Part shown: one piece after another, positions 1 to 64,000 of the stretch
Layout: each line of letters begins with the position of its first letter
Numbering within the stretch: the stretch's first letter is position 1
DNA from: an uncultured archaeon
GTDB taxonomy: Archaea > Thermoproteota > Nitrososphaeria > Nitrososphaerales > Gagatemarchaeaceae
Direction: 5' to 3'
DNA: 64,000 nt
NCBI GenBank assembly: GCA_963799775.1
Contig: CAWCYD010000002.1
Coordinates: forward strand, 192,001-256,000
Program-made: the position numbers and the translations under genes
The notes under the pieces: generated by a model
Databases searched by the model: none
The model's input: the letters and a program-made list of their open reading frames with translations, nothing else
What the model was told of the DNA's origin: nothing

Positions 1-2
1 GG

Positions 3-215
3 AATGCGCCGGAGAACCTTTCGACCAGGCTTTTCGAATCGGTGCAGAGTTTGGCTGGCTTCTTCCAGGTCGCCCTGGAGAGCCTCGGAGGGGTCTCAGC
101 GCTGCTGGCGGCATCCAGCGTCGTAGCGAGCCTGGCAGTCTCCTTCTTCTCGGGTCGGATCGTGTCCGAGAGCCTCCCGGCAAGGAAAGTCTCGAAGGAG
201 GCAAGGTCTGCTTGA
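3..215 (+). CDS. 3' end of a membrane protein (partial, runs off the window edge)
   Basis: Frame open from position 3 to TGA 213-215; hydrophobic stretch VALESLGGVSALLAASSVVASLAVSFF; stop overlaps the next TTG start. Confidence 0.5.
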   Translation, partial: NAPENLSTRLFESVQSLAGFFQVALESLGGVSALLAASSVVASLAVSFFSGRIVSESLPARKVSKEARSA

Positions 216-412
216 GCCACCACCGACAGCGCCAACAGACGCAGCAGAGATGCACCATATGCACGCTGTTCCAGAGCATGGCCCGAGGCCAGTATCGTTC
301 TTCCTATGACAGGGAGATGTATCTCCACCACCTCCAGATTGTCCACGGCGTCCGAATCACCGAGGAGCAAGGAAGGGAGGCCCCGCTCAAAGGAGGCCTC
401 CTCCGAGAATGA
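212..412 (+). CDS. small putative C2H2 zinc-finger protein
   Basis: CTIC...HLQIVH motif; overlaps neighbours at both ends (TTGA, ATGA). Confidence 0.45.
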   Translation: MSHHRQRQQTQQRCTICTLFQSMARGQYRSSYDREMYLHHLQIVHGVRITEEQGREAPLKGGLLRE

Positions 413-1111
413 GCGCCAGGCTCGACGCCCTGCCCTGGGAGATGCCGGGCCGGTCGTTCGACGGCCGCGGGAGCCTTGACCTGGGATGGCGCGAGGCCTT
501 CATCGGCAACGCCACCAAGCACGACCGGAAGCTCGCAGCAGGGCCGAAGTCGGGCCTGACACGCAGGGGTGTCATCTACGAGTACATCAGGGGCCATCCG
601 GGCGCCCACGTGAGGGGTCTCGCAAAAGACCTGCACCTGGCGACGGGGGACCTGCAATACCACCTCCTCTGGCTGGAGAGGCACGGCTTCGTCAAGACGC
701 GGAAGAGCGGCTTCTACAGGTTCGTCTTCCCGACGATGCTCTTCAAGGATGAAGAGGAGCTGGTCCTCGGAGTCCTCGGCCAGGAGACCCCTCGGGAGAT
801 ACTCCTCTGCCTCATCGCCGACGATGGGATGACACAGGGAGAGCTCGCCAAGACCCTTGGACACTCGCAGCCGACCATCGCCTGGCACCTGGACAGGCTG
901 TCCAAGCTGGGGGTGGTGGCGAAGAGGCGGGAGCGCATGGGACTTGCCTACAGCGTCGCCGCCGACAAGGATGTCGCTCCTCAAGTTCGTGAAGAGCTAC
1001 CACCAGGACGTGTGGAGGCGATGGTCCGGCAGGCTCTCAAAGATGGTCGTGAGCGTAGAGGTGAACGCGGCCGAAAAGATGAAGGGTGGCTCGCGCGGTC
1101 TCGCGGGTTGA
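409..1111 (+). CDS. double winged-HTH (ArsR/MarR-like) transcriptional regulator, apparent frameshift near 975
   Basis: Two HTH units (IYEYIRGHPGAH..LQYHL; MTQGELAKTLGHSQPTIAWHL); C-terminus continues in the 857..1111 frame. Confidence 0.75.
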
Positions 1112-1160
1112 TATCCTCTCCGGAATTGGTAGGATCTTGATTGCGAAGCTCTAGCAGAAG

Positions 1161-1523
1161 TTGCCCCTTTCTCCTCCCAAGCAAGAAATAATATCGCTCT
1201 CGGCGAGGGACGCGTTCGTAGCCACGTTGGACTCCTTCGAGCGGCTTCTCTGGTGGCTCTTTGCTGGGAGCGCAGGCGCGCGTACCCGCGCGCTCGTCCT
1301 CTTCAGCATAAGGGACCAGCCGAAGAACGCGCAGCAACTCTCGCAGTCGCTGCACCTGGACTACACCACTGTGAGGCACCACCTGAGGGTCCTCGAGATG
1401 AACAAGGTGATCCTAGCCGAGGGCGACAAGTACGGCAGGGTCTACTTCGTCTCTGAGGTCATGGAGTCTCACTGGGGGACGCTCGAAGGGATCCTGAAAC
1501 GGGCTCACGTAAAGAAGGGATGA
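1161..1523 (+). CDS. ArsR-family winged-HTH regulator
   Basis: LLWWLFAGSAGARTR...NAQQLSQSLHLDYTTVRHHLRVL. Confidence 0.8.
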   Translation: MPLSPPKQEIISLSARDAFVATLDSFERLLWWLFAGSAGARTRALVLFSIRDQPKNAQQLSQSLHLDYTTVRHHLRVLEMNKVILAEGDKYGRVYFVSEVMESHWGTLEGILKRAHVKKG

Positions 1524-1529
1524 CACAAA

Positions 1530-1994
1530 TTGGAAACAAACAACAATAGCGGATACAATCAACCTGCCACCGGACCCAAGTCCGTGGTAGGAAAGCTCTG
1601 GGTAGTGGTGGTGCTGCTGGTGGGTCTGATCGCGGGGATCCTCATCTCGGACCTGGCGACCCTCCCCGAAATAGAGAGGCCTCGATTCTTCCAGCCCGTC
1701 CCCGTCTTCAACCCCGACCCGAGCATCAGGCTCCACATTGTCGTGACGACCATCGAGGTCGCCCTCCTCGTCTCGCTCGTCCTCGTCTACATCAAGGTCT
1801 ACTCCGAGACGCGGGCAAACTTCGCGCTGGGGCTCGTGGTGGTCTTGAGCGCGCTCTTCCTCCAGACCCTCTTCTCCTATCCGCTCCTGTTGGGGACGAG
1901 GGGGGTTATCTTCGTCCCTGGGACGCTGACACTCCTCGCGGACTTCCTCACCTTGGGTGCGTATGCCGTCTTCCTCTACCTGAGCTTGGAGTAG
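1530..1994 (+). CDS. membrane protein
   Basis: Four hydrophobic helices; follows the ArsR gene after 6 bp. Confidence 0.7.
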   Translation: METNNNSGYNQPATGPKSVVGKLWVVVVLLVGLIAGILISDLATLPEIERPRFFQPVPVFNPDPSIRLHIVVTTIEVALLVSLVLVYIKVYSETRANFALGLVVVLSALFLQTLFSYPLLLGTRGVIFVPGTLTLLADFLTLGAYAVFLYLSLE

Positions 1995-2131
1995 GGATCG
2001 CCTCATCTGGACCAACCCCACAGACCGAGGAGGTCACGGACTCTCGGTCGCCTTGCATTCTGGCGGCGGTTGCTGACCTTGCCTGATTCGGGCTAGAGCG
2101 GGGGAACCGCGCACAATCTGAGGAGTGTAGG

Positions 2132-2239
2132 CGCCCTGGGCGGGATATTCGTCGAGATTATCGATTTCGAACCCGCGTCACCGCCGTGACAGGGCGGCAT
2201 ACTGGGCCATTGTACGGATAGCCTCTATACGACCAGGGC
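2132..2239 (-). tRNA. tRNA-Asp(GUC) with two non-canonical introns (15 nt at 15/16; 20 nt at 59/60)
   Basis: Minus strand: GCCCTGG acceptor/CCAGGGC-G, anticodon arm CCGCC-CTGTCAC-GGCGG, T arm GCGGG-TTCGAA[intron]T-CCCGC; both introns have bulge-helix-bulge geometry; mature length 73 nt; TTTAATAT box about 28 bp upstream. Confidence 0.92.
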
Positions 2240-2501
2240 AGCCGAAGCCCCCACAATCTGAGTCGATATTAAACCTACACGCGAATTTCGATGGTCCCTT
2301 TCTTGGCGCCGCGATAGCTGGTGTTACGTCTTTCAAGTGAGAGGTGTTATCCAAGTGCGGCCTTCTTTCCACTTCGCACTCACCCTTACCTTCGACGCAG
2401 TTTGTTATGGGTCTTCCTAAGACGATCCTATCATGGCTCTACTTCCATCCAGCTCCCGAATTTGAAATTCTGATGTTGGACTCCGAGTTCATAAGCAATA
2501 A

Positions 2502-3426
2502 ATGCAAAAACTGCCCCGCGGAGGCCGCGAACAAAAGAAATGCCGTCGGCCGTCGGCCGTTGGAGCGCCTCTCGTGATCGCGGTCGTAGTGGCAATCCTG
2601 GCAATTACATTCTCCGGCAACGACTCGGTAACTTCTTCCTCTTCATCGACGGGATTGGGCTCCTTGAATTATTCTTCTTGCCTGATAGTCATCTACAACG
2701 GAACGATTACGGGTGACTCCACTAACGTCGCATTTCCTAATGGGACTCAGAATGAACCTGCCCATCACATCTTGTCAACGGTTCGTCCATCCGAGCGAGT
2801 ACGCGATGGTCATGACCATCGCACAGAATCCCGCGTTCGTCACCGCGGAAGACGGCTCGCTGTACGCATACGTCGGGACAGGCGGTTTCGGTTACAGCGA
2901 AGTCAACGGAACGGTGACCTGCTCTAGCGTGCTCCCAGATCCATCGGGCAGGGGCTACGTGACACAGGGTTGCTTCGTGACCACCGATGCCTTGTTCGAC
3001 CTGTTCAGCCCCACGGAGACCGTTTCGGGCTGCGGCATCACAGAGCCAAAGAACCTGGGAGAAATAGACGTGGCAATCCCTGTCAATGCGACAGGCGGCC
3101 TCAATCTGTCAAATCTCAGCGTCAGCAAGGTGCCCAGCGACGAACTGAATATCTTCACCTGCACGGTCCAGTCCACCTTCAGCCCCACCGTCTCCCTCAC
3201 CAACTCAACCACCACAATCACGACTGCGCTTAACGTCACCTCAGTCCTCAGCTCAACCAGTCTCCAGGCCGGCCAAGCTAGCGCTCAACCGCAAACCGAT
3301 GGCAGGTCGAACCCAGGGTTTCTTCCGGCTCTGGGGACCATCGTTGTAGCAGCAAGTGTAGTGGCGCTGGCCGTGATCTACTCGTTGCGTTCCCGAAAGC
3401 TTCACAGCTGGCTATTGAGGAGATAG
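2502..3426 (+). CDS. secreted/membrane-anchored Ser/Thr-rich protein (frameshift near 2740)
   Basis: Basic plus hydrophobic N-terminus in ORF 2502, C-terminal TM helix in ORF 2713..3426; the stop TAG is the first 3 nt of the att repeat. Confidence 0.6.
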
Positions 3427-3461
3427 CCCGTCCAGGGGCTGCACCTGTTTAGGGGCTTTTA
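3424..3461 (-). repeat. att-like tRNA(Gln-type) 3'-end copy #1
   Basis: TAGCCCGTCCAGG-ggctgca-cctgtttaggggctttta; reverse complement CCTGGACGGGCTA is a T-stem 3' strand + acceptor 3' strand + discriminator. Confidence 0.85.
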
Positions 3462-3481
3462 GGGGGGAATTTGGCGCCCCT

Positions 3482-3904
3482 TCAGGCCAGCTTGACTGGG
3501 TCGATGGATTCGAGCCAATCGACCTTCTTCAGCGCTTCGTCGTGAGTCATTATCCTCTTCTCGCCAGCGTCGTCCATCATGGCCAAGAGCGTTGCGTCCC
3601 TGCCCCCAATGCCCAAGTGTGAGTACTTCTTCAGCATCTCTATTGCGCCGAGAGCGTGCCCGTAATCAAAGTCCGTTATGACCAGCGGGAATCGAAGGAA
3701 CTCGTCCAACTTCTCTCCGCCTATCGGAGCTCCTAGGCTCTTGACGAGGAAGTGGGCTAATTCCATCACGATTATTGTGTTTATCGCTATCTGCTCTGAC
3801 TTTAGGGCCTTCTCCACAGGCCCGACGACCGATTGATGCTCCGAACAGTCACTGTCAAAGTAGTAGGCCCAGATGTTCGTGTCAATGGTGATTATGGCCG
3901 ACAC
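3482..3904 (-). CDS. vapC: VapC-like PIN-domain toxin
   Basis: IDTNIWAY...E...GRDATL...THD PIN motifs. Confidence 0.85.
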   Translation of the reverse strand: MSAIITIDTNIWAYYFDSDCSEHQSVVGPVEKALKSEQIAINTIIVMELAHFLVKSLGAPIGGEKLDEFLRFPLVITDFDYGHALGAIEMLKKYSHLGIGGRDATLLAMMDDAGEKRIMTHDEALKKVDWLESIDPVKLA

Positions 3905-4133
3905 CCCAGATGTTCTTGAGGTCGACAGGCTTGATCTTCGAGCCGTGCACGCAGCCTCTCAGCTCTGAAATGAATTCGTCCGCACTTACCTCCGGCGAAA
4001 GCAGCAGATCCTTCCCTTTCTTGGATATTCTGAGTTTCTGTTCCGGTCTTAGTTTGAGTTCTGACCTTATCTCGTTCGGAATCACTATCCTTCCTCGCTC
4101 GTCTATGACTGCCTCGCCCATGAAAATTCCCAT
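3882..4133 (-). CDS. AbrB/SpoVT-family antitoxin
   Basis: IDERGRIVIPNEIRSELKL; overlaps vapC. Confidence 0.85.
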   Translation of the reverse strand: MGIFMGEAVIDERGRIVIPNEIRSELKLRPEQKLRISKKGKDLLLSPEVSADEFISELRGCVHGSKIKPVDLKNIWGVGHNHH

Positions 4134-4165
4134 CCCATTTATTTTCCCGCTAGTACATAAACCTG

Positions 4166-4203
4166 TAGCCCGTTTCGGGGCTGCACCTGTTTAGGGGCTT
4201 TTA
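4166..4203 (-). repeat. att-like tRNA(Gln-type) 3'-end copy #2 (degenerate core)
   Basis: TAGCCCGTttcGG-ggctgca-cctgtttaggggctttta; spacer and arm identical to copy #1. Confidence 0.8.
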
Positions 4204-4265
4204 CGCGGGAATCTTGCAGTCTTCGGCCGATGGCGTGCCCGGCAGGACTCGGGCTACGGTATTTT

Positions 4266-4340
4266 GAAATAACTAGTTCCAAAATGGAAATAACTAGTTC
4301 ACAAATTCCTTTGACAGCGGACTCCGTGCCCGAATATCAT
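4266..4340 (+). promoter_or_regulatory. tandem operator (GAAATAACTAGTTC x2) and sigma70-like promoter upstream of the SDR gene
   Basis: 14-bp direct repeats at 4266 and 4287, each containing the palindrome AACTAGTT; TTGACA (4311)-N18-TATCAT (4335). Confidence 0.5.
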
Positions 4341-4382
4341 ACTAAACAGTTAATAATCATGCAAAGCAACCCTAACCTCGCA

Positions 4383-5141
4383 ATGACAACTCACATGGAA
4401 CGGTACCAAGGCAAGAAAGTGGTGATCACCGGCGGCACCAGCGGCAGCGGGCTCGCCACGGCAAAGATGCTCCTCGACGAGGGTGCGCGTGTTCTGGTGA
4501 CGGGGCGGTCGCACGCTGGCCTGGAATCGGCGCAGAAAGAGATTGGAAAGGACGCCCTCGTGGTTTCTAGCGACGCGCGCTCATTGACGGACATCGACGC
4601 CCTCGCTTCTCGGGTGAAGGCCGAGTTCGGCACCTTCGACCTGCTCTTCGCCAACGCCGGATTTGCCCTCTTTGCCCCTCTCGAAAACACGACCGAGGCC
4701 ATGTACGACGAGATGTTCGATCTGAACGCCAAAGGACCGTTTTTCGCGGTGCAGAAGCTCGCGCCGCTAATCAACCGGGGGGGCGCTGTCGTCCTCACGA
4801 CCTCCGTCGCAAACGTCAAGGGAAGTCCCAACCAAGCGCCCTACGCAGCGTCCAAGGCCGCGCTGCGCTCATTTGCTCGCGTGCTCGCCGCTGAGCTTCT
4901 GCCCCGGGAGATTCGCGTCAATGCGGTAACGCCCGGTCCCATCGACACGCCGATCATCGGCAAAGTGTTTCCCGAGAAAGGCGCGGCCGCCCATGTCAGG
5001 GAGCGGACGATCAGTACTAATCCGATGAAGCGCTTTGGGATGCCGGAGGAAATTGCGAAGGCCGTCCTCTTCCTCGCATTCGACGCGACCTTCACCACCG
5101 GTGCCGAACTTCCGGTCGATGGCGGTTGGTCGCAACTCTGA
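4383..5141 (+). CDS. short-chain dehydrogenase/reductase
   Basis: TGGTSGSG, NAG, YAASK and VDGG motifs. Confidence 0.9.
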   Translation: MTTHMERYQGKKVVITGGTSGSGLATAKMLLDEGARVLVTGRSHAGLESAQKEIGKDALVVSSDARSLTDIDALASRVKAEFGTFDLLFANAGFALFAPLENTTEAMYDEMFDLNAKGPFFAVQKLAPLINRGGAVVLTTSVANVKGSPNQAPYAASKAALRSFARVLAAELLPREIRVNAVTPGPIDTPIIGKVFPEKGAAAHVRERTISTNPMKRFGMPEEIAKAVLFLAFDATFTTGAELPVDGGWSQL

Positions 5142-5415
5142 AAGCAGTACGCGAAATGCATCGAAACTTAATGTAATGAGCCAAGTGCGTTGACGGGCAC
5201 CGGTGAGTCACCCCTCAACGAACTCGGCAATCTTGTAGGTCTTCGGGCGCTTTGCGCCGTCCGATGACGGGTGCGATCGAATGTTCCATGGAGTCTCCGT
5301 GGCGAACAGTGAAGGTCGAGTCGTGAGGCCCCGCGAGGCCAGGGTCGGCTTGCTAATTACGGACCATTCGGTTATATATTGGTGCGATGGCAATTGTCCA
5401 AGAGTTTTAAATTAA

Positions 5416-6048
5416 ATGTCTCAAAATGACGCCAGGCCGCGTGGGCGGCCGCGCAGCTTCGACGAGAGGTTCGCGCTGGAAAAGGCGACCCAGGTATTCT
5501 GGTCGAAGGGCTACGATGGAGTGACGATCGACGATCTCGTCGCCGGGATGGGCGTGGGACGGCCGAGCCTGTATTCCGTCTTCGGAGACAAGCGGACGTT
5601 GTTCTTGCGCGTCCTTCGGGCGTACGCAGAGACGAAAGGCGCCCTCGCTGCGAAGGCACTGCTCTCGCCGCGCACTCTTCGCGACTCGCTCGCCGCCTTC
5701 CTGAGGCAGGCTGTAGAATATGCGACCCAGGAAGGATCCGCTCGGGGATGTCTTCTAGAGTGCGTCGCGCCGCTTGTGAACGATGCTGAGGTCCGGCAGT
5801 TCCTACAGAACGCGGCCGCTCACGCCGTAGGACTAGTGGAAGGTCGTTTCCGGGACGCGGTCAGCGCGGGCGAAATCCCGTCCGACTTTCCGGTGGCCAT
5901 CCGCGCAACCCAGCTCGTTGATTTTGCTCGTGGCCTTACCATGCGTGCGCTGATAGGCACGCCGCGCAAGACGCTTCTCAGGGATGCCGAGGAAGCGGCC
6001 GACTTGGTGCTCCTGCCGCGGCGGGGAAATGCGGCGCCAGAACGTTGA
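5416..6048 (+). CDS. TetR/AcrR-family regulator
   Basis: RGRPRSFD...FWSKGYDGVTIDDL...RPSLYSVFGDK. Confidence 0.9.
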   Translation: MSQNDARPRGRPRSFDERFALEKATQVFWSKGYDGVTIDDLVAGMGVGRPSLYSVFGDKRTLFLRVLRAYAETKGALAAKALLSPRTLRDSLAAFLRQAVEYATQEGSARGCLLECVAPLVNDAEVRQFLQNAAAHAVGLVEGRFRDAVSAGEIPSDFPVAIRATQLVDFARGLTMRALIGTPRKTLLRDAEEAADLVLLPRRGNAAPER

Positions 6049-6375
6049 TGCCGGCTGGGTGGCTATCGCTCGCAGGGTGGGAGGCCCCTTCAGCCGCAAC
6101 GTATTATTATGCAGACACTACGCGGGCACCAACCGCCGCCGCGGACGGCCCACCTCTTTCGCAGTGCAGGTCCACCCGGACGGACGTGGTGGCGGCGCAA
6201 GTTTGTGATCCAGGTCCGCGGAACAACGCCCAGTAGCTGGCTCGCGGGGTCCGCCCTCGACGGCGCTGCGTGCGCGTCGTCCAAACAGCCGAATCGTGAT
6301 GTGGTCGGAATTAAAGCTTTTTACGAAGCATTAGCTTAAATCGTGGCGTATTAGGCAAACAGAGGCTAAAATAGG

Positions 6376-6416
6376 TAGCCCGTCCAGGATTCCAAGCCTG
6401 TAGTTCGATTTGTCCC
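6376..6416 (-). repeat. att-like tRNA(Gln-type) 3'-end copy #3
   Basis: TAGCCCGTCCAGG-attccaag-cctgtagttcgatttgtccc. Confidence 0.85.
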
Positions 6417-6427
6417 GGGTCTGTTTG

Positions 6428-6886
6428 CTAGCCGTCGCCGATTAAGCGGGAAACCTCCTTCTGAAATCTTTCGAGGAGGCTGTTCAGAGTCAGTAGTTCG
6501 TCCCTTGTAAACGTCACAAAAGCTTTCCCAACCATGTCTGCTTTCTTTATCGCGACCCTCTGGTACAGGGCCCTGCCCTCGGAGGTGATTTCGATGATGG
6601 TCGCTCTTCTGTCTCCCATGCCGGGCATCCTCCTGACCAGGCTCTTCTCCTCGAGCCTGTCCATTATGCCCGTGACATTGGCAGGAGTGACCAGCATCTC
6701 ATCGCTCATCTTCCTCATTAGCATGGGTCCGTTCCTTACGAGCAGGGAGAGCGCCAGGAACTGAGAATCCGATATCCCTTCGTGGGCGAACAATTTCAGG
6801 CCAGCGTGCCTCATCGCCTTGGATGTCGCTATGATGGCGTTGTAAGCCTCCTGATCTACTTCGGCTGTTCTCGCTCGCGCCGGCAT
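6428..6886 (-). CDS. MarR-family regulator (copy A)
   Basis: SQFLAL...PANVTGIMDRLEEKSLVRR...DRRA. Confidence 0.9.
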   Translation of the reverse strand: MPARARTAEVDQEAYNAIIATSKAMRHAGLKLFAHEGISDSQFLALSLLVRNGPMLMRKMSDEMLVTPANVTGIMDRLEEKSLVRRMPGMGDRRATIIEITSEGRALYQRVAIKKADMVGKAFVTFTRDELLTLNSLLERFQKEVSRLIGDG

Positions 6887-7001
6887 GGTCTGCCCGGCGC
6901 TTGTTTTAGATATAAATAGTTAGGCTATCGCTGGTTAAGACATATACGGTTGTAGTACCGATAGTCAAGACATAAATAGTTAAGGCCTTAACGGTTCTGC
7001 C

Positions 7002-7987
7002 ATGGAGAACCAGCACAAAGACGAGATGCGTGCCGTAGCGATAGACAGTTTCGGCGGTCCTGAGGCTCTTTCGGTTAGAAACGTCCCCGTGCCGGAAGTC
7101 GGGCCAAATCAAATCCTTGTCCAGGTCGAATCCGCAGGAATAGGTGTGTGGGATGTTGCAGAACGAGAGGGAATGCTTGTGAGAATGCTCGGAATCCAGC
7201 CCAAGTTCCCATGGGTGCTTGGCTCGGAGGGTGCGGGCAAGGTCGTAGCGGTCGGGGAGAAGGTCACCGGGTTCAGGAAGGGAGACCTGGTTTACGGCCA
7301 TGTGTGGGGGACAAATCCAAAGGCAGGATTCTACGCTGAATATACGGCCCTAAACGCGGACCAGGCGTGTCCGATTCCTTCCACGATACCAATCGAACAG
7401 GCAGGGGCCCTGCTCATCGATGGAGGAACCGCGCTGCGAGGGCTTGGTGACAATCTGGCCCTGAAGCAAGACGAAAAGCTGATGGTCTTTGGTGCGAGCG
7501 GAGGAATGGGGCATTTGGCAATCCAACTTGGCAAGCGACTCGGGGCTCGAGTGTTTGCCATAGCCTCGGGTGAAGACGGTGTAGCTCTCGCCCGACGGTT
7601 GGGAGCTGATGTTGCAGTAGACGGGCATAATGGGAAAACATAGAGGCTTCAGCCCGCGAGTTTGCCCCGAATGGTTTCGATGCGGCCTTGGTTACAGTTG
7701 GTGGCGAAGCCCCTGAAAAGGCGCTCACCGCTATGCGTGAAGGAGGACGGGTCGCATATCCCTGGGTCAATCAGCGTCCTGCTCCAAAGGCGCCGTCGAC
7801 CGTTCGCCTATTTGGCTACAATGGGAACCCAGATCGAGCGTTGGTGATCAAGCTCAACAAACTAATCGAGTCCGGCGCGTTCGAGGTGCATCTTGGCGGG
7901 ACCTTCACGCTTGATCAGGCAGTCGATGCCTACCATGCAGTAGGCTCACACCATCTGGGCAGGTTAGCTCTGCTCCCAACAAGATAG
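7002..7987 (+). CDS. NADPH:quinone oxidoreductase, MDR superfamily (copy A; frameshift near 7635)
   Basis: FGGPEAL, GSEGAG, GASGGMG; C-terminus in ORF 7688..7987; paralog of 16163..17182. Confidence 0.85.
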
Positions 7988-8049
7988 TCAAGCGACAATC
8001 AATCATATCAGGATTCTCGGGCTGAGCATTCAGGGCTATTGAATTGGAA

Positions 8050-8074
8050 TAGCCCGTCCAGGATTCGTACCTAG
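8050..8074 (-). repeat. att-like tRNA(Gln-type) 3'-end copy #4
   Basis: TAGCCCGTCCAGG-attcgta-cctag. Confidence 0.85.
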
Positions 8075-8528
8075 AAACTCTCGGGGAGTGCTGCTTCGAC
8101 GCTGCGAGAAACTGGTCACTCTACGACCAAGGCTACCGAACCACCACAATCTTGGTCGATGTTGAAAGCTAAACGGCACATTGCGACCCGAATCCTCCTT
8201 AGGATGGAATCGGATAGAACATTCTCTCCAACCTGTTAAGAGCATCCGGGCGCAGCATTTCCTTGCCAAAGGGGAGAATGAGGGAGAATGCGAATCCAGC
8301 AGTCGGTCACAACTCCTTGCGCCATGTGCTTGCTCATATCGCAGTTGAATGAGGTCTCCGAGAGTGACAAACAGGTTTACCAGCGTCACCTTTGGAGAGA
8401 GCACGGGATCCAGCCGTATTTCATTCCGAGGTAGCCGACCAAGACTCGGCCGGCAAAGGCTGGCACAGGTGCCTACGACAGGCCAGGCTTGCTACTAGTC
8501 GTGGAGGCTTTGCCCCGATGAGTCGTTC

Positions 8529-8972
8529 CTACTTGGGGATAGCCATCGACTGCCAGACGCGATACACCTTGTCCGCTACGTCCACGTTGGGCGTGACTCG
8601 GACCTTTAGATTCTCGGACTCGAGGTCAATCCTGACTTCGCTGAAAGCGCCCCTGTAGATCGAGTACCTCTTTCCGATCGGAGTCAGCACTATCCTCTCC
8701 ACCACGACGACCCCTTGGTCGACGAGCTCGTGGACCCTCCTGTAGGCGGTGCTTATTGGGATGTGGTTCTCTGAGCTTATCGCCTCTATGGTCTTCCCCT
8801 CCAGTATTGTCGAGGTCATGATCTTCCGGGAGAACTTGTCGGACATCGCCTCTAGGATGGCTTGAGCCACCTCGGGAATCGCTACGTCTCGGCACTCCAG
8901 AATGTGTTGCTGCCGTTGCTCCAGCGCGTACCTTCGCATCGCTGTCGGCTCCGCCACCGTTGCTGCTTGCAT
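8529..8972 (-). CDS. winged-HTH (ArsR-like) regulator
   Basis: ILEAMSDKFSRKI...IPISTAYRRVHEL. Confidence 0.8.
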   Translation of the reverse strand: MQAATVAEPTAMRRYALEQRQQHILECRDVAIPEVAQAILEAMSDKFSRKIMTSTILEGKTIEAISSENHIPISTAYRRVHELVDQGVVVVERIVLTPIGKRYSIYRGAFSEVRIDLESENLKVRVTPNVDVADKVYRVWQSMAIPK

Positions 8973-9076
8973 GGCAATGCATGGGTTGCGAGAGGGTATC
9001 TCGATTAGCCCTAGCCGGCTAGGGATGGGCGACGCAGACGGACATATCGCCCCTCATAGGTCTCCACAGGCGGAGC

Positions 9077-9739
9077 CTACGAGCCGCTTCCTGCCTGGGA
9101 AGCGGCCTGGGATTCGAGGAAGCTTCCGAGGATCTTCTTCTCCGCCCTCCTGAGGATCTCGTTCAAGGTGCTCGACCTTATGCCGAGCTTTGCGGCGAGC
9201 TCATCCTGAGTGATGCGCCTGGGGAAGTCGTAGAGGCCCAGCTCCATCGCGGACTTTAGCACACTGAACTGCCGGGTCGTCAGGTTGATGTCTTCGGTGA
9301 CTTGGGATATCTCGGTCACCTTGTAGCCGATCCCGCCGCTCGAGAGCCTGTTGAGCAGGGCGGGGACTCCATCGATGTTCAGGAACAGCTTGTAGCCAAC
9401 CAAGCAATCCTCCGAGGTCGCCGCGGAGGAGATGAAGGACGCGAGGTTCGACTCTATCAGGGACTTGCACACCCTGCATCCGCTGCTCATCACGACGCCC
9501 ATGAGATGCCCCCTCGCCAGCTCGGTCAACTCCACGCTCTTTACGTCGCTAGAGTTGCTCAGCCATTTCCTGGCCTGCTCGACGGAGTCCTCGTTCTTTA
9601 TGGAGATGTCAACGAAGTGGGCGATTTGATGGCCCCTGTCCAGCGATTTCAATCCAAGGATCTTGACATGGGCTGAGAACTCCTCGCACAGCCCCGTGGT
9701 CCACCGGTCCGAGCCGGCGACGAAGCGGAGCTGCATCAT
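9077..9739 (-). CDS. bacterio-opsin-activator-type C-terminal HTH regulator
   Basis: LTTRQ..VLKSAMELGLYDFPRRITQDELAAKLGI..STLNEILRRAEKK. Confidence 0.85.
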   Translation of the reverse strand: MMQLRFVAGSDRWTTGLCEEFSAHVKILGLKSLDRGHQIAHFVDISIKNEDSVEQARKWLSNSSDVKSVELTELARGHLMGVVMSSGCRVCKSLIESNLASFISSAATSEDCLVGYKLFLNIDGVPALLNRLSSGGIGYKVTEISQVTEDINLTTRQFSVLKSAMELGLYDFPRRITQDELAAKLGIRSSTLNEILRRAEKKILGSFLESQAASQAGSGS

Positions 9740-9851
9740 CCAACCCCTTCGCCGCGATTCGGAATATATTAGGAATTCTCACGACTTTCGGGGTTCGTTC
9801 GTGTAATCCCAAACAAGGCATAACTACCTCCGGTGGTCTACTCATGTTCGG

Positions 9852-10706
9852 TTGAAGATCAGGGACGCGCTTCCCCGCATATTTCAAAAGGCCTACCCTG
9901 CGATAGACCCCAAGACAGAGATCCTTCCAGCGATGTCGCTCTTGCGGTTCCACGAGATCGACGCTCTCCCTCTCGCCTTCGAGCCGGGTTCGAGCCGGAC
10001 GAAGGACAGGCAGAAGGCCGTCTACGGCTTCTCGAGCCTGGCCAGGCTGATGCTGCTGAAACCCAAAGACATCGCGTCCTTCCTAAAGAAGCCCTGCGAG
10101 GTCGCCTCGGAACCGATCGCCTCTGTTAGCGCCGACCGCGACATGTCGAGCCTCTTGGACACCTACGCCAGGACTCGATTCGGCTTCGCTCGGGTAGAGG
10201 ACAAGAAGAAGGTCGGAGCGCTGGCTGGCCTGACGGACCTTCTCGAGCTGTATGAGACGGGCGGGCTCGCAACGGAGCTCAACGCCGTCGATGTCGGGAC
10301 GCCCATCGTGTCAGTGAAGGCCGACACCCCTCTCAGGAACGCTCTCCAGATGATGTTCGAGAAAAGACACAGGAGGATCTTCATCTCGGGCGGCAGAGAA
10401 TTCGTCTCGGACCGGACGATAATCGATCACATATTCAGTCCAGGCATCCTGAGCGCGATGGCGAACAGGGGGGACGACGTCCTGAATATCCCGGTGTCCT
10501 CGGTCGGGATGCTATCCGCTAAAGAGGTCGAAGAAGACACGCCTCTCGCAGACGCGGCCAAGGAACTGAGGGCGCAGCACGCCGGACAGTGCCTCGTGTT
10601 CGATGGCCACGTTGTGACGCCTTGGGACATCGTCATGAAGCCCTGGAATCAGGGTGCGCTGAAGCTCGCAAGCGCATCCGACTCGCGACGATCCAAGCGG
10701 AATTAG
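9852..10706 (+). CDS. CBS-domain protein
   Basis: Repeated CBS-like units (VSVKADTPLRNALQMM..RHRRI; VTPWDIV). Confidence 0.75.
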   Translation: MKIRDALPRIFQKAYPAIDPKTEILPAMSLLRFHEIDALPLAFEPGSSRTKDRQKAVYGFSSLARLMLLKPKDIASFLKKPCEVASEPIASVSADRDMSSLLDTYARTRFGFARVEDKKKVGALAGLTDLLELYETGGLATELNAVDVGTPIVSVKADTPLRNALQMMFEKRHRRIFISGGREFVSDRTIIDHIFSPGILSAMANRGDDVLNIPVSSVGMLSAKEVEEDTPLADAAKELRAQHAGQCLVFDGHVVTPWDIVMKPWNQGALKLASASDSRRSKRN

Positions 10707-11022
10707 TGCACGAGCCGGTCCTCTGAGGAGAGATTCTTTCGCCAAGGGCGAATCTAATCGAGCATCACAACAAAAGGCCGAGAAGGAAGAAGCACAACGC
10801 CTGCCAGGGCTGACCACACGAAGCTCTGCTTGTCGAGCTTGTTCCATCCGAATACGACCGGTTTGAGTCTGGAGAAGACCATCCATTCTGCGAACGCCGA
10901 GACCCCGAAGATCAAGAGCATGGTGTGCGAATGCGCGATGCCAACTTCAGAAGGGTCAGCCTCCGCGCGAGGGTGCTCGAATGTATATATCGCATCTTGC
11001 AAACCATTAGGGCCAACTAGTT

Positions 11023-11946
11023 TTGATTGAGACCGAGAACCTCACGAGGAAGTTCGGTGACCTGACAGCGGTCGATGCTGTGACCTTCCGCGTGGAGGAA
11101 GGAGAGGTCTTCGGCTTCCTCGGACCGAACGGAGCAGGGAAGACGACCACGATCCGGATGCTCTGCTGCCTGATATCGAAGACCAGCGGGAAAGCCAGCA
11201 TCGGGGACTACGATGTAGGCAAAGATTCGGACGCGCTAAAGATAAGGAAGCTCATCGGACTGGTCCCTGACAACGTAGGACTCTACGACGATCTGAGCGC
11301 CTACGACAACCTGGATTTCTACGGGAAGCTCTACGATTGCACGGAAGCGCAGAGGAAGGAGAACATCCAACGCTTCCTCACCATGCTGGGGCTCTGGGAG
11401 AAGAAGGACGTCGCGGTAGGAACCTTCTCGAAAGGCATGAAGCAGAAGCTCGGGATCGCGTGCGCTCTCGTGCACGACCCAAAAGTGCTCTTCATGGACG
11501 AGCCCACCGCGAACCTCGACCCCGAGTCGGCGAAGACCGTCAGGGACTTCATCCTGGACTTGAAGAAGGAGAAAAGGACCATCTTCCTGAACACCCATAA
11601 CCTCGACGAAGCGCAGAAGATTTGCGACAAGATCGCGATCCTAAACACGAAGCTGATGGCGATCGGCACCCCAGAGGAGTTAGAGCGCTCGGCAAGCGGG
11701 AGGACGACCGTCGTCCAGCTGGTGCAGGTGAGCGACGCGATCCTTGCCGCTCTCAGGAAGCTGCCGGTCAGAAACATGGTGGTCGAAGGCAACAAACTGA
11801 CGTTCGACGTCATGGACCCGGAAAAGGAGAACGTCGCCATCGTGGACGCGATATACGGCGCCGGCGGCCACGTCCAAACGGTCACGGTCGTGGGCTCGAC
11901 CTTGGAGGAGGCCTACCTCAAGCTAGTGAGGCTCGACGAAAAATGA
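11023..11946 (+). CDS. ABC transporter ATP-binding protein
   Basis: GPNGAGKT Walker A, FSKGMKQK signature, LFMDEPT Walker B. Confidence 0.95.
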   Translation: MIETENLTRKFGDLTAVDAVTFRVEEGEVFGFLGPNGAGKTTTIRMLCCLISKTSGKASIGDYDVGKDSDALKIRKLIGLVPDNVGLYDDLSAYDNLDFYGKLYDCTEAQRKENIQRFLTMLGLWEKKDVAVGTFSKGMKQKLGIACALVHDPKVLFMDEPTANLDPESAKTVRDFILDLKKEKRTIFLNTHNLDEAQKICDKIAILNTKLMAIGTPEELERSASGRTTVVQLVQVSDAILAALRKLPVRNMVVEGNKLTFDVMDPEKENVAIVDAIYGAGGHVQTVTVVGSTLEEAYLKLVRLDEK

Positions 11947-12688
11947 GACTCTCGAAATCGTGGATTATCGCGTCGAAGGATTTCAGGGTGTTCACGAAGA
12001 AGAAGAACATACTCTACTCGATCATCGTCCTCCCTCTCATGGTCTCGTGCCTTCTTCCGGGTGTGGTGGCGTACGCAGGGCACAAGAATGGCGCGAGCGG
12101 AATCTCAGCGGCGGAACTCACTGTCCTCCTCCCCTCATTCACTTTCTTGTACCTCGTCATCGCTGGCGTTATCCCAAGCACCATCGCCTCCTACACCATA
12201 GTGGGCGAGAAGGTCGAGAAGAGCCTCGAGCGTCTCCTTGCCACGCCTACTACCGATGGCGAGATCTTGCTCGGGAAGGGGATTGCGGCCTTCCTGCCGC
12301 CGATTGCGTCCATCTTGGGGGAGCTACGATCTTCATGGTCCTCATGGACCTGGTGACACGTGGAACGCTCGGGTACGACTTCTTCCCCAACTGGAACGCG
12401 GCCATCGTCCTCTTCGTTATGGTCCCGTTCGCGGTGATCATGAGCGTGGAATGGAACGTCGTCGTCTCTTCGAGGGTGAGCGATGTGCGGGCCGCACAAC
12501 AAATCGGAGCGCTCATTGTGCTCCCCCTCGGGGGCATCTACCTCACGGGCGAGCTCAACTTGGTCTCGCTCGGCAACACCAGCAACCTCCTCATCATCGC
12601 CGGCGTCCTTCTGGCCCTTGACTTGATTCTCCTCTACGTCGCCAAGGCCACGTTCCGCAGGGAGGAGATACTGACAAAATGGAAGTAG
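11943..12688 (+). CDS. ABC-2-type permease (frameshift near 12320)
   Basis: IVGEKVEKSLERLLATP...EILLGK; multiple TM helices across two frames. Confidence 0.85.
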
Positions 12689-12701
12689 TGGGCCAAAGGG
12701 T

Positions 12702-12899
12702 GTGGAAAACACGAATGGTATGAGACTAAGATTGCTGCTAATGGGTTGCATCATCTCGGCCATAGGCGCAATCCTGCTCGCTTCGGGGGGCTTCGCGACA
12801 GATTTCATCGGGTTCCTCGCGGTCGGGACAGTGTTGCTTGTGCTTGGGATACTCTGGAGGTCGCAGAAGCCAGATGGCGTCCGAAGCACGCCGGCATGA
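12702..12899 (+). CDS. small two-helix membrane protein
   Basis: Two hydrophobic helices, directly after the permease. Confidence 0.5.
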   Translation: MENTNGMRLRLLLMGCIISAIGAILLASGGFATDFIGFLAVGTVLLVLGILWRSQKPDGVRSTPA

Positions 12900-13127
12900 T
12901 GGGACTCACCCGCAAGTCTCTTGGCGGTTGATTCGGTCGCGCGGTTCCCGCTTGGGGTCGAGTTGGTAGGCTTCTACTCGGGCCGGAACCAGGTTCGAAC
13001 CCAATCTCCACGAGTCTGCGGCTAGATGTGCCTCGCGGCAAGTATCTCATTTCAGTAATGTTTAGAGCCCATTTACCATCTGAAAGCGTGAATCATGCTA
13101 ATTTTGCTAGACAGAGGCTGAAATAGG

Positions 13128-13152
13128 TAGCCCGTCCAGGGGCTGCACCTGA
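13128..13152 (-). repeat. att-like tRNA(Gln-type) 3'-end copy #5
   Basis: TAGCCCGTCCAGG-ggctgca-cctga; left flank acagaggctgaaatagg is shared with copy #3. Confidence 0.85.
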
Positions 13153-13169
13153 CTAGGTGCGAATCCGTT

Positions 13170-13291
13170 CTACGTCGGCCGTAGGCCTTCCTCCTGTATC
13201 TGATTCTCATGACAAGCACGTCCCCGGCAGCCAGGGCGTAGGTAATCCGGTAGCCGCCGATCTTAATCTTGTAGACGCTTACGCAGGACAA
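13170..13291 (-). pseudogene. C-terminal fragment of a RelE/ParE toxin
   Basis: VYKIKIGGYRITY...VMRIRYRRKAY; N-terminal half absent. Confidence 0.55.
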
Positions 13292-13311
13292 CGGGTTCTG
13301 GTAGTCGTGGG

Positions 13312-14900
13312 CTAGGCCCCGTTGACTGTGTCCGAAGCAGCGCTAGAGGTCGCGCCGTTGTCGGCGTCACCAGCGAACGAAGCTAGGATGTCCACGCTAC
13401 CCTCGGCCCTTCCCCTCACTGTGACGGCGCAGGTCGGACCTGATGGGCCGCAGGTAGATGATGAGAAGGCGCTCCCGGTGCCTCCGAACTGCGGCCATGT
13501 CATCATCTCGCCCGATATCGAACCGCAGCTGTCCGATACGGCCGCGGTGAAGGTCGTGCCGCCTGCGGCACGGGGGAAGAGGTGCCGCCCTGCGTGGTCG
13601 TTGTGGTAGTGGTAGGCGGAGTTATCGCCAGGCCCTTGGTGACGTTGCTCGAGGAGAAGTCCGACGTGTCCGGGCCGTAGGTCGCCGTGACAGCGGCACT
13701 GCCAGACGTAACCCCAATCACTGTAACAGAGCATGAACCATTCAAGAGGGTGCAGGTGCTGGGGGAGAAAGCGACTCTGCCCGTGTCAGCGGAGACAGCG
13801 GACCAGGTCACAGAACCGCTTGGCGTCTGGCCCCCGTCTGCGACAGTCGCGGTGCAGGTCATGCTACCTCCCATTGTGATGGCGTAGGTTGGACAGCTGA
13901 ACGAGGTCGTGGTGGGAATCGAAGTCACTGTGAGCGTGAGCGTCCCTGAGCTGCCATCATTGCTAGAATCCGCCGGATAGGACGCTTGGATGACGGGGTT
14001 GCCCACGCCCGTACCGGCCACTGTGACGGAGCAGCTCATGCCTGAAAGGTTGCAAGTGGAGGAAGAGAATGAGGCGCTCCCGTTTCCTCCGGACTGGGAC
14101 CATGTTATCGTCTCGCCCGATATCGAGCCATAACTTCCCGAGACGGTCCCCGTACACGATGTTGTGGCGTAGGCTTTGACCGAGTCAGCTGTGCACGATA
14201 CCGTTGTCGTGGTGGAGGCAGGGGATATCGAGAGCGACTCGGTGCCGTAGCTGGAGGACGAGTCAGACGTTGCAGGTCCATAGGTGGCCATCATGGTAGC
14301 GTTCCCGCTGCCGACGGCGAGGCCCATCACCGTCACCGAGCAGGAACCGGCAGAAAGAGTGCAGTTGCTCGGCGAGAAGGACACCATGCCTGTCCCTGGG
14401 GGAACCGCGGACCACGTCACGGAACCGGCAGGCGTCTGGCCCCCGTCCGCCACTGTTGCAGAGCAAGTGGCGGTCGAACCCACGGCGACCTTGTCGGGAC
14501 TGCAGCTCACAGTCGTGGTGGTCGCGGCTGCCGTCGTTGTGGTGCTGCTCGAAGACGATGTGCTGGTACTAGTCGTGGTCGAGCCGGTAGCTGTGGTGGT
14601 TCCCGCTGAGGTGGCAGTCGACGTCGTCGATGGGATTGTGGAGCTGGTCGAGGTCGTCGATGCGGCCGTCGAGCTCGTCGACGTGGTAGTTGAGCTGGTG
14701 GCTGAGCTCAATATTGTGGAGCTGGGGGACGTCGTCGTAGTCGAGGTGAAGGAGGATGTCGCAGTCGATGTCACGGTCGTAGTGCTGGGAGGCCCGGAGA
14801 TGAGTGATGCGACGCCTACTCCTACCGTCACCAATACTACGATCATCACGGAGATGACGGGAACGGTTGTGATGGCTGCCGACCGGCGGCTATTTCTTAC
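13312..14900 (-). CDS. Ser/Thr-rich surface protein with Ig-like repeats (frameshift near 13570)
   Basis: N-terminal hydrophobic helix, S/T linker, repeated TTTTVSC...CxATV...GSVTWS...CTL..GSCSVTV units. Confidence 0.7.
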
Positions 14901-15375
14901 GTTTCTCGAGTCTCTCGGATACTCCTGAATAGACCAGCAGCATTACGAACAATACCCCCAGAATCGCCGCGGCTAACAGATCTGAACCAGCGGCAGAATT
15001 GTTGTCGAACGAGTAGATCACATAGGCGGCGAAACAAGCCAGGGCGGTGAGCCCGGTGAAGTAGATGTTCTCACGGTCCATCGATCCATAGAGTTCCACG
15101 GACTCTGGTAATCGGAGCTTGTTCTTCGTCAAGAGGATGTAGTAAAGCACCTGCATTACCGTCAGGAAGAGCAAGATTGTCGCCCCGGTCTCAGTTTCAT
15201 CGATCATCTCCGAGCCTGCGTTGGAGAGGATGGAGCCGAGTAGAACGACCAAGGTGGCGCAAAATGAGAATATTGCGACCAGCGCGTTATCGTGAGCCAG
15301 ATTCTTCCTGAATTTCCCCTCTATCCTAACGATAGACTGCTCGTTTTCAGCCTGCATCTCATCTGCGGGCTTCAT
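14890..15375 (-). CDS. membrane protein
   Basis: Four TM helices. Confidence 0.6.
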   Translation of the reverse strand: MKPADEMQAENEQSIVRIEGKFRKNLAHDNALVAIFSFCATLVVLLGSILSNAGSEMIDETETGATILLFLTVMQVLYYILLTKNKLRLPESVELYGSMDRENIYFTGLTALACFAAYVIYSFDNNSAAGSDLLAAAILGVLFVMLLVYSGVSERLEKRKK

Positions 15376-15478
15376 CAGGGCGACACATGGCGGACTTTTG
15401 ATTTATGAGATTTAAGGGATATGTTTTGGATTTTGGTTCCAGGTGACGTAGAATTCGTCGATGATGTAATCGAGGAGG

Positions 15479-15519
15479 TAGCCCGTCCAGGATTCGAGGC
15501 GCCTGGTTCGATTTGTCCC
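15479..15519 (-). repeat. att-like tRNA(Gln-type) 3'-end copy #6
   Basis: TAGCCCGTCCAGG-attcgaggcg-cctggttcgatttgtccc; arm shared with copy #3. Confidence 0.85.
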
Positions 15520-15589
15520 AGACCGACCGCCCATTCTTCTGCTTTCTTGCCTGAGCTTGGGAGAGTGCAGCGTCGGCATCGCCTGGTCG

Positions 15590-16057
15590 TTAGCTTTCGC
15601 CACTCGAGCGAGACGTTTCCCCTTGGAATCTTTCAAGCAGGCTGTGCAGGGTCATCAATTCGTCCTTTGTAAACGTCGCAAGTGCCTTTTGAAGCATCTC
15701 GGCCTTCTTTATGGCTACTCTCTCGTACAGGGACTTCCCGTCGGGGGTAATCTCAATGACCGTCGCTCTCCTGTCTCCTTTCCCCGGTGTTCTCCTGACT
15801 AGTCTCTTCTCTTCCAGTCGGTCCATTATGCCTGTGACATTGGCAGGAGTGACGAGCATCTCATCGCTCATCTTCCTCATTAGCATCGGTCCATTGTTCG
15901 CAAGAAGGACGAGCGCCAGAAACTGAGAGTCAGTTATTCCCTCGTCCGCGAACAGTTTCAGCCCGGCATGTCTTACCACCTTCGATGTCGCGATAATCGA
16001 GTTGTACGCCTTTTGCTCCACCTCGGCCCTTTCCATTCTTGTGGGCACAGGCAGCAT
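15590..16057 (-). CDS. MarR-family regulator (copy B)
   Basis: Close paralog of 6428..6886. Confidence 0.9.
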   Translation of the reverse strand: MLPVPTRMERAEVEQKAYNSIIATSKVVRHAGLKLFADEGITDSQFLALVLLANNGPMLMRKMSDEMLVTPANVTGIMDRLEEKRLVRRTPGKGDRRATVIEITPDGKSLYERVAIKKAEMLQKALATFTKDELMTLHSLLERFQGETSRSSGES

Positions 16058-16162
16058 GGGCTATTTTAGATATAAATAGTTAAGCCCTCTGTAGTCTGGA
16101 CATACACAGGCTAACTATTAATAGTCAAGCCTTAAATAGTTAAGGTGTTAATCATCACACCC

Positions 16163-17182
16163 ATGTCCGAGCAGCAAAAGCTGAAGCCAAAAGACGAGAT
16201 GCGTGCCGTAACGATAGACCGCTTCGGCGGTCCGGAGACGCTTTCGGTCAGAACCCTCCCTATGCCGAAACCTGGGCCGAATCAGGTCCTGATCCAGGTC
16301 GAATCAGCCGGCATCGGGATATGGGATCTCGCTGAATTGGGAGGAATGCTTGCTCAAAGAGCTGGAATCAAGCCCAGCTTCCCCTGGACGCTCGGCTCGG
16401 AAGGTGCGGGCAAGATCGTGGCAGTCGGACAGAAGGTCACGGGGTTTAGCAAGGGAGACCTAGTTTACGGCATTGTGTGGGGGACAAATCCAAAGGCGGG
16501 ATTCTACGCTGAATATACGGCCGTGAACGCGGACCAGGCGTGGCCGATTCCCTCGACAATAACGGCCCAAGAGGCGGGGGCGCTGCTCATTGCTGGAGGT
16601 ACCGTCCTGCGAGGGCTGGACGACAATCTGAATCTGAAGAAGGGCGAAACACTGTTGGTCTTCGGCGCGAGCGGCGGTTTGGGGCACTTGGCCATCCAAC
16701 TTGGCAAGCGCCTCGGGGCCAGGGTGTTCGCTATAGCCTCGGGGGAGGACGGCGTGGCTCTTGCCCGAAGGTTAGGAGCTGAGGCTGCTGTGGATGGACA
16801 TGGAGGAGACATTCGCGCTCCGGCCCGAGAGTTCGCCCCGGATGGTTTCGATGCGGCCTTGATAACGGTTCGAGGGCAGGCTGAAGGGGCGGTCGAGGCC
16901 GCTGAAAGCGCTCTCACCACATTGCGCGAAGGTGGACGTGTGGCATATCCCTGGACAGACAATTTCAGACCGCCCCCGAGAGTCCCCTCAAGCGTTCGTC
17001 TGCATGGCTACATGTTAGGGAACACCGATCGGGGTCTGGTCATCAAACTCAACAAACTGATCGAAGCCGGCGCGTTCGAGGTGCATCTTGGCAGGACGTT
17101 CACCCTCGAACGGGCAACTGATGCCTACCAAGCTCTAGGCTCACACCATCTGGGCAGGTTAGCTCTGGTCCCAACAAGATAG
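16163..17182 (+). CDS. NADPH:quinone oxidoreductase, MDR superfamily (copy B)
   Basis: Intact paralog of 7002..7987. Confidence 0.9.
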   Translation: MSEQQKLKPKDEMRAVTIDRFGGPETLSVRTLPMPKPGPNQVLIQVESAGIGIWDLAELGGMLAQRAGIKPSFPWTLGSEGAGKIVAVGQKVTGFSKGDLVYGIVWGTNPKAGFYAEYTAVNADQAWPIPSTITAQEAGALLIAGGTVLRGLDDNLNLKKGETLLVFGASGGLGHLAIQLGKRLGARVFAIASGEDGVALARRLGAEAAVDGHGGDIRAPAREFAPDGFDAALITVRGQAEGAVEAAESALTTLREGGRVAYPWTDNFRPPPRVPSSVRLHGYMLGNTDRGLVIKLNKLIEAGAFEVHLGRTFTLERATDAYQALGSHHLGRLALVPTR

Positions 17183-17246
17183 CCAGGCGACAACCAATCA
17201 CATCAGGATTCTCGGGCTAAGCATTACGAGGGCTATTGAATTGGAA

Positions 17247-17290
17247 TAGCCCGTCCAGGTATATAACGCAACGGTTTGAATCCGGATTCG
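17247..17290 (-). repeat. att-like tRNA(Gln-type) 3'-end copy #7
   Basis: TAGCCCGTCCAGG-tatataa-cgcaacggtttgaatccggattc; left flank shared with copy #4. Confidence 0.85.
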
Positions 17291-17364
17291 GTTCGATTCG
17301 TCCCTTCGACCGTGGGGCTCACGGAGAAGCCGCGACAAGCTTTAGGAATGCGTTGACAATTTGT

Positions 17365-17664
17365 TCATAGAGGTTCATTTTTCATGCGGCCGATACTCAT
17401 TCTGACCAAGCCTTGGCTGACGCTGAAGACGCGGTCCACTTTCGCCTTGCTGTCAACAATCAGTTTGCCCGTCTCCAACCCTTCGTTGGTGACCAACACG
17501 GCGTATTCTCGGTATCTCAGGTTAGAAGTCAAAGGAACAGCCACGAAGTCTTCCGAGCGGCGATTGTAGCTGTCGTTTGACAGGACTACAGCAGGTCGTA
17601 CCTTCGATGTCCGGAGATCGGAAAATGGAAACGAGAGAAGTACTATCTCGCGTTGTGTTACCAA
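17365..17664 (-). CDS. mazF: MazF/PemK-family toxin
   Basis: IVLLSFPFSDLRTSKVRPAVVLSN...VPLTS. Confidence 0.85.
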   Translation of the reverse strand: MVTQREIVLLSFPFSDLRTSKVRPAVVLSNDSYNRRSEDFVAVPLTSNLRYREYAVLVTNEGLETGKLIVDSKAKVDRVFSVSQGLVRMSIGRMKNEPL

Positions 17665-17665
17665 C

Positions 17666-17950
17666 TCAACGACGTCCCTTCAGATACTCGTCCCACACGT
17701 CCTCCCCTTTTTTGAGCCAAATCTTCTTCAGCGACTCTTCACCAAGGCCCTGTAGGTCCGCGAACTCACCTTCCAGGATTTCGTTGATTTTCTCGGGCTT
17801 CTCAAGGACTATCTTACGACCCTTTCTAATCAAGAGAAGTTCGTCGCCTCTTGATATGCCGATTTCCCTCTGGATATCAATCGGTATCGAGATTTGCCCC
17901 TTGTCGGAAACCTTGACCTTCTTGAAAGTCAATTCGTCGGCCTGGGTCAT
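17666..17950 (-). CDS. AbrB/MazE-family antitoxin
   Basis: VKVSDKGQISIPIDIQREIGISRGDEL. Confidence 0.85.
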   Translation of the reverse strand: MTQADELTFKKVKVSDKGQISIPIDIQREIGISRGDELLLIRKGRKIVLEKPEKINEILEGEFADLQGLGEESLKKIWLKKGEDVWDEYLKGRR

Positions 17951-18036
17951 GCTGTATTGAAGTAAGGAAATCCTTACATAAATAGCTTTGGAACATTCGC
18001 TCGCAAACGCCGACGGGGCGGGCTGAAAGTGTGTGA

Positions 18037-18070
18037 TAGCCCGTCCAGGATTCGAACATGAATGGGTTCT
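18037..18070 (-). repeat. att-like tRNA(Gln-type) 3'-end copy #8 (longest tRNA match; arm of the Lys-type family)
   Basis: TAGCCCGTCCAGGATTCGAAC is the reverse complement of GTTCGAATCCTGGACGGGCTA; followed by atgaatgggttct. Confidence 0.9.
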
Positions 18071-18614
18071 TGGTTGCTGAAGGAGAATTACGCCGATATG
18101 GACCGGCGAGGACTTCGAAGTCAGAAGAACCTCAAGTCCTAGCGCCCTTCAATACACGAACCCCGACTACTACGATTACAGTAATGACGACAACTAAGAG
18201 TTAGTCCGAAAAACCAAGAGGAAAGAAGAGATTCTCCAAAGTCAGGTCGGCAAACCGAAAGTGTTGTGCATGCCCGCCGCCAAGCTCGTAGAGGCTGTTC
18301 AGACTAGGGTCAGGAATCTGGTTTTGGATGGCTGAGATTCGACCACGGTCTGCCCGTCAAGACGCGTGCTGCGATTACTACGGCCATTATGATTACTGTG
18401 ATTACAACGATTAAGACTACTGTTGAGGAAGCAACCAACCCGCAATCAACGCAAGGGCCCTGACCGCACGAATATATCTTTGCTTTCGGTCAGGAATGCG
18501 ACTTTGAAGCGTTTTGAATCAGTTGCCCTACTCCCCCGCGATTCTCTCATGACTCCGTAATTCCCTCCCGATTGCCGTGCCCCACCACAACAGGTAGTGG
18601 TCAAGTGTGGCTAC

Positions 18615-18965
18615 TTAGAACCAGTCCGGAAAATATCACCTCCAGAAGAGTCCGGCCGCTCGCCAGGTTTCCACGCGCACGCGAAGTGTATCATCGCGAC
18701 GTAGTTCTTTTTCTTCTCCTCTCACCGGATCAGGAGCCTCCTGAACCTGTTGAGCAACGAGTGGGTCCTCTCGACGACCCATCTCCTCGCTCGGTATCCG
18801 GGCCCTCTCCCTCGTCGACTGGTCGACGCCCCTCCTGGCATGTGGCCCATGTATCCCCACGCCTCGACGAGCTCGTCTATCTCTGGCTCGTGGAAAGCAC
18901 GCTAGGCACTGTGATGACCGTCTCCACCGTCGCGATCCTCATGATGGTCTATCGTTTCCCGGCAA
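18615..18965 (-). mobile_element. IS5-family transposase remnant
   Basis: Minus-strand translation RWVVERTHSLLNRFRRLLIR*EEKKKNYVAMIHFACA with an internal stop; possible terminal repeat near 18618. Confidence 0.75.
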
Positions 18966-19266
18966 GATTCTTCGTGGTCGTAACGTTGGCGTGGGACTTT
19001 TCCTATCGGCATCGTTCGCTCTTGGGTTTCCGGTCAGCGTCCTCTCAAAGCTGCCGAACTTCCAGGTCACACCTTCGGTCTACAACACTGTGCTCTGGGT
19101 GAACCAAATCGAGTTCTTGGGCTGGCTTTACTTTGCGTCCGTCCTCCCTGATCTGTCTGCAATATTTCAGAGTGAAAGAGTCTGGCAAGAGTAACATCCA
19201 GGTGGACTATAGTCGCTAACTCTCACTGCAGGTGCTTTTAATGGACCTATTTTTAGCGGGCCCGGC

Positions 19267-20439
19267 TTGAACCGGAAGGGCGTCTGCTACGACGTCGGGC
19301 GTGTCCTTATGGATGGCAACTGGCGCCCCAAGTTCGACCCCAGGACCGTCCACCGGGAGCTGGGCATCATAAAGCACGACCTCCACTGCAACGCCGTCAG
19401 AATCCAGGGGCTCGACATCGATAGGCTCATGACCGCGAGTGAGGACGCCCTGTCACAAGGGCTGGAGGTCTGGCTATCTCCCGAGATGTGGGACAAAAGC
19501 CAGGATGAGACCTGCGAATACATCGCGAGGGCGGCGGAGCGGGCGGAGGGGCTCCGTCAACGGTGGCCCGGAAAGCTGGTCTTCAGTGTGGGCTCCGAGC
19601 TGAGCCTCTTCTCTCAGGGGATGATCGAGGGCAAAAACGTCTTTGACCGGATATCCCGTTCCTCGTTCTTTAGCGATATATCGGCCGGGACGTACAACGG
19701 CCCGCTCAATCTGTACCTGTCGAATCTGAGCGAGGCCGCGAAGAAGTCGTTCCGTGGGCCGCTCACCTACTTCTCCTTGCCGTTCGAAGCTGTCGACTGG
19801 AAACCGTTCGATTTCGTCGGGGTAGACCATTACAGGGACGCGCAGAACAAAGTCGCCTATGGTCGGATGATAAGCAAGTACAACGCATTCGGCAAGCCTG
19901 TGATTGTAGGGGAGTTCGGGTGCTGCACTTTCCGGGGCGCGGAGCTGCTCGGAGGAAACGGCTTCATGATAACCTTCGGGATGATTGAAGGCCTCCTCGG
20001 GCCAAACCAGAAGCTTCCCAAGATGTTCTTGGACATGGCGCATGTCCCGCCCCGAGCCGACGGGCACTACATCCGTGACGAGGAGCTCCAGGCACGCGAG
20101 CTGGTCGATCAGCTGGGGGTGCTCGACGCAGCGGGGGTTGAGGGCGCGTTCGTGCAAACCTTCGTGGTTCCTAACTCCCCGTACCGCTCGGACCCCAGGT
20201 ACGACACCGACATGGCGAACTTTAGCCTGGTGAAGAGCTTCCAGGAGGCAGAAACGGCGGAAGAGTTCAGGAGACAGACCATCCGTGGGGCCAGGGAAGT
20301 GATTGGGGTGGACCTCGACCCCCGCGTTCTGGATGGTTTTTCAGGTCGAATGGGCGAGCATGGAGTGACATATCCGGATCTGCCGTGGGAGCCGAAGGAG
20401 TCGTTCAGGGCGGTCGCAAGATACTACGCTGAGCACTAG
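19267..20439 (+). CDS. TIM-barrel glycoside-hydrolase-like protein
   Basis: KGVCYDVG, LHCNAVRI, SVGSEL, VGVDHY and IVGEFG motifs. Confidence 0.6.
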   Translation: MNRKGVCYDVGRVLMDGNWRPKFDPRTVHRELGIIKHDLHCNAVRIQGLDIDRLMTASEDALSQGLEVWLSPEMWDKSQDETCEYIARAAERAEGLRQRWPGKLVFSVGSELSLFSQGMIEGKNVFDRISRSSFFSDISAGTYNGPLNLYLSNLSEAAKKSFRGPLTYFSLPFEAVDWKPFDFVGVDHYRDAQNKVAYGRMISKYNAFGKPVIVGEFGCCTFRGAELLGGNGFMITFGMIEGLLGPNQKLPKMFLDMAHVPPRADGHYIRDEELQARELVDQLGVLDAAGVEGAFVQTFVVPNSPYRSDPRYDTDMANFSLVKSFQEAETAEEFRRQTIRGAREVIGVDLDPRVLDGFSGRMGEHGVTYPDLPWEPKESFRAVARYYAEH

Positions 20440-20486
20440 AATCAGCCTCCGAACCTTACTGGGCTTGCCGTCTTACGCCTCGGGAC

Positions 20487-21318
20487 TCAGGAACCGCTTG
20501 CTTTCAAGAAGGCGAGCAGCTCTGTGTTGACGGTATCCTTGAGGGTCGAGCACATGCCGTGAGGCGCGCCGGGGATCACCTTCAACGTGGCGCCCTTCAC
20601 TATCTTGGATGAGAGCATTGCCGAATCAGCTATGGGCACTATCTGGTCGTCGTCGCCATGAAGAACTAGCGTAGGCACGTCAAATTTTTTGAGATCCTCC
20701 GTGAAGTCCGTCTCGGAGAACTGTTTGATGCAGTCGTAGACCGCCTTATGTCCGGCCCACATCCCTTGAAGCCAGAAGGAATCGCGCAAGCCCTGGGAGA
20801 CCTTGGCGCCGGGCCTGTTGAAGCCGTAGAAGGGCATGCTGAGGTCCATTCCAGAACTGCGAGCGGTCTGCCAAGACGCCCGCGCGAATCTGATTGAATG
20901 CCTCGATGGGCAAGCCGCCAGGGTTGGAAGGGGTCTTCACCATGATCGGTGGCACCGCACCGATGAGGACCGCCTTGGCGACGCGCTTCGTCCCGTGTCG
21001 ACCTATGTAGCGGGCAACCTCACCGCCTCCAGTCGAGTGACCGACATGAACGGCGTCCTTCAGCTCGAGATGCTTGACGAGCTCCGCAAGGTCGTCAGCG
21101 TAGGTGTCCATGTCGTTGCCGTTCCAGGGTTGATCCGAGCGTCCGTGGCCCCGGCGGTCGTGCGCTATGCAACGATATCCTTGCGAGGCCAGGAACAGCA
21201 TCTGGTCTTCCCACGCATCGGCGCTGAGAGGCCAGCCGTGGCTGAAGACGACAGGCTGTCCCTTTCCCCAATCCTTGTAGTAAATCTGAGTCCCATCTTT
21301 CGTCTTAATCGTGGGCAA
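20487..21318 (-). CDS. cpo: non-heme chloroperoxidase-type alpha/beta hydrolase (frameshift near 20850)
   Basis: [37 protein letters not shown]. Confidence 0.85.
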
Positions 21319-21361
21319 GGCATCTCTAACTGGTGGGGTCTGCGTATTAACCGTGATGGGA

Positions 21362-21408
21362 GCAGGCCCATCGGGGCCCTTCCCTGAACGGGTTCTAAAA
21401 GTGGACTC
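21362..21408 (-). repeat. att-like tRNA(Lys-type) 3'-end copy (degenerate) + conserved arm
   Basis: gcaggcccatcggg-gcccttc-CCTGAAcggGTTCTaAAAGTGGAcTC; aligns with the sites at 22085 and 43580. Confidence 0.7.
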
Positions 21409-21484
21409 CCAGAAAGCCTGAGTAGATAATAGGAACTTTTAGAAAATAGGAATTCCTTTATAGTAGGAGTGTGTTATTGCTCCT

Positions 21485-21709
21485 ATGGCTCAAGAGGTTG
21501 TTGTCACAAGAAGAGGCCAGACGACCATACCGATGCCCATAAGGAAGAAGCTCGGAATACAGGAGGGCACAAGGCTGATGGCCGACACAGACGGGGATAA
21601 GGTGATATTCACAAAGATCCCATCCATCTTCGACCTATCTGGGAAGAGCAAGCTGACGACCGAGGAGGCCTTCAGACTCCTTGACGAGATGCGCGCATCG
21701 GAGGGTTAA
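21485..21709 (+). CDS. AbrB-family antitoxin
   Basis: VVTRRGQTTIPMPIRKKLGIQEG. Confidence 0.85.
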   Translation: MAQEVVVTRRGQTTIPMPIRKKLGIQEGTRLMADTDGDKVIFTKIPSIFDLSGKSKLTTEEAFRLLDEMRASEG

Positions 21710-21712
21710 CGG

Positions 21713-22084
21713 ACGCTCTTCGAGACTAGGTATTTTTGGGCTGTCCTTACGTCGAAGGATGCAGAGACCACGAAGAAACTCAAGGCAATCTTCGAAAAGG
21801 CCAAAACTCCCTTCGCGTCATCGGTCAGCATCTACGAGATATACAAACAGACGCTCGAACATGATGACAAGGCAGTGGCAGATCTCCGCACTCGTACAAT
21901 CACAAATGAATACACCATCGTCGACGTAAGTGCCGAGATAGCGGAAGAAGGAGCAAGGATAAGCCACAGACTGAGAATTCCCATGGCAGATTCGCTCATC
22001 ATGGCCACTTCCAAGAGTCTGCGCGTTTCCTGTGTTACAGATGATCCGCATTTTACTGAAGTAAAGCGCGTGTGGATAAGTTGA
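21713..22084 (+). CDS. VapC-like PIN toxin (no clear start codon)
   Basis: TLFETRYF...SIYEIY...PMADSLIMAT...VTDDPHF; stop TGA abuts the att at 22085. Confidence 0.7.
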   Translation, partial: TLFETRYFWAVLTSKDAETTKKLKAIFEKAKTPFASSVSIYEIYKQTLEHDDKAVADLRTRTITNEYTIVDVSAEIAEEGARISHRLRIPMADSLIMATSKSLRVSCVTDDPHFTEVKRVWIS

Positions 22085-22130
22085 GCGGGCCCGACGAGTC
22101 CGCCCCTGAACCGGTTCTCAAAGTGGATTC
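22085..22130 (-). repeat. att-like tRNA(Lys-type) 3'-end copy + conserved arm
   Basis: GCGGGCCCGACGag-tccgcc-CCTGAAccGGTTCTcAAAGTGGATTC. Confidence 0.8.
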
Positions 22131-22195
22131 AGAGTGAGACTGCGCCGTCCCTAGGGGCCGGCCTCTGGCCTTCGCATTCCTCACCAGATTGCCAG

Positions 22196-22585
22196 TTATG
22201 GATTGAGTAGGGCGACTGCACCTTCTATCTCTCCTACCTTTCGGATATCAAAGTCTGGGCGTGCCCCGACAAACGCGCATCTTCCGCCGGAAGCATTGAT
22301 ACTCAATAATGTGATCTTGTCGCGAAGGATTATTGCGGTGCGTGACGGTCCCAACAACTTGTCCGCCGTGTCGTCAATCCCCCGGACGACGGCCCAGCGC
22401 CTGGCCAGCAGTTCGACATCGCTCTTGTTCCGGAGCAGGCTCTCGCTTCCCGGCCGCGACCTTGTCGCTCGGATGTCTCCCTGGGAGCTGATAATCACGC
22501 AGAACATTATCGCGTCGTCCATCGAGCATATTCGCTCAGCAAGCTCAGACTCACCGACTTTCCCTGGTTCTGGTCTTGGATTCAT
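22196..22585 (-). CDS. roadblock/longin-like small protein
   Basis: ICSMDDAIMFCVIISSQGDI...RPG; resembles 49172..49562. Confidence 0.55.
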   Translation of the reverse strand: MNPRPEPGKVGESELAERICSMDDAIMFCVIISSQGDIRATRSRPGSESLLRNKSDVELLARRWAVVRGIDDTADKLLGPSRTAIILRDKITLLSINASGGRCAFVGARPDFDIRKVGEIEGAVALLNP

Positions 22586-22795
22586 TTTCCGAGCACTCTC
22601 TGCTTGCTAACCTTGACAGAGGCTCCAGAGTTCGTCAATTGGTTGGACTCCAGATTGCAACCTGCTCGTTGGCTAAAGCTGCGTTCTTGTCGGTCAACTC
22701 ATCAGGCGGAAATAGCAGGTCGTGATATTTACGTAGTCCGATTCAGTGCGACATGCTCGTCATGGTCCAACAGAGTTCAGATTGAGCTATTATTA

Positions 22796-22808
22796 GCGGG
22801 CCCGACGG
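22796..22808 (-). repeat. att-like tRNA(Lys-type) 3'-end copy upstream of the integrase
   Basis: GCGGGCCCGACGG, 60 bp before the integrase GTG. Confidence 0.75.
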
Positions 22809-22867
22809 TACGCCTGCCCGCACGAGTCGAAGCCCCGCCGTTATTAGGAGAAATCCCCCGGAATGGC

Positions 22868-24200
22868 GTGACCTCCAAGCCGCAGCTGTTCCCGAACAGC
22901 AAGTACAGACACCTGCTGGAAGACGAAGCCTTCGCCTCGTGGATAGAGAACATCGCAAGAGGAAGCAAGGTGAACGCCGAGGTCACACTGCGCAGAATCG
23001 GGAGGATCTGCATGCTCCTTCAGACGACGCAGAAGGACCTGGCCGTCATGTCCAAGGGAGAGGCTGGGGCCTTCCTGTTCAGGGTGGTCTCCCGCATGGA
23101 GAGCGACGGGAACAGGAGCTCGACCATCGCCGGGTGCGTCAAGCAGCTGAAGGGGTGGTGGCGCTTCAACGACCTCGAGGTGACGAGGCAGGTGAGGCTC
23201 GCCAGGGACGTGGGGGTGTACGACAACGAGCGCGTCCCCTCCCACCAGGAGCTTCACTCGATCTTCGAGCACGCTGACCTCCAGAAGAGGGTCGCCTGCG
23301 CCCTGATGGCGTTCTCCGGCGTCAGGCCGGGGGTGCTGGGGAACAGGGACGCGAACGACGGCCTGATGGTGTCAGACCTGCCTGAGATGGTGATAAGGAA
23401 AGGCGACGCGGGACAGGACAGCGTCGAGTTCCTGAAGGTGCCTGCCATGGTGATCGTCCGGAGGACGATCTCCAAGACGGGAAGGCAGTACATCTCCTTC
23501 CTGCCCGAGCAGGGGTGCGGCTACGTGCGGCAGTACCTGGAGTGGAGGATGCACGTCCTGAAGGAGAAGATCGAGGGTGCCTCCCCGTTGCTCACCGCCA
23601 ACCAGTTCAACCCCCGCTACATCGGCAGGTTCGTCAGGGTGTGCAACGTGAGCGACGCGGTAAGGCACGCGATCAGGGCCGCGGGGTTCGGCTGGAGGCC
23701 TTACGTCCTGCGGAGGTACTTCGACACGAGGATGATGGGCGCGGAGCAGGAGGGGAAGGTCATCAAGGACTACCGCGTGTTCTGGATGGGGCACACCGGG
23801 GACATCGAGCACGTCTACACGCTCAACAAGGGAAACCTCCCCGACGGACCTGCTCGAGGGGATGAGGCAGGCCTACGCGAAGGCCTCCGAGAAGCACCTG
23901 GCGACCCTGGTCCAGGCGAGCATAAGCAGGGACGAGGTCGTGAACACTGCGCGGGCCGAGGCGCTCAAGATGTTCGGCTACACGGACGAGGAGCTCCTGG
24001 GGGTCGGCGACATCACCCGGATCACGATGGAGCAGCTCCAGCAGCTCATCCACGATAGGTCGAAGCAGATGCTCGGGCTGAAGGAGGGGACGCAGAAGGT
24101 CGTGCCCGTCGCGGACCTCGAGCGCTGGATAGAGCAGGGGTGGGACTACAAGCGGGACCTGCCCGACGGGAGGGCCGTGATAGGGCTGAGGACTGCCTAG
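22868..24200 (+). CDS. tyrosine recombinase/integrase (frameshift near 23845)
   Basis: Catalytic set SGVR, ISK, PYVLRR (HxxR variant), WMGH, HVY; C-terminal extension in ORF 23862..24200. Confidence 0.9.
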
Positions 24201-24205
24201 GTGAC

Positions 24206-24425
24206 TCACGCGCGCCTGAGCAGCGGTCCTCTCGACGCTCCCTTCCTCTCGAGTTCTCTTTCCAGCCGCTGCAGATAGTGCGGGATCATGAGCCTCGGCC
24301 TTCCTGAAGGGCAGCGAGTCGGGTTCAGCGAGCAGGTCGGACAACACTGGGCTGTCAGGGGACAGCTTCTCCCTCAAGCGCTCCTTGAAGGCGCGCATGT
24401 CCACCGCATTATTCTCGAGCGTCAT
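24206..24425 (-). CDS. small hypothetical protein, copy 1 (frameshift near 24290)
   Basis: MTLENNAVDMRAFKERLREKLSPDSPVLSDLLAEPDSLP...IPHYLQRLERELER, near-identical to 28193..28414. Confidence 0.65.
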
Positions 24426-24759
24426 CTTCAGATTCATGAAAATGTGCGGCAGACGCTTTTAACGGGAGATTGGGGCCGATGCGCAGCCCTCTACTTTAGG
24501 CTCGTCAGTGCATGCGATTTTCAGCTTGATTGATACGACCGTTCGGCTCTTCTTGCATCAAAGGCCACGCTGAGGTTTCGATTTTCAACGCGCTTAAAAA
24601 TGACAATCATGACGATAATGACATGGGTTGCAAGACCCACTTCGCGCGAATAGCTGCTCAGTTCCAGCTCGACGTCGAAGAGGAGCTTCCACAATCTTGC
24701 CAGCCAAGACCGAACAGTAGCCTACGCAGACAGTTTGTCTTGGCAGCGTGGAATCCAAT

Positions 24760-25626
24760 TTATTGTGTCCTGGCTTTCCTGCCCTTAGTATTGATGCCTC
24801 GTGTGGGTTGTGGCGTAATCTTTCCGCCGCTCGTCATCCGTATCTTCTGCTTCCGCAATAGAGCCTTTAGGCCGAACCGTACATCGCTGGGTCTTAGTTC
24901 ACCTTTGGAAGCTGTGATCAGTGCACTCTCACTATGGTGCCCTTCTCCTATGAGCCTGGTCAGTACACGCATCATGAGCTTCTCTTCTGCCACCCTTCTC
25001 AGCTTTCTCATGAACGGCACCTTCAGTCCATAGCGTTCATCCAGCTCCTTGCACCTGTCGTAGAGTCCGCTCTCCCACACGCTGTCCGTCAACTCGGATT
25101 GGACGATGCATTCTTCGAAGATTGCGTCGTAGTCAAGTCCAGACCGGGCAAGCAGGTACATGTCTTCCAGGTCACGGTCCCTGTCCGTCACTGATTTCAT
25201 GAGGAAGATGTCTTCCTTCGACAGTAGAAACAATGTTAGCTTGTTCTTCCTATAGGACGGCGTTGCGCGCGGTTTCATGGTTTCTGTAAGAGCGAGCTTG
25301 CCCGCCACCACCTTCTCGAAGACGTCCCACCTGAACCCGTCGCTGTTCTCAAGAACGGCGGAAGCAGAGAGATTGAGATACGCCGATGGCAACATGTTTA
25401 CAGCAAGTTCGCGGTACTGAACATCCAGGAGGGCTTTCATGAGAATCCTGAACCGTGATTTATCTTCAAGAATCACATCAATATCTTTCGTCCCAGGCTT
25501 CAAACCATAATGAGCCATGACAAAACCTCCAGCTACGTAGACGTTCAGAGGGCTTGCGAGCGCTGAATCCAAGCGGTCAAGCTCTTTTCCAATATAGTGT
25601 AGGTTGAACTCCTTTCTCTGCGTCAT
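24760..25626 (-). CDS. nucleotidyltransferase-fold protein (DUF6036/AbiEii-like)
   Basis: VYVAGGFVMAHYGLKPGTKDIDV; LMKS..RDRDLED. Confidence 0.75.
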   Translation of the reverse strand: MTQRKEFNLHYIGKELDRLDSALASPLNVYVAGGFVMAHYGLKPGTKDIDVILEDKSRFRILMKALLDVQYRELAVNMLPSAYLNLSASAVLENSDGFRWDVFEKVVAGKLALTETMKPRATPSYRKNKLTLFLLSKEDIFLMKSVTDRDRDLEDMYLLARSGLDYDAIFEECIVQSELTDSVWESGLYDRCKELDERYGLKVPFMRKLRRVAEEKLMMRVLTRLIGEGHHSESALITASKGELRPSDVRFGLKALLRKQKIRMTSGGKITPQPTRGINTKGRKARTQ

Positions 25627-26561
25627 AGACTAACACCATACAACTTGGCTTGCTCCTTAAGCTCACCCCAGCGCGGCAGGGGCCTGGCCTGAACCTCGCC
25701 TCTTGAATCGACATATCGCTTGATTGATTCGACGTACTGTTTCATTCCATACTTTTCGGCCTTTTGGATGAGCGACTCGAAGTCTATCTTATTGGAGTTC
25801 TTGAATAAGGCGAGCAGTGCGTACGTCGCGTAGGACTGACTCGTCGGGTCAATAAGGAGAGTGTGGATCACGATATCGTCGAGTGCGAGGTGATTGACTC
25901 CCGGGGCATAGAAGTAGTATTCATCGTTGGTAACGAGCTGGATTCCGTACGAGGATAAGGCCGACAAGGCTGTCTTGATGAAATTCCCTTTCAGGTCAGT
26001 TCCCGTCCTGATTCGAAAGAGGTATCTGTATCCGGCGCTCCATATGATCACAGCACCTGAAGGCAAAACCTGCGAAGCGAATACCCTGCTGACGTAATCC
26101 TCGTACGCGTCGAGAAATCGCCTCACCCTCGCGTTCGAAGCAACTTGAGAGGGGTCGGAGGTCAGTCCGTGCATCGCCAGATTTCGCATCGCCCTCCATT
26201 TTGTCGATCTTGAGACATCATTAGGATTCAGGCTTTCGAATTTGCTCAGGAGTAACCTCATCGTCGAGTACGATAGGAGTTCTTCCCAAGGAACCCTTGG
26301 TTCGTTCTTGATCAAGTCTGAAAGTAACTGCGCGTGGCTGTTCTGGGCCACGGAGGCTACCGTGTGAATACCGGTCTTCTGGGTTTGCGCAAGTCCTTTT
26401 CTCTGTAGCGCTTTGACGACGTGGCTGGCCGAGGCTTGCGATTTTCCCAAAGTCACTGCGAGTTCGGAGATAGATAGCGACCGCTTGGAAAGCTCTCTAA
26501 ATGCGGACACCTCTGACTTGGTGAACGTGAACTGGTCAAACGGCTGTCTCACATGTTTCAT
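25623..26561 (-). CDS. winged-HTH protein, putative partner/antitoxin of the nucleotidyltransferase
   Basis: LSISELAVTLGKSQASASHVVKALQRKGL; 4-bp overlap with the downstream gene. Confidence 0.7.
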   Translation of the reverse strand: MKHVRQPFDQFTFTKSEVSAFRELSKRSLSISELAVTLGKSQASASHVVKALQRKGLAQTQKTGIHTVASVAQNSHAQLLSDLIKNEPRVPWEELLSYSTMRLLLSKFESLNPNDVSRSTKWRAMRNLAMHGLTSDPSQVASNARVRRFLDAYEDYVSRVFASQVLPSGAVIIWSAGYRYLFRIRTGTDLKGNFIKTALSALSSYGIQLVTNDEYYFYAPGVNHLALDDIVIHTLLIDPTSQSYATYALLALFKNSNKIDFESLIQKAEKYGMKQYVESIKRYVDSRGEVQARPLPRWGELKEQAKLYGVSL

Positions 26562-26584
26562 AAAACTAAAATACTATTTAAGTA

Positions 26585-26731
26585 TTATATTTTTATGCAA
26601 CATAGAAGCTCCAGATTCCACCTGAACAGTTCGGCGACCTGGGGTTGCGTAAAGCCGGCTGTCCTGGACAGCTCGAGCAGTTCTTCCCTCGAAAGCAGGC
26701 CGTATGTGAGAAGACCCTCCAACTCGGCCAT
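26585..26731 (-). pseudogene. 48-aa ORF, probable truncated N-terminus of an AbiEii-like toxin
   Basis: MAELEGLLTYGLLSREELLELSRTAGFTQPQVAELFRWNLELL, 4 bp after the AbiEi-like gene, ending in AT-rich sequence. Confidence 0.4.
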
Positions 26732-26735
26732 ACGC

Positions 26736-27525
26736 TCATCTCGCCGCATCGGCTAGGACGGCTTTGACGTGCTGATTGAAAACAGTCTTGCCTCTTCCAG
26801 GGGGAACGTCGGCTTCGGTCTTGAGAATCGCACGAATCTCCTCTGCGATGCCCCGCCTCGAAGCGAGTTTGGTCAGCCGCGAGACGTCCAGACCTCCGAA
26901 CTTCATGGCATCCCGCATGATTCTCCCGACCTCGACCTCCGGGAATGGAATTCGCCTGCGTGTGCTTTCGAAGTAAAGGTCGATCAGACCCCTCTCTACC
27001 GAAGCCACTCCTCCTTTGGTGTTACCAGACAGCTCTCTCCGTTCCCGGATGACAAACAGGTCCCTCCTTGGTCAAGCCGAGCGCAAGGTTCACCTCCCTT
27101 CCGCTTTTCGGGTTGAGCAGGGTCGTGAATCCACCTTTCTCCAGCGCCTCGGCCGCACTCTCGCCTGCGCCCAGCCCTACATAGACCAGGTGCACGGCTC
27201 TCCTGGGGAAGAGGTGAATGAATGGACCCAACACGGAATACCCAGTCACCATGAAGTCGATGCCGGCGTCCGATAGCAGCTTCCTCCCTCTCTCAAGGTC
27301 CGGGGAGATGTTTCTTTTGGTTGCGATACCTTCGCTCTTGGGTTCTGCTCTGAACACGCCGTATCTCACTTTGGTCATCTTACCCTCCCGCGCCAGGTCG
27401 TTGAGAAGTCGGTAGATCGTACCACGGCTGTAGCTTGTCAGCACTTTGGCGGCTTCGCTAGCCGTGAAGCTCCTGTGTGCGAGGTTGTTCCGGAGTTCGA
27501 CTAGCGCCTTTTCCTCCCAGTTCAT
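26736..27525 (-). CDS. AbiEi-like type IV antitoxin (frameshift near 27060)
   Basis: N-terminal wHTH (FTASEAAKVL...LAREGKMTKVRYGVF); C-terminal ASVERGLIDLY. Confidence 0.65.
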
Positions 27526-27531
27526 TACTCG

Positions 27532-27575
27532 CAGTAAGACTGGTCAAGTTTTAAAGCTTTTGCCTAGTCTTACTG
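27532..27575. promoter_or_regulatory. inverted-repeat operator flanking a TATA-like box upstream of the AbiEi-like gene
   Basis: CAGTAAGACT (27532) ... AGTCTTACTG (27566) around TTTTAAAG. Confidence 0.6.
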
Positions 27576-27680
27576 TTGGTCGGATGTTGCGGTTCCATTT
27601 GTCAGGCACGTTGCGATTTTGCTCGGCAGGTCTTGCGCCACCGACCAGCCACCCATCAGGCGGTATGTGCCGCGCGGCCT

Positions 27681-28118
27681 CTAGTTCCATTTCAGTTGCT
27701 GGGGGAGCCTCAGCATGGCGTCTTTTGATATCTTTACGGCTCTCTCCGCGTTCTCGACCGCCGCGCGCTTGGCGTCACCGTCGGCGGCGATCCAGCGCAT
27801 CGTCTCGGCCTTGTCGTGGAACAGCCTGTCGAGGTCCTTCCGGAACCCGTCAAGCGCCTGGTACTCGCTCTCGCTGATTAGCCCCTGGCGCCTGAGATAC
27901 CGCATCTTGTATTTCATCGACTTGCGGTTCAGACCGTAGTGCTCCTCGTCGTCCTTGTTCATGGCCACGAGCTGCAGGAACATCATGTCGATGTGAAAGT
28001 CTGACAGTATCATCCATGATGCAAGCTTGCTCAGGTGGAGGTCCACTATGGCGCGCGGAACGCCGGGTCTTTCCCCGCCTCCTTCGAAGTCGGGGTCGGT
28101 AGAGCCCCTCCCTTCCAT
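27681..28118 (-). CDS. hypothetical helical protein (weakly HEPN-like)
   Basis: Open frame; LISESEYQALDGFRKDLDRLFH. Confidence 0.45.
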   Translation of the reverse strand: MEGRGSTDPDFEGGGERPGVPRAIVDLHLSKLASWMILSDFHIDMMFLQLVAMNKDDEEHYGLNRKSMKYKMRYLRRQGLISESEYQALDGFRKDLDRLFHDKAETMRWIAADGDAKRAAVENAERAVKISKDAMLRLPQQLKWN

Positions 28119-28192
28119 GTCAGTATCCCATTCACTACTTTGTAAAAACGATTGCTGATTGTGTCGATTTCTCGGCAGCGAGCCGGTGCCGT

Positions 28193-28414
28193 TCACACAC
28201 GCATGAGGCGCGGTCCTCTTCCTCTCGCTTCGTGTCTTTCGAGCTCCCTTTCGAGTCTCTGGAGGTAGTGAGGGATCAGGACTTCGGCCTTCCCCACAGG
28301 CAACGAGTCGGGTTCAGCGAGCAGGTCGGACAACACTGGGCTGTCAGGGGACAGCTTCTCCCTCAAGCGCTCCTTGAAGGCGCGCATATCGACCGCGTTA
28401 TTTTCGAGCGTCAT
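28193..28414 (-). CDS. small hypothetical protein, copy 2
   Basis: Intact 73-aa duplicate of 24206..24425. Confidence 0.7.
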   Translation of the reverse strand: MTLENNAVDMRAFKERLREKLSPDSPVLSDLLAEPDSLPVGKAEVLIPHYLQRLERELERHEARGRGPRLMRV

Positions 28415-28566
28415 CTTCCAATTCGTCAGAGTGTGCGACGAGAAGCTCTTAACGCGAGCCTGAGGGGTTCAATCGACCGAGAGAAGCCTATCCTGAGGAA
28501 ATGTTCCCTCTTAGCTGCCGAGACAACCGGTCAACGTATATATGCGGACAGAACCAATTAGGCGAT

Positions 28567-28839
28567 ATGTTGAAGGACGAAGTGATGTCAGAGGTGGATT
28601 ACAAGCTTCTGGAAAATCCACGCATGGCGAAGCAGGCATTGCAGACAATCATCCAGACGAAGCAGGGGCTTGATGACTTTGTAGACACGCTTCAATTTCT
28701 GTCCGACCCGAAGGCTCGAAAGAATCTTGAGAAAGGCTTGAAAGAGGCTGGCCAAGGCCACGCGGTCAAGCTCACAGTCAAAGAACTCAGAAAGAGACCG
28801 GAACGAGCTATGAGTCCGAGTTCACGCCGACCTTCCTGA
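28567..28839 (+). CDS. putative antitoxin (RelB/YefM-like C-terminus)
   Basis: DTLQFLSDPKARKNLEKGLKEA..G; directly upstream of the relE pseudogene. Confidence 0.6.
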   Translation: MLKDEVMSEVDYKLLENPRMAKQALQTIIQTKQGLDDFVDTLQFLSDPKARKNLEKGLKEAGQGHAVKLTVKELRKRPERAMSPSSRRPS

Positions 28840-29069
28840 AGTTACTTAAGAGACTAGATAGCCAAATCAAGGAACGCGTCCTAAAGGAAATCGGGCAGGC
28901 ACTCAAGGATCCGAGAAACGGTTCCCAACTCGTGTTCGCCAGTTAGGTCTGCTTCAAGTGGAGAGTCGGAGATTACCGGATGATTTACACTATAGACGAG
29001 AAAAGGAATGTTCTCACCTTCATCGTCGTCGACCATCGCAGCAAGGTCTACAAGCGCTACAGGCTGTGA
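28803..29069 (+). pseudogene. relE: RelE toxin pseudogene
   Basis: (ACG)SYESEFTPTFLKLLKRLD...VFAS*VCFKWRVGDYRMIY...DHRSKVYK; start ACG, internal TAG at 28944. Confidence 0.75.
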
Positions 29070-29299
29070 TCATTTTCCGAACTGATTCTGAATAGCGCGC
29101 GGAGGAAGGGAGAATTCACCCTGGCCGAACCCGTCTAGGTCGTGATAGAGCTGTTCTGCCTGGGAGGGTCCGGCAGGGACGGCGCGATGAAGCTCTACGG
29201 GAAGATGAGGCAAAAAATTGAGCGGAACAGGGGTGTCTAACTCGAACGATCCACTCCATCGTGGGCAGGCGTGAATAAGGCCTCGAGCGTGGCTGCGAA

Positions 29300-29650
29300 A
29301 TGAGTCGGAAGTCTCCGAAAGAGAAGGGCTTCGAGGTCACGGTGCCCGCTGAGTTCCGGGAATACTATCGGTCGGTGAATGAAGGCGAGGAAATGAAGAA
29401 GTCGATTGATTCGCTGGTTGAAAGCCTGGAGAGGGCCCCGCTCAAAGCAGGCGCCTTCGTCCCGAAGGACAGGTGGCCAGAGGAATACAAGCGGATGGGG
29501 TTGGGGAACTTCTACAAGGCCAACCTCACGAAAGGCGCGAGGATCTCATACACTGTGATTCTGAATCGTGACGGGAGCGGAACAGTGAGAGTGATTGATT
29601 TCTTCCAGACCCACAAGGACTACGCTAAGAAGTTCGGGTACGACGTCTGA
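29300..29650 (+). CDS. RelE-superfamily toxin-like protein
   Basis: NFYKANLTKGARISYTV...VIDFFQTHKDYAKKFGY. Confidence 0.6.
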   Translation: MSRKSPKEKGFEVTVPAEFREYYRSVNEGEEMKKSIDSLVESLERAPLKAGAFVPKDRWPEEYKRMGLGNFYKANLTKGARISYTVILNRDGSGTVRVIDFFQTHKDYAKKFGYDV

Positions 29651-29662
29651 AGTGTTTCTCGT

Positions 29663-29962
29663 CTAGCCTCGGAGGCGCACGCCGGTCCTGATTAGCGCCT
29701 CTAGCTTGGGATTGTCGACGGCAACCCAGACTATCCTCCTCCTTCCATCGAATATGACCTTATTCGATGCCTCCAGGTACTGCAGGATGCTCTGGAACGT
29801 CTGGTACATCATCCTCCTGGGGAGGGAACGCCAGAGCTGAACCTTCGAAGGCGGGGTATTGCTCTGCTTTATGGCTGCTTCAACCATCAGAATACTATCG
29901 AGCGTAGGTGAATGCGAGGCACTATCCGATCTACGTCCCCGCACAGAGTCGCTCTTCAGCAA
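29663..29962 (-). CDS. winged-HTH protein
   Basis: PTLDSILMVEAAIK...KVQLWRSLPRRMMYQTFQSILQYLE. Confidence 0.65.
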   Translation of the reverse strand: MLKSDSVRGRRSDSASHSPTLDSILMVEAAIKQSNTPPSKVQLWRSLPRRMMYQTFQSILQYLEASNKVIFDGRRRIVWVAVDNPKLEALIRTGVRLRG

Positions 29963-30141
29963 GGCGCTCGTGTGAGTTATATAACTATATATAAATATTC
30001 TATCCTGAGCGCTGTGATGCCGTCCCTCTCTTCATCCCTAGTCTTCTCGAACGCGGCGGTTTACCGGGGATTCGCGCCCGGGGGCTGGACCGTATCGGGC
30101 CAGTACTCTCTGTTATCAACATCGGGGGCCTGGCCCTTCTT

Positions 30142-30453
30142 TCAGAGCGCTCCTATCCGCCTGAGGAACTCGCTTCCAAGCTCCGTAAGCCGGTAGAATG
30201 AGTAATCCTCGCTACCCTCGACCTTCCTGTAGTGGTTCTCCACCAGGCCAGCCTTCATCAGGGCCTTGAGGTGGTGGTTGAGGGTGCTTGGGTTCATCGG
30301 GAGGACGAGCTGCGTGAGTTCCCTGAACGAGAGTTCGCTCTTCTCGGCCAGCATCATGGTCAAAGCCTGCCTCGTGGGCTCCGCCAGCGCATCCAGCATG
30401 ACCCGGGTCTCGCTCGGGATCTTCTCCTTGTACCTCAGAATCGTCGACGGCAT
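30142..30453 (-). CDS. ArsR-family regulator
   Basis: ALAEPTRQAL...LSFREL...PSTLNHHLKALMKAGLV. Confidence 0.85.
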   Translation of the reverse strand: MPSTILRYKEKIPSETRVMLDALAEPTRQALTMMLAEKSELSFRELTQLVLPMNPSTLNHHLKALMKAGLVENHYRKVEGSEDYSFYRLTELGSEFLRRIGAL

Positions 30454-30667
30454 GCGCAGCTCCCTCGGTAAGTCCGGGCGCGTATAAACTTGACGACCAT
30501 CAATTTAGATTGACCTCTGTGTGCAGTCAAGAAACGGGGGCAACTTTTTCTTGCACCGCGCAACGCTTAGCGGCCCCTCTCAATAGCGGAGAGATTTCCA
30601 ATAACAGTGGAATTTAGGCAAATCTTAAATATGTGCGGCTCTCAATATCGCCTGCAGAGGTAGAAAG

Positions 30668-30964
30668 ATGTCAAAGTACGAGTCATCAGGACCGTTCTCT
30701 TCGATATTTGGGAGCGCGGAAGCCAGAGTCCTGGATCAGAGCCTGCTGGTCGGCAACATGGAGCAGACGATATCCATGCTCGGAGAATCGACCGGCATGA
30801 GCTTCAAGACCGTCCAGAAGGTCGTGGACAAGTTCGTCGAGAGGAAGGTCATGGAACCGACGCGCAAGATAGGGAACGCGCAGGCATACAAGTTCAAAGT
30901 GGAAAACGACTTGCACGAGCTCGTAGACTGGGCGTCGAAGTACCAGTCATCCAGGACCGACTAA
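30668..30964 (+). CDS. small winged-HTH protein
   Basis: IFGSAEARVLD...TISMLGESTGMSFKTV...TRKIGNAQAY; TATA-like CTTAAATA upstream. Confidence 0.7.
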   Translation: MSKYESSGPFSSIFGSAEARVLDQSLLVGNMEQTISMLGESTGMSFKTVQKVVDKFVERKVMEPTRKIGNAQAYKFKVENDLHELVDWASKYQSSRTD

Positions 30965-31156
30965 CCTGGAACGGGATACCAGATATTGAAATAAATAGCT
31001 CGCCACCGCCGTTCGAGTGCGGTTCGATGACAGCCCAACGGGTCACGGGACCTCCAGAGGAGGTAACGTCCGCGATTGAACGGCGAGAACCGCTAAAAAG
31101 GATCTTTAGCGCCTGATTGCGTCTCTGACCTGGGTATCACGGTCTCCCGGACTGGT

Positions 31157-31249
31157 TAATGCACAAGGGTTGTGCATTAGCCCAAAAGCCACAATGCACA
31201 GGGGTTGTGCATTATTCCAAGTGCAATAATGCTCCAGGGTGGAGCATTA
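31157..31249. repeat. three 23-bp palindromes at an exact 35-bp period
   Basis: taatgcaca-agggt-tgtgcatta; caatgcaca-ggggt-tgtgcatta; taatgctcc-agggt-ggagcatta. Confidence 0.85.
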
Positions 31250-31341
31250 GCATCGATCCGAATGTCCGGTGCTCCTAGGGCCCACGTACTCTTCGAAACT
31301 CGACACGCCAGGGGCTCCTCTGGGGTCAAGGTGGACCTGCG

Positions 31342-31447
31342 ATGTCACCCTTCGAACCAGAAATGTCACCCTTCGCCCCTTTTCGATGTCACTATTCAGC
31401 CTCAGAATCCTTCTGGATGTCCACTTTCGACCCGAATGTCCACTTTG
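31342..31447 (+). repeat. iteron-like ATGTC(C)AC repeats
   Basis: Copies start at 31342, 31363, 31386, 31417 and 31436. Confidence 0.6.
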
Positions 31448-31909
31448 CCATCGGTATGCGCGCCTTTTCGTCATGGCTCGGCCCTGACCGGCTCGCGACA
31501 CCGGGTGTGTTGGGCTCGACTGTGTCCGAGGTCATGGAAAGGGCGACAGGAACGGCCGCGCTCTGCCCGCGTTAAATATCCCTGCCTACTCCACCGCTAT
31601 TCAAAGCAACCCCCCCAAAACAAAAACAGAGGCCCGCTCCAGTAGGAGTGTGCCGTCCGAGAAGCAGGGTAGCTTCGGCTATGCCCGAGCGGTAGAGCTG
31701 CGCGATTGCTACTTCGTCCTAGAGGCAATGATTCTGAGCCGCAACCACCCCGAACATTTAGCTCACCACTCACCCTTACGTTAGGAGATCCGTAGACACG
31801 CCAATATCAAAAAGCCCCGGGAGGTTGGAGGGCGCTGCATGTGCGTCCTGGACAGGACGAAGAATGGATGCGAAGCTCCTCTTCAGGAAGCGACGGCCGG
31901 GTTCCTCCA

Positions 31910-32110
31910 ATGCAGACCTTTGACACCGCCGTCCTAATCGCCCACATGGACAGCAAAGACCCCCGATACGAAAAAGCGAACGAGTGCGTCTTCGACATCG
32001 CACCTGAAAGACCTCTTCGTCCCGTCGGCCACCCTGCTCGAGCTCATGCCCGTAGCGTCCTCTGTCCAAGCTGCCAATACATCGAGTCGAGACGCAGTAG
32101 CCCTACGTGA
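31910..32110 (+). pseudogene. PIN-domain N-terminal fragment
   Basis: MQTFDTAVLIAHMDSKDPRYEKA, then degenerates. Confidence 0.5.
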
Positions 32111-32146
32111 GCGCAGGTAGAGAGTTGCGGGTTAGTTAATTCCCTT

Positions 32147-32185
32147 CCCCTTGTGTGTTTTTTGGACCGTTTTCTAGGTCTATAC
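32147..32185 (+). repeat. 39-bp direct repeat, left copy
   Basis: ccccttgtgtgttttttggaccgttttctaggtctatac; 36/39 identical to 33598-33636. Confidence 0.85.
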
Positions 32186-32258
32186 GGCTGCCGCTTCGCT
32201 GAAACGCTCGACTTTCAGCCTGGTCGACGCGGGAAGGCGGGCTGGGCGGTGCCTCACA

Positions 32259-33482
32259 CTAGGGAGGAGAGTGACCGGTGCAGTAGAACTTCCTTTGAAC
32301 GAGTCCCTTCGAAAAGACGTGCTGGTCGCATAGTCCCTTTCCACAAACAAGGCATGCTTTGCCGTGCTTTTCGCACGCCAGGTCGCCACACTCCTCGCAA
32401 ATCCGCTCGGGCGCACGTCCGTCTTCCGGCCTGACGCTGCAACGAGAGAACCCGTCATCAAGAATCTTTCCGGTCGCCGCTTGGATCATTCTTCGGTACC
32501 GCTTGTCGCGATAAGAATAGGTCACGAACAAGAGCGGGATTTCTACGAACCTGGCGTAAAGCAAGCCCACGTCGTTCACCCGGGGTCTAACGGTCGCTTG
32601 TTGCGAGACAGTTCTTCGATTGCTTCCGTAGCCGTGCGTGGTCTCGTAAGTGTATTGACGGGAGATCCCTTTTGTCAGTTCGATTTGTGCGATTCGCCGG
32701 GCGTCGCTCTCGCTTAACTTCGGAGGCGACACGTCGACCCTGGAAAACTTGATGCCCTCAAACGCCAAGGTTTTGGGAACTGTTGTGCTCGCGATGTTAC
32801 TACAAACCGCGAGGTGACCGAAGTTAGGCAGGGCAGGGCTTGTTCCCGTTTCGCAGAACGAATCAACGACATCGCCCCGCAGCGCGTCAACCACGACCAA
32901 ACCCTTGCTCTCAAGATTCACGAGCTGGAAGTTGACCCGGTCCTGTGTAAAGCAATGGTACCCCAGAAAATAGTAGGGAGCATACGTGAGAACTGTATCC
33001 GAAGGCTGCAGGAGCCTGTGGTTCAACAGGTGCGTAGGTGCGAGGACGGCTCCGAGAGACCTTATCAGAGGGAGGGCATTAGGAATCTCCTCCGAAGAGA
33101 GCTTATCGTGAACCAGCTTGTCTTTCAAGGTCGAGGAATCCCATACCTCCAGCCCCCTCCCTTTGGCGTATTCTAGCGCTGGTATGGTGAATCCTCCTGT
33201 AGATACAAACACGCCTTTTGCATAGCCCAGAGACGATAGCTTGTCGTTGAAGTTCCTGATGTCTTCGATTCCAATAGGCGCAACATGGTTCTTGCACTCC
33301 ACAGCGATTGTGAAGGTTCCAATGGGTTCTTGCCTCCGCCCCAAGACGTCAATTTCGTGTTCGATTCCCAATTTGTCCTTGGGCCTGATTCTTGTCTGGA
33401 CTTCGTAACCCCATCCCCTGAGAAGCCCCGCCACAATATCCTCTAAGGAAGTGCCCTTTGCGACGGCCTCTACCTCGTCCAT
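32259..33482 (-). CDS. Mrr-like (PD-(D/E)xK) restriction endonuclease with C-terminal Cys-rich zinc finger
   Basis: KGTSLE..VAGLL..WGY, EIDV, AVECKN, STGGFT..A; C-terminal CEEC..CEKH..CLVC..CDQH. Confidence 0.8.
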   Translation of the reverse strand: MDEVEAVAKGTSLEDIVAGLLRGWGYEVQTRIRPKDKLGIEHEIDVLGRRQEPIGTFTIAVECKNHVAPIGIEDIRNFNDKLSSLGYAKGVFVSTGGFTIPALEYAKGRGLEVWDSSTLKDKLVHDKLSSEEIPNALPLIRSLGAVLAPTHLLNHRLLQPSDTVLTYAPYYFLGYHCFTQDRVNFQLVNLESKGLVVVDALRGDVVDSFCETGTSPALPNFGHLAVCSNIASTTVPKTLAFEGIKFSRVDVSPPKLSESDARRIAQIELTKGISRQYTYETTHGYGSNRRTVSQQATVRPRVNDVGLLYARFVEIPLLFVTYSYRDKRYRRMIQAATGKILDDGFSRCSVRPEDGRAPERICEECGDLACEKHGKACLVCGKGLCDQHVFSKGLVQRKFYCTGHSPP

Positions 33483-33597
33483 ATGGAAGACAATAAGAAA
33501 ATTACGCATTTGAGCATTATGAACGCCAACTTCTACGCAGTTTGACCACCAAAAGGGGATATTCCCTTCAATGATTTTCGCCACTTTCGATAGCCTC

Positions 33598-33636
33598 CCC
33601 CTTGTGTGTTTTTTGGACCATTTTCATGGTCTATAC
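33598..33636 (+). repeat. 39-bp direct repeat, right copy
   Basis: ccccttgtgtgttttttggaccattttcatggtctatac. Confidence 0.85.
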
Positions 33637-33693
33637 CGACATCCTGCCAGCCGCAAGAGCTGGGCAGACTCCGCCTCCCTTGGCTCGCGGCTT

Positions 33694-33849
33694 TGGCAAC
33701 GCGGCAGAGCAGGGTTGCCAAATTACGGGTCGAACGTTGCCAAAACCCGTCCTGGGGTTGCCAAAACCGAGGCAGGAGGTTGCCAAATCGCCATCCAGGG
33801 TTGCCATTTGGATCGCGGGGTTGCCAACAGCCGTCCCGAGAATGGCAAC
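33694..33849 (+). repeat. iteron-like GTTGCCA array
   Basis: Six direct copies at 33714, 33736, 33757, 33779, 33800 and 33820 (20-22 bp period); inverted copies at 33694 and 33843. Confidence 0.8.
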
Positions 33850-34054
33850 CTGCCCGACCCGCGTTAAATGCTGACCAGGCCTTTGAAGCCGTATTCCATC
33901 TTTCTCTCTTTTTGCGTACGGCACTTGAAGGTCTGGCGCGAGCGGACGCCATCGAACTGCCGGTCACGGGGCGAAGAGGTAGTCCTCTGCAACTACAGTC
34001 CGTCAGGTTTTTGACAGCTAAAATAGAAGCCCGTGTTTACTAAGAGATACTGAT

Positions 34055-34423
34055 ATGCCAGAGATGACAGAAAGCCTGCTCAAACGGAACCTCTACTCGG
34101 TGTTCAACGAGCGTGACGCAGAAAAACGCCGTGCCGCTATCGCGAATATCTGGACTGCTGACGGGGTCTTCATCGATCTTGACGGGCCTCATCACGGCCA
34201 AGCAGAATTGGATGAGACGGCCGCAAGCCTCCATGATCAGTTCCCCGGATATCTCTTTACTGTACTCGGTCCGATACAAGCGTTTCACGGCGTCGGGCGC
34301 TTTTCGTGGGCATTTGGGCCACCGAGCGAACCGATGAAGATTACGGGGATGGACGTGGGTGTCGTCACCGGAGGGCGAATGAGCGCCCTTTACACCTTCA
34401 TCGACCCTCCGAAAGACGACTGA
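34055..34423 (+). CDS. SnoaL/NTF2-like protein
   Basis: VFNERDAEKRRAAIANIWTADGVFID...GMDV. Confidence 0.75.
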   Translation: MPEMTESLLKRNLYSVFNERDAEKRRAAIANIWTADGVFIDLDGPHHGQAELDETAASLHDQFPGYLFTVLGPIQAFHGVGRFSWAFGPPSEPMKITGMDVGVVTGGRMSALYTFIDPPKDD

Positions 34424-34541
34424 AGGCTGACCACGACAAAGGCGAAATCACCCAGTTTGGGATACGCTCGCGGATCGCCCGTCAACGGGACAGGTGGGAT
34501 GCTCGCAGAAGATAAGGCGAAGGAAAGCCACAGCCACTAGC

Positions 34542-35517
34542 ATGTATGCCGCGCTAGACCTGCACGAGAAATCGATACAGTGCGTCCTCAAGGACGACGC
34601 TGGAAAGGTGATGAGGGAGTCGAAGGTGGCGAAGGACGAAGAAAAGATACTGGAATTCCTCGACGGCACAAATGCGAGCGTCGTCATGGAGTCCGGGTAC
34701 AACCATCAGCACATCCGCGACGTGCTGAAGGAGAAGGGATACGACGTGAAGGTCGCGCATCCGCTGATGGTGAAGGCCATCGCCTACGCAAAGGTGAAGA
34801 CGGACAAGGTCGACGCGAGGACGCTGGCGGACCTGCTGAGGGCGGACATGATACCCGAGTCCTACGTGCCGGACGAGAAGACCAGGGAGGTCAGGGACCT
34901 CGTCGAGGAGGAGGCATCACCTCGTCGAGACGCGCACCGGGTTCAAGAGCAAGGTGAAGGCGGAGCTCGCGAAGCGATGGGTGAAGCACGAGGGCGACGT
35001 CTTCACGCGGGAAGGGAGGAAGTTCCTGAGGTCCCTCCACATCGACGCGGTGGACGACTACATGGACACCATCGAGTTCCTGGACGGGAAGATCGGGGAG
35101 CTCGACCTGAAGGTGAAGGGGGTCGCCCTGCAGGACAAGTATGCGAAGCTCCTCGTCACGATACCCGGCGTCTCCCACTACTCGGCCCTCCTGATATCGA
35201 GCGAGATCGCAGACGTGAACAGATTCGCCGACCACGAGCACCTCTGCTCGTACGCAGGCCTCGTGCCAGGGTTGAGACAGTCGGCGGACAAGAGCCACTC
35301 GACACCCAACAGGACGAGGAGCGTGATGCTGAACTGGATAATGGTCCAGTGCACGCGCGTCCACGTGAGGTGGTGCGACTCCTCGATAACGAAATTCTAC
35401 GTGGAGCTCGCGAAGAGGAGGGGCGAGAAGGTGGCGATCGTGGCCGCAGCGAGGAAGCTCATGCGGGCCATGTACATCATGCTGAAGGAGGAACAGACCT
35501 TCAGGCTGGACGGCTGA
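34542..35517 (+). mobile_element. IS110-family transposase (frameshift near 34905)
   Basis: DEDD domain (ALDLH, VMES, KTDKVDA) and Tnp20 domain (TIPGV...SYAGLVP..RQSA). Confidence 0.9.
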
Positions 35518-36027
35518 GCAAAAAGAGCTAGAGCCCGTTAGGTTCTTGCGCCTCAGAGCGCGTGGAACAGGTTGGGCCACAGGCTACCGCGAAAGCCACA
35601 ATGCTCCAAAGAGAGCGAATGGGAGAATGCCCTCCGTCCAGCATAAATATGCAGAACACGACGACATGGGAGACCTTCAGGCTGGACGGCTGAGCAAAAA
35701 GAGCTAGAGCCCGTTAGGTTCTTGCGCCTCAGAGCGCGTGGAACAGGTTGGGCCACAGGCTACCGCGAAAGCCACAATGCTCCAAAGAGAGCGAATGGGA
35801 GAATGCCCTTCCGTCCAGCATAAATATGCAGAACACGACGACATGGGAGACCTTCAGGCTGGACGGCTGAGCAAAAAGAGCTAGAGCCCGTTAGGTTCTT
35901 GCGCCTCAGAGCGCGTGGAACAGGTTGGGCCACAGGCTACCGCGAAAGCCACAATGCTCCAAAGAGAGCGAATGGGAGAATGCCCTTCCGTCCAGCATAA
36001 ATATGCAGAACACGACGACATGGGAGA
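35495..36027 (+). repeat. three tandem 176/177-bp copies of the IS110 3' end (candidate bridge/seek RNA region)
   Basis: Units start at 35495, 35671 and 35848; each closed by the GCTGGACGG/CCGTCCAGC stem with internal hairpins. Confidence 0.85.
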
Positions 36028-36444
36028 ACCCAAACCCGAGCGCGGCAACCTTATCAGGACGGGACCAGGTCGGGAGGCCAAGGGCATGGAACCTAAGCAG
36101 GAAGAGGAGAAGAGGAAGCCGTCAAGGGCCGAACTCGAGAGGCTGGCTGTAAAGTTGAGTGAACAACTGCAGGGCAAGCTGAAGGGTCACGTGGACGGAG
36201 ACGCCGAGGAGTACCTCTTCAGGACGATGGAGAAGAAAAGGCCGGGTTCCTCATCGCAGCGACGGGCCTTGAGTTCGGCGCTGACTCGGCCATAACCACC
36301 TACAGGAAGTCCGCGAAGCTCGGCATCGTGCCGGTCTTCTGATCCCGTTGCGGATATTATTCATATCCGCCTCTCTTCTTTTTTTGGCCCGTTTTTTCTG
36401 CCTCGCTACCAGCCTAGCCACCCTCTCGGTGGGTTCTGGCTGGT

Positions 36445-36603
36445 CTACGCCTTCTCTATCACGACCCGCTTGCCTTCTATCCTGGCGACCAGCTCCTCGA
36501 GGGGCTTGAAGGGGAAGGCGCTGTCCCTGACAAGCTCCGATGGCAGGTTGATGCTGTGCCTCCCGCCTGACACATAGATCTTGACCTTTGCCTGGGCTGT
36601 CAA
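36445..36603 (-). CDS. small AbrB-like protein (52 aa, below the ORF-track cutoff)
   Basis: MTAQAKVKIYVSGGRHSINLPSELVRDSAFPFKPLEELVARIEGKRVVIEKA. Confidence 0.6.
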   Translation of the reverse strand: MTAQAKVKIYVSGGRHSINLPSELVRDSAFPFKPLEELVARIEGKRVVIEKA

Positions 36604-36720
36604 CGGGTGCCGCTCACGTATGTACGCGATATAATACTTGGGTGGCTTCGCCGGTATGTATGCCGTTATATCCCTACCTCGTCAGGAAGCTCGTTGATGG
36701 GTCGATATCGGAGATTTACT

Positions 36721-39700
36721 TTACATGGGTTCCGGACCGGCCTGACTGGAGGCATTAGCGTCTGCCTTTTCCTGATTTGCTGACCGCATCGTGTTAGCCA
36801 GAGCCTTTATTGCGGAATAAGCGCCATTCTGGAAGCGCTCGACCATATGGAGTCTCTCGGCAGGGTCCGAGATTCCTAGTATTCTCAATACTCCATCATC
36901 TAGCTCCAGCCTGAAAGAAGCAGGGGATTCGAGTTGCTCCAATAATGAGGGGACTTTGCGCTTGCTGAGTTTTTCCCAGAGAGCCTCTATTGCTTGAAAG
37001 TCCTTTTCAGTGAGTTTAGAGACATCAGGAACTGGGCACCTATCCATCGCATATTCTTCGAGATCCATGTATGTTCCTCTGGTAATGCGTGCTCTGCCAA
37101 GATAGGAGACTATGAATGGAGACGAGTTGAACCAGAGACATAGGAATTTCTCTTGTGCCGCGTTGGAAATTCCGGTGAAGTATTTTCCTTTGATCACTAC
37201 GAACGCAGGTTGTTCGTGTCTAACACAAATGAATGCCGTCCCCTTTGCAGCCCAGTCCACTCGCCACATCATTAGCAATCTTGAAGAGCCTCTAGTGACC
37301 ATTTGACTCCATCCCTTCCGGAGTCTTCTCAGAATTTGGTCGGCTTCGTGTGGGGGGTAGTAGGTTTGGATTAGTCTTTCTATTAGGGGTGTTATTTCGG
37401 CAACGCAGAAATCTGATTCGTCAGAGACGTCGAGAGATTTCAGGTAGGAAAAACGCCTAATCGCTGGGACCATGATTGACGTGGGTATCTCGTAAACGGA
37501 ACTTGTGACTCGGTCTTGGGCCACAACTTTGTCTGCGGTCGTCCTGCTAGCAAATAATCTGTCAGTTTCTTGCTTTATGGATCGCTGCCTTGTGCGAGAT
37601 ACGATGACAGCTTTGGGCCCATAACTTGAAAAGTTCCTTCCACTGAATACACATTCAGTTGCTTCGATTCCAGCAGTGGTAGTCAGCTGACCAAATTGGA
37701 TTAAGGGGATGGTCGACTTGTCGATGAGTTTTTGGAGCTGTGCGTTTGCCAAATCGTATTCTTCGAGGAGGCTGAGATAAAGTCCCGATAGGGTTCGGGA
37801 TTCCGGCAGCAATTCCTGTTGGGGAACGACGCGGCGAATTGAAAAATGGTCTTGACCTTCCTTGGATAGCTTGAGCTGGTCCACCAACTTGCTGAGGTCC
37901 CTGCTCTGTCCACTCATCGGGTGGTTTCCGCGTTCCGATTATCATGAAATCTCTGTCAGGAGCAGGTTTCTGTTTGCTGGCGACCAATAGACACTCCGTC
38001 AGACTCGTGTCTTCGCTATATGCGGCTCTTCCAAGGCTGAGGAAAATAGCTTGGACGGAGTAATGGGTTAGGAAATACCGCACGAATGGGTGAAATGATT
38101 TGGCAGTGAACGTGGTAAGAGGAAGTACCGCCCCCACTCGTCCTTTGGGATTGAGGAAGATGTCAGCGAGGAAAAGAAAGAACAGTTGTTGGCTTGGCTT
38201 GAAGAAGATTAACGGTTTGTATTTAGCGATGCGGGAGAAGCTCTGAGCGAGACCGTCTCTATATCGCGGATCCATGTTATCCCAAGAAGTAAAGGGCGGG
38301 TTCATTATCAGGACGTCTACATGGTTCACGGCGAATCCTTTCGCTTCAGAACGGCGCATCCTTACTGTTCTCGTTCTCGCCGGAATCTCAAGATTATCGA
38401 AATCTGATTCCAGGGTAGTTTGGTGAAATTCGGATGGCAAGGCCTCGCCAGTTGTTGGGACGATAGAGCCTGGGCGAAGCAATGTGGAATCGGTGGTGCC
38501 TATCCGAACGTGGTCAGTCTCCTTCAGTGGTTGCTGAATGGCCAAGTTGACCGCAGCCAAATGACCTGAAAACGCCATCGCATCTATTCCGGTGATTTGT
38601 TCCTCTACGAACTTCCTGTGGAGGTCGAATTGGTCACCTTTGGCCAAGGCTAGTTTGCGCTTGTAGGACGCCACCAGGAGCGTCCCACTACCGCAAGCTG
38701 GGTCCATGATGGAATCGTCGGCAGTTTCGACGACGCAGGCAGCGAGCAATGCTGCGGGATTGGGATTGGTGTAGTGGGCTCCTAGTGGCTTGCGGATATC
38801 GAGGGGAATTAGACTCTGAAAGACTTGGCCGGCCAAGTCGATTGATCTTAGCTTTGGGGAGAGGGACATGATGGCTGTAGCGACATCCCTACAAGCAAGT
38901 TTAGACTTCTGGCCTTTGAATAACTGTGAGACTTTTATCCCATAAACGGGTTCATAGTCTTGTTCCCTGACTCGGTCGAAGTATACCTGAAGCTTCTCGG
39001 GAGAGCCCGCATCTTCGAGGGTGATGCTCTTGTATTTTCCATCGCCCTTCCTTTCAGATTCCCGCGATAGCAATGAATAGAATAAGACCTGGTTGACGAA
39101 AAGGAAAGCTGCGCCTAGCCTGAGAATTCGAGGTCTTTGCTCCTTTGGAATTTGGGCAGCCAATACAGAACGGAAGAAATGATGTCCGCCGAATTCCTTT
39201 TCGAGCTCTTGATGAGGAACGCCCCTCAATGTGTCGCCGAGGTTGAGCGCGGCGGCTCTGAGTAGTCTCCGGGCTTCAACTTGGGTCGGCTCCGCTCTCT
39301 TCTGGACTTCGGCAAATTCACCACGAAGGGCTTTGGATATTTCTTCAACAAGTTCTTCGAATGACGTTAAGATTCTTGGAATCTCATCATGAAGTGTTGT
39401 GCGAGCGAGGATGTGAAGTATGAAATTGTGCTCATGTTTTGCGGGATAAACGACCGCGAATACCTCGCCCAGCTCTTTTCCGGTGAGTTCCTCGGTGAGA
39501 GGGATTTGCTGAGAATACTCCTGCGCAGTGACCAAGGCGTCGATTTCGTGGTTCATGCCAAGCTTGGCGCTCAAAATATGAATCAGCCCATTGTAGACGG
39601 CGATGTCCGGCTTCTTGATTCGATGTTCGCCACCTAGCGAGAGATGAAAGACCGGGCTGGGGCCTTCGGCATTGAAACCCTTGTCGCGCAATGCAGCCGC

Positions 39701-39739
39701 GAGGCGCCCGGTCCAGGGGTCTTCGGTTCGACTTGACAT
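36721..39739 (-). CDS. type IIG-like restriction-modification enzyme / N6-adenine methyltransferase (frameshift near 37900)
   Basis: N-terminal KPD..SAK nuclease-like motif, GAHYT, DPACGSG motif I, NPPF motif IV; C-terminal TRD-like part in ORF 36721..37917. Confidence 0.8.
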
Positions 39740-39926
39740 TGCGGAGTTATGCGCCACAGTTGGCTCGCAAGAGAATGATATAAAATGAAAGTTTGTTTGA
39801 AAGCTGAAGATCATTGGAAATTGTTAGCGGGAGAGAAAGAGGGTTTGGGAGAAAAATCGAAGATTTGTCGCCCCCGAAGCGCCGGAGGCGCGAGGGCTCT
39901 CTTTCATTCAAAGGTAATGTGACAGG

Positions 39927-41012
39927 TCAGACTGCGCCTAGGTTTTGGAGGAGCTGCGAGAGAGAGGTTTTTTCTCCCTGGTCGTTCGACGCCGCAAGTC
40001 GCTTCCACGCGTCATTCTCAAACTTAGCAAGGTACTTGTCCTTTCTCTTCCCGTGATATGTTGAACTTGCTTGGCTTGAACCTTGGAAGTAATTTATTAT
40101 CGGAAAAACACTATTGGGGTTGGGAAAGACTTTCCAAGCATACTCGTAAATCTCATCATCGAAGTCTCCAATGTTGTACCTTCCGAGAAGTTCCAAGGCC
40201 ATGGCCTTTTCACCAGAAGATCTGGCGTCGTCCAGAATTTGTTGTTTTAGTAATTGTGAATATTTCTTCTCGTGAGCCGCTTCCAGTTTGTTAGACGTTC
40301 GATACAGTGCATTGACAAAGTCAGAAATTGGTTTCTCTTGGACCGGAATTTCTTTGTTCGACACCAGGCCGAAGACAAGATCGATCATTTGTAAATCGTA
40401 CTTACTCTCGGCAAGTAGCTTACAAATTGCTCTGACAGCTAGGAAGCGAGTGTTGGGATTTTCAAGTTTTGGGTAATAGTATCCTTCAGCCCTCTTCCGA
40501 ATTTCGTTCAAATTAGCGTCCCTCAGAATATCCTTTGGTTCACTAGCTCTCCTCAAGTTGCTGATCAGTTTGGAGTAAATCCTGAGGGTTCTGACCGAGA
40601 TTCGATGGTAGACCGAAACCCCTGTAATGTCATTCAGTATCTTCGTCCAAGATTCAATTTCGATGGGGACCTCATCGTTTAGTTTCTCGCGGACCTTTTG
40701 GAATAATGGAATGCCGCTGATAATGCTCTCGTAATCTTGCTTTGTGGGATTCTCGAGCAGTCGATTTGCCAATTCCGTCAATTCAAAGGTGTCCCTCCGT
40801 CCATGCAAGAGACCGTACCGAACGAGCGATGCTATCTTCTGCCTGAACATCCCACTGTTTGGCGATTTGTGTCCCTCGGCCAGTGCGAAGGCTATCATCC
40901 TGCTACGCTCGACCTTTCCGCCGAAGTCATGAGCTATGTCAGATATCATTTTCCGAGCTTGTTCGATGTCGATGTCTGGATAGAGAAACTGCGTCTTTGG
41001 GATTTGGCCCAT
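39927..41012 (-). CDS. hypothetical protein (N-terminal wHTH-like, C-terminal helical)
   Basis: 361-aa ORF; GHKSPNSGMFRQKIASLVRYGLL...ELTELA. Confidence 0.65.
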   Translation of the reverse strand: MGQIPKTQFLYPDIDIEQARKMISDIAHDFGGKVERSRMIAFALAEGHKSPNSGMFRQKIASLVRYGLLHGRRDTFELTELANRLLENPTKQDYESIISGIPLFQKVREKLNDEVPIEIESWTKILNDITGVSVYHRISVRTLRIYSKLISNLRRASEPKDILRDANLNEIRKRAEGYYYPKLENPNTRFLAVRAICKLLAESKYDLQMIDLVFGLVSNKEIPVQEKPISDFVNALYRTSNKLEAAHEKKYSQLLKQQILDDARSSGEKAMALELLGRYNIGDFDDEIYEYAWKVFPNPNSVFPIINYFQGSSQASSTYHGKRKDKYLAKFENDAWKRLAASNDQGEKTSLSQLLQNLGAV

Positions 41013-41129
41013 ACTGAAGTATCGACTCGAAAACTGCGGCTATTTATGGTTTCACTGAAGATGAACAGTCAACCGTCACTGGAAAGGCACAGTGCATTTA
41101 TATTGTGGCCGGCGACACCAAATGGTAAC

Positions 41130-41354
41130 ATGGGGGAAGGCAACCCTTCTCGTCGAAGCAAGTTCCCAGTTTCAAGGAGGCGGCGCGATCGGGAATGGGC
41201 CTACGAACTATTGACCCTCTACGTCGTTTCGTTCGGAGTGGCGACGGCAATAATCCTATCCGGAATTGATTCTTTATTGAAGATAGTATTGATTCTAGTC
41301 TTCTTGGTTGGATTGCTCGCAGCTTCTCTAATCATGGTTGTAGTTCGAAGGTAG
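41130..41354 (+). CDS. small two-helix membrane protein
   Basis: Two TM helices; TTTATA box upstream. Confidence 0.45.
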   Translation: MGEGNPSRRSKFPVSRRRRDREWAYELLTLYVVSFGVATAIILSGIDSLLKIVLILVFLVGLLAASLIMVVVRR

Positions 41355-41760
41355 TGGGTGCCCAACGGGACAACCGCGGACAACTCCGGAGGAGACCTCC
41401 AGAATAGGAGCAAAGACCATTGGAGCATAAATATCAAGGCGGTATACCATTCCGTTGATGATGAAGCCTGCGCACGACAAAAGCAGGTTCCATACGGATA
41501 ACCGGATGAATCCCTTCCGACTCAGTTGACTTTGATTATGTGACGCAAGATCCGGTTATCTGCCCGAATTTGAATGTAATCAAGTGTAAGAACCTGCAAC
41601 CGCACCTATCGCTACGCAGCAAATCCGCCGGACCCTGATGATGCCACGACGGGATCCGGAACGCATCTCATGTTGCCAGGCATTCATAATGTGTTTTTAG
41701 TAGGTCAGATTCCCCTAATCTCTTTAGCCGCATCCCGTTGAGGCTTATACAGGGGGCAGG

Positions 41761-43071
41761 TTGGAACATCCTTCTTCCGGCAAGAAAGAGGACTCCGAGA
41801 GTTCAATTGACTCGTTGGGCAGCTTCTACCAAATAATCCCGAGACGCGACTGGCCAGGGTTCGCGACTCCATCACTGAAATCCGACTCGGGAAACAAAAC
41901 AGTGTTGTTTCTGGGTGCTGGGGCATCCGCATGTGAAGTAGTTCCGGTTCAGGGTCGGCTCTTGCACTACGCAGAGAAATATTGCTCTCCCAAGTCGAAA
42001 ATCGGACTCGATCTAGACTGGAAGATTGTCGTCAAATTCCTGCAGCGCTTGGCTCCGGGCGTACCTATTGACCGAAGGCAGCTAGAAGACTGCCTCACCT
42101 TTCTGGACAAGGCTGAAGTCTCGCAGGAGGTGATAGCAGGATTCGGTCGACTTGGCCTCGTCGAGCCGCGCCGCGCGCTCATGAACTGCATTTCACATAC
42201 AATTGCGGCCGCGCAAAGGGGACAGCTCGACCTTGAGGGGCAGGAGCTCGCCTCCCGGCGTCGCCAAACGCCGATGGTAAAATTGGGTAAATTCCTCCGG
42301 AAAGAGGCGAAGACCGTACGTGGCAGGTGGTCCATCGTCTCAACCAACTGGGACACGACCCTCGACTTCGCTCTAGGCGGGAAAGCGTCCTCGGTAATCG
42401 ACTATTGCACTTACACGAATCCATGGGAGCGTTACTACAGAGACCTCGAAGACGAGAGTGACCGTTCCCGAACTCGTGTAAGAGAGGTTCCTTCAATCTG
42501 GAAGCGTCCGCTTGGCCGCCCAACGGTCAAACTTCTGAAATTACATGGCTCACTCAACTGGCTGTGGTGCCCGACCTGCAGCCGTCTGTTCGTGAGTTCG
42601 ACTCACAATATTGGCTTGCGTGGCACGGTCAGGAGCGGCCTAAAGCCGTACCGACGACGATTCTATTGTCCCGAATGTAGAATCATCGCTGGTAGTGATT
42701 ATCGCGCTCCAATCCTGCGTGAGGTCCTGGTGACCCCGACGATGCTGAAGCGCCTCGACATGGTGCATCTGCGAATGATTTGGTACAACGCGCTAGTCGA
42801 GATTGCGGAGGCCAAACGCGTAATCTTCGTCGGATACACCGCACCTTTAGCCGATTTTGAGTTGCGTTACATGCTTGCGAAAGCCTTCTCTGTTCGGCAA
42901 ACTCGGCCAAAGGTGTATGTCATTTCACGAGGCCAGGAAGACCCAGAACAACTGAAGAAACTGCAGGAGCTAAAGGAGAATTACGAGGGGCTCTTAGGTG
43001 ATAGTGTGGAGTCGAGAGGATATGGTGTCGACGGCTTGGTAGACCGTCTCGTAAAGGGCGACGCACTATAG
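41761..43071 (+). CDS. SIR2-family protein with zinc-binding insert
   Basis: VLFLGAGAS, IVSTNWD, LLKLHGSLNW-CPTC..CPEC, IFVGY...DFE. Confidence 0.85.
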   Translation: MEHPSSGKKEDSESSIDSLGSFYQIIPRRDWPGFATPSLKSDSGNKTVLFLGAGASACEVVPVQGRLLHYAEKYCSPKSKIGLDLDWKIVVKFLQRLAPGVPIDRRQLEDCLTFLDKAEVSQEVIAGFGRLGLVEPRRALMNCISHTIAAAQRGQLDLEGQELASRRRQTPMVKLGKFLRKEAKTVRGRWSIVSTNWDTTLDFALGGKASSVIDYCTYTNPWERYYRDLEDESDRSRTRVREVPSIWKRPLGRPTVKLLKLHGSLNWLWCPTCSRLFVSSTHNIGLRGTVRSGLKPYRRRFYCPECRIIAGSDYRAPILREVLVTPTMLKRLDMVHLRMIWYNALVEIAEAKRVIFVGYTAPLADFELRYMLAKAFSVRQTRPKVYVISRGQEDPEQLKKLQELKENYEGLLGDSVESRGYGVDGLVDRLVKGDAL

Positions 43072-43082
43072 CGGTCAGTGAA

Positions 43083-43113
43083 TGGCAACCAGGGTTCAAA
43101 TCCCTGCGACCGC
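43083..43113 (+). repeat. isolated tRNA 3' half (Gly-like), plus strand
   Basis: CAGGG-TTCAAAT-CCCTG-CGACCGC: complete T arm plus acceptor 3' strand, no D or anticodon arm. Confidence 0.7.
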
Positions 43114-43269
43114 GTCCGCCTTGATTTGAACACACATATGTAGGCCAACATCCTGCCTTCGACATCTGGCGGGTTGGCGCTTATATTCAAGGCAAGTAAT
43201 CTATTCCGCATGCCCAAACCTACCGAACCGCAGTCGAAGAGCAACGAGGGGATTCGGACTCGAGCGGAG

Positions 43270-43309
43270 GCGGGCCCGACGGGATTCGCTTAATGTTCTA
43301 AGCGAATCC
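43270..43309 (-). repeat. att-like tRNA(Lys-type) 3'-end copy with 11-bp hairpin
   Basis: GCGGGCCCGACGGGATTCG, 18/19 identical to the tRNA-Lys end at 45725; ggattcgctta-N6-taagcgaatcc. Confidence 0.85.
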
Positions 43310-43361
43310 AGCCGTGACGTACGGGAGTTAATGCGGAGCCGGACTCGACTCGTGGGGAATT

Positions 43362-43526
43362 CTAGTGAGTCGCCCTTTGTTCCAGCTTTGCAATCCGTCT
43401 TTCAAAGCCTTCGAGCCGCTTGACCACGCTCGTCTCGGTTTCATGGTGGCCATAGACGTGCTCTGTGAGTTCTTTGAAGAGCTCGGCCAGATTTGCCATC
43501 TCCTCCTTTAGTTGTTTGTCTGCCAA
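43362..43526 (-). CDS. 54-aa coiled-coil protein
   Basis: MADKQLKEEMANLAELFKELTEHVYGHHETETSVVKRLEGFERRIAKLEQRATH; GGTGAGG upstream. Confidence 0.55.
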   Translation of the reverse strand: MADKQLKEEMANLAELFKELTEHVYGHHETETSVVKRLEGFERRIAKLEQRATH

Positions 43527-43579
43527 TCTTATTCCTCACCCCTCATGATTCCGACCCTGCTATAGGTTTGACCTGTGTT

Positions 43580-43626
43580 GACAGCCCGACGGGCCCCGCG
43601 CCTGAATAGATTCTGAAAGTAGATTC
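43580..43626 (-). repeat. att-like tRNA(Lys-type) copy + conserved arm
   Basis: gacaGCCCGACGGG-ccccgcg-CCTGAAtagaTTCTgAAAGTaGATTC. Confidence 0.75.
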
Positions 43627-43956
43627 CTCCTTTTTGTCGGGGAGGTGCGCATCGAGCCTCTCGAAGAACGAGTGAGTGCCTGGGGCGAACCCGAGAGCCG
43701 TCATCCTGTGTAGGTTCGGGTGCTCGAGCTGCAGCATCGTCCCCTCACGTTCCCCTTCGAAGCTCCCATCGAATCACCCCATCCTCCCCAGACGGAAGTC
43801 CGGGTCGGGGCTCGACTCTCAACTCATGTTCGAAGACACGCGGAGGGGCCCACTTTAGGATCTTACCCGTGACTGACCCCCGACTTCCTCGGACGAGAGA
43901 CCAGGTCACAAAGGAGGATTCGCCAACTCTATATTCTCCCAGCCCCCCGCCGTGCC

Positions 43957-44556
43957 GTGATGGACTCTCGACCTGAAGGAGGCTCGAGAAGGGCCAGGGC
44001 GTTGGTGGCCGTCGGGCTTTTGGCCCTGGTGCTGATCGTGGCCATAGGTTACGGCGTGTATACCTCCACCCCGGTTCGCACGAGTTCGTCCGTCCTCACC
44101 AGCCCTGTCTTGAGCACGAGCAGTCTTGCGACGGAGGCCACGCTATCTTCGAATGGTTCGGCTTCGCCCTCCGGCTTAACGATAACTTACATGTACGCAG
44201 ACATAGATGACCCAGGCGCGCCTTATCCTTACAGCAACGGCTCATCGATAGCCGATGAGAGCACATTCACAGGAGGTTCAGGACAAGAGATCTCGGTACT
44301 GTTCCAGGTGATCTACCAAGACTGCTCGCTTGGGTGCCCGAACACCGTGACCAGAGTGACCACGCCGACGCCGGGGTTCGAGGTCACTGGAACCTCCCCC
44401 GCGGTCGCAGTTCCCTTCCAGCAGTGTGGAATCTGCACCGATGGCGACTCGTCTATCGTCACCTCGACGGGGGAGGAGATCGCGATTGCGGTGAATGTCA
44501 TGCCTCCCTCGACGCCTTACTCAGGGACCCTGACTCTCGTCGCAGAGACAGGCTAG
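43957..44556 (+). CDS. secreted/membrane-anchored protein
   Basis: Basic N-terminus, TM helix, S/T linker, beta-rich Cys-containing domain. Confidence 0.65.
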   Translation: MMDSRPEGGSRRARALVAVGLLALVLIVAIGYGVYTSTPVRTSSSVLTSPVLSTSSLATEATLSSNGSASPSGLTITYMYADIDDPGAPYPYSNGSSIADESTFTGGSGQEISVLFQVIYQDCSLGCPNTVTRVTTPTPGFEVTGTSPAVAVPFQQCGICTDGDSSIVTSTGEEIAIAVNVMPPSTPYSGTLTLVAETG

Positions 44557-44938
44557 ACATGCTGGATCTCGGCCGGCCGTCAGCCTCTTACCCAGGCTGA
44601 GTCGGCGAAGCTCTCGACGCTCCGATAGACGGCGTCGGCGGGTGGGGAGTATGGCCCCTTTCTTATCTGACGAAGCGCACGCCGACCGCTCGCGCGGCCT
44701 TCAGGTCGTTTATCCTGTCACCGACGAAGAGAGAGTCCTTCAGGTCGGCTTGGAGGCTGTCGAGCGCCCGCCATCCCACCCTGTCTGCCGTCTATCACAG
44801 CCTGAGTCATGTACCAACCAGCAAGCTCCGACATCCATGGGGCGAGTCATATCTTGCACACCCAGTTCGCAGCCTGCTCCCGGGAGTTGAACGCACCTGC
44901 TCGTTGATACGATGAGATGAGATCTCGGCTAATTATCA

Positions 44939-44959
44939 GCGGGCCCCCACGGGATACGA
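44939..44959 (-). repeat. att-like tRNA(Lys-type) copy (degenerate)
   Basis: gcgggcccccacgggatacga versus tRNA gcgggccctacgggattcga. Confidence 0.65.
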
Positions 44960-45155
44960 TTAAACAATAAGCGACTACTAATCGTACAAGGGAGCTCAGC
45001 TTTGGTTCAAGTTCCTGCGATATCGCACCTAGGGCCATTTCTTTTCCGAGGCGCTGTCTGGTTTTCGTTGGTCTAGGTGCGAGCAGGGATTTCGCTCCGA
45101 AAGACGACTGGACAGAAACTATTAATCACCGAAGTCTTCGATTTTCTCACACACA

Positions 45156-45655
45156 ATGGTCACTCAACCTCCTGCCGCCCCTGCGTCTGACTCGGAAAAA
45201 GCTGCTGAGAAACCGAGGATAGCGAGGAGGACGATAGCAATAATCGCGATAGTTGTTATCGTCGCGGTCGCTGGACTCGGGTCCTCTTGTCAGGCTCTTC
45301 TTCGTCCCTCAGGCAGAGCACGACGGTCTACGTCGACTCCTCGAGCACCTGCAAGGCCTTGACCACCACGTTTTCCTGCACGGTCCTCCTAGACGCCAAC
45401 TCGGGAAGTACGGTGACCGCGTCTATGGTAAAGTCAATGTCGATAAACGGCACAAGTGTTACTCCTACTGTGGGAACGGCGGGCAAGTCAGTCAGTGTTG
45501 CGGCTAGCCTGCCCATTGAAGGGCCGGGCTGCATTTCTGGCTGCCCCCCCCAGGCTGGCATCAACAACACTCCCAAGGAGGGAATCGTGGTCGTCGACCT
45601 CAACGATGGGACAGAGGTATCGGTGACGCTCGGCGCGGGCGGAATCATCAGATGA
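45156..45655 (+). CDS. secreted/membrane-anchored protein (frameshift near 45285)
   Basis: TM helix in ORF 45156, beta-rich domain in ORF 45287..45655. Confidence 0.6.
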
Positions 45656-45725
45656 GATCTCGACCAATCTGCCTCTGAGAACACCTATTCAGTTAACTTC
45701 CAAGAATAGTTGAGTGCAAAAAAGG

Positions 45726-45840
45726 CGGGCCCTACGGGATTCGAACCCGCGTCGGGGGTCCGACGACCTGACCCTCGGGTTAAAAGCCCGATGCTCTATC
45801 CTGGCTTCTCTCCCCTTTCAGGGAACTGAGCTAAGGGCCC
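45726..45840 (-). tRNA. tRNA-Lys(UUU) with two non-canonical introns (~21 nt in the D loop; ~19 nt at the variable loop/T-stem junction)
   Basis: GGGCCCT acceptor/AGGGCCC-G, D stem GCTC/GAGC, anticodon arm TCGGG-CTTTTAA-CCCGA, intact TTCGAAT T loop, T-run terminator downstream. Confidence 0.9.
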
Positions 45841-45975
45841 GCCACTCACGCATCGCATTGAGCCCTATTTTACCGAGAAGAGCATCGGGGCCGGCGAATT
45901 CGGTGACATCTTCGTGAAAAATCCGAGCCCGGAATCGATTTTGTTTTTAAACGTCTGTTTCCGACTCGGCCCAAG

Positions 45976-47538
45976 ATGCCTGTCTGGAAGACCTTCAGGC
46001 ACAACGGGATCGCATTCCCCGACCCCTTCCTTCCCAAGGGTCTCACCGTAAGAGTCTCTGGGGAGCTGGTGAGGCTTTCTCCTATCGCGGAGGAGATGGC
46101 CTACCAATTCGCCAAGAAGAAGGACACGCCTTACGTTCAGGACCCAGTATTCCGTTCCAATTTCATGAAGTATTTCGTAAAGGAGCTTCCGCCTCCGGCG
46201 ACGAAGCAGACGAAGTTCGACGACGTCAACTTCTCTGAGCTCTACAAACTAGTCGATCAGGAGAAGATGCAGAAGGAGACTATGACCAAGGAGGCGAAGA
46301 AGTCCTTGGCCGCTTCTCGAAAGGAGAAGAGGGAAGCTCTTCGCGCGAAATTCGGCAAAGCGCTCCTCGACGGGAAGGAGATTGAGGTCGCCAACTGGAT
46401 GGCCGAGCCCCCCGGCCTATTCATGGGACGAGGGGCGCACCCGTTCAGGGGAAGTTGGAAGCCGCGAATAGGGCCGGCCGACGTGACGCTCAACCTGGAC
46501 AAGGCAGCGCCAGTCCCACCGGGAGGCTACACGGTGGTCAACGACGACGAGTCCATTTGGATCGCACGATGGATCGACAAGCTCACGGAGAAGGAGAAGT
46601 ACGTCTGGCCGCACGAGAGCTCCCACATCCAGCAGTCCCGGAACAAGGACAAGTACGACAAGGCGCTGAAAGTAGGTGCAAAGCTGCCCAAGATCCAAGC
46701 TACCATCCGGCAGAAGCTCGGTGCCAGAGAAGCCACCGACCGGAAGATAGCAACAGTCTGCTACCTCATCGACGAGGTCGGCATGAGGGTCGGCGACGAG
46801 AAGGACGAGGACGAGGCAGACACGGTCGGCGCGACCACCCTCAGGGTGGAGCACGTCAAGAGGCTGGACGAACAGGCGATTGAGTTCGACTTTCTAGGGA
46901 AGGACAGCGTGAGGTGGGTGAAGACGCTCCGCAACCCAGACCCGCAGCTCGTTGCCAACATCAAAAAGTTCACTTCGGGCAAGAAGCCCGACTCGCAGAT
47001 ATTCGACGGAGTGACGTCGAGCATGGTGAACCGCTTCCTCTCAGAGATCGTTGCCGGGGCCAGCGCGAAGGTCTTCATGACATACCACGCGACCCGGACC
47101 GTCCAGGAGGCGCTGAAGGCGAAGGACATGAGGGTGGCAGACGACCTCGACAAGCTCTACTTTGCAAAGGAGGCGAACCTCGCCGCGGCCGTCTTCTGCA
47201 ACCACAAGCGAACACCGCCCAAGACGTGGGAGGAGTCCCTCAAGAAGAAGGAGGAGAAGCTGGCCGAGTACAGGGCCAAGGGGAACGAGGCGAGGATAAG
47301 GAAGATGGAGAGGGACATCGACCTCACGAAGAGGACCAAGGAGTACAACCTGAACACTTCGATGAAGAACTACATCGACCCGATGAACCTTCAGGTCCTG
47401 GTGCGACGAGGTGGGTCTCGACTGGGGCAAGCTCTACTCAAAGTCCCTCCAGAGGAAGTTCTCCTGGGTCGGGCTACCGAAGAAGCAGTCTACGGCAGAG
47501 GAGAGCTTCTCGCCAGCCCCAGAGATGAAGAACCCTAA
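45976..47538 (+). CDS. DNA topoisomerase IB (frameshift near 47385)
   Basis: EPPGLFMGRGAHP, MRVGDEK, DFLGKDS, AKVF, CNHKR, TSMKNYIDP; canonical WC...KF.W tail in the shifted frame. Confidence 0.92.
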   Translation: MPVWKTFRHNGIAFPDPFLPKGLTVRVSGELVRLSPIAEEMAYQFAKKKDTPYVQDPVFRSNFMKYFVKELPPPATKQTKFDDVNFSELYKLVDQEKMQKETMTKEAKKSLAASRKEKREALRAKFGKALLDGKEIEVANWMAEPPGLFMGRGAHPFRGSWKPRIGPADVTLNLDKAAPVPPGGYTVVNDDESIWIARWIDKLTEKEKYVWPHESSHIQQSRNKDKYDKALKVGAKLPKIQATIRQKLGAREATDRKIATVCYLIDEVGMRVGDEKDEDEADTVGATTLRVEHVKRLDEQAIEFDFLGKDSVRWVKTLRNPDPQLVANIKKFTSGKKPDSQIFDGVTSSMVNRFLSEIVAGASAKVFMTYHATRTVQEALKAKDMRVADDLDKLYFAKEANLAAAVFCNHKRTPPKTWEESLKKKEEKLAEYRAKGNEARIRKMERDIDLTKRTKEYNLNTSMKNYIDPMNLQVLVRRGGSRLGQALLKVPPEEVLLGRATEEAVYGRGELLASPRDEEP

Positions 47539-48380
47539 CGCCCAGACCCAATGAGCCTTCGAGCCAGGCTCAGGTTCTCCGCGTCCTTCCTGCGGTCGTC
47601 GACCGGGACCTCCATGAGTATCGGGAGCCTCGAGACGTTCCCGTAGCGAAGGAACTCCCTCAACCCCTTCTCCCCGATCATCCCCATGCCTAGGTGCTCG
47701 TGCCTGTCGAGGTGGGCGCCGAGCGGGCCTATCGAGTCGTTGAGGTGCACGACCTTGAGCCTGTCCTTCCCGACCAGTTCCTCGAAGAGGCCCATCGTCC
47801 TCTCCACACCGGCCTTGTTCGATATGTCAAACCCGGCGGCAAACACGTGGCATGTGTCAAGGCACACTCCCACCCTTTCCCGTTCCTTTACCGCATCAAG
47901 AATTAGCCTCAGCTCCTCGAAGCGCGACCCGACGCTGTTCGTCTGCCCCGCCATCGTCTCGATGAGAAGGACCGTATCCCCCGAGTCCGCCCTGAGCGCC
48001 TCGTTGATCGCTCCGGCGACGTTCCGCACCCCGGCCATCGTCCCGGCCCCCATGTGAGAGCCGATGTGGGCGACAAGGTAGTCGATCCCGAGGGTCGAGC
48101 AACGGGCTACCTCCGCCGTCAACGACGCCCTGCTCTTCTTCTGGAAGCCCACGTCCGAGGTCGCGAGGTTCGGGAGGTAGGGCATGTGCCCGACCACCTT
48201 CTTGTAGCCGGCCTTCTTCCTCTTGCTAACGAAGAGCTGGGCCTCCTCCTTGACGAGAGGCGCGAACGCCCATCCTCTAGGGTTCCTTGTGAATATCTGG
48301 AAGGTTGTGCAGTCTATCTCGACGGCCCTGTCGACGGAGAGGTCGATGGAGCCTGATATCGAGACATGAAATCCAAGCAT
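47535..48380 (-). CDS. nfo: endonuclease IV
   Basis: GFHVSI, QIFTRNPR, HMPY, ETMAG, CLDTCH, HLNDS, DRHE. Confidence 0.92.
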   Translation of the reverse strand: MLGFHVSISGSIDLSVDRAVEIDCTTFQIFTRNPRGWAFAPLVKEEAQLFVSKRKKAGYKKVVGHMPYLPNLATSDVGFQKKSRASLTAEVARCSTLGIDYLVAHIGSHMGAGTMAGVRNVAGAINEALRADSGDTVLLIETMAGQTNSVGSRFEELRLILDAVKERERVGVCLDTCHVFAAGFDISNKAGVERTMGLFEELVGKDRLKVVHLNDSIGPLGAHLDRHEHLGMGMIGEKGLREFLRYGNVSRLPILMEVPVDDRRKDAENLSLARRLIGSGR

Positions 48381-48498
48381 GGGCCCTTTTTTCACTCGGG
48401 TCGTCAAAAGAGTAAGGACGTGGGTTTAAGGCTCTTCTCCGTCGGGGGCCCCAAAACCCACAACTGCTTCCGTTTCTATCTTCAGTGGGCAGCTTCGT

Positions 48499-48990
48499 CT
48501 AGCGCTTTCTGGTAGCCCTTGTACTGCCAGTGCCTCTAGGCTTGGCGTGCGTTCTTGAAGATGCTGTCGCGCTCTTCCTTGGCGCTCTGTGGCTCCTCGC
48601 CGCCGGTGAGGCGTGAGACTCCACTGTGGCCGACGTCGCCACGGGCACGAACGCAGCTGTCGCGTCTATCGACGAGATCGCCGCGCTTCCCGAGCTGGCT
48701 GCCGCAACCTCTGCAGTCATCGTAGAGACCGAGCTCGACGAGATCGCGTGGATCCCCTCGGCGGGTGCCTCAACGACTGGTGACTGGGTGGCGGTAACGG
48801 TCACTTCAGACATCGGTGCCGCGTCGCTCTGTGAGATTGTTGCTGATTGTGCTGGGAGGGAGATCGTCTCGATCGACGAAACTCCGGAGAAGGACTGTGA
48901 GGCTCCGATTTGCCTCGGCTTCACTGCGTACAGAACCACTGCGACTCCGACGCCTGTGCCTAAGAGTATGGTCAGCATCTGTTCGAAGAC
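48499..48990 (-). CDS. hypothetical membrane-anchored low-complexity protein
   Basis: N-terminal TM helix, S/A/T-rich body, basic tail. Confidence 0.5.
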   Translation of the reverse strand, partial: VFEQMLTILLGTGVGVAVVLYAVKPRQIGASQSFSGVSSIETISLPAQSATISQSDAAPMSEVTVTATQSPVVEAPAEGIHAISSSSVSTMTAEVAAASSGSAAISSIDATAAFVPVATSATVESHASPAARSHRAPRKSATASSRTHAKPRGTGSTRATRKR

Positions 48991-49171
48991 CATTTTGCCT
49001 GTTACACCTGGAATGATATGAGGAAGCCGCATGTCATTTGCTCGGGAGTCAAAGCTATTACACAAGGAAATCAAAATGGAGCACCTCCCGAAAGGGTGCA
49101 AATCTGACCCCGAAGACGGTCGAACTCAAAATTCTTATATCGAACGTGAACGAAATAGAGAATCTCTTAGA

Positions 49172-49562
49172 ATGACGTATCCACTCGACAAACTCTGTTA
49201 TCAGATATTCAAGTACGACCGCCGTGTCAGGTACGCAGGCGTCTTGGACGACACGGGCCGGGTCATCGCCGGAGGCATGAGGAAGGGCATCTCTTCGCTG
49301 GAGCCTGCGAGCGATGGACCTGAGGCTCATGGCCAATCTGACGATCCAGATAGGCACAGACAAGACATGGGACCAGTACTTCGGCAAGATCCAGTACACC
49401 TTCGTGAAGAGGGAGAAGGTGAACATGGTCCTCTTCGGCGTGGGCCCGAACCTGATGTTGATCACCGCGCAGCCTGACTTTGACCTGGAGCAGGTCGCGC
49501 ATCTCAGGGAGACCGTGATAACCATCTGGAGCACGGGGATGCTCCCAGAGAAGCCGCAGTGA
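49172..49562 (+). CDS. roadblock/longin-like protein (frameshift near 49312)
   Basis: LCYQIFKYDRRVRYAGVLDDTGRVIAGGMRKG...FGKIQYTFVKREKV. Confidence 0.65.
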
Positions 49563-49572
49563 GGATGCCCGG

Positions 49573-49800
49573 CTAGGACATCCCGAGCTCGCGGAAGGGG
49601 GCCTGGGGCACTCCCAGCTCCACCTGGAGCGACCTTGTCCTCTTCGCATACTCCACCAAGTTATCCTTCTCGCCCTTGACCTTGGCCATCTTGTGGGCCC
49701 GCCAGAAGTTCTTCAGCGCGGCCCAAGTCTGTCCCTTCGAGCGGACGACCTCTTGGATTTCGAGAACGGGAAAAGCCCGTGCGGAGCAGTTTTCTATAAA
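49573..49800 (-). CDS. small hypothetical protein
   Basis: RSKGQTWAALKNFW...EYAKRTRSLQVELG; start uncertain. Confidence 0.45.
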   Translation of the reverse strand, partial: FIENCSARAFPVLEIQEVVRSKGQTWAALKNFWRAHKMAKVKGEKDNLVEYAKRTRSLQVELGVPQAPFRELGMS

Positions 49801-50186
49801 GACTGACGCGGTTCGTCGTTCTTCACTTCGAACGGGAGCGGCTCGCCGTGGACGTTGAAGACCTTCAGGCACGATTCGTCAGTGTAGGGCGCCCCAGCGA
49901 TGACCATTATCTTCCCTGTCACGTGGAGCACGTCCTGGTGCGAGGGATGCGCGTGTCCAGACGGATGCGAATGAGCCACGCCGACGTAGCTCAAGTCCAT
50001 CGGCATCATGTTCCAGCTGAAGCTCGAGAAGCCCGACCCGTGTATAGCGGCCGGGGGGATTACGACGCTCTCGACATCGACCACCCCGCTCCGCGTCCTC
50101 CCCCTGAGAAGGAGTATCCCCTCCCTCGGGTGGAACATCCTCGAGTATGAGAGGACGCTGTCGAGGACAGACCTCCGGATCACCAC
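49794..50186 (-). CDS. JAB1/MPN (JAMM) metalloprotease
   Basis: HPREG...HSHPSG...PS..D JAMM motif. Confidence 0.85.
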   Translation of the reverse strand: MVIRRSVLDSVLSYSRMFHPREGILLLRGRTRSGVVDVESVVIPPAAIHGSGFSSFSWNMMPMDLSYVGVAHSHPSGHAHPSHQDVLHVTGKIMVIAGAPYTDESCLKVFNVHGEPLPFEVKNDEPRQSL

Positions 50187-50361
50187 GCTCTTGACTGGGA
50201 TGCGTCATCGCCTCGCGGGCCCGTCTAGTCTGTCCATCTTCGGAGAGAGGATAATGCACTCATAAAAAGCTCTAAGGGCCGCGCAGAGGGCCTCAAAGTC
50301 CAGAAGGGTTTAAAACAACCACAAATCGCTCCTTGCTAGTCAAAGAGGATTAGTTTACACC

Positions 50362-51117
50362 ATGTTCGCACCTTCGGCAGGCTATGACAGGGCCATTACG
50401 ATCTTCTCTCCAGATGGCAGGCTCTACCAGGTGGAGTACGCGCTCGAGACGGTCAGGAGGGGCAGCCTTGCGGTGGGCGTGAGGACCGACGACGGCGTGG
50501 TGCTCGCGGTCGAGGAGAGGGGAAGGAAGCTCCAGAGCGGAGAGTCCGTCGTCAAAATGTTCCAGATCGACGACCACATCGGCGCTGTCGGCGCGGGATA
50601 CATCCCCGACGCGAGGATCCAGGTGGACAACGCGAGGGTCATCGCCCAGAGCAACCGACTGGTCTACGACGAGCCCGTCGACATCGAGACGGTGGCCAAG
50701 AGGATCGCGGACCTCAACCAGCAGTACACGCAGTACGCCGGGGTGAGGCCTTTCGGCGTCAGCTTGATCATCTCCGGCGTCGACGAGAACCGCGGCCCCG
50801 TCGTCTTCCTGACAGACCCCACCGGCGCGTACCTCGGCTTCGACGCTATCGCGATAGGTGCGGGGAGCGACCAGGTCAACGAGTACCTCGAGAAGACCTA
50901 CAACAAAGGGATGTCCCTCGAGCAGGGCATAACACTGGCGATAGAGTGCATCTACCTCGTGAGCGAGGACAAGACGGGCGTCTTCCACATCAAGACGGCG
51001 GTGGTCGACGCAAAGACCAAGAAGATGAGGCGCCTCACCGAGGACGAGATCACAAAGCATGCGGCGAACGCCAAGACTCGCGGCAGCGAGAAGACTCCCA
51101 ACAACAGGGGAGCATAG
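50362..51117 (+). CDS. psmA: proteasome alpha subunit
   Basis: YDRAITIFSPDGRLYQVEYA; RPFGVS. Confidence 0.97.
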   Translation: MFAPSAGYDRAITIFSPDGRLYQVEYALETVRRGSLAVGVRTDDGVVLAVEERGRKLQSGESVVKMFQIDDHIGAVGAGYIPDARIQVDNARVIAQSNRLVYDEPVDIETVAKRIADLNQQYTQYAGVRPFGVSLIISGVDENRGPVVFLTDPTGAYLGFDAIAIGAGSDQVNEYLEKTYNKGMSLEQGITLAIECIYLVSEDKTGVFHIKTAVVDAKTKKMRRLTEDEITKHAANAKTRGSEKTPNNRGA

Positions 51118-51132
51118 CCTGATGTAAGGCTC

Positions 51133-51822
51133 ATGTCGAGCAAGTTCACGACCGTCCGGCTCGTCATCGAGGGCCATCGATACGAGATAATGGTCCACCC
51201 AGACGCAGCCCTGAGCTACAAGACGGGCAAGGCAGTCGACCCCTCGCAGGTCATCGGCATCGACGAGGTCTTCTCCGACGCCAACAGGGGCCTCCGCGCC
51301 CCCGGCGACCTGCTGAAGAAGCACTTCGGGACGGACGACCACGCAAAGGCGGCCGTCGAGATACTGAAGCGGGGGGAGCTCCAGCTCACGCAGGAGCAGA
51401 GGCACCGGATGACCGAGGAGAAGAGGCGGCAGGTGGTCTCGATGATAGCGAAGACCTACGTGGACCCGAGGACGGGGCTCCCCCACCCACCGATAAGGAT
51501 CGAGCAGGCGATGCAGGAGGCGAGGGTCTCGTTCGACCCCTTCAAGGACGCGAACGAGCAGATGAAGACGATACTCGAGGAGCTCAGGAAGATCCTCCCG
51601 ATGAAGTCGGAGAAGGTCAAGCTGATGGTGAAGGCCCCCGCCCAATACGCGGGCCAGACCATCGGCGTCCTCAAGGGCTTCGGCGAGATACTTAAAGAGG
51701 AGTGGGGAGGGGACGGTGGATTGTCTGCGATAATAGAAGTCCCAGCTGCGACCCAGCCTGGCTTACTTGAGAGGCTGGGATCGGCAACGCGAGGTTCCGC
51801 TCAAGTTACACTGGTGAAATAG
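51133..51822 (+). CDS. sdo1: ribosome maturation factor SBDS/Sdo1
   Basis: GELQLT.EQR, DPRTGLPHPP.RIE.AM. Confidence 0.95.
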   Translation: MSSKFTTVRLVIEGHRYEIMVHPDAALSYKTGKAVDPSQVIGIDEVFSDANRGLRAPGDLLKKHFGTDDHAKAAVEILKRGELQLTQEQRHRMTEEKRRQVVSMIAKTYVDPRTGLPHPPIRIEQAMQEARVSFDPFKDANEQMKTILEELRKILPMKSEKVKLMVKAPAQYAGQTIGVLKGFGEILKEEWGGDGGLSAIIEVPAATQPGLLERLGSATRGSAQVTLVK

Positions 51823-51826
51823 AAAA

Positions 51827-52550
51827 ATGGTTGAGATAACAAGGAAGCAGGTGATTCCCGGCGATGTCATAGTCACGGGCGACTACAGGCCCGGGATGTT
51901 CGTCCAGCGCCGAGGGACCGACATGGTCGCCCTACGGATAGGGCTAGCCGAGATAGTGAGGAACGACGTCAAGGTCATCCCTCTCTCGGGGGCCTACATG
52001 CCCAGGGTCGAGGACATGGTCGTCGGGAAGGTCGTCAACCTCACAGGCTACGGGTGGGAGGCGGACATCAACTCGTGCTTCGTCGGATACCTGCCCGGAC
52101 AGTTCGTCTTCGGTAGGGACTTCTCCCCTGCGACCCACGACCTGACCCAGAGGTTCACGGTGGGCGACCTCATGCTCGCGAAGATAGAGGCCTTCGACAG
52201 GACTAGAGACCCTCAGCTCTCGATACGCGGCCCCGACCTCGGAAAGATCCCGCAGGGGAAGATAGTCAAGCTCTCGCCGATGAAGTGTCCCCCGTCTCAT
52301 CGGAAGGAAGGGCTACATGATCAACATGATCGCGGAGCTCACGAACTGCGAGATCAAGGTGGGGCAGAACGGCATGATAGTCCTCGACGGCCCTCCCGAG
52401 GGCGTCGCAAAGGCGACAGAGTGCATCGAGCTCATCGAGCAGGATGCTCACATGGCGGACCTCACGAACAAGGTCCAGAAGCTCCTGGGGGTGGAGCCGA
52501 CCGGCCAGCCAATGGAGCCGGCGGGAAGCCCAGATAGCGGTGAATCATAG
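51827..52550 (+). CDS. rrp4: exosome RNA-binding protein Rrp4 (frameshift near 52290)
   Basis: VIPGD, Y.PRVED.VVG S1 domain, KH domain with VGQNG. Confidence 0.92.
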
Positions 52551-52552
52551 AT

Positions 52553-53320
52553 TTGACTGAAGCGAAGAGGAAACTGATAGACGACAACGGCATCCGGACC
52601 GACGGCCGTCGATGGGACGAGCTGAGGCCTCTGAAGATCGAGGCAGGCGTGGTCCGCAACGCAGACGGCTCCGCCCTGATAGAGTGGGGGAAGAACAAGA
52701 TCATGGCCGCCGTCTACGGGCCGAAGGAGATGCACCCGAAGCACCTCGAGCTGGCGGACAGGGCGTTCCTAAAGTGCAGGTACCACATGGCCCCCTTCTC
52801 GGTGGACGAGAGGAAGAACCCGGCGCCGTCGAGGAGAGAGATAGAGATCTCAAAGGTGATCAGGGAGGCCTTGCAGCCCGCCCTATTCCTCGAGGACTAC
52901 CCTCGCACCGCGATCCAGGTCTACGTCGAGGTCCTCCAGTCCGACGGAGGCTCGAGGGTGGCAGGCATCACGGCGAGCGCCGTCGCCCTGGCGGACGCCG
53001 GGATCAACATGCGCGACATGGTCGTGGGCTGCGCCGTGGGGAAGGTCGACGGGAAGATAGTCGTCGACCTCAACGACACCGAGGACAAGGAGGGGTCGGG
53101 CGACCTGCCCTACGCCTTCATGCCGAACCTCAACCAGGTGACGCTGCTTCAGTTGGACGGGCTCTTCTCGTTCGACGAGTTCAAGCAGGCGATCGAGCTC
53201 GCAAAGGGAGCGGGGATGAAGGTCTACAAGCTCCAGAGGGAGGCGCTCATGAAGAAGTATTTCAGCGGAGGAGGGCCTGAGACGGCCACCGCCACCGCCG
53301 AGATGATGGAGGAGGCGTAG
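52553..53320 (+). CDS. rrp41: exosome catalytic subunit Rrp41
   Basis: RTDGRRWDELRP, ADGSA, SRREIEISKV, SDGGSR. Confidence 0.97.
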   Translation: MTEAKRKLIDDNGIRTDGRRWDELRPLKIEAGVVRNADGSALIEWGKNKIMAAVYGPKEMHPKHLELADRAFLKCRYHMAPFSVDERKNPAPSRREIEISKVIREALQPALFLEDYPRTAIQVYVEVLQSDGGSRVAGITASAVALADAGINMRDMVVGCAVGKVDGKIVVDLNDTEDKEGSGDLPYAFMPNLNQVTLLQLDGLFSFDEFKQAIELAKGAGMKVYKLQREALMKKYFSGGGPETATATAEMMEEA

Positions 53321-53324
53321 GCAA

Positions 53325-54139
53325 TTGCCCAGCAAGTCGTTCGTCGTCGAGACGATAAAGCGAAACCGGATAATCGAGGCCCTGGCCAACGGGAAGCGCC
53401 TGGACGGCCGGGCTCTGAACGAGCAGCGAAAGCTCGAGATCAAGACCCACGTCATCGAGAAGGCCAACGGCTCCGCGATGGTCACGCTGGGGAACACCCA
53501 GGTGCTCGCGGGAGTGAAGATAGACAAGGGCATACCCTTCCCCGACACGCCCGACAAGGGGCTGCTCATCGTCGGGGCCGAGGTGCTCCCGATGGCAGCG
53601 GCTTACCTCGAGGCTGGACCGCCCGACGAGAGCGCCATCGAGCTCGCAAGGGTAGTCGACAGGGGCGTGAGGGAGTCGGAGATGATCGACGTCTCGTCTC
53701 TCTGCATAAAGGCGGGCAAGTGGGTCTACGCGGTCTTCGTCGATGTGAACATCCTCAACGTCGACGGGAACCTCTTCGACGCCACGAGCTACGCCGTGGT
53801 GTCAGCGCTCCTCACGGCGAAGATGCCAAAGTTCGTCATGGACGGCGACGCGGTCAAGGACACGGGCGAGAGTGCCCCCTCCCTGTCGCGAAGATCCCCG
53901 TCTCCATCACGATCGCCAACATCAACAACAACCTCGTGCTCGACCCGACGGAGGAGGAAGAGGCCGTCATGGACGCGAGGATAACCCTCGACACTGAGGA
54001 CGGCGGCAACCTGTGCGCCGGACAAAAGGGAGAGCCTGGCTCCTTCTCGCCCGAGCAGATACTCACCGCCGCCGAATGGTCAATCGCCAGAGGAAAGGAG
54101 ATACGTCAGAAGATCAAGGAGGCGGCGGGTCGTGCCTAG
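53325..54139 (+). CDS. rrp42: exosome subunit Rrp42 (frameshift near 53880)
   Basis: RLDGR, KANGSA, ELARVVDRGVRES, LDPTEEEE. Confidence 0.93.
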
Positions 54140-54359
54140 ATCCAAGTCGTTAAAGGGTCTCGGGGCCAAGTACGGAGGCACCCTGAGGAAGAGGTACTCC
54201 AAGATCTACAGGACGCTAAAGGCGAAGAAGGAGTGCCCGTCCTGCTCCAACATGAGGCTGAGGCGCGTCTCATCGGGCATATGGAAGTGTGCCAGTTGCG
54301 GTTACACCGTGGCCGGCGGTGCCTACGACATCGCACCCGCCAAGACGCAGCAGAAGTAG
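54132..54359 (+). CDS. rpl37ae: 50S ribosomal protein L37Ae
   Basis: GAKYGGTLRK, CPSC..GIWKCASC..AGGAY. Confidence 0.95.
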   Translation: MPRSKSLKGLGAKYGGTLRKRYSKIYRTLKAKKECPSCSNMRLRRVSSGIWKCASCGYTVAGGAYDIAPAKTQQK

Positions 54360-54399
54360 CAGCGCAAAGGCCGGGAGCGACCCCAAGGCCCCCGCCCCT

Positions 54400-54591
54400 C
54401 TGAAGCGAATATCTCTCAAGGTCACACTGCGAGGGCCCCGCAAGGACGGCGTCGAGCGTCTGGCCCTCGAGAACGGGCTGACGGTCAAGAAGGAGGGCAA
54501 AGGCCTCACACTAGAGTTCACGGCCACCAATGCGGACGAAGCGCTGGAGAGACTGCAGCTCATCACCAAACTCATCACCCCGACTGCCTGA
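54400..54591 (+). CDS. small protein, possibly a divergent KEOPS Pcc1
   Basis: Position between rpl37ae and pfdB; LTLEFTATNADEALERL; start uncertain. Confidence 0.35.
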   Translation: MKRISLKVTLRGPRKDGVERLALENGLTVKKEGKGLTLEFTATNADEALERLQLITKLITPTA

Positions 54592-54635
54592 AGGCTTTAT
54601 TTACTGACGCCAAGCTCGCGGTTCGAGAAAAGAGA

Positions 54636-55023
54636 TTGAGCCAACAAGAGATTCCTCCGTGGTTGAGGGAGCAGCTCGCGAGGCTGGAGCAGCTCCAGCA
54701 GAACCTCCAAGCCGTCCAGATGCAGAAGCAGCAGGTCGAGGCGGAACTCGGGGAGACGGACAGGGCGCTCGAGGAGCTGAAGAACGCGCCCGAGGGGGAG
54801 CAGATCTACAAGTACGCCGGTAACCTTCTGATCAAGGTCACAAAGGAGGCCATCACAAAGGAGCTTCAGGAGAAGAAGGAGGTCGCGAACACGCGCACCC
54901 TTGTCCTCGGGAAGCAGGAGGCACGCTTCAAGGAGAGCCTGAATGGACCTTCAGACGAAGATCGATGACATGCTGAAGGGAATGACCCAGTCAGCCCCGC
55001 AGGAACGCAACCCATCATCCTAG
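54636..55023 (+). CDS. pfdB: prefoldin beta subunit (frameshift near 54945)
   Basis: QEIPPWLREQLARLEQLQQNLQ..IYKYAGNLLIK. Confidence 0.92.
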
Positions 55024-55063
55024 GGATGCGACCTGAAAACGGCCTTGGCCGCGAGCGGGAGGG

Positions 55064-56077
55064 TTGCGGAGCGCAGTGAGCTCTGAGAAGTTCCCCTTCA
55101 CAGAGCCGAAGAAGATCCGGCGCGCGGGGATAATCTGCCACAGGCACGCTGACCCTGACGCCTACCTCGCCGGCTTCGCGATCTCCAAGCTGCTCGCCCG
55201 GATCTCGCCCTCCGCCCGCGTCGACCTGGTCCTCCCCGACGGGATGAGCCTGCTCACGCGGCGCCTCTCGGAGTCTTTCAAGCTGGAGAACCTCGTCGAG
55301 GGAGACGGGGAGGATGAGGAGTACGACCTACTCGTCGCCGTCGACATGGGCCACACCGAGCTCTTGAAGGACTGGCTGGACAAGATGGTGAAGAGCAAGG
55401 CCGTCAGGGTGCTGATCGACCACCACCCCATGCAAGAGGGCGCCCCGTACGACCACATGCTGGTGGACGCCACGGCCTCGTCCGCGTCAGAGATCGTCTC
55501 GAGGATCTTCAGCGACCTCGACGTGACGATGGAGGCCCAGACCGCCCAGGCCATCCTCCTGGGGATAATGTTCGACTCGCAGCATCTCCTGATCGCCAAA
55601 GAGAAGACGCTCAGGGAGGTCGTCCGCCTCCTCGACAAGGGAGCGAGCCTCGACGACGCGAGAAGCCTCCTGCGCTCGCCCCCAGACTACGGCGAGGTCC
55701 TGGCCAAGTTAAAGTCGGCCAAGAGGCTGAAGCTCTACAAGCTGGGAAGCTGGGTGGCTGTGACCACGACGGTCGGGTCGTTCCAGTCGAACGTCGCGCG
55801 GTCACTTGTCTCGATGGGCGCAGACCTCGCCATCGTGAGCGGGGAGACGGGTCATGAGACCCGAGGCAGCCTCCGCGCCAACCAGAGGTTCTGGGAGGCG
55901 ACGAAGATCCACCTTGGCACCGACGTCGCCGCTGCCATCGCGAAGGAGACAGGCATCGGAGGAGGGCACCCCACGGCCGCGTCCTTCACATGCTCCATGC
56001 CGGAGGACAAGGCGGCCGAGAGCGCCCTGGCGATGGTCGCTTCCCTGTTGAAGGTCGAGCCCTCAGAGATTCGCTGA
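55064..56077 (+). CDS. DHH-family phosphoesterase
   Basis: HRHADPDA, VD, IDHH, GGGHPTAA. Confidence 0.9.
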   Translation: MRSAVSSEKFPFTEPKKIRRAGIICHRHADPDAYLAGFAISKLLARISPSARVDLVLPDGMSLLTRRLSESFKLENLVEGDGEDEEYDLLVAVDMGHTELLKDWLDKMVKSKAVRVLIDHHPMQEGAPYDHMLVDATASSASEIVSRIFSDLDVTMEAQTAQAILLGIMFDSQHLLIAKEKTLREVVRLLDKGASLDDARSLLRSPPDYGEVLAKLKSAKRLKLYKLGSWVAVTTTVGSFQSNVARSLVSMGADLAIVSGETGHETRGSLRANQRFWEATKIHLGTDVAAAIAKETGIGGGHPTAASFTCSMPEDKAAESALAMVASLLKVEPSEIR

Positions 56078-56083
56078 ACGGGG

Positions 56084-56767
56084 TCAGACGTGCGACCTGA
56101 GATAGGTAGTGACCCAGATCGTCCTTCCCGCGGCCCTGGTCGCCTGGACCTGCGGCAACCCGACGAGGAAGGATGTCACGCCCGCCGCGAAGAGCATCTG
56201 CAGCGTGTTGAAGACGGCCGTGAAGGCGAGTATCAGCCAAACGCCGTTTGCCGCCGTGAGGTCGACCCCTACGAGCTTGAAGTATCCGCCGAGATAGGGC
56301 ACGAGCCCGCCTATCGCGTACGCCCCGCCGAAGAAGACGATGAGGTAGTAGTTCGCCACCGTCAGGAGGGCCACCCTGGCGACGATCCCGAGCAGCGTCC
56401 CCAGCACGGCAGCCCTTGCGAACCCAGGGTTCCTCGAGCGCGAGATCAGCGTCGTCCCGAGCCAGACCCCTCCGAGCGACGCGAGTATCGAGAGCAACTT
56501 CAGTATCGGGCCTATCGGCACGTTCTGCCCGATGACCATCAGCGTGAGGAACTCGATGAAAGCTGCGACGACGCTCGGGACAGGCCCGAAGATGAAGAAG
56601 GCGAGAAGTATCGCGATCTCCCCGAGGTCGAACTGCAGGTATGGGACGACGGGGAAGTTCAGCCCCAGTCCCTGCGAGACGGTCGTCAAGACGACCGCCA
56701 GCGCCCCGAAGACGGCTATCCCGCCGAGCGAGACGCTGTCGAACCTCCCGAGCCTTCCTCGCTGCAT
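56084..56767 (-). CDS. ECF transporter S component
   Basis: FPVVPYLQFDLGEI; about six TM helices; divergent from the ECF module. Confidence 0.8.
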   Translation of the reverse strand: MQRGRLGRFDSVSLGGIAVFGALAVVLTTVSQGLGLNFPVVPYLQFDLGEIAILLAFFIFGPVPSVVAAFIEFLTLMVIGQNVPIGPILKLLSILASLGGVWLGTTLISRSRNPGFARAAVLGTLLGIVARVALLTVANYYLIVFFGGAYAIGGLVPYLGGYFKLVGVDLTAANGVWLILAFTAVFNTLQMLFAAGVTSFLVGLPQVQATRAAGRTIWVTTYLRSHV

Positions 56768-56921
56768 TCCAGCTTCTCGGAACCACTCAGTTTAATAAGA
56801 ATTTGGTAGCTACCAATAAAATGGTAATGATTACACCACTGCTCCGAGCCCAGTGCCAAAAGGATAACACGGGCTCCCAATGGCGAGGGAACTCGGGCAC
56901 CACGGGCTAGGGTAACAGGGA

Positions 56922-57782
56922 TTGACCGCCACGACCAGCGAGACCAAGACGCTTGCCTCCGTCCAGGGCCTCTCGTTCAAGTATCCTGACTCCCCCTCAC
57001 CCGCGATCAAGGACGTCGACCTAGAGATCGCACAGGGCGAGGTGGCCCTCCTCGCGGGGCCTAGCGGGTGCGGCAAGTCGACGCTCCTCCGATGCATCAA
57101 CGGGCTCATCCCCCACATGTATCCGGGGGACTACTCGGGCAAGGTCTCTGTCGGAGGCCTCACGGTGGCGGAGACGTCCATGAGCGTGCTCTCCCAGAAC
57201 ATCGGCCTCCTCTTCCAGAACCCGGAGAACCAGATCTTCATGTTCTCGGTGGAGAGGGACGTCGCCTTCGGACTCCAGAACCTCTCGATACCAAGGCCCG
57301 AGATGAGGGCGCGCGTCGACGAGGCCATGCGTCTCCTTGGAATCACGGACCTCGCCGACCGCGCACCGCACGAGCTCTCCGACGGGCAGAAGCAGAGGGC
57401 CGCCCTCGCCGGGGTCATCGCGATGCGTCCGAAGCTCATCATACTCGACGAGCCCACGTCGCTCCTCGACCCGAAGACGGCCCTCGAGGTCGTCTCTCTC
57501 ATCGAGAAGCTGAACCGCGAGCTCGGGATTACCTTCATAGTGGTCGAGCACAGGCTCGAGCTCCTCATCCCCATCGCCGATAGGCTCGTCGTGATGGACG
57601 GGGGCACCAAGGTGCTGGACGGCCCTCCGCGCGAGGTGTTGGCAGACCCTCACATCGAGCAGCACGGCGTGAGCGTCCCGCCCATCTCGAGGCTCCACAA
57701 CATGCTGGCCGCAGCCGGCGTGAGCATCCCCAGGGCCCCTGAGAGCCCCGAGGAGATGGCGGAGGAGCTGAACGGCCTTTGA
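56922..57782 (+). CDS. ecfA1: ECF transporter ATPase A1
   Basis: GPSGCGKST, FQNPENQ, LSDGQKQR, LDEP. Confidence 0.92.
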   Translation: MTATTSETKTLASVQGLSFKYPDSPSPAIKDVDLEIAQGEVALLAGPSGCGKSTLLRCINGLIPHMYPGDYSGKVSVGGLTVAETSMSVLSQNIGLLFQNPENQIFMFSVERDVAFGLQNLSIPRPEMRARVDEAMRLLGITDLADRAPHELSDGQKQRAALAGVIAMRPKLIILDEPTSLLDPKTALEVVSLIEKLNRELGITFIVVEHRLELLIPIADRLVVMDGGTKVLDGPPREVLADPHIEQHGVSVPPISRLHNMLAAAGVSIPRAPESPEEMAEELNGL

Positions 57783-58611
57783 CGCAGATCGAGTTCAAGG
57801 ACGTCACGTTCGCGCACCAGACCGGGGTAACGGCCCTCAGGGACGTGAGCCTGAGCATCGCGAAGGGGGAGACGGTCGCGATCGTCGGAGAGAACGGGGC
57901 TGGAAAGACCACCCTCGTCCGCCACATCAACGGCCTCTTGAAGCCGAGCAAGGGCTCCGTCCTCGTCGACGGCGTGGACACGCGCCAGACGACCTCGGCC
58001 GCCCTCTCGCGAAAGATAGGGATCGCGTTCCAGAACCCCGACCATCAGCTCTTCTCGGACAGCGTAGAGAACGAGGTGGCCTTCGCCTTGAGGAACTTCG
58101 GGTTCGCTGACCAGCTCATCGCGGAGAGGATGGGCTGGGCCTTGGACTTCTTCGGCCTGTCGCAATATCGCAAGTCCTCGCCTCTCGTCCTCAGCGGGGG
58201 CGAGAAGAAGAGGCTCACCCTGGCGTGCATCCTGGCGTGGCACCCGATGTGGTCGTCCTCGACGAACCCACCGTCGGTCAGGATGCTCTGCAGAAGGAGA
58301 AGCTCTCCCGGATCTTCAAGATGCTCAAGTCCACGGGGAAGACGATAATCGTCGTCTCTCACGACGTGGAGTTCCTCTGGCCGATCCAGCCGAGGCTGCT
58401 CGTCATGTCGGGCGGAAAGCTCGTGGCGGACGGGTCGACCTCGAAGATAATGGGGGACCGCGAGCTGCTAGAATCCGCGAGGGTAACCCAGCCGCAGCTG
58501 CTGAGGCTCTACGCGGGACTGCGCGGAAGGCCCCCCGAGCCTTTCCTGGACGTCCAGGAAGCAAAGAACTGGATCACCGACGGGTGGCGGGAACGGAAGG
58601 AGGCGAGATAG
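57779..58611 (+). CDS. ecfA2: ECF transporter ATPase A2 (frameshift near 58240)
   Basis: GENGAGKT, FQNPDHQ, LSGGEKKR, LDEPTVGQD. Confidence 0.9.
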
Positions 58612-58617
58612 CAGGCA

Positions 58618-59361
58618 ATGTACTGGATCTCAGGGGGTTTCGTCTTCAAGCGCGTCGTCTCGCCCATCAGCAAGCTCGACCCAAGGGTGAAGCTCCTCCT
58701 CTCGATAGAGCTCTTCATCGTCTCCCTCATCTCGACCACGCTCTCGGAGATGGCCGTCGTCCTATCCGCGATACTACTCATCTCCGCGCTCGCCAGGTCG
58801 CTGAAGAGGATCGCCAGGACCGTCGCCTTCTCCGGGGTCTTCGCCCTGTTCATTTTCGCGGTCAACTTCCTCTTCGGGCTCGGCCTCCTCAACGCGATAC
58901 TCTACTCGATCCGCTTCCTCGCGATAATCAGCTCGACCAGCCTCTTCTTCGTGACGACCTCCCCTGACGAGCTCGAGCAGATAATGAAGTGGATGCGCGT
59001 CCCACGAGACATCGTGTTCGCCTTCGTCACCGCGGTGAGGTTCATCCCTGTCGTGATGCTCGACGCGTTCCAGATAATGGACGCGCAAAAGTCGAGGGGG
59101 CTGGAGTTCGAGAAGGGCAACATCGTGCGGCGTGTCAGGAACATGGTCCCGATCCTGATCCCGCTCGTGGTGAACTCCGTGATCAGGAGCGGGGAGCTTG
59201 CCGAGGCGATGGAGTCCAGGGGCTACGGCTCCACGCCCAAACCCACCTCCCTCTACGGGATGACGCTCAGGTGGTACGACGCCCTGGTCGTGGCGGGTTG
59301 CGCTCTCACGTTCTTGGTTGCGACACTCTATATCTACCACTTCTCTCTCATCAGGGTCTGA
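58618..59361 (+). CDS. ecfT: ECF transporter transmembrane component T
   Basis: LDPRVK, RFIP, AQKSRG, AMESRG. Confidence 0.92.
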   Translation: MYWISGGFVFKRVVSPISKLDPRVKLLLSIELFIVSLISTTLSEMAVVLSAILLISALARSLKRIARTVAFSGVFALFIFAVNFLFGLGLLNAILYSIRFLAIISSTSLFFVTTSPDELEQIMKWMRVPRDIVFAFVTAVRFIPVVMLDAFQIMDAQKSRGLEFEKGNIVRRVRNMVPILIPLVVNSVIRSGELAEAMESRGYGSTPKPTSLYGMTLRWYDALVVAGCALTFLVATLYIYHFSLIRV

Positions 59362-59368
59362 TATCGGC

Positions 59369-60088
59369 GTGATCCCACCGCGAGTGATAGTGGACGAGAG
59401 GGAGAGGCAGAGCGGGGTGCCCGAGAAGCTCTCGAAGCTCGACATCCGCGTCTACTACACCCGGCTCCCGATAGGCGACTACGTCGTCACCCCCGAGATA
59501 GCGGCGGAGCGCAAGTCGATCGGGGACTTCGTCTCCTCCGTCTACGACGGGAGGCTCTTCTCTCAGGCCTCGAGCCTCTCGGCGGCCTTTCGGAAACCCT
59601 ACATCGTGGTCGAGGGGGACGTGACCAAGGTGGGTGGGATGGTCAAGAACCTCGCCTCCTACTACGGGGCCATAGCGTCGGCGACCCTCGCCTACGACCT
59701 CCGGTTGATGCACACGGCGAACGCTGACGAGACGGCGCTCGCGATCGCCGCCCTCGTCAAGAACAGCAGGGCACGGCCCCTCCCTCCGGGACTGTCGCAG
59801 CCTCCTCCGAAGAGCAAGGACGAGGCGCAGCAGCAGATCTACTTTGTCTCGTCTTTGCCGGGCGTCGGGACCAAGCTCGCGAAGAGGATGCTGGCCAGGT
59901 ACGGCACCCCAAGGAGGGTCGTCTCCCTCACAGAGGCCCAGCTGGCGATGGTCGCCGGGCTGGGGCCGAAGCGCGCGTCGAAGATCGCTCGCGTGCTCGA
60001 CACGACCTACGCCCCGTGGGACCCAAAGGCCATCGCCGAGCAGGGAAAGCTCGAGGACGAACGAGAGAATGAGCAAGCAGGCAGTTAA
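59369..60088 (+). CDS. xpf: XPF/ERCC4 structure-specific endonuclease (short form)
   Basis: VDERE, GDY, ERKS..D nuclease motif; C-terminal HhH2. Confidence 0.9.
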   Translation: MIPPRVIVDERERQSGVPEKLSKLDIRVYYTRLPIGDYVVTPEIAAERKSIGDFVSSVYDGRLFSQASSLSAAFRKPYIVVEGDVTKVGGMVKNLASYYGAIASATLAYDLRLMHTANADETALAIAALVKNSRARPLPPGLSQPPPKSKDEAQQQIYFVSSLPGVGTKLAKRMLARYGTPRRVVSLTEAQLAMVAGLGPKRASKIARVLDTTYAPWDPKAIAEQGKLEDERENEQAGS

Positions 60089-60719
60089 CGTCGCCATCCT
60101 CGGCGGGAGCGGAGAGCTCGGTTTCGGCCTTGCTGCAAGGCTCGCCAAGGCGCATGAGGTGACCATCGGATCGCGGGACCTCTCGCGCGCCTCGGAGGCC
60201 GCAGCAAGGGCGGGCAAGCTCTCCGGGGCGACTGTTCGAGCGAAGACGAACGAGGAGGCCGCAAGAGGATGCAGGGTGGCCATCTTGGCGGTCCCCGACC
60301 TCCCCTCGGCGGACTTCCTCTCCTCGCTGGCTGGCGCGCTGGAGGGGAAGCTGGTCATATCGCCCATAGTCCCGATGCAGGTGAAGGACGGCGTCTTCTC
60401 GCTCTCGCTTCGCGAAGAGTCGGCAGCGGAGCGCGTGGCGCAGGCCCTCCCCTCGTCCCGTGTGGCGAGCGCGTTCCAGACCGTCCCCGCAGGAAGGTTG
60501 GCCAGGATGGAAGAGGAACTGGCGTTCGATGTGCTGGTCACGGCTGACTCGAGGCAGGTCTACGAAGAAGCCGCTCTCATCGTCTCCTCCGTCGGAAAGA
60601 TCAGGCCTCTCTACGCCGGGCCTCTCTCCGTGTCCAGACTGGTCGAAGGGATCACCCCTGCCCTGCTGAACGTGAGCAAGCTGAACAAGCTAAAGTCCCC
60701 GTCGCTCAAGCTGGTCTGA
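60069..60719 (+). CDS. npdG: F420-dependent NADP+ oxidoreductase
   Basis: ILGGSGELG.GLA.RLA, IGSR, SAAE.VA, SAFQTVPA, AGPL. Confidence 0.85.
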   Translation: MSKQAVNVAILGGSGELGFGLAARLAKAHEVTIGSRDLSRASEAAARAGKLSGATVRAKTNEEAARGCRVAILAVPDLPSADFLSSLAGALEGKLVISPIVPMQVKDGVFSLSLREESAAERVAQALPSSRVASAFQTVPAGRLARMEEELAFDVLVTADSRQVYEEAALIVSSVGKIRPLYAGPLSVSRLVEGITPALLNVSKLNKLKSPSLKLV

Positions 60720-60729
60720 GGAACGGCGC

Positions 60730-61263
60730 CTACCGGCCAGGTTGGAAAGTCGTGAGAGCGCCTTCCCGGACCCCCGTGTAGAGGACGGGCCTGTATCTCT
60801 TGAACCTCCAGTATCCCTGAAAGTCGTCGCTCGCGCTCGCCTCCTCGATCTTCCCGACGAGCAGCTCGTGGTCGCCGACCGGTATGCTGGAGCCGAGTCT
60901 GCACTCGAGGGCCGCAGGCGCGGACCTCACGACCGGGACGTCCAGCTTCCTTCCGCGGTCGTGTTCGAGCCCGGCTGAGCGGAGCTTGTCTGTCTCCTTG
61001 TGACCCGTAGTGCCCAGGAACTGGATCGCGCTGGCTTGGGAGGAGTCGAGCCAGCAGACCGAGAACCGCCCGGCCTTCAGGATCGCCTTGTGCGTCGAGT
61101 GGCCGGGAGACGACGCCACACCGATCAACGGCGGGTCGTTGGAGAGCGAGATTATCGAGACGACGGGCATCGCGTACACCTTGCCTCCTTCGTTGCAGCC
61201 GATTATCGTGGGCACCGCGGGATACAGCAGGCGATACGCCTTCGAGAGCTCGACGGGGTTCAT
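60730..61263 (-). CDS. flavin reductase family protein
   Basis: YRLLYP, SNDPPLIGV, ALECRL, GDHELLVG. Confidence 0.85.
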   Translation of the reverse strand: MNPVELSKAYRLLYPAVPTIIGCNEGGKVYAMPVVSIISLSNDPPLIGVASSPGHSTHKAILKAGRFSVCWLDSSQASAIQFLGTTGHKETDKLRSAGLEHDRGRKLDVPVVRSAPAALECRLGSSIPVGDHELLVGKIEEASASDDFQGYWRFKRYRPVLYTGVREGALTTFQPGR

Positions 61264-61372
61264 CAGGCTCCAACCGGCCGGCATTCGAGATAACTCTTTG
61301 GAAAGCCGCGGGGCCCAGTCTGTGGACGTCCCGCGAAGAAGAGATAAAGCGTGATCCGTCTTGTTGGACTCC

Positions 61373-61615
61373 ATGACCGGGGACCGGACTTCGCGAGCTC
61401 AGGTTGTCGGGAAGCTGCGCAGGTCGCTGACCGTCCTCGCCTACATCTCTCTTGCCCTGGACATCTGCATCGCCGTGGTCACCTCTGTGGGCGCGCTGAA
61501 GATCGGAGACCTTCATCAGGCCCTCATCCCCGTAAACTACGCTCTGACCTTGGTCGTGATCCTGTCGGCTGCAGTTTTCGTGACCCTGTTGGTGGAGAAG
61601 GTCGCCAGACGCTGA
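61373..61615 (+). CDS. small membrane protein
   Basis: Two TM helices. Confidence 0.5.
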   Translation: MTGDRTSRAQVVGKLRRSLTVLAYISLALDICIAVVTSVGALKIGDLHQALIPVNYALTLVVILSAAVFVTLLVEKVARR

Positions 61616-61805
61616 AGTATCTCAGACGTCCTCAAGGTCTCACAAGAAATCGTCCGCATACGTCAAACCCTTAAATACAGCGACGGGCCGATAAAGAATT
61701 GCTGCAAATTCGGCCGCTTGATTCAGGATTGAAGGACGGGTCGTTCACGACCGGGAAGCTTTCTGATTCTCTCAGGACGACTTTGCCGTGGAAACAAGAT
61801 AGAAA

Positions 61806-63098
61806 ATGAATAGTTTCAAAGAGCTGGAACTACGTCCCCAGATACTGAGAGGCGTAGACGAAGCGGGGTTTGAGAAACCCTTCCCTATCCAACAGCTGGC
61901 CATCGGTCCCCTATTAGCGGGTCGAGACATCATTGGACAGGCGAAAACCGGCAGCGGAAAGACCGCTGCCTTCGGCTTGCCGATGTTGCAGGCCATAGAC
62001 ACATCTAGGAACGAGGTGCAAGCTCTCGTTCTCGCTCCGACGAGGGAGCTGGCGGTCCAGATCCGAGATGAGATATCTCGCCTGGGCGCATACACGGGAG
62101 TGAACGTCCTGGCCATCTACGGCGGCCAGTCCATCAACGTCCAGCTTGACCACCTGAGGCGCGGAGTCCACGTCGTCGTCGGGACGCCCGGAAGGGTGAT
62201 CGACCACATGAAGCGCGGGACTCTCGACCTGCGAAAGGCAAGGTTCGTCGTCCTCGACGAGGCGGACACGATGCTCGACATGGGCTTCATCGACGACATC
62301 GAGTTCATACTGGACTCGATACCCCGAGAGAGACAGATGAGCCTCTTCTCTGCCACGATGCCCCAGCGCATCATGGACGTCGCCGCGAGGCACATGAAGA
62401 ACCCAGAGAAGATACTGGTCAGCGCCGACGAGCCCTCAGCCGACACGCTAGAGCAGTTCTATGCTGTCACTGGCTACGACGACAAGCTCCAGACACTCGT
62501 CGACGTCATCGAGACTGAAAGGCCGGTGAGCACGATCGTGTTCACGAGGACGAAATACGGCGCTCACAAGCTCGCGAGGGAGCTGCAGAAGAGATACTTC
62601 AACGCCGTCGCGCTCCACGGAGACCTCAGCCAGAACCAGAGGGACCACTCTATGCGCCTCTTCAGGGATTCAAAGGCCGACATACTGGTCGCGACCGACG
62701 TCGCGAGCAGGGGGCTCGACATCTCGCAGGTGGAGGCAGTGATCAACTACGACGTCCCCCAGGATCCCCTCATCTACTTCCACAGGGTAGGAAGGACCGC
62801 AAGAGCGGGCGACAACGGCAAGGCCATAACGCTGGTCTCAGGCGACGAGCAGAGCGACTTTGAGCGCATCCTCTCGCTGAACCGGGCCAAGATCCATCCT
62901 CTGAGGAAGCAGGACGCCGACCACCAATTCTACGTCCCCGCCAAGACGACGATAACGGCCATCCAAGAGTCGAGATACGGCGGAGGAAACCGCGGAGGAT
63001 ATAGAGGGCGAGGCGGAGGAGGAGGCGGCAATGGCTCTCGAGGCGGCGGTTACCGCAACTATAGGAGGGGCGGCGCAGGGAGGTATTCCTCTTGGTAA
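61806..63098 (+). CDS. DEAD-box RNA helicase
   Basis: Q motif, AKTGSGKT, PTRELA, DEAD, SAT, HRVGRTAR; RGG tail. Confidence 0.96.
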   Translation: MNSFKELELRPQILRGVDEAGFEKPFPIQQLAIGPLLAGRDIIGQAKTGSGKTAAFGLPMLQAIDTSRNEVQALVLAPTRELAVQIRDEISRLGAYTGVNVLAIYGGQSINVQLDHLRRGVHVVVGTPGRVIDHMKRGTLDLRKARFVVLDEADTMLDMGFIDDIEFILDSIPRERQMSLFSATMPQRIMDVAARHMKNPEKILVSADEPSADTLEQFYAVTGYDDKLQTLVDVIETERPVSTIVFTRTKYGAHKLARELQKRYFNAVALHGDLSQNQRDHSMRLFRDSKADILVATDVASRGLDISQVEAVINYDVPQDPLIYFHRVGRTARAGDNGKAITLVSGDEQSDFERILSLNRAKIHPLRKQDADHQFYVPAKTTITAIQESRYGGGNRGGYRGRGGGGGGNGSRGGGYRNYRRGGAGRYSSW

Positions 63099-63249
63099 GA
63101 TGCAGTAACTGCAACGCCGTGGCGAAGACCACCTGCAGCGAGTGCCAAAAGCCGGTCTGCAGGTCTCACGTCAGCGTCATCTTCAACGAGGAGTCGAGGT
63201 CGTTCAAGAGCCTCTGCGGCGCGTGCTACTCACAAGTGAGGAGACTCAA

Positions 63250-63649
63250 TTGGGTAAGAGAAAGGTCATAAACGAAGCCCACCTGAAGGAGCTAGTCCTC
63301 CCCGAGCAGGGCGAGCTACTCGGGCGGGTCCAGAAGATCTCCGGGGGCAACCAGTGCCCTCGTCCAGTGCACCGACGGCATGGTGAGGCTCAGCCGCATC
63401 CGGGGCAAGATGAAGAGGAGGATGTGGATCCGCGAAGGCGACATAGTGCTTGTCTCTCCGTGGGACTTTGACCAGAAGAGGGCAGACATCGTCTGGCGTT
63501 ACATAAAGGACCACGCTGACTGGCTTGAGAACAACGGGTACATGAGGCCGACGGCCCCGGGCGTCACACCGACCGCCCAGGCCCCCCAGCCCGCTCAACC
63601 GGCGGCGACAACTCAGCCGCAACAGACCACGACCGCGCCGCCACAGTAG
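63250..63649 (+). CDS. eif1a: translation initiation factor aIF-1A (frameshift near 63358)
   Basis: GKRKV...GELLGRV...RIRGKMKRRMWIREGDIVLVSPWDF. Confidence 0.92.
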
Positions 63650-63697
63650 AATCCAGAACGCGGGGACTGCGGTCGCGCGGTCTCCTTCTATTCTCTT

Positions 63698-64000
63698 CTA
63701 GAATTCAGGGACCCAGCCGGTCTTCTTGGACCAGGTCGCGATCGCGTCGTGCGCGTGTATCGACTCGAAGCATCTCGCGCGTATGTGCATGGAGTTGGGG
63801 AACCTCCTCGCGCACTCCCTCACCAGGTCCTCCGCGAAACGCGGATGGCCTTGTGCCTCGAGTATCTTCTTCGCCTCCTCCAAGCGCTTCATCTTCTCTG
63901 TCGGGACCGCAGAGAAGCACTCCTCCATTTTGTCGACGAGCTTGAGCATGTCCACGGGCTTCCCTGCCTTCACAATCATCACTATCTCTGCCCTCTGCAT
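63698..64000 (-). CDS. hypothetical protein, 3' part (may extend past the window)
   Basis: HPRFAEDLVRE...ESIHAHDA resembles the GTP cyclohydrolase FolE2/MptA C-terminus. Confidence 0.55.
   Translation of the reverse strand: MQRAEIVMIVKAGKPVDMLKLVDKMEECFSAVPTEKMKRLEEAKKILEAQGHPRFAEDLVRECARRFPNSMHIRARCFESIHAHDAIATWSKKTGWVPEF

Follow-up and report, generated by a model that had tools for sequence, protein, structure and literature searches.

The 64,000-nt stretch of DNA analysed here (the window), from a soil archaeon, contains a region of eight small accessory-gene cassettes, two of which are fused through loss of the intervening site. The cassettes are delimited by copies of the 13-mer TAGCCCGTCCAGG, for which exactly seven exact matches could be identified in the window, all on the plus strand and starting at 3424, 6376, 8050, 13128, 15479, 17247 and 18037. 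No match is expected by chance, and none of 100 dinucleotide-preserving shuffles contained any. An eighth copy at 4166 is degenerate, with three mismatches, and as 40 matches with up to three mismatches were observed versus 20.3 expected, this copy alone is not significant. Judged by its sequence surroundings it is a real site, because it shares 89% identity over 47 nt with 3424–3470 and the same degenerate site also closes this VapBC unit in other genomes. The sites and cassette boundaries observed directly in the window, together with their setting, are as follows.

2130–2240, minus strand: probable intron-containing tRNA-Asp(GTC) gene, read by eye; left edge of the variable island
3424–3436, plus strand: att site 1, 13-mer core with X1 cassette arm to about 3480; TAG of the core is the stop codon of ORF 2713–3426
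3437–4165, minus strand: cassette 1, VapBC-type toxin-antitoxin pair (PIN 3482–3904, MazE/AbrB-like 3882–4133; Pfam)
4166–4178, plus strand: att site 2, degenerate core TAGCCCGTTTCGG, then X1 arm
4179–6375, plus strand: cassette 2, SDR oxidoreductase 4230–5141 and TetR regulator 5416–6048 (Pfam)
6376–6388, plus strand: att site 3, Y-type arm ATTCCAAG...GTTCGATTTGTCCC
6389–8049, no overall strand: cassette 3, MarR 6428–6886 (minus) and Zn-ADH as two ORFs, 7002–7643 and 7688–7987
8050–8062, plus strand: att site 4, right flank tRNA-like for 6 further nt
8063–10920, no overall strand: cassette 4, HTH_20 and HTH_10 regulators and a CBS-domain protein; distal site lost
10921–10960, plus strand: X2-type cassette arm remnant without core, former start of the ABC cassette
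10961–13127, plus strand: cassette 5, ABC transporter, ATPase 11023–11946 (ABC_tran) and 11960–12688 without Pfam match
13128–13140, plus strand: att site 5, X2 arm
13141–15478, minus strand: cassette 6, Ser/Thr-rich surface protein 13503–14849 and a 161-aa membrane protein
15479–15491, plus strand: att site 6, Y arm
15492–17246, no overall strand: cassette 7, MarR 15590–16057 (minus) and intact Zn-ADH 16145–17182
17247–17259, plus strand: att site 7, Y-like arm, changed just past the core
17260–18036, minus strand: cassette 8, MazEF-type pair (PemK 17365–17664, MazE 17666–17950)
18037–18057, plus strand: att site 8, 21 nt identical to the 3' part of tRNA-Gln; remainder of the tRNA absent
19256–19268, plus strand: truncated tRNA-Arg-type core just ahead of a 390-aa gene
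22085–22096, plus strand: tRNA-Lys/Arg-type site GCGGGCCCGACG, with more copies at 22796–22807 and 43270–43281
22868–24188, plus strand: frameshifted (near 23841) tyrosine recombinase from a divergent family
45724–46043, minus strand: tRNA-Lys(TTT) gene (ARAGORN extent, introns allowed); right edge of the variable island

The preliminary description of this DNA had reported eight copies in one orientation, which is borne out by the seven exact copies and the validated copy at 4166. It had also given modules of 742–5078 bp, and the recomputed spacings (742, 2210, 1674, 5078, 2351, 1768 and 790 bp) agree; the gene contents are as stated, according to Pfam. Its claim that the sites are always intergenic is true of the genes with Pfam support, but several att sites are overlapped by small mechanical ORFs. 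Likewise, the 5078-bp spacing is correct, but it does not represent a single module: two fused cassettes are found here, with the coreless arm remnant at about 10921–10960 between them. This remnant was matched against X2 arms at L049:1562 and C3:785608, and homology with other ABC cassettes begins at 10925–10939. Parts of the array may be fossil, because the core at 4166 is degenerate, the core near 10920 is lost and one ADH is present as two ORFs.

The cassettes bring their own regulators, in both orientations. Cassettes 3 and 7 are paralogues with 77% nucleotide identity. The Ig-like Pfam match of the surface protein in cassette 6 is weak (Big_3_5), and four large array ORFs without Pfam match resemble surface proteins.

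The core corresponds to the 3' end of tRNA-Gln

In the whole genome (2.47 Mb) the 13-mer has eight exact copies, seven in the window and one at the 3' end of an intron-containing tRNA-Gln(CTG) gene (contig C3:783577–783674). The core covers the discriminator, the acceptor 3' strand and the T-stem 3' strand of this tRNA. Read on the plus strand, the 13-mer is the 3' end of tRNA-Gln in reverse complement, so that the tRNA sense lies on the minus strand. At 18037 the identity with tRNA-Gln extends to 21 nt. The parent had been guessed to be tRNA-Gln, and this was right, because the only further copy ends tRNA-Gln(CTG); the 13-mer is not scattered over the genome. No parent tRNA-Gln gene was found in the window or elsewhere on its contig. 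The window array is ectopic, lying away from the tRNA-Gln platform between the probable tRNA-Asp and tRNA-Lys. For the former, neither ARAGORN nor Rfam gave a call at 2130–2240; positions 2126–2289 are conserved in relatives. The cassette adjoining the real tRNA-Gln gene on C3 is a paralogue (76%) of cassette 5.

Architecture of the att sites

Each att site consists of the 13-bp core, a purine-rich left arm and a right arm belonging to one of two to three conserved families. In about half of the cassette sites the arm gives the core a palindromic layout, TAGCCC, 6 bp (GTCCAG), GGGCTG. At least five of six bases complementary to TAGCCC lie exactly 6 bp downstream in 40 of the 78 cassette-side sites, a count that is not independent because the copies inside each site family are related by descent. 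With any other spacer from 2 to 12 the palindrome was found in only 2 of the 78, and at the 6-bp spacer in none of the 12 tRNA-type sites. The 6-bp-spacer layout recurs with different half-sites in tRNA-Arg-type (3/9) and tRNA-Lys-type sites (2, in L026), the half-sites of the three families (TAGCCC, CGGGCC and GCGGGCC) coexisting in one genome. Only this recurrence over three site families counts as covariation-like evidence. Folding of 46 cassette-side and orphan sites revealed no marked single-strand hairpin (z-scores from −1.9 to +1.7; from −3.2 to +1.1 for tRNA genes).

Arrays in related genomes and exchange of cassettes

The 13-mer is present in 9 of 23 genomes of the genus. It is clustered in a single orientation in G000, G017, G018, G008, G020 and G022, and in G013 a cluster becomes apparent once sites with one mismatch are counted. 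Arrays with the same site directly behind the tRNA-Gln gene are present in six sister genomes and in metagenome contigs. All relatives' arrays examined end at this gene (L021, L023, L025, L028, L048 and L049; likewise C3 of G000), which also ends the row in 4 of 17 metagenome contigs (L311, L312, L313 and L317). The 42 site-to-site intervals in the arrays of seven genomes range from 75 to 5078 bp with a median of 1224.5 bp, and the largest arrays have at least 12 sites. In G011 the tRNA-Gln gene is an empty platform, with no other site in the 20 kb examined (about 10 kb per side).

Individual cassettes of the window could be recognized elsewhere. The VapBC unit is 86–96% identical and bounded by sites in G018, G017 (three copies), G008 and G013, and likewise in metagenome contigs L318 and L313. 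The SDR and TetR cassette is 93% identical in the tRNA-Gln array of G017 (L021:12226–14185), whereas the same cargo is flanked by tRNA-Lys-type sites in L026. Elsewhere both units occur in other orders with breakpoints within the 13-mer, so that reshuffling at exactly these sites, for which the preliminary description had suggested looking, is directly observed; this is the opposite of a shared gene order with breakpoints elsewhere. The left flank of VapBC (…CATAAACCTG) joins X1, X2, Y or a tRNA-like right arm, depending on the genome, and its X1 arm joins five different left flanks across genomes. A single site links the ABC cassette straight to the MazEF cassette in L314 and L318, whereas the window has two extra cassettes (13128–17247) exactly between these sites, which by sequence amounts to an occupied-versus-empty comparison.

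Exchange of cassettes between species is likewise directly observed. It is recent, because the cassettes are 86–96% identical, whereas flanking core genes are only 69–80% identical between species. In G022, the tRNA-adjacent ABC cassette shows 90.6% identity, compared to 75.8% for its flank.

Search for a recombinase

The absence of a recombinase from the modules, claimed previously, is seen directly in every array searched. No recombinase domain was detected by Pfam in 28 ORFs of the window, nor among the best 25 of 62 Pfam families for 77 ORFs from seven arrays. When nine recombinases of the window genome were compared by tblastn with 28 array sequences, only the window's own integrase was matched. 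Searches with PF00589, the P0001 family and PF00239 in the array-bearing genomes gave no array recombinase; with PF00589, no Xer-like gene was found in G008 and only one tyrosine recombinase of that family in G018 (both genomes incomplete). Searches of genomes, metagenome contigs and viral contigs did not reveal a recombinase specific for the tRNA-Gln core. Its gene could simply be absent from the bins, because all genomes are metagenome-assembled and 54–96% complete. Circular junctions or excision products were not seen, the metagenome joints at sites coming from short contigs and being ambiguous.

The integrase at 22868 was considered as the trans-acting enzyme. It is a poor candidate, because it is frameshifted, lies among tRNA-Lys-type sites (22085, 22796 and 43270, with the tRNA-Lys gene near 45725) and has paralogues flanking tRNA-Met and a tRNA gene called Ala by ARAGORN.

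Origin and mobility of the cassettes

The cassettes are probably non-autonomous units, each of cargo and one att site, that are moved in trans by a site-specific recombinase; the most likely candidate would be an enzyme of the tyrosine type that is encoded elsewhere. The partner of a circular cassette would be the tRNA-Gln gene or any site already resident, the crossover presumably falling inside the 13-bp core. Insertion would regenerate the tRNA, and the left arm of the cassette would become its new trailer; repeated insertion, excision and exchange could then build arrays behind tRNA-Gln. The arrangement of half-site, 6 bp and half-site corresponds to the layout of a simple recombinase core, with the spacer as the likely region of exchange. 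The probable origin of the array in the window would be the entry of cassettes into an orphan tRNA-Gln fragment of 21 nt or, alternatively, translocation from site to site. As sister species carry the same units in other orders behind tRNA-Gln, the locus would be a gene-collecting site working like an integron with other components, and the arrays are best read as integron-like in function, yet not as an integron. Cassettes stacked by a trans-acting integrase had been proposed before: the discrete units of cargo and att site agree with this, but no such integrase was found. The term integron-like platform fits the cassette behaviour, but only as an analogy, as neither IntI nor a folded site of the attC type is present.

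It is possible, but rather unlikely, that the array is a fossil product of accretion, its units being decayed remnants (CIMEs) of integrase-bearing tRNA-Gln elements that are immobile or depend on neighbours. It is well known that elements with tyrosine recombinases re-use tRNA sites in tandem, and such arrays include units devoid of an integrase (PMC5704250; PMC3146451; PMC6563490). Decay is also evident here in the 4166 core, the lost core near 10920 and the split ADH, and the window genome has classical integrase-next-to-tRNA elements as well. However, no integrase gene or pseudogene was found in the arrays searched (7 genomes, 17 metagenome contigs), whereas among the Dehalococcoides islands 16 have an integration module and 15 do not (PMC3146451). 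In addition, the units are tiny (median spacing 1.2 kb) and have two to three conserved arm families in common regardless of cargo, and the VapBC unit of 0.74–0.79 kb has exact boundaries, varied array positions and an identity far above that of core genes. Xer-type enzymes use a layout of half-site, 6 bp and half-site. About half of the cassette sites have this layout and no dedicated recombinase lies near any array, which would fit exploitation of a host housekeeping recombinase, as in Xer-dependent IMEX elements or pdif modules. We regard this as improbable: three different half-site families in one genome fit several specific enzymes better, the core is a tRNA end and not a dif-like site, and PF00589 yielded no Xer-like gene in G008 and only one tyrosine recombinase in G018, although these genomes are incomplete.

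It is very improbable that the repeats mark no cassette boundaries and are instead MITE/SINE-like elements of tRNA origin, or repeats shuffled through homologous recombination, scattered between genes. They are indeed short, intergenic and tRNA-derived, and their conserved arms, about 45 nt long, could serve as substrates for homologous exchange. However, they have a single orientation, occur in relatives only in rows ending at tRNA-Gln, have no copy elsewhere in the window genome beyond the tRNA gene, and at the 13-mer the flanks on the two sides reassort independently of each other; a first insertion into the tRNA gene would have just 13–19 bp of identity for homologous recombination. It seems hardly conceivable that the array is a true integron or a CALIN with IntI and attC. 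The cassettes are of integron size and the cargo is rich in toxin-antitoxin genes (among the families listed, PIN in 7 and MazE in 4 of the 77 ORFs of relatives, plus two pairs in the window), and in archaeal integron cassettes such systems make up 10.5% of annotated proteins (PMC9668308). Against this, intI is absent and the sites are tRNA ends lacking a marked single-strand hairpin; the main text of that paper never uses the word tRNA. Equally remote is an assembly artefact in which cassettes from several strains were chained at the repeat. The sequence does come from a metagenome bin, and repeats of 60–100 nt can mislead short-read assemblers, but the same architecture is present in seven independently assembled genomes and in metagenome contigs, and a contig of run X1 is identical across the junction at 6376 (6328–6603, no differences).

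Comparison with known systems

The preliminary description knew of no account of this architecture in archaea. In bacteria, integrase-less, att-flanked stacks at tRNA or tmRNA genes are already described, namely CIMEs and the ssrA islands of Dehalococcoides.

Integrons and CALINs, archaeal ones included, as reported by Ghaly et al. (2022; PMC9668308), resemble the arrays in their small cassettes with one recombination site each, their toxin-antitoxin-rich cargo, the frequent absence of the recombinase from arrays and the exchange of cassettes between lineages. In contrast, the arrays studied here have no IntI, no integrase-adjacent attI and no attC hairpin; their core is a tRNA 3' end, their platform a tRNA gene, and their own regulators lie in both orientations. 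Tycheposons of Prochlorococcus (bioRxiv 10.1101/2020.12.28.424599) are described as cargo units integrating at few tRNA genes, with partial tRNAs across variable islands and re-integration pushing older elements inward. Each brings its own integrase, often together with replication genes, and a genome has 1–2 of them on average, whereas all units here lack both kinds of genes and arrays reach at least 12 sites. The integrated elements of Thaumarchaeota (Krupovic et al., 2019; PMC6563490) come from related hosts, have short att sites (median 17 bp) and lie in tRNA genes in 57% of integrations, arrays from site re-use being mentioned; they are complex and multigene, and integrase-less mini-cassette arrays are not known to be among those described in that survey.

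CIMEs, as described for streptococcal ICEs and IMEs (PMC5704250), are likewise att-flanked units that lack, or no longer have, the genes for integration and transfer; site-specific recombination piles them up at the 3' end of a target gene. They are described as decay products of ICEs or IMEs found beside functional relatives, whereas for the archaeal arrays no integrase-bearing relative with the att site was found and the arms are conserved over unrelated cargo. In the ssrA islands of Dehalococcoides, the 3' end of a tRNA-like gene is repeated many times in direct orientation downstream of that gene, and the repeats bound tandem islands of accessory genes, with conserved sequence beside the repeat (McMurdie et al., 2011; PMC3146451). 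The same account reports 15 islands without an integration module and proposes that these are mobilizable in cis. That system is bacterial, with a serine recombinase in 16 islands and multi-kb rdhA gene islands, whereas the archaeal units contain no recombinase, have a median spacing of 1.2 kb and have parallel arrays at other tRNAs. CIME or accretion arrays and the Dehalococcoides ssrA islands are judged to be the closest known cases.

The core and its parent tRNA gene

An exact search of the window located seven copies of the 13-nt core TAGCCCGTCCAGG, all on the plus strand, and none of 100 dinucleotide-preserving shuffles of the window contained it (0/100), which confirmed the seven equally oriented copies of the preliminary description. 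An eighth copy, at 4166, carries 3 mismatches and would not be significant alone, as 40 matches with up to 3 mismatches were found in the window where 20.3 are expected. The 47 nt that begin at this copy are 89% identical to 3424-3470, and a degenerate core of the same type closes the VapBC unit in other genomes also. Therefore, this copy is accepted as real. The site at 18037, the longest copy, extends into ATTCGAAC; the resulting 21 nt span T-loop, T-stem, acceptor 3' strand and discriminator of a tRNA, as had been described. The spacings of the units and, by Pfam, their gene content were also found to be as reported before.

Sites, cassettes and neighbouring features in the window
2126-2289, minus strand: conserved piece of 160 nt
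3424, plus strand: exact core, followed by the VapBC cassette
4166, plus strand: degenerate core, followed by the SDR+TetR cassette
6376, plus strand: exact core, followed by a MarR+Zn-ADH cassette
8050, plus strand: exact core, followed by the regulators+CBS and ABC cassettes
13128, plus strand: exact core, followed by the surface-protein cassette
15479, plus strand: exact core, followed by a second MarR+Zn-ADH cassette
17247, plus strand: exact core, followed by the MazEF cassette
18037, plus strand: exact core within the 21-nt tRNA match
22868: integrase gene
near 45725, minus strand: tRNA-Lys(TTT) gene (45724-46043 when introns are allowed in ARAGORN)

The source genome totals 2.47 Mb in three contigs, and the window corresponds to C2:192001-256000. 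One further copy of the 13-mer was found genome-wide, forming the 3' end of a tRNA-Gln(CTG) gene with intron on contig C3 (C3:783577-783674), so that the tRNA-Gln proposed as parent was indeed present. The 13-mer is thus not scattered over the genome: seven of its eight copies lie outside a tRNA gene, and these form a single row of one orientation in the window. The C3 tRNA-Gln gene has a small array of its own, with degenerate sites at C3:785608 and C3:786167, and a 76% paralogue of the ABC transporter of the window is located between the gene and the first of them. Since this is the true tRNA-Gln locus, its flanks being syntenic with the tRNA-Gln loci of five related genomes (G011, G018, G008, G017 and G022), the array of the window is an orphan.

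No tRNA was called in the window by ARAGORN or Rfam, and no Rfam family matched at gathering thresholds; the window holds tRNA fragments without tDNA. The conserved minus-strand piece at 2126-2289 could be read by eye as tRNA-Asp(GTC) with non-canonical introns and was likewise called by neither program; introns were found in many tRNA genes of the source genome (ARAGORN intron mode). The genes to the left of window position 2000, this piece and the genes to the right of 45725 are only 8-12 kb apart in G011 and G022, which identifies 2290-45725 as a hypervariable island. The cassettes may have entered a stray 21-nt fragment of tRNA-Gln with …ATTGAGGAGA as left flank and ATTCGAAC… as right flank; alternatively, part of an array could have been moved here by site-by-site exchange.

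Arrays in related genomes and metagenomes

When 40 related genomes were searched at the DNA level, the cassettes were matched singly and the ends of the matches fell at sites. The VapBC cassette (window 3416-4195) was found in G018 (96%), G017 (93-94%, in three places), G008 (90%) and G013 (86%), and the SDR+TetR cassette (4166-6125) in G017 (93-94%). The exact 13-mer is present in 9 of the 23 genomes of the genus and, as a single copy, in 1 of 80 other genomes of the order, all genomes being metagenome bins of 54-96% completeness. In the fetched stretches the copies form rows of one orientation, each of which ends at a tRNA-Gln gene, except that the G013 stretch stops short of a tRNA.

Rows of sites in relatives, with the identity of cassettes and of core genes
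G017: 12 or more sites on the cassette side, spread across 20 kb, tRNA-Gln at the end; cassettes 93-94%, core genes 72-75%
G017, second row (short): at a tRNA-Gln whose core is the variant TAGCCCGGCCAGG
G018: 4 sites and tRNA; cassettes 96%, core genes 72-80%
G008: 5 sites and tRNA; cassettes 90%, core genes 71-74%
G020: 4 sites and tRNA
G022: 2 sites and tRNA
G013: 4 sites, fetched stretch ending before any tRNA; cassettes 86%, core genes 69-77%

Around the tRNA-Gln gene of G011 no further site was present in the 20 kb of sequence examined, some 10 kb to either side of the gene, which is therefore regarded as an empty platform. In the arrays of seven genomes, the 42 intervals between sites have a median length of 1224.5 bp, the shortest being 75 bp and the longest 5078 bp. 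A metagenome scan with the core and part of one arm yielded 17 contigs, several with rows of 3-7 sites, and four of these rows end at a tRNA-Gln gene. The matches listed in a scan of a genome collection with a loose degenerate pattern were mostly chance bacterial ones; among them, L192, L211, L247 and L253 (1-2 matches each) are titled Nitrososphaerales archaeon, archaeon or uncultured archaeon.

Breakpoints within the core

Sequence to the left of the core moves with the left cassette and sequence to the right with the right cassette. The VapBC unit ends constantly in …CATAAACCTG, after which a right arm of type X1 is found in the window, type Y in G017, type X2 in G018 and a tRNA-like fragment in the second G017 row, and the X1 arm of VapBC itself is preceded by five different left flanks. 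A single site links the ABC cassette directly to the MazEF cassette on two metagenome contigs (L314 and L318), and the two extra cassettes of the window (13128-17247) lie exactly between the cores that are joined there. Reassortment of the flanks together with this joint fits site-specific exchange within 13 bp, and not a dispersed repeat. Reordering of cassettes at exactly these sites, which had been suggested as a comparison, is thus seen in relatives and metagenome contigs, with other orders and with breakpoints inside the 13-mer.

In other ABC cassettes the homology begins at window 10925-10939, and window 10921-10960 corresponds to the distal portion of an X2 arm whose core is missing. 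The 5078-bp module, whose length was given correctly in the preliminary description, consists of two fused cassettes between which the core was lost. As an observation on another pair, the two MarR+Zn-ADH cassettes (6389-8049 and 15492-17246) are 77% identical over their full length including the arms, and the ADH of the former is split into two ORFs.

The ABC cassette that adjoins the tRNA in G022 is 90.6% identical versus 75.8% for the flank. Between the same pairs of genomes, cassettes are thus much closer to each other than core genes are, which shows recent exchange of cassettes between species. Joints at or near sites (3452>10925, 3463>8047, 13166>18030, 4138>3420 and others) were observed in assembled short contigs from four soil/peat runs; these fit reshuffling of cassettes among relatives, but joints of this kind cannot reveal circles or excision, and stretches that no contig covers carry no meaning. 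By sequence comparison, the reading of the units as cassettes is well supported.

Other site families and cargo

Screening of the source genome for repeated tRNA 3' ends revealed a second row behind tRNA-Arg(TCG) (L301, C3:1226610-1239724), with about nine sites of the core CGGGCCCGGCAGG at intervals of 312-1406 bp and one of 6996 bp; no integrase match was obtained in this row. A truncated Arg-type core stands before a window gene for a 390-aa protein (19267-20439), and copies of this gene were found in the tRNA-Arg row (96%) and as a Gln-type cassette in L318 (88%). The SDR+TetR cargo (window 4166-6376) recurs with 94% identity between Lys-type sites in a stretch of G017 (L026 9290-11220, contig C7), and thus cargo can change its site family.

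When 77 ORFs of seven arrays in six relatives were compared with Pfam, PIN (7) and MazE-like (4) domains, SDR, ABC, Zn-ADH and MarR (2 each), a P-type ATPase and others were identified. Many cassettes code for proteins rich in Ser and Thr that combine a signal-like segment at the N-terminus with a hydrophobic anchor and a basic tail at the C-terminus, as seen for window 2713-3426 and 13503-14849 and for ORFs in the arrays of relatives. Surface proteins are a main cargo class beside toxin-antitoxin pairs.

Anatomy of the sites

From 27 stretches, 90 sites with no more than one mismatch in the core were catalogued, comprising 11 tRNA genes and 79 cassette-side sites. Purines dominate the left arm, whose consensus is close to AATGAGGAGA. 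Upon insertion this arm would become the 3' trailer of the tRNA, a role that may explain its conservation. Right arms of the X types begin with GGGCTG, exactly in 41 cases and as variants in about 16; X1 continues with …CACCTGTTTAGGGGCTTTTAGG…, and X2 with a short hairpin ending in CGAATCC. In the 20 Y-type arms the T-loop ATTCGA is kept and GGTTCGATTTGTCCC is found further on.

The X arm makes the core palindromic (TAGCCC, GTCCAG, GGGCTG). At least 5 of 6 bases are complementary at a spacer of exactly 6 bp in 40 of 78 cassette-side sites, compared with only 2 sites at other spacers of 2-12 bp and 0 of 12 tRNA-type sites, in a count that used a cruder split than the catalogue and grouped one tRNA-like fragment with the tRNA genes. 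The same layout, built from different half-sites, was observed at 3 of 9 tRNA-Arg-type sites (CGGGCC, 6 bp, GGCCCG) and at 2 tRNA-Lys-type sites in L026. Because copies within a family share descent, it is only the recurrence across three families that gives the palindrome weight. Such a geometry would be that of a simple core site for a recombinase, in which the 6 bp form the exchange region. A folded single-strand site of the attC kind was dropped, as DNA folding of about 50 sites (core and 45 nt) was weak and without marked structure, with z from -1.9 to +1.7 for 46 cassette-side or orphan sites; seven tRNA genes gave -3.2 to +1.1.

Search for the recombinase

None of the modules had been described as encoding a recombinase, and Pfam, tblastn and family searches of the arrays were in agreement. 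No recombinase was identified among 28 window ORFs by Pfam, nor among the best 25 of the 62 Pfam families in the census of relatives. The source genome has only nine tyrosine recombinase genes, and when their products were compared by tblastn with 28 array sequences, only the integrase of the window itself was matched. Besides the gene at window 22868-24188, the nine are located at C2:20245-21537 and, on C3, at 9052-9534, 47923-48861, 121276-121776, 490561-491034, 1348013-1348969, 1384949-1385458 and 1415568-1416881. PF00589 and the family of the window integrase were located in five array-bearing genomes, in no case inside an array, and the resolvase family PF00239 was absent from all five genomes searched. 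Likewise, no recombinase adjoining a tRNA-Gln-type core was found in the genomes, metagenome contigs and viral contigs searched, and neither an integrase gene nor a fragment of one occurred together with a tRNA-Gln core in the genomes (incomplete bins), the 17 metagenome contigs and the viral contigs searched.

The integrase nearest to the array, at 22868 and 4.8 kb off, had been put forward as a candidate enzyme. In alignment with its paralogues it shows the tyrosine-recombinase pattern R…K…(Y/H)xxR…H…Y; a C-terminal extension of about 110 aa is conserved in the family, which PF00589 does not score. Paralogues align to window 22862-23842 and then to 23841-24188, i.e., in two frames, which indicates a frameshift near 23841; this could be a sequencing error, the bin perhaps being assembled from long reads. 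The paralogues directly follow tRNA-Met, a tRNA called Ala by ARAGORN and a fragment of the latter tRNA. The gene is surrounded by copies of GCGGGCCCGACG (22085, 22796 and 43270), which is the 3' end of tRNA-Lys(TTT) with one mismatch, and therefore belongs to the adjacent tRNA-Lys island. Being frameshifted and set among tRNA-Lys-type sites, it is a poor candidate for the cassette enzyme. The neighbouring island (22085-45800) is bounded by tRNA-Lys-type sites, has a first unit of only 711 bp (22085-22796) and contains a direct repeat of about 265 bp (24206-24468 and 28193-28458, 83% identical).

Other candidates were also rejected. A 430-aa integrase (C2:20245-21537), 91-96% identical in G017, G016 and G018 and thus far above core-gene identity, is part of an element integrated in glnA and is unlinked to tRNA-Gln; the element (17.8 kb, C2:20191-37980) lies in the 3' end of this glutamine synthetase gene and has a 20-bp direct repeat at its bounds. 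The recognisable tRNA 3' fragments at the integrases of G008, G018, G017 and G022 are Met-like, Lys-like and one other (Ala or Ile by ARAGORN), none of them of Gln type. Four large ORFs without a Pfam match in the arrays of relatives (436-577 aa) resemble surface proteins in their signal and C-terminal anchor features and show no similarity to recombinases. A helper virus or plasmid that carries the site was also sought. Two scans of viral contigs (core and one base) matched 126 loci, but the arm matched at none of them, and they are therefore chance matches; the integrase-family profile found no relative among viral contigs.

Proposed mobilisation

On balance, mobilisation of the cassettes in trans seems the likelier mechanism. 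A wider proposal is put forward only tentatively: the genus, and perhaps many archaea, might possess a dedicated system of gene capture, equivalent in function to the integron, with tRNA-Gln, tRNA-Arg and tRNA-Lys genes as platforms. Cassette sites would be palindromic and mimic the acceptor stem (acceptor 3' strand, 6 bp, complement), cargo could be refitted with the site of another tRNA, and one trans-acting recombinase family located outside all arrays, with swappable specificity or shape recognition, would serve every platform.

If a trans-acting recombinase moves the cassettes as units, this would be a second, independently evolved route to integron-like gene-collecting sites, with an essential tRNA gene, which cannot be lost, as landing pad. 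It would also explain much of the accessory-gene turnover in a soil/peat archaeal genus, namely that of toxin-antitoxin pairs, regulator-plus-oxidoreductase pairs, transporters and surface proteins. Defined sites, a proposed 6-bp exchange region, empty and occupied platforms and nine candidate tyrosine recombinases provide testable material.

Comparison with known systems

MITE or SINE-like repeats are dispersed in either orientation and are marked by target-site duplications and terminal inverted repeats, whereas here one row of one orientation with reassorting flanks was found. Thaumarchaeal integrated elements use short att sites, mostly in tRNA genes (PMC6563490). An Islander island consists of an intact tDNA and a displaced 3' fragment in direct orientation (PMC4383910), an arrangement that is seen at C3 and in relatives, while the window holds fragments only. 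Tandem arrays of such islands are recognised by Islander only if each island has its own integrase, and four arrays of at least three islands are reported among 3919 islands (PMC4383910). No integrase was found in the arrays searched here, and finders of this type would miss them by design. Tycheposons share tRNA targeting and scattered partial tRNAs with the arrays, but they have a hallmark integrase and usually a replication module (10.1101/2020.12.28.424599), and the units here are without integrase.

Like CIMEs, the array units are flanked by attL and attR and lack genes for integration and transfer. CIMEs are formed by decay and accretion (PMC5704250), and decay starts from integrase-bearing elements of the same att specificity, usually adjacent; none was found here in the searched, incomplete genomes, the 17 metagenome contigs and the viral contigs. 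As far as tested, the array does not amount to a mere accumulation of decayed integrase elements. In the ssrA islands of Dehalococcoides 28 direct repeats were described, and 16 islands have a serine-recombinase module and 15, proposed to be cis-mobilizable, do not (PMC3146451). As far as these cited texts go, the nearest described cases are bacterial; no account of mini-cassette arrays without integrases at tRNA genes of archaea was found in the literature searched.

As in integrons, discrete cassettes with one recombination site each are reshuffled between arrays. Integrons and CALINs are defined by IntI and an adjacent attI at the array head, whereas no recombinase is present in or beside any array here. 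Their attC sites are imperfect palindromes recognised as folded single strands, whereas the sites described here fold weakly and their core is a tRNA 3' end. Integron cassettes are promoterless and read from a common Pc; here, cassettes with their own regulators (TetR, MarR) lie in both orientations, which argues against this mode of expression. Archaeal integrons also use IntI and attC, and the word tRNA does not occur in the main text of the paper describing them (PMC9668308). The array is thus no integron, and the likeness drawn in the preliminary description holds for function and not for identity. It is classified as a site-specific accretion array that is integron-like in function.

Follow-up and report, generated by a model that had tools for sequence, protein, structure and literature searches.

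In a soil archaeon, small gene cassettes and one 20-kb integrase-bearing element were found in a row downstream of a tRNA-Lys gene, the cassettes of this array being separated by short recombination sites that resemble tRNA ends. The window analysed here is a stretch of 64,000 nucleotides, and its region from ~3.4 kb to 45.8 kb is probably an accretion array for which an intron-bearing tRNA-Lys(UUU) gene serves, through its 3' end, as anchor, a judgement that bears jointly on the whole explanation by integrative cassettes, its conjectural steps included. Such a tRNA-anchored accretion array of integrative cassettes has integron-like traits and is a variant form of tandem tRNA integration; the variant is new, while tandem tRNA integration as such is already known. 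Gln-type and Lys-type sites follow one another on the same strand in a single unbroken array, without a tRNA-Gln to separate them, and the evidence supports attachment-type sites that derive from tRNA 3' ends and delimit modules. Apart from the 20.5-kb element, these modules are cassettes of one or two genes (toxin-antitoxin pairs, regulators, small enzymes) devoid of integrase; one of their ends has the conserved 48-nt core-plus-arm, and the other is often T-rich.

The anchor tRNA-Lys(UUU) lies on the minus strand at 45726..45840 and is interrupted by two non-canonical introns, with predicted exons at 45840-45825, 45802-45770 and 45750-45726. When the two introns, whose borders are putative, are removed by script, a canonical 74-nt tRNA-Lys(UUU) is obtained. 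The gene was missed by ARAGORN at default settings and by Rfam at the gathering score (tRNA 24.9 bits for a threshold of 29). Its 3' end is the attB-like core (45725-45737), and the gene next to this tRNA encodes a type IB topoisomerase. Genes of this kind, with non-canonical introns, are recognisable through the attachment-site copies that they seed.

Six Lys-family sites (21362, 22085, 22796, 43270, 43580 and 44939), delimiting modules of 723, 711, 20474, 310, 1359 and 786 bp as spacings between sites, had been listed in the initial annotation, and both positions and spacings are right. In the whole 2.47-Mb genome, 22796 and 43270 are the only places with an exact copy of the 13-nt core GCGGGCCCGACGG; the tRNA copy at 45725 has a T at position 9, and 12 of its 13 positions agree with the two 13-bp repeats. 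With zero mismatches, GCGGGCCCNACGG was found genome-wide only at 22796, 43270 and 45725, each time on the plus strand, and the 43270 copy indeed shares 18 of 19 positions with the tRNA 3' end. The 22085 core has one mismatch, the cores at 21362 and 43580 are each off at three of 13 positions and are recognisable only via their arm, and the one at 44939, which requires a 1-nt insertion to be aligned, was not recovered by mismatch searches of the window and the genome. As a family distinct from chance, the Lys-type sites hold up in part. The 19-mer with up to three mismatches gave two matches for 0.01 expected, and the arm (21383, 22105 and 43601, 0-2 mismatches) was found three times in the window for 0.00 expected, a number that 0 of 100 shuffles reached, so that it withstands comparison with shuffled DNA. 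The 13-mer alone, on the other side, stays at chance level: with up to two mismatches it was found six times in the window for 3.86 expected, and 21 of 100 shuffles reached six. Two of these six matches, at 10224 and 63898, lie outside the sites previously listed.

The arm is part of a sharply bounded 48-nt unit that is present six times in the genome, always on the forward strand. The three armed sites of the window had been taken for members of a Lys family; they do share the arm, but the family is that of the 48-nt unit, whose other three copies are found on a different contig (C3), downstream of tRNA-Arg(TCG). The cores of the C3 units match the 3' end of that tRNA-Arg(TCG), the core thus following the local tRNA, Lys-like in the window and Arg-like on C3. 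On the plus strand of the window, a unit with the degenerate core GCAGGCCCATCGG and a P'-type arm (21362..21409) forms the left border of a vapBC cassette, one with the core GCGGGCCCGACGA (22085..22130) forms that of the 711-bp cassette, and one with the degenerate core GACAGCCCGACGG occupies 43580..43627. By reading, 44939..44990 (plus strand) consists of a degenerate core that contains the 1-nt insertion (GCGGGCCCCCACGGGAT) and, after it, an 8-bp inverted repeat. The unit contains an 8-9 bp G+C-rich inverted repeat, often after a T-rich stretch, in which no compensatory changes were seen by reading. It is non-coding, also by reading, with stop codons in variants and variation without 3-nt periodicity, and no Rfam family was matched at the gathering score. 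The vapBC cassette (21485..22084) comprises vapB, an AbrB/MazE-type antitoxin (21485-21709, plus strand), and vapC (PIN), an open frame from 21710 to 22084 (plus strand) in which the GTG start of the relative L046 reads ACG. The 711-bp cassette starting at 22085 contains a 129-aa ORF (22196-22585, minus strand) with no family match.

Metagenome contigs from soil and peat also contain the 48-nt unit, often as same-strand arrays with a spacing of 0.6-1 kb. A G+C-rich core lies upstream in 53 of the 75 metagenome pattern matches, yielding 41 distinct 57-mers, and eight loci from five archaeal MAGs carry the unit. Across 44 non-overlapping loci, 52 same-strand cores were counted versus 5 on the opposite strand, for a mean of 9.5 in shuffles, both strands together. 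At least two same-strand cores are present in 12 of the 44 loci, with 12 of 19 spacings between 634 and 974 bp, and 23 of the 52 cores have at least six T in the 12 nt upstream (background 3.8%). Neither a sample of 400 other genomes of the class nor viral contigs yielded the unit, which makes its carriers a narrow lineage whose members are perhaps not independent.

Comparison with relatives revealed gains or losses of 4.9, 21.2 and 9.8 kb whose breakpoints fall exactly in cores. In the independent metagenome contig L071, which lacks 13141-18049, the left flank of 13128 runs into the right flank of 18037; the contig has the same junction at 18037, stays homologous up to 18665 and bears a Lys/Arg-type unit beyond that point, which argues against a misassembly at this junction. 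In the same way, L046, L061 and L074, near-identical and counted as one observation, join the vapC end to a 43270-type arm, and 22098-43282 has no counterpart there and is extra here. Finally, a PIN cassette abuts tRNA-Arg in L065, and this genome has an additional 9.8 kb at that place. The vapBC cassette is 86% identical to L046 733-1379, with homology that stops inside the core at 22094 and neighbours that differ between the assemblies; homology to L041 begins exactly at 21362, and 43270-43627 is 81% identical to L046 1370-1720. Recurrence in different array contexts, with exchange points at the sites, was thus seen for vapBC, the 43270-43627 module, the C3 PIN cassette and the 13128/18037 junction. 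No circular or excised form was seen in the short assembled contigs of public runs, and joints in these contigs, such as 22808 to 22099, and 22130 to 21481 in X7, could equally well reflect other array orders in relatives.

The integrated 20.5-kb element (22809..43269) has a G+C content below that of its flanks, and the earlier proposal that one module is an integrase-bearing element is supported. Its left attachment site is the exact core at 22796..22808 (plus strand), and its right one, at 43270..43309 (plus strand), combines the core with another type of arm that consists of an 11-bp inverted repeat, GGATTCGCTTA/TAAGCGAATCC. This right site has 82% identity to C3:1228490-1228560, a stretch with a core that matches tRNA-Arg(TCG). 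As a separate observation, the left flank of 22796 (GAGCTATTATTA) resembles the common cassette-end motif. The element encodes the integrase, a DUF6036 nucleotidyltransferase plus HTH, ArsR, an Mrr-type nuclease, an N6-methyltransferase and a SIR2-like protein, and it also holds an IS110 insertion (34485-35673) and 177-bp repeats. With direct repeats of a tRNA end and an integrase beside one of them, it has the features of a tRNA-targeting element of the non-partitioning, pNOB8-like class.

The integrase gene (22868..24200, plus strand) is the only one in the array and lies ~23 kb from the anchor tRNA. Its GTG start at 22868 is 59 nt past the core end at 22808, close to the 60 bp first proposed. 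A single additional base at 23845/23846 splits the gene into two reading frames; this is probably an indel of the assembly, and the frameshift is absent from the contigs of four of four public runs. The window protein has no Pfam match at E<=0.01. Its sequence nevertheless places it as a non-partitioned tyrosine recombinase of a ~435-aa archaeal family: among 567 homologues at E<=0.001 several have a precomputed PF00589, the one in L052 matches PF00589 at 2.1e-10, a profile search matches XerA 4a8e (E 0.0055), and R241, R370, H397 and Y405 are nearly invariant in aligned homologues at the R, YxxR, H and Y positions. A suicidal integrase of SSV type was rejected, seven of eight aligned homologues starting at the residue of GTG 22868 and one being extended upstream; a 27-codon ORF running into 43270 has no counterpart in integrase homologues. 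In L091, an integrase of the same family is located 137 nt from a core, in an orientation relative to the core that differs from the window. Integrase profile matches amount to four ORFs in three of the 75 metagenome loci, no integrase is associated with the tRNA-Arg(TCG) array, and the link between the integrase and the 48-nt unit is thin.

Gln-type sites fill the left part of the array, on the plus strand. The exact TAGCCCGTCCAGG is found at 3424, 6376, 8050, 13128, 15479 and 17247 and a variant at 4166, making seven sites within 3424..17259 that precede the last one (18037..18087), of which 21 nt match the tRNA-Gln 3' end before an arm also conserved in L071. They have at least two arm types, and their cassettes include vapBC (3482-4133), mazEF (17365-17950), SDR+TetR, MarR+ADH in two paralogous copies and an ABC transporter. 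As had been noted, tRNA-Gln is absent from the window; its gene is at C3:783577-783674.

In the window, as well as in L071 and L075, the two site types are interleaved, and the same cargo is found between different site types: 4261-6088, among Gln-type sites, is 94% identical to L091 4066-5890, among Lys/Arg-type sites, which is the only, and indirect, link between the two. Together with a 12/14 match to the Lys-family arm at 18037, correct by reading, and GTTCT-containing motifs situated, by reading, 26-30 nt from the core start in four arms (armed, 43270-type, 18037-type and one other Gln-type), this could favour the initial annotation's view that a single recombinase family serves Gln-type and Lys-type sites and that 18037 is a hybrid born of array fusion. 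We consider this rather unlikely. The 18037 flank is a conserved arm of its own family, since it is identical over ~38 nt in L071, and 'hybrid' overstates what it has in common with the Lys/Arg arm, namely a short GGTTCT-containing motif and no resemblance beyond 14 nt. Moreover, no integrase was found in or beside any Gln-type site of the window or at the real tRNA-Gln, so that one family with two specificities is not borne out, and the motif comparison was made post hoc, on data already seen.

For the accretion array, integrative DNA would arrive in circular form and enter, by site-specific recombination, through a short core present on both partners. This core copies the last ~13 nt of a tRNA whose acceptor stem is GGGCCCG (Lys or Arg), and the second core type copies tRNA-Gln. 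Each entry would leave the tRNA intact and push older material outward, the outcome being cores lined up on one strand, with the element-derived arm of the right-hand module after each. An integrase of the ~435-aa family, here or in trans, may catalyse these exchanges. Small cassettes may in turn excise as circles, and circles excised between two same-type cores could carry other-type sites along, which would explain the interleaving of Gln-type and Lys/Arg-type sites. More tentatively, and taken as a whole, it is possible that this soil and peat Nitrososphaerota lineage has a tRNA-anchored functional analogue of the integron. One- or two-gene cassettes, at least some with their own promoter, would each bear a ~50-75-nt attP-like site with a T-rich end, a core from a tRNA 3' end and a conserved arm; a tyrosine integrase other than IntI would capture, excise and shuffle the cassettes in trans at tRNA-Lys, -Arg, -Gln and internal sites, and core specificities would become interleaved via multi-cassette circles carrying other-type sites.

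The small modules could also be eroded integrase-bearing elements, immobile since their integrase was deleted, with arrays that merely record history. The degenerate cores at 21362, 43580 and 44939 and the lack of integrase in most arrays agree with such passive decay, and integrase loss after integration and scattered partial tRNAs are described, in the parts of the literature drawn on, for archaeal elements and Prochlorococcus islands (PMC8371274; 10.1101/2020.12.28.424599). It is nonetheless unlikely: a sharp-bordered unit in 41 distinct copies around unrelated cargo is unlike random erosion, which would neither yield the narrow 0.6-1 kb spacing nor place one and the same cassette among different neighbours, its homology breaking off in the core. 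That the 48-nt unit is mainly an intergenic expression signal or small structured RNA (such as a terminator or a processing hairpin bearing a tRNA-like 3' end) and not a recombination site is highly improbable, as its inverted repeat, the T-rich stretch often before it and its non-coding nature would suit this role but indel breakpoints lie inside its core, the core tracks the local tRNA, the repeat is free of compensatory variation and Rfam gives no match at the gathering score.

The accretion array can be set beside several known systems. Tandem tRNA integration in archaea (pNOB8-type and thaumarchaeal cryptic integrated elements) likewise targets tRNA 3' ends with short direct repeats and has the integrase gene outside the attachment site, and the accounts consulted in part describe one integration site re-used into arrays and attachment sites down to 8 bp in Thaumarchaeota (PMC6563490, PMC8371274). 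Here, in contrast, mostly one- or two-gene cassettes without integrase share a common conserved 48-nt site, Gln and Lys/Arg specificities are interleaved and exchanges also occur at internal sites. SSV-type 'suicidal' integrases are archaeal tyrosine integrases aimed at tRNA genes too, but the attachment site here is outside the integrase gene. Sites of the attC type have an R''/L''-L'/R' structure and a GTTRRRY core; the 48-nt unit has inverted repeats but by reading no GTTRRRY, and the sites here copy tRNA 3' ends and by reading depart from the attC consensus. An integron defined by IntI, adjacent attI and Pc was rejected: a topoisomerase IB lies beside the anchor, which is a tRNA gene, the sole integrase is of another family and no attI is beside its gene. 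At least the vapBC cassette, unlike those of integrons, has by reading a TATA-like box before its start. Integrons, archaeal integrons and CALINs (clusters of attC sites lacking integron-integrases) nevertheless resemble the array, within the part of the source used, in same-strand small cassettes with one site each and an imperfect inverted repeat, in common toxin-antitoxin and restriction/methylation cargo, and in many arrays without nearby integrase (PMC9668308). Tycheposon islands of Prochlorococcus are also tRNA-anchored, with successive integrations pushing older elements outward and partial tRNAs and degenerate elements scattered; unlike the sub-kilobase cassettes here, Tycheposons are 10-20 kb with integration and replication modules, and the portion of that work drawn on contains no description of a conserved short site flanking sub-kilobase integrase-less cassettes (10.1101/2020.12.28.424599).

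Even in the conservative reading, the precise empty-site comparisons amount to a well-documented case of tRNA accretion in Nitrososphaerota, and the 48-nt unit is a practical metagenome marker for such arrays. If the small cassettes are mobilised in trans, they would constitute an integron-independent gene-capture platform in abundant uncultured soil archaea, which would explain the exchange of toxin-antitoxin, regulatory and small metabolic genes among these organisms.

The Lys core, allowing up to two mismatches in its 13 nt, is not found in the window above chance (6 found versus 3.86 expected). The exact core occurs in the whole genome only at 22796, 43270 and 45725, on one strand and within 23 kb, and the 19-mer match of site 43270 to tRNA-Lys is significant. 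The arm, a non-tRNA sequence after the core that the initial annotation had described as common to 21362, 22085 and 43580, also holds (3 found versus 0.00 expected). Alignment of the armed sites with their flanks revealed a sharply bounded conserved unit of about 48 nt, in which the core is followed by GGCCCGCC and then by CCTGAACAGGTTCTCAAAGTGGATTCC, and in which GGCCCGCC pairs with the core as an 8-9-bp inverted repeat. Six copies of this unit are present in the genome, without exception on the forward strand. Three lie outside the window on contig C3 (1227115, 1229279 and 1236837), downstream of a tRNA-Arg(TCG) gene that adjoins an IF-2B-family gene; their cores match the 3' end of this tRNA (GCGGGCCCGGCAGG). 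A second site type, a Lys-like core with an 11-bp inverted repeat after it, was observed at 43270-43309 and recurs with an Arg-like core and both flanks conserved at C3:1228490-1228560, and a third arm type is present at C3:1229955 (position 6955 of the C3 stretch L001). Since the cores resemble tRNA-Lys in the window and tRNA-Arg on C3, and since there are several arm types, the proposed single tRNA-Lys family is rather a set of site families used at tRNAs whose acceptor stem is of the GGGCCCG type. An FtsZ/tubulin-family gene (L001 4311-5357, C3:1227311-1228357) is the sole gene of a 1.4-kb module of the tRNA-Arg(TCG) array, bordered by an armed unit and a 43270-type site.

Several identities were considered for the arm. 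As a tRNA remnant (anticodon arm, split-tRNA half or loop-deleted T-stem pair), it displays suggestive short tRNA-Lys/Arg-like matches, and no cloverleaf was recognized by reading. A C/D-box RNA was rejected, C-box-like GTGATG/ATGATG being found upstream of only two of the six genomic copies, and a coding sequence was ruled out by stops in variants and absent periodicity.

The array of the window is anchored on tRNA-Lys(UUU), at 45726-45840. ARAGORN at default settings reported no tRNA in the whole window and Rfam at gathering score found nothing there; on the 3' part of tRNA-Lys the Rfam tRNA model reached 24.9 bits, below the threshold of 29. Reading of the minus strand from 45840 to 45726 identified the acceptor stem (GGGCCCT/AGGGCCC), a perfect anticodon stem-loop (TCGGG-CTTTTAA-CCCGA) and the T arm (GCGGG-TTCGAAT-CCCGT). 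Scripted removal of 22 nt in the D loop and of the 19 nt preceding the T stem gave a canonical 74-nt tRNA-Lys(UUU), from which we infer the intron borders as modelled. This single explicit model was used instead of a brute-force ARAGORN intron search, which let through thousands of splice models and gave no information. In the entire source assembly (2.47 Mb, three contigs, 58.8% G+C, completeness 81.7%), of which the window is C2:192001-256000, ARAGORN with intron search recovered no more than 37 tRNA genes and gave several of them introns of implausible length; probably, non-canonical introns are common in the tRNA genes of this genome and many of these genes are mis-modelled. The tRNA-Lys gene is directly adjoined by a full-length eukaryote-type topoisomerase IB (Topoisom_I_N and Topoisom_I, 45976-47538).

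Comparison with loci of relatives places the boundaries of rearrangement at the cores. The vapBC cassette at 21447-22094 is 86% identical to positions 733-1379 of locus L046, and the homology stops inside the core at 22085-22094. Past this core, L046 (of which L061 and L074 are near-identical copies) proceeds straight into a 43270-type arm, window 43270-43627 being 81% identical to L046 1370-1720. Thus 22098-43282, comprising a 711-bp cassette and the integrase element, is extra DNA between two cores in the window. In the same way, locus L071 joins the left flank of 13128, a core and the right flank of 18037, with homology continuing to 18665, so that the window has three additional cassettes, at 13141-18049. 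In L065, tRNA-Arg is directly abutted by the PIN cassette found on C3 after the unit at L001 6279; from the core at L001 6955 to tRNA-Arg, the source genome holds 9.8 kb more than L065. Cargo is also found between sites of different types: the SDR and TetR genes at 4261-6088 lie between Gln-type sites in the window and are 94% identical to L091 4066-5890, where they have an armed unit on one side and a further Lys/Arg-type core on the other. In L075, an armed arm is followed by a Gln-type arm about 60 nt further on.

Contigs of the public sequencing runs are short, and runs X5 and X7 hold only small shares of the sequence. Their joints are ambiguous, as they are indistinguishable from other array orders in relatives, and no piece spans 18-21 kb, which speaks neither for nor against the assembly there. 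A 1.15-kb stretch at 19277-20414 is 96% identical to C3:1233203-1234352, within the tRNA-Arg(TCG) array, and contains a 390-aa ORF without Pfam or PADLOC match. One X1 contig omits 19302-20366, and three runs show loose ends at 19276 and 20414/20417 with other contexts beyond; the stretch is probably an unclassified insertion sequence.

Eight Gln-type sites are spread over 3424-18037 in the window, and their arms are of two or more types. The tRNA-Gln gene is indeed absent from the window: tRNA-Gln(CUG) was located at C3:783577-783674, where a single 2.5-kb module and another copy of the core accompany it; integrase genes were not found at this locus. Site 18037 had been viewed as a hybrid of the Gln and Lys types. 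It matches tRNA-Gln over 21 nt, after which its arm is the same as in L071; the similarity to the Lys/Arg arm is limited to 12 of 14 nt. L071, an independent assembly, confirms the junction at 18037 and argues against a misassembly there. Two paralogous cassettes with MarR and zinc-alcohol-dehydrogenase genes (6462-8062 and 15624-17259) are 77% identical and each ends with a Gln-type core; in the first, the dehydrogenase gene is in two parts, 7002-7643 and 7688-7987.

The exact repeats at 22796 and 43270 enclose 20,474 bp of lowered G+C content, with an integrase gene starting at a GTG codon at 22868. Its own protein gave no Pfam match. Searches at E<=0.001 retrieved 567 homologues, typically of 430-445 aa and at best 92% identical, several of which are named site-specific integrase or contain PF00589. 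The names of these homologues and the unit-bearing MAGs described below indicate a soil or peat member of the Nitrososphaerota as the source. In the alignment the R, YxxR, H and Y positions are conserved and a C-terminal extension is seen, which in the window runs on in another frame, and a profile search of solved structures retrieved XerA (4a8e) alone (E 0.0055). A partitioned SSV-type integrase (an ORF through core 22796 and a 27-codon ORF into 43270) was ruled out, because seven of the eight aligned homologues start where the window gene does. The frame change results from a single surplus base next to a C run, at 23845/23846; this letter is absent in the contigs of all four public runs covering the position. 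The alpha/beta-hydrolase gene at 20487-21318 is likewise in two frames, and an X1 contig is one letter short at 20848. In view of these contigs, both frameshifts are probably assembly indels. At 24292, one letter is missing in contigs of three runs; together, the three positions suggest scattered single-base indel errors in the assembly.

Integrase paralogues on C3 adjoin tRNA-Met and tRNA-Ala. A third array, at tRNA-Arg(CCT) in L005 (C3:44001-56000), has cores TGGCGGGCCCGGTGGGA at L005 2014, 2980 and 7617; the integrase copy nested within it, after a tRNA-Ala-type site, is an element of other specificity. Five PF00589 recombinases were found elsewhere in the genome; the window, the tRNA-Arg(TCG) array and the tRNA-Gln locus contain none of this genome-wide set. 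PADLOC gave generic matches only in the 20-kb element (methyltransferase, SIR2, nuclease-domain). At 34485-36030 the window also holds an IS110-family copy, 99.7% identical to two C3 copies, after which its own end is repeated in tandem as three 177-bp copies (35454-35983) and a partial one to 36027. Three tandem 35-bp repeats at 31158-31262, within the element, may represent replication-origin iterons; each of them contains an inverted repeat of short length (AATGCACA...TGTGCATT).

Outside this genome, none of 400 further genomes taken as a sample of the class contained the 48-nt unit with up to one mismatch, the same pattern giving six forward and no reverse matches in the source genome and the reversed control pattern none; viral contigs gave no match. 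Metagenome contigs contained 75 loci with the unit pattern, with a G+C-rich core upstream in 53 of the 75 matches, 41 distinct 57-mers among the copies and the consensus TAGCGGGCCCGACGGGGCCCGCCCCTGAACAGGTTCTCAAAGTGGATTCC. A one-genome-per-species collection yielded 23 loci: the full unit was present at eight, in five archaeal MAGs, and the other 15, bacterial and devoid of the core, were taken as chance matches. Across 44 non-overlapping loci (168 kb), 52 cores were on the strand of the unit and five on the other (shuffled mean 9.5, both strands together). At least two same-strand cores occurred at 12 loci, 12 of 19 core spacings measured 634-974 bp, and L021 holds five sites within 3.8 kb. 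The tRNA-Arg(TCG) gene terminates the array in L023 and L065. A T-rich end often precedes the core: at least six T within the 12 nt upstream were observed in 23 of 52 cases (background 3.8%), and a GCTTATT-like sequence at 16 of 52 cores. The cargo of these arrays includes glyoxalase-like proteins, cupin, methyltransferase, MarR and vapBC.

The simplest account is repeated site-specific integration at tRNA 3' ends together with exchanges between internal cores. The arm of each core would be supplied by the module on its right, which fits the layout since tRNA-Lys retains its T at position 9 of the core and every distal copy has G; this would place the crossover within GCGGGCCC.

The re-use of one integration site to form arrays (PMC6563490), very short thaumarchaeal attachment sites (PMC8371274) and, in Prochlorococcus, tRNA-anchored islands with scattered partial tRNAs (bioRxiv preprint 10.1101/2020.12.28.424599) have been published. 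The present array functionally resembles integrons and CALINs but lacks IntI and attI and, with inverted repeats but no GTTRRRY recognized in the unit by reading, probably attC as well. The searched text of an archaeal integron paper (PMC9668308) mentions neither Thaumarchaeota nor tRNA. No earlier description of tRNA-anchored cassette arrays was found in the limited literature collection searched. Compared with what these sources describe, four features go further: a conserved 48-nt site around unrelated sub-kilobase cassettes without integrase, a narrow range of cassette size, exchanges at internal sites and two interleaved core specificities.
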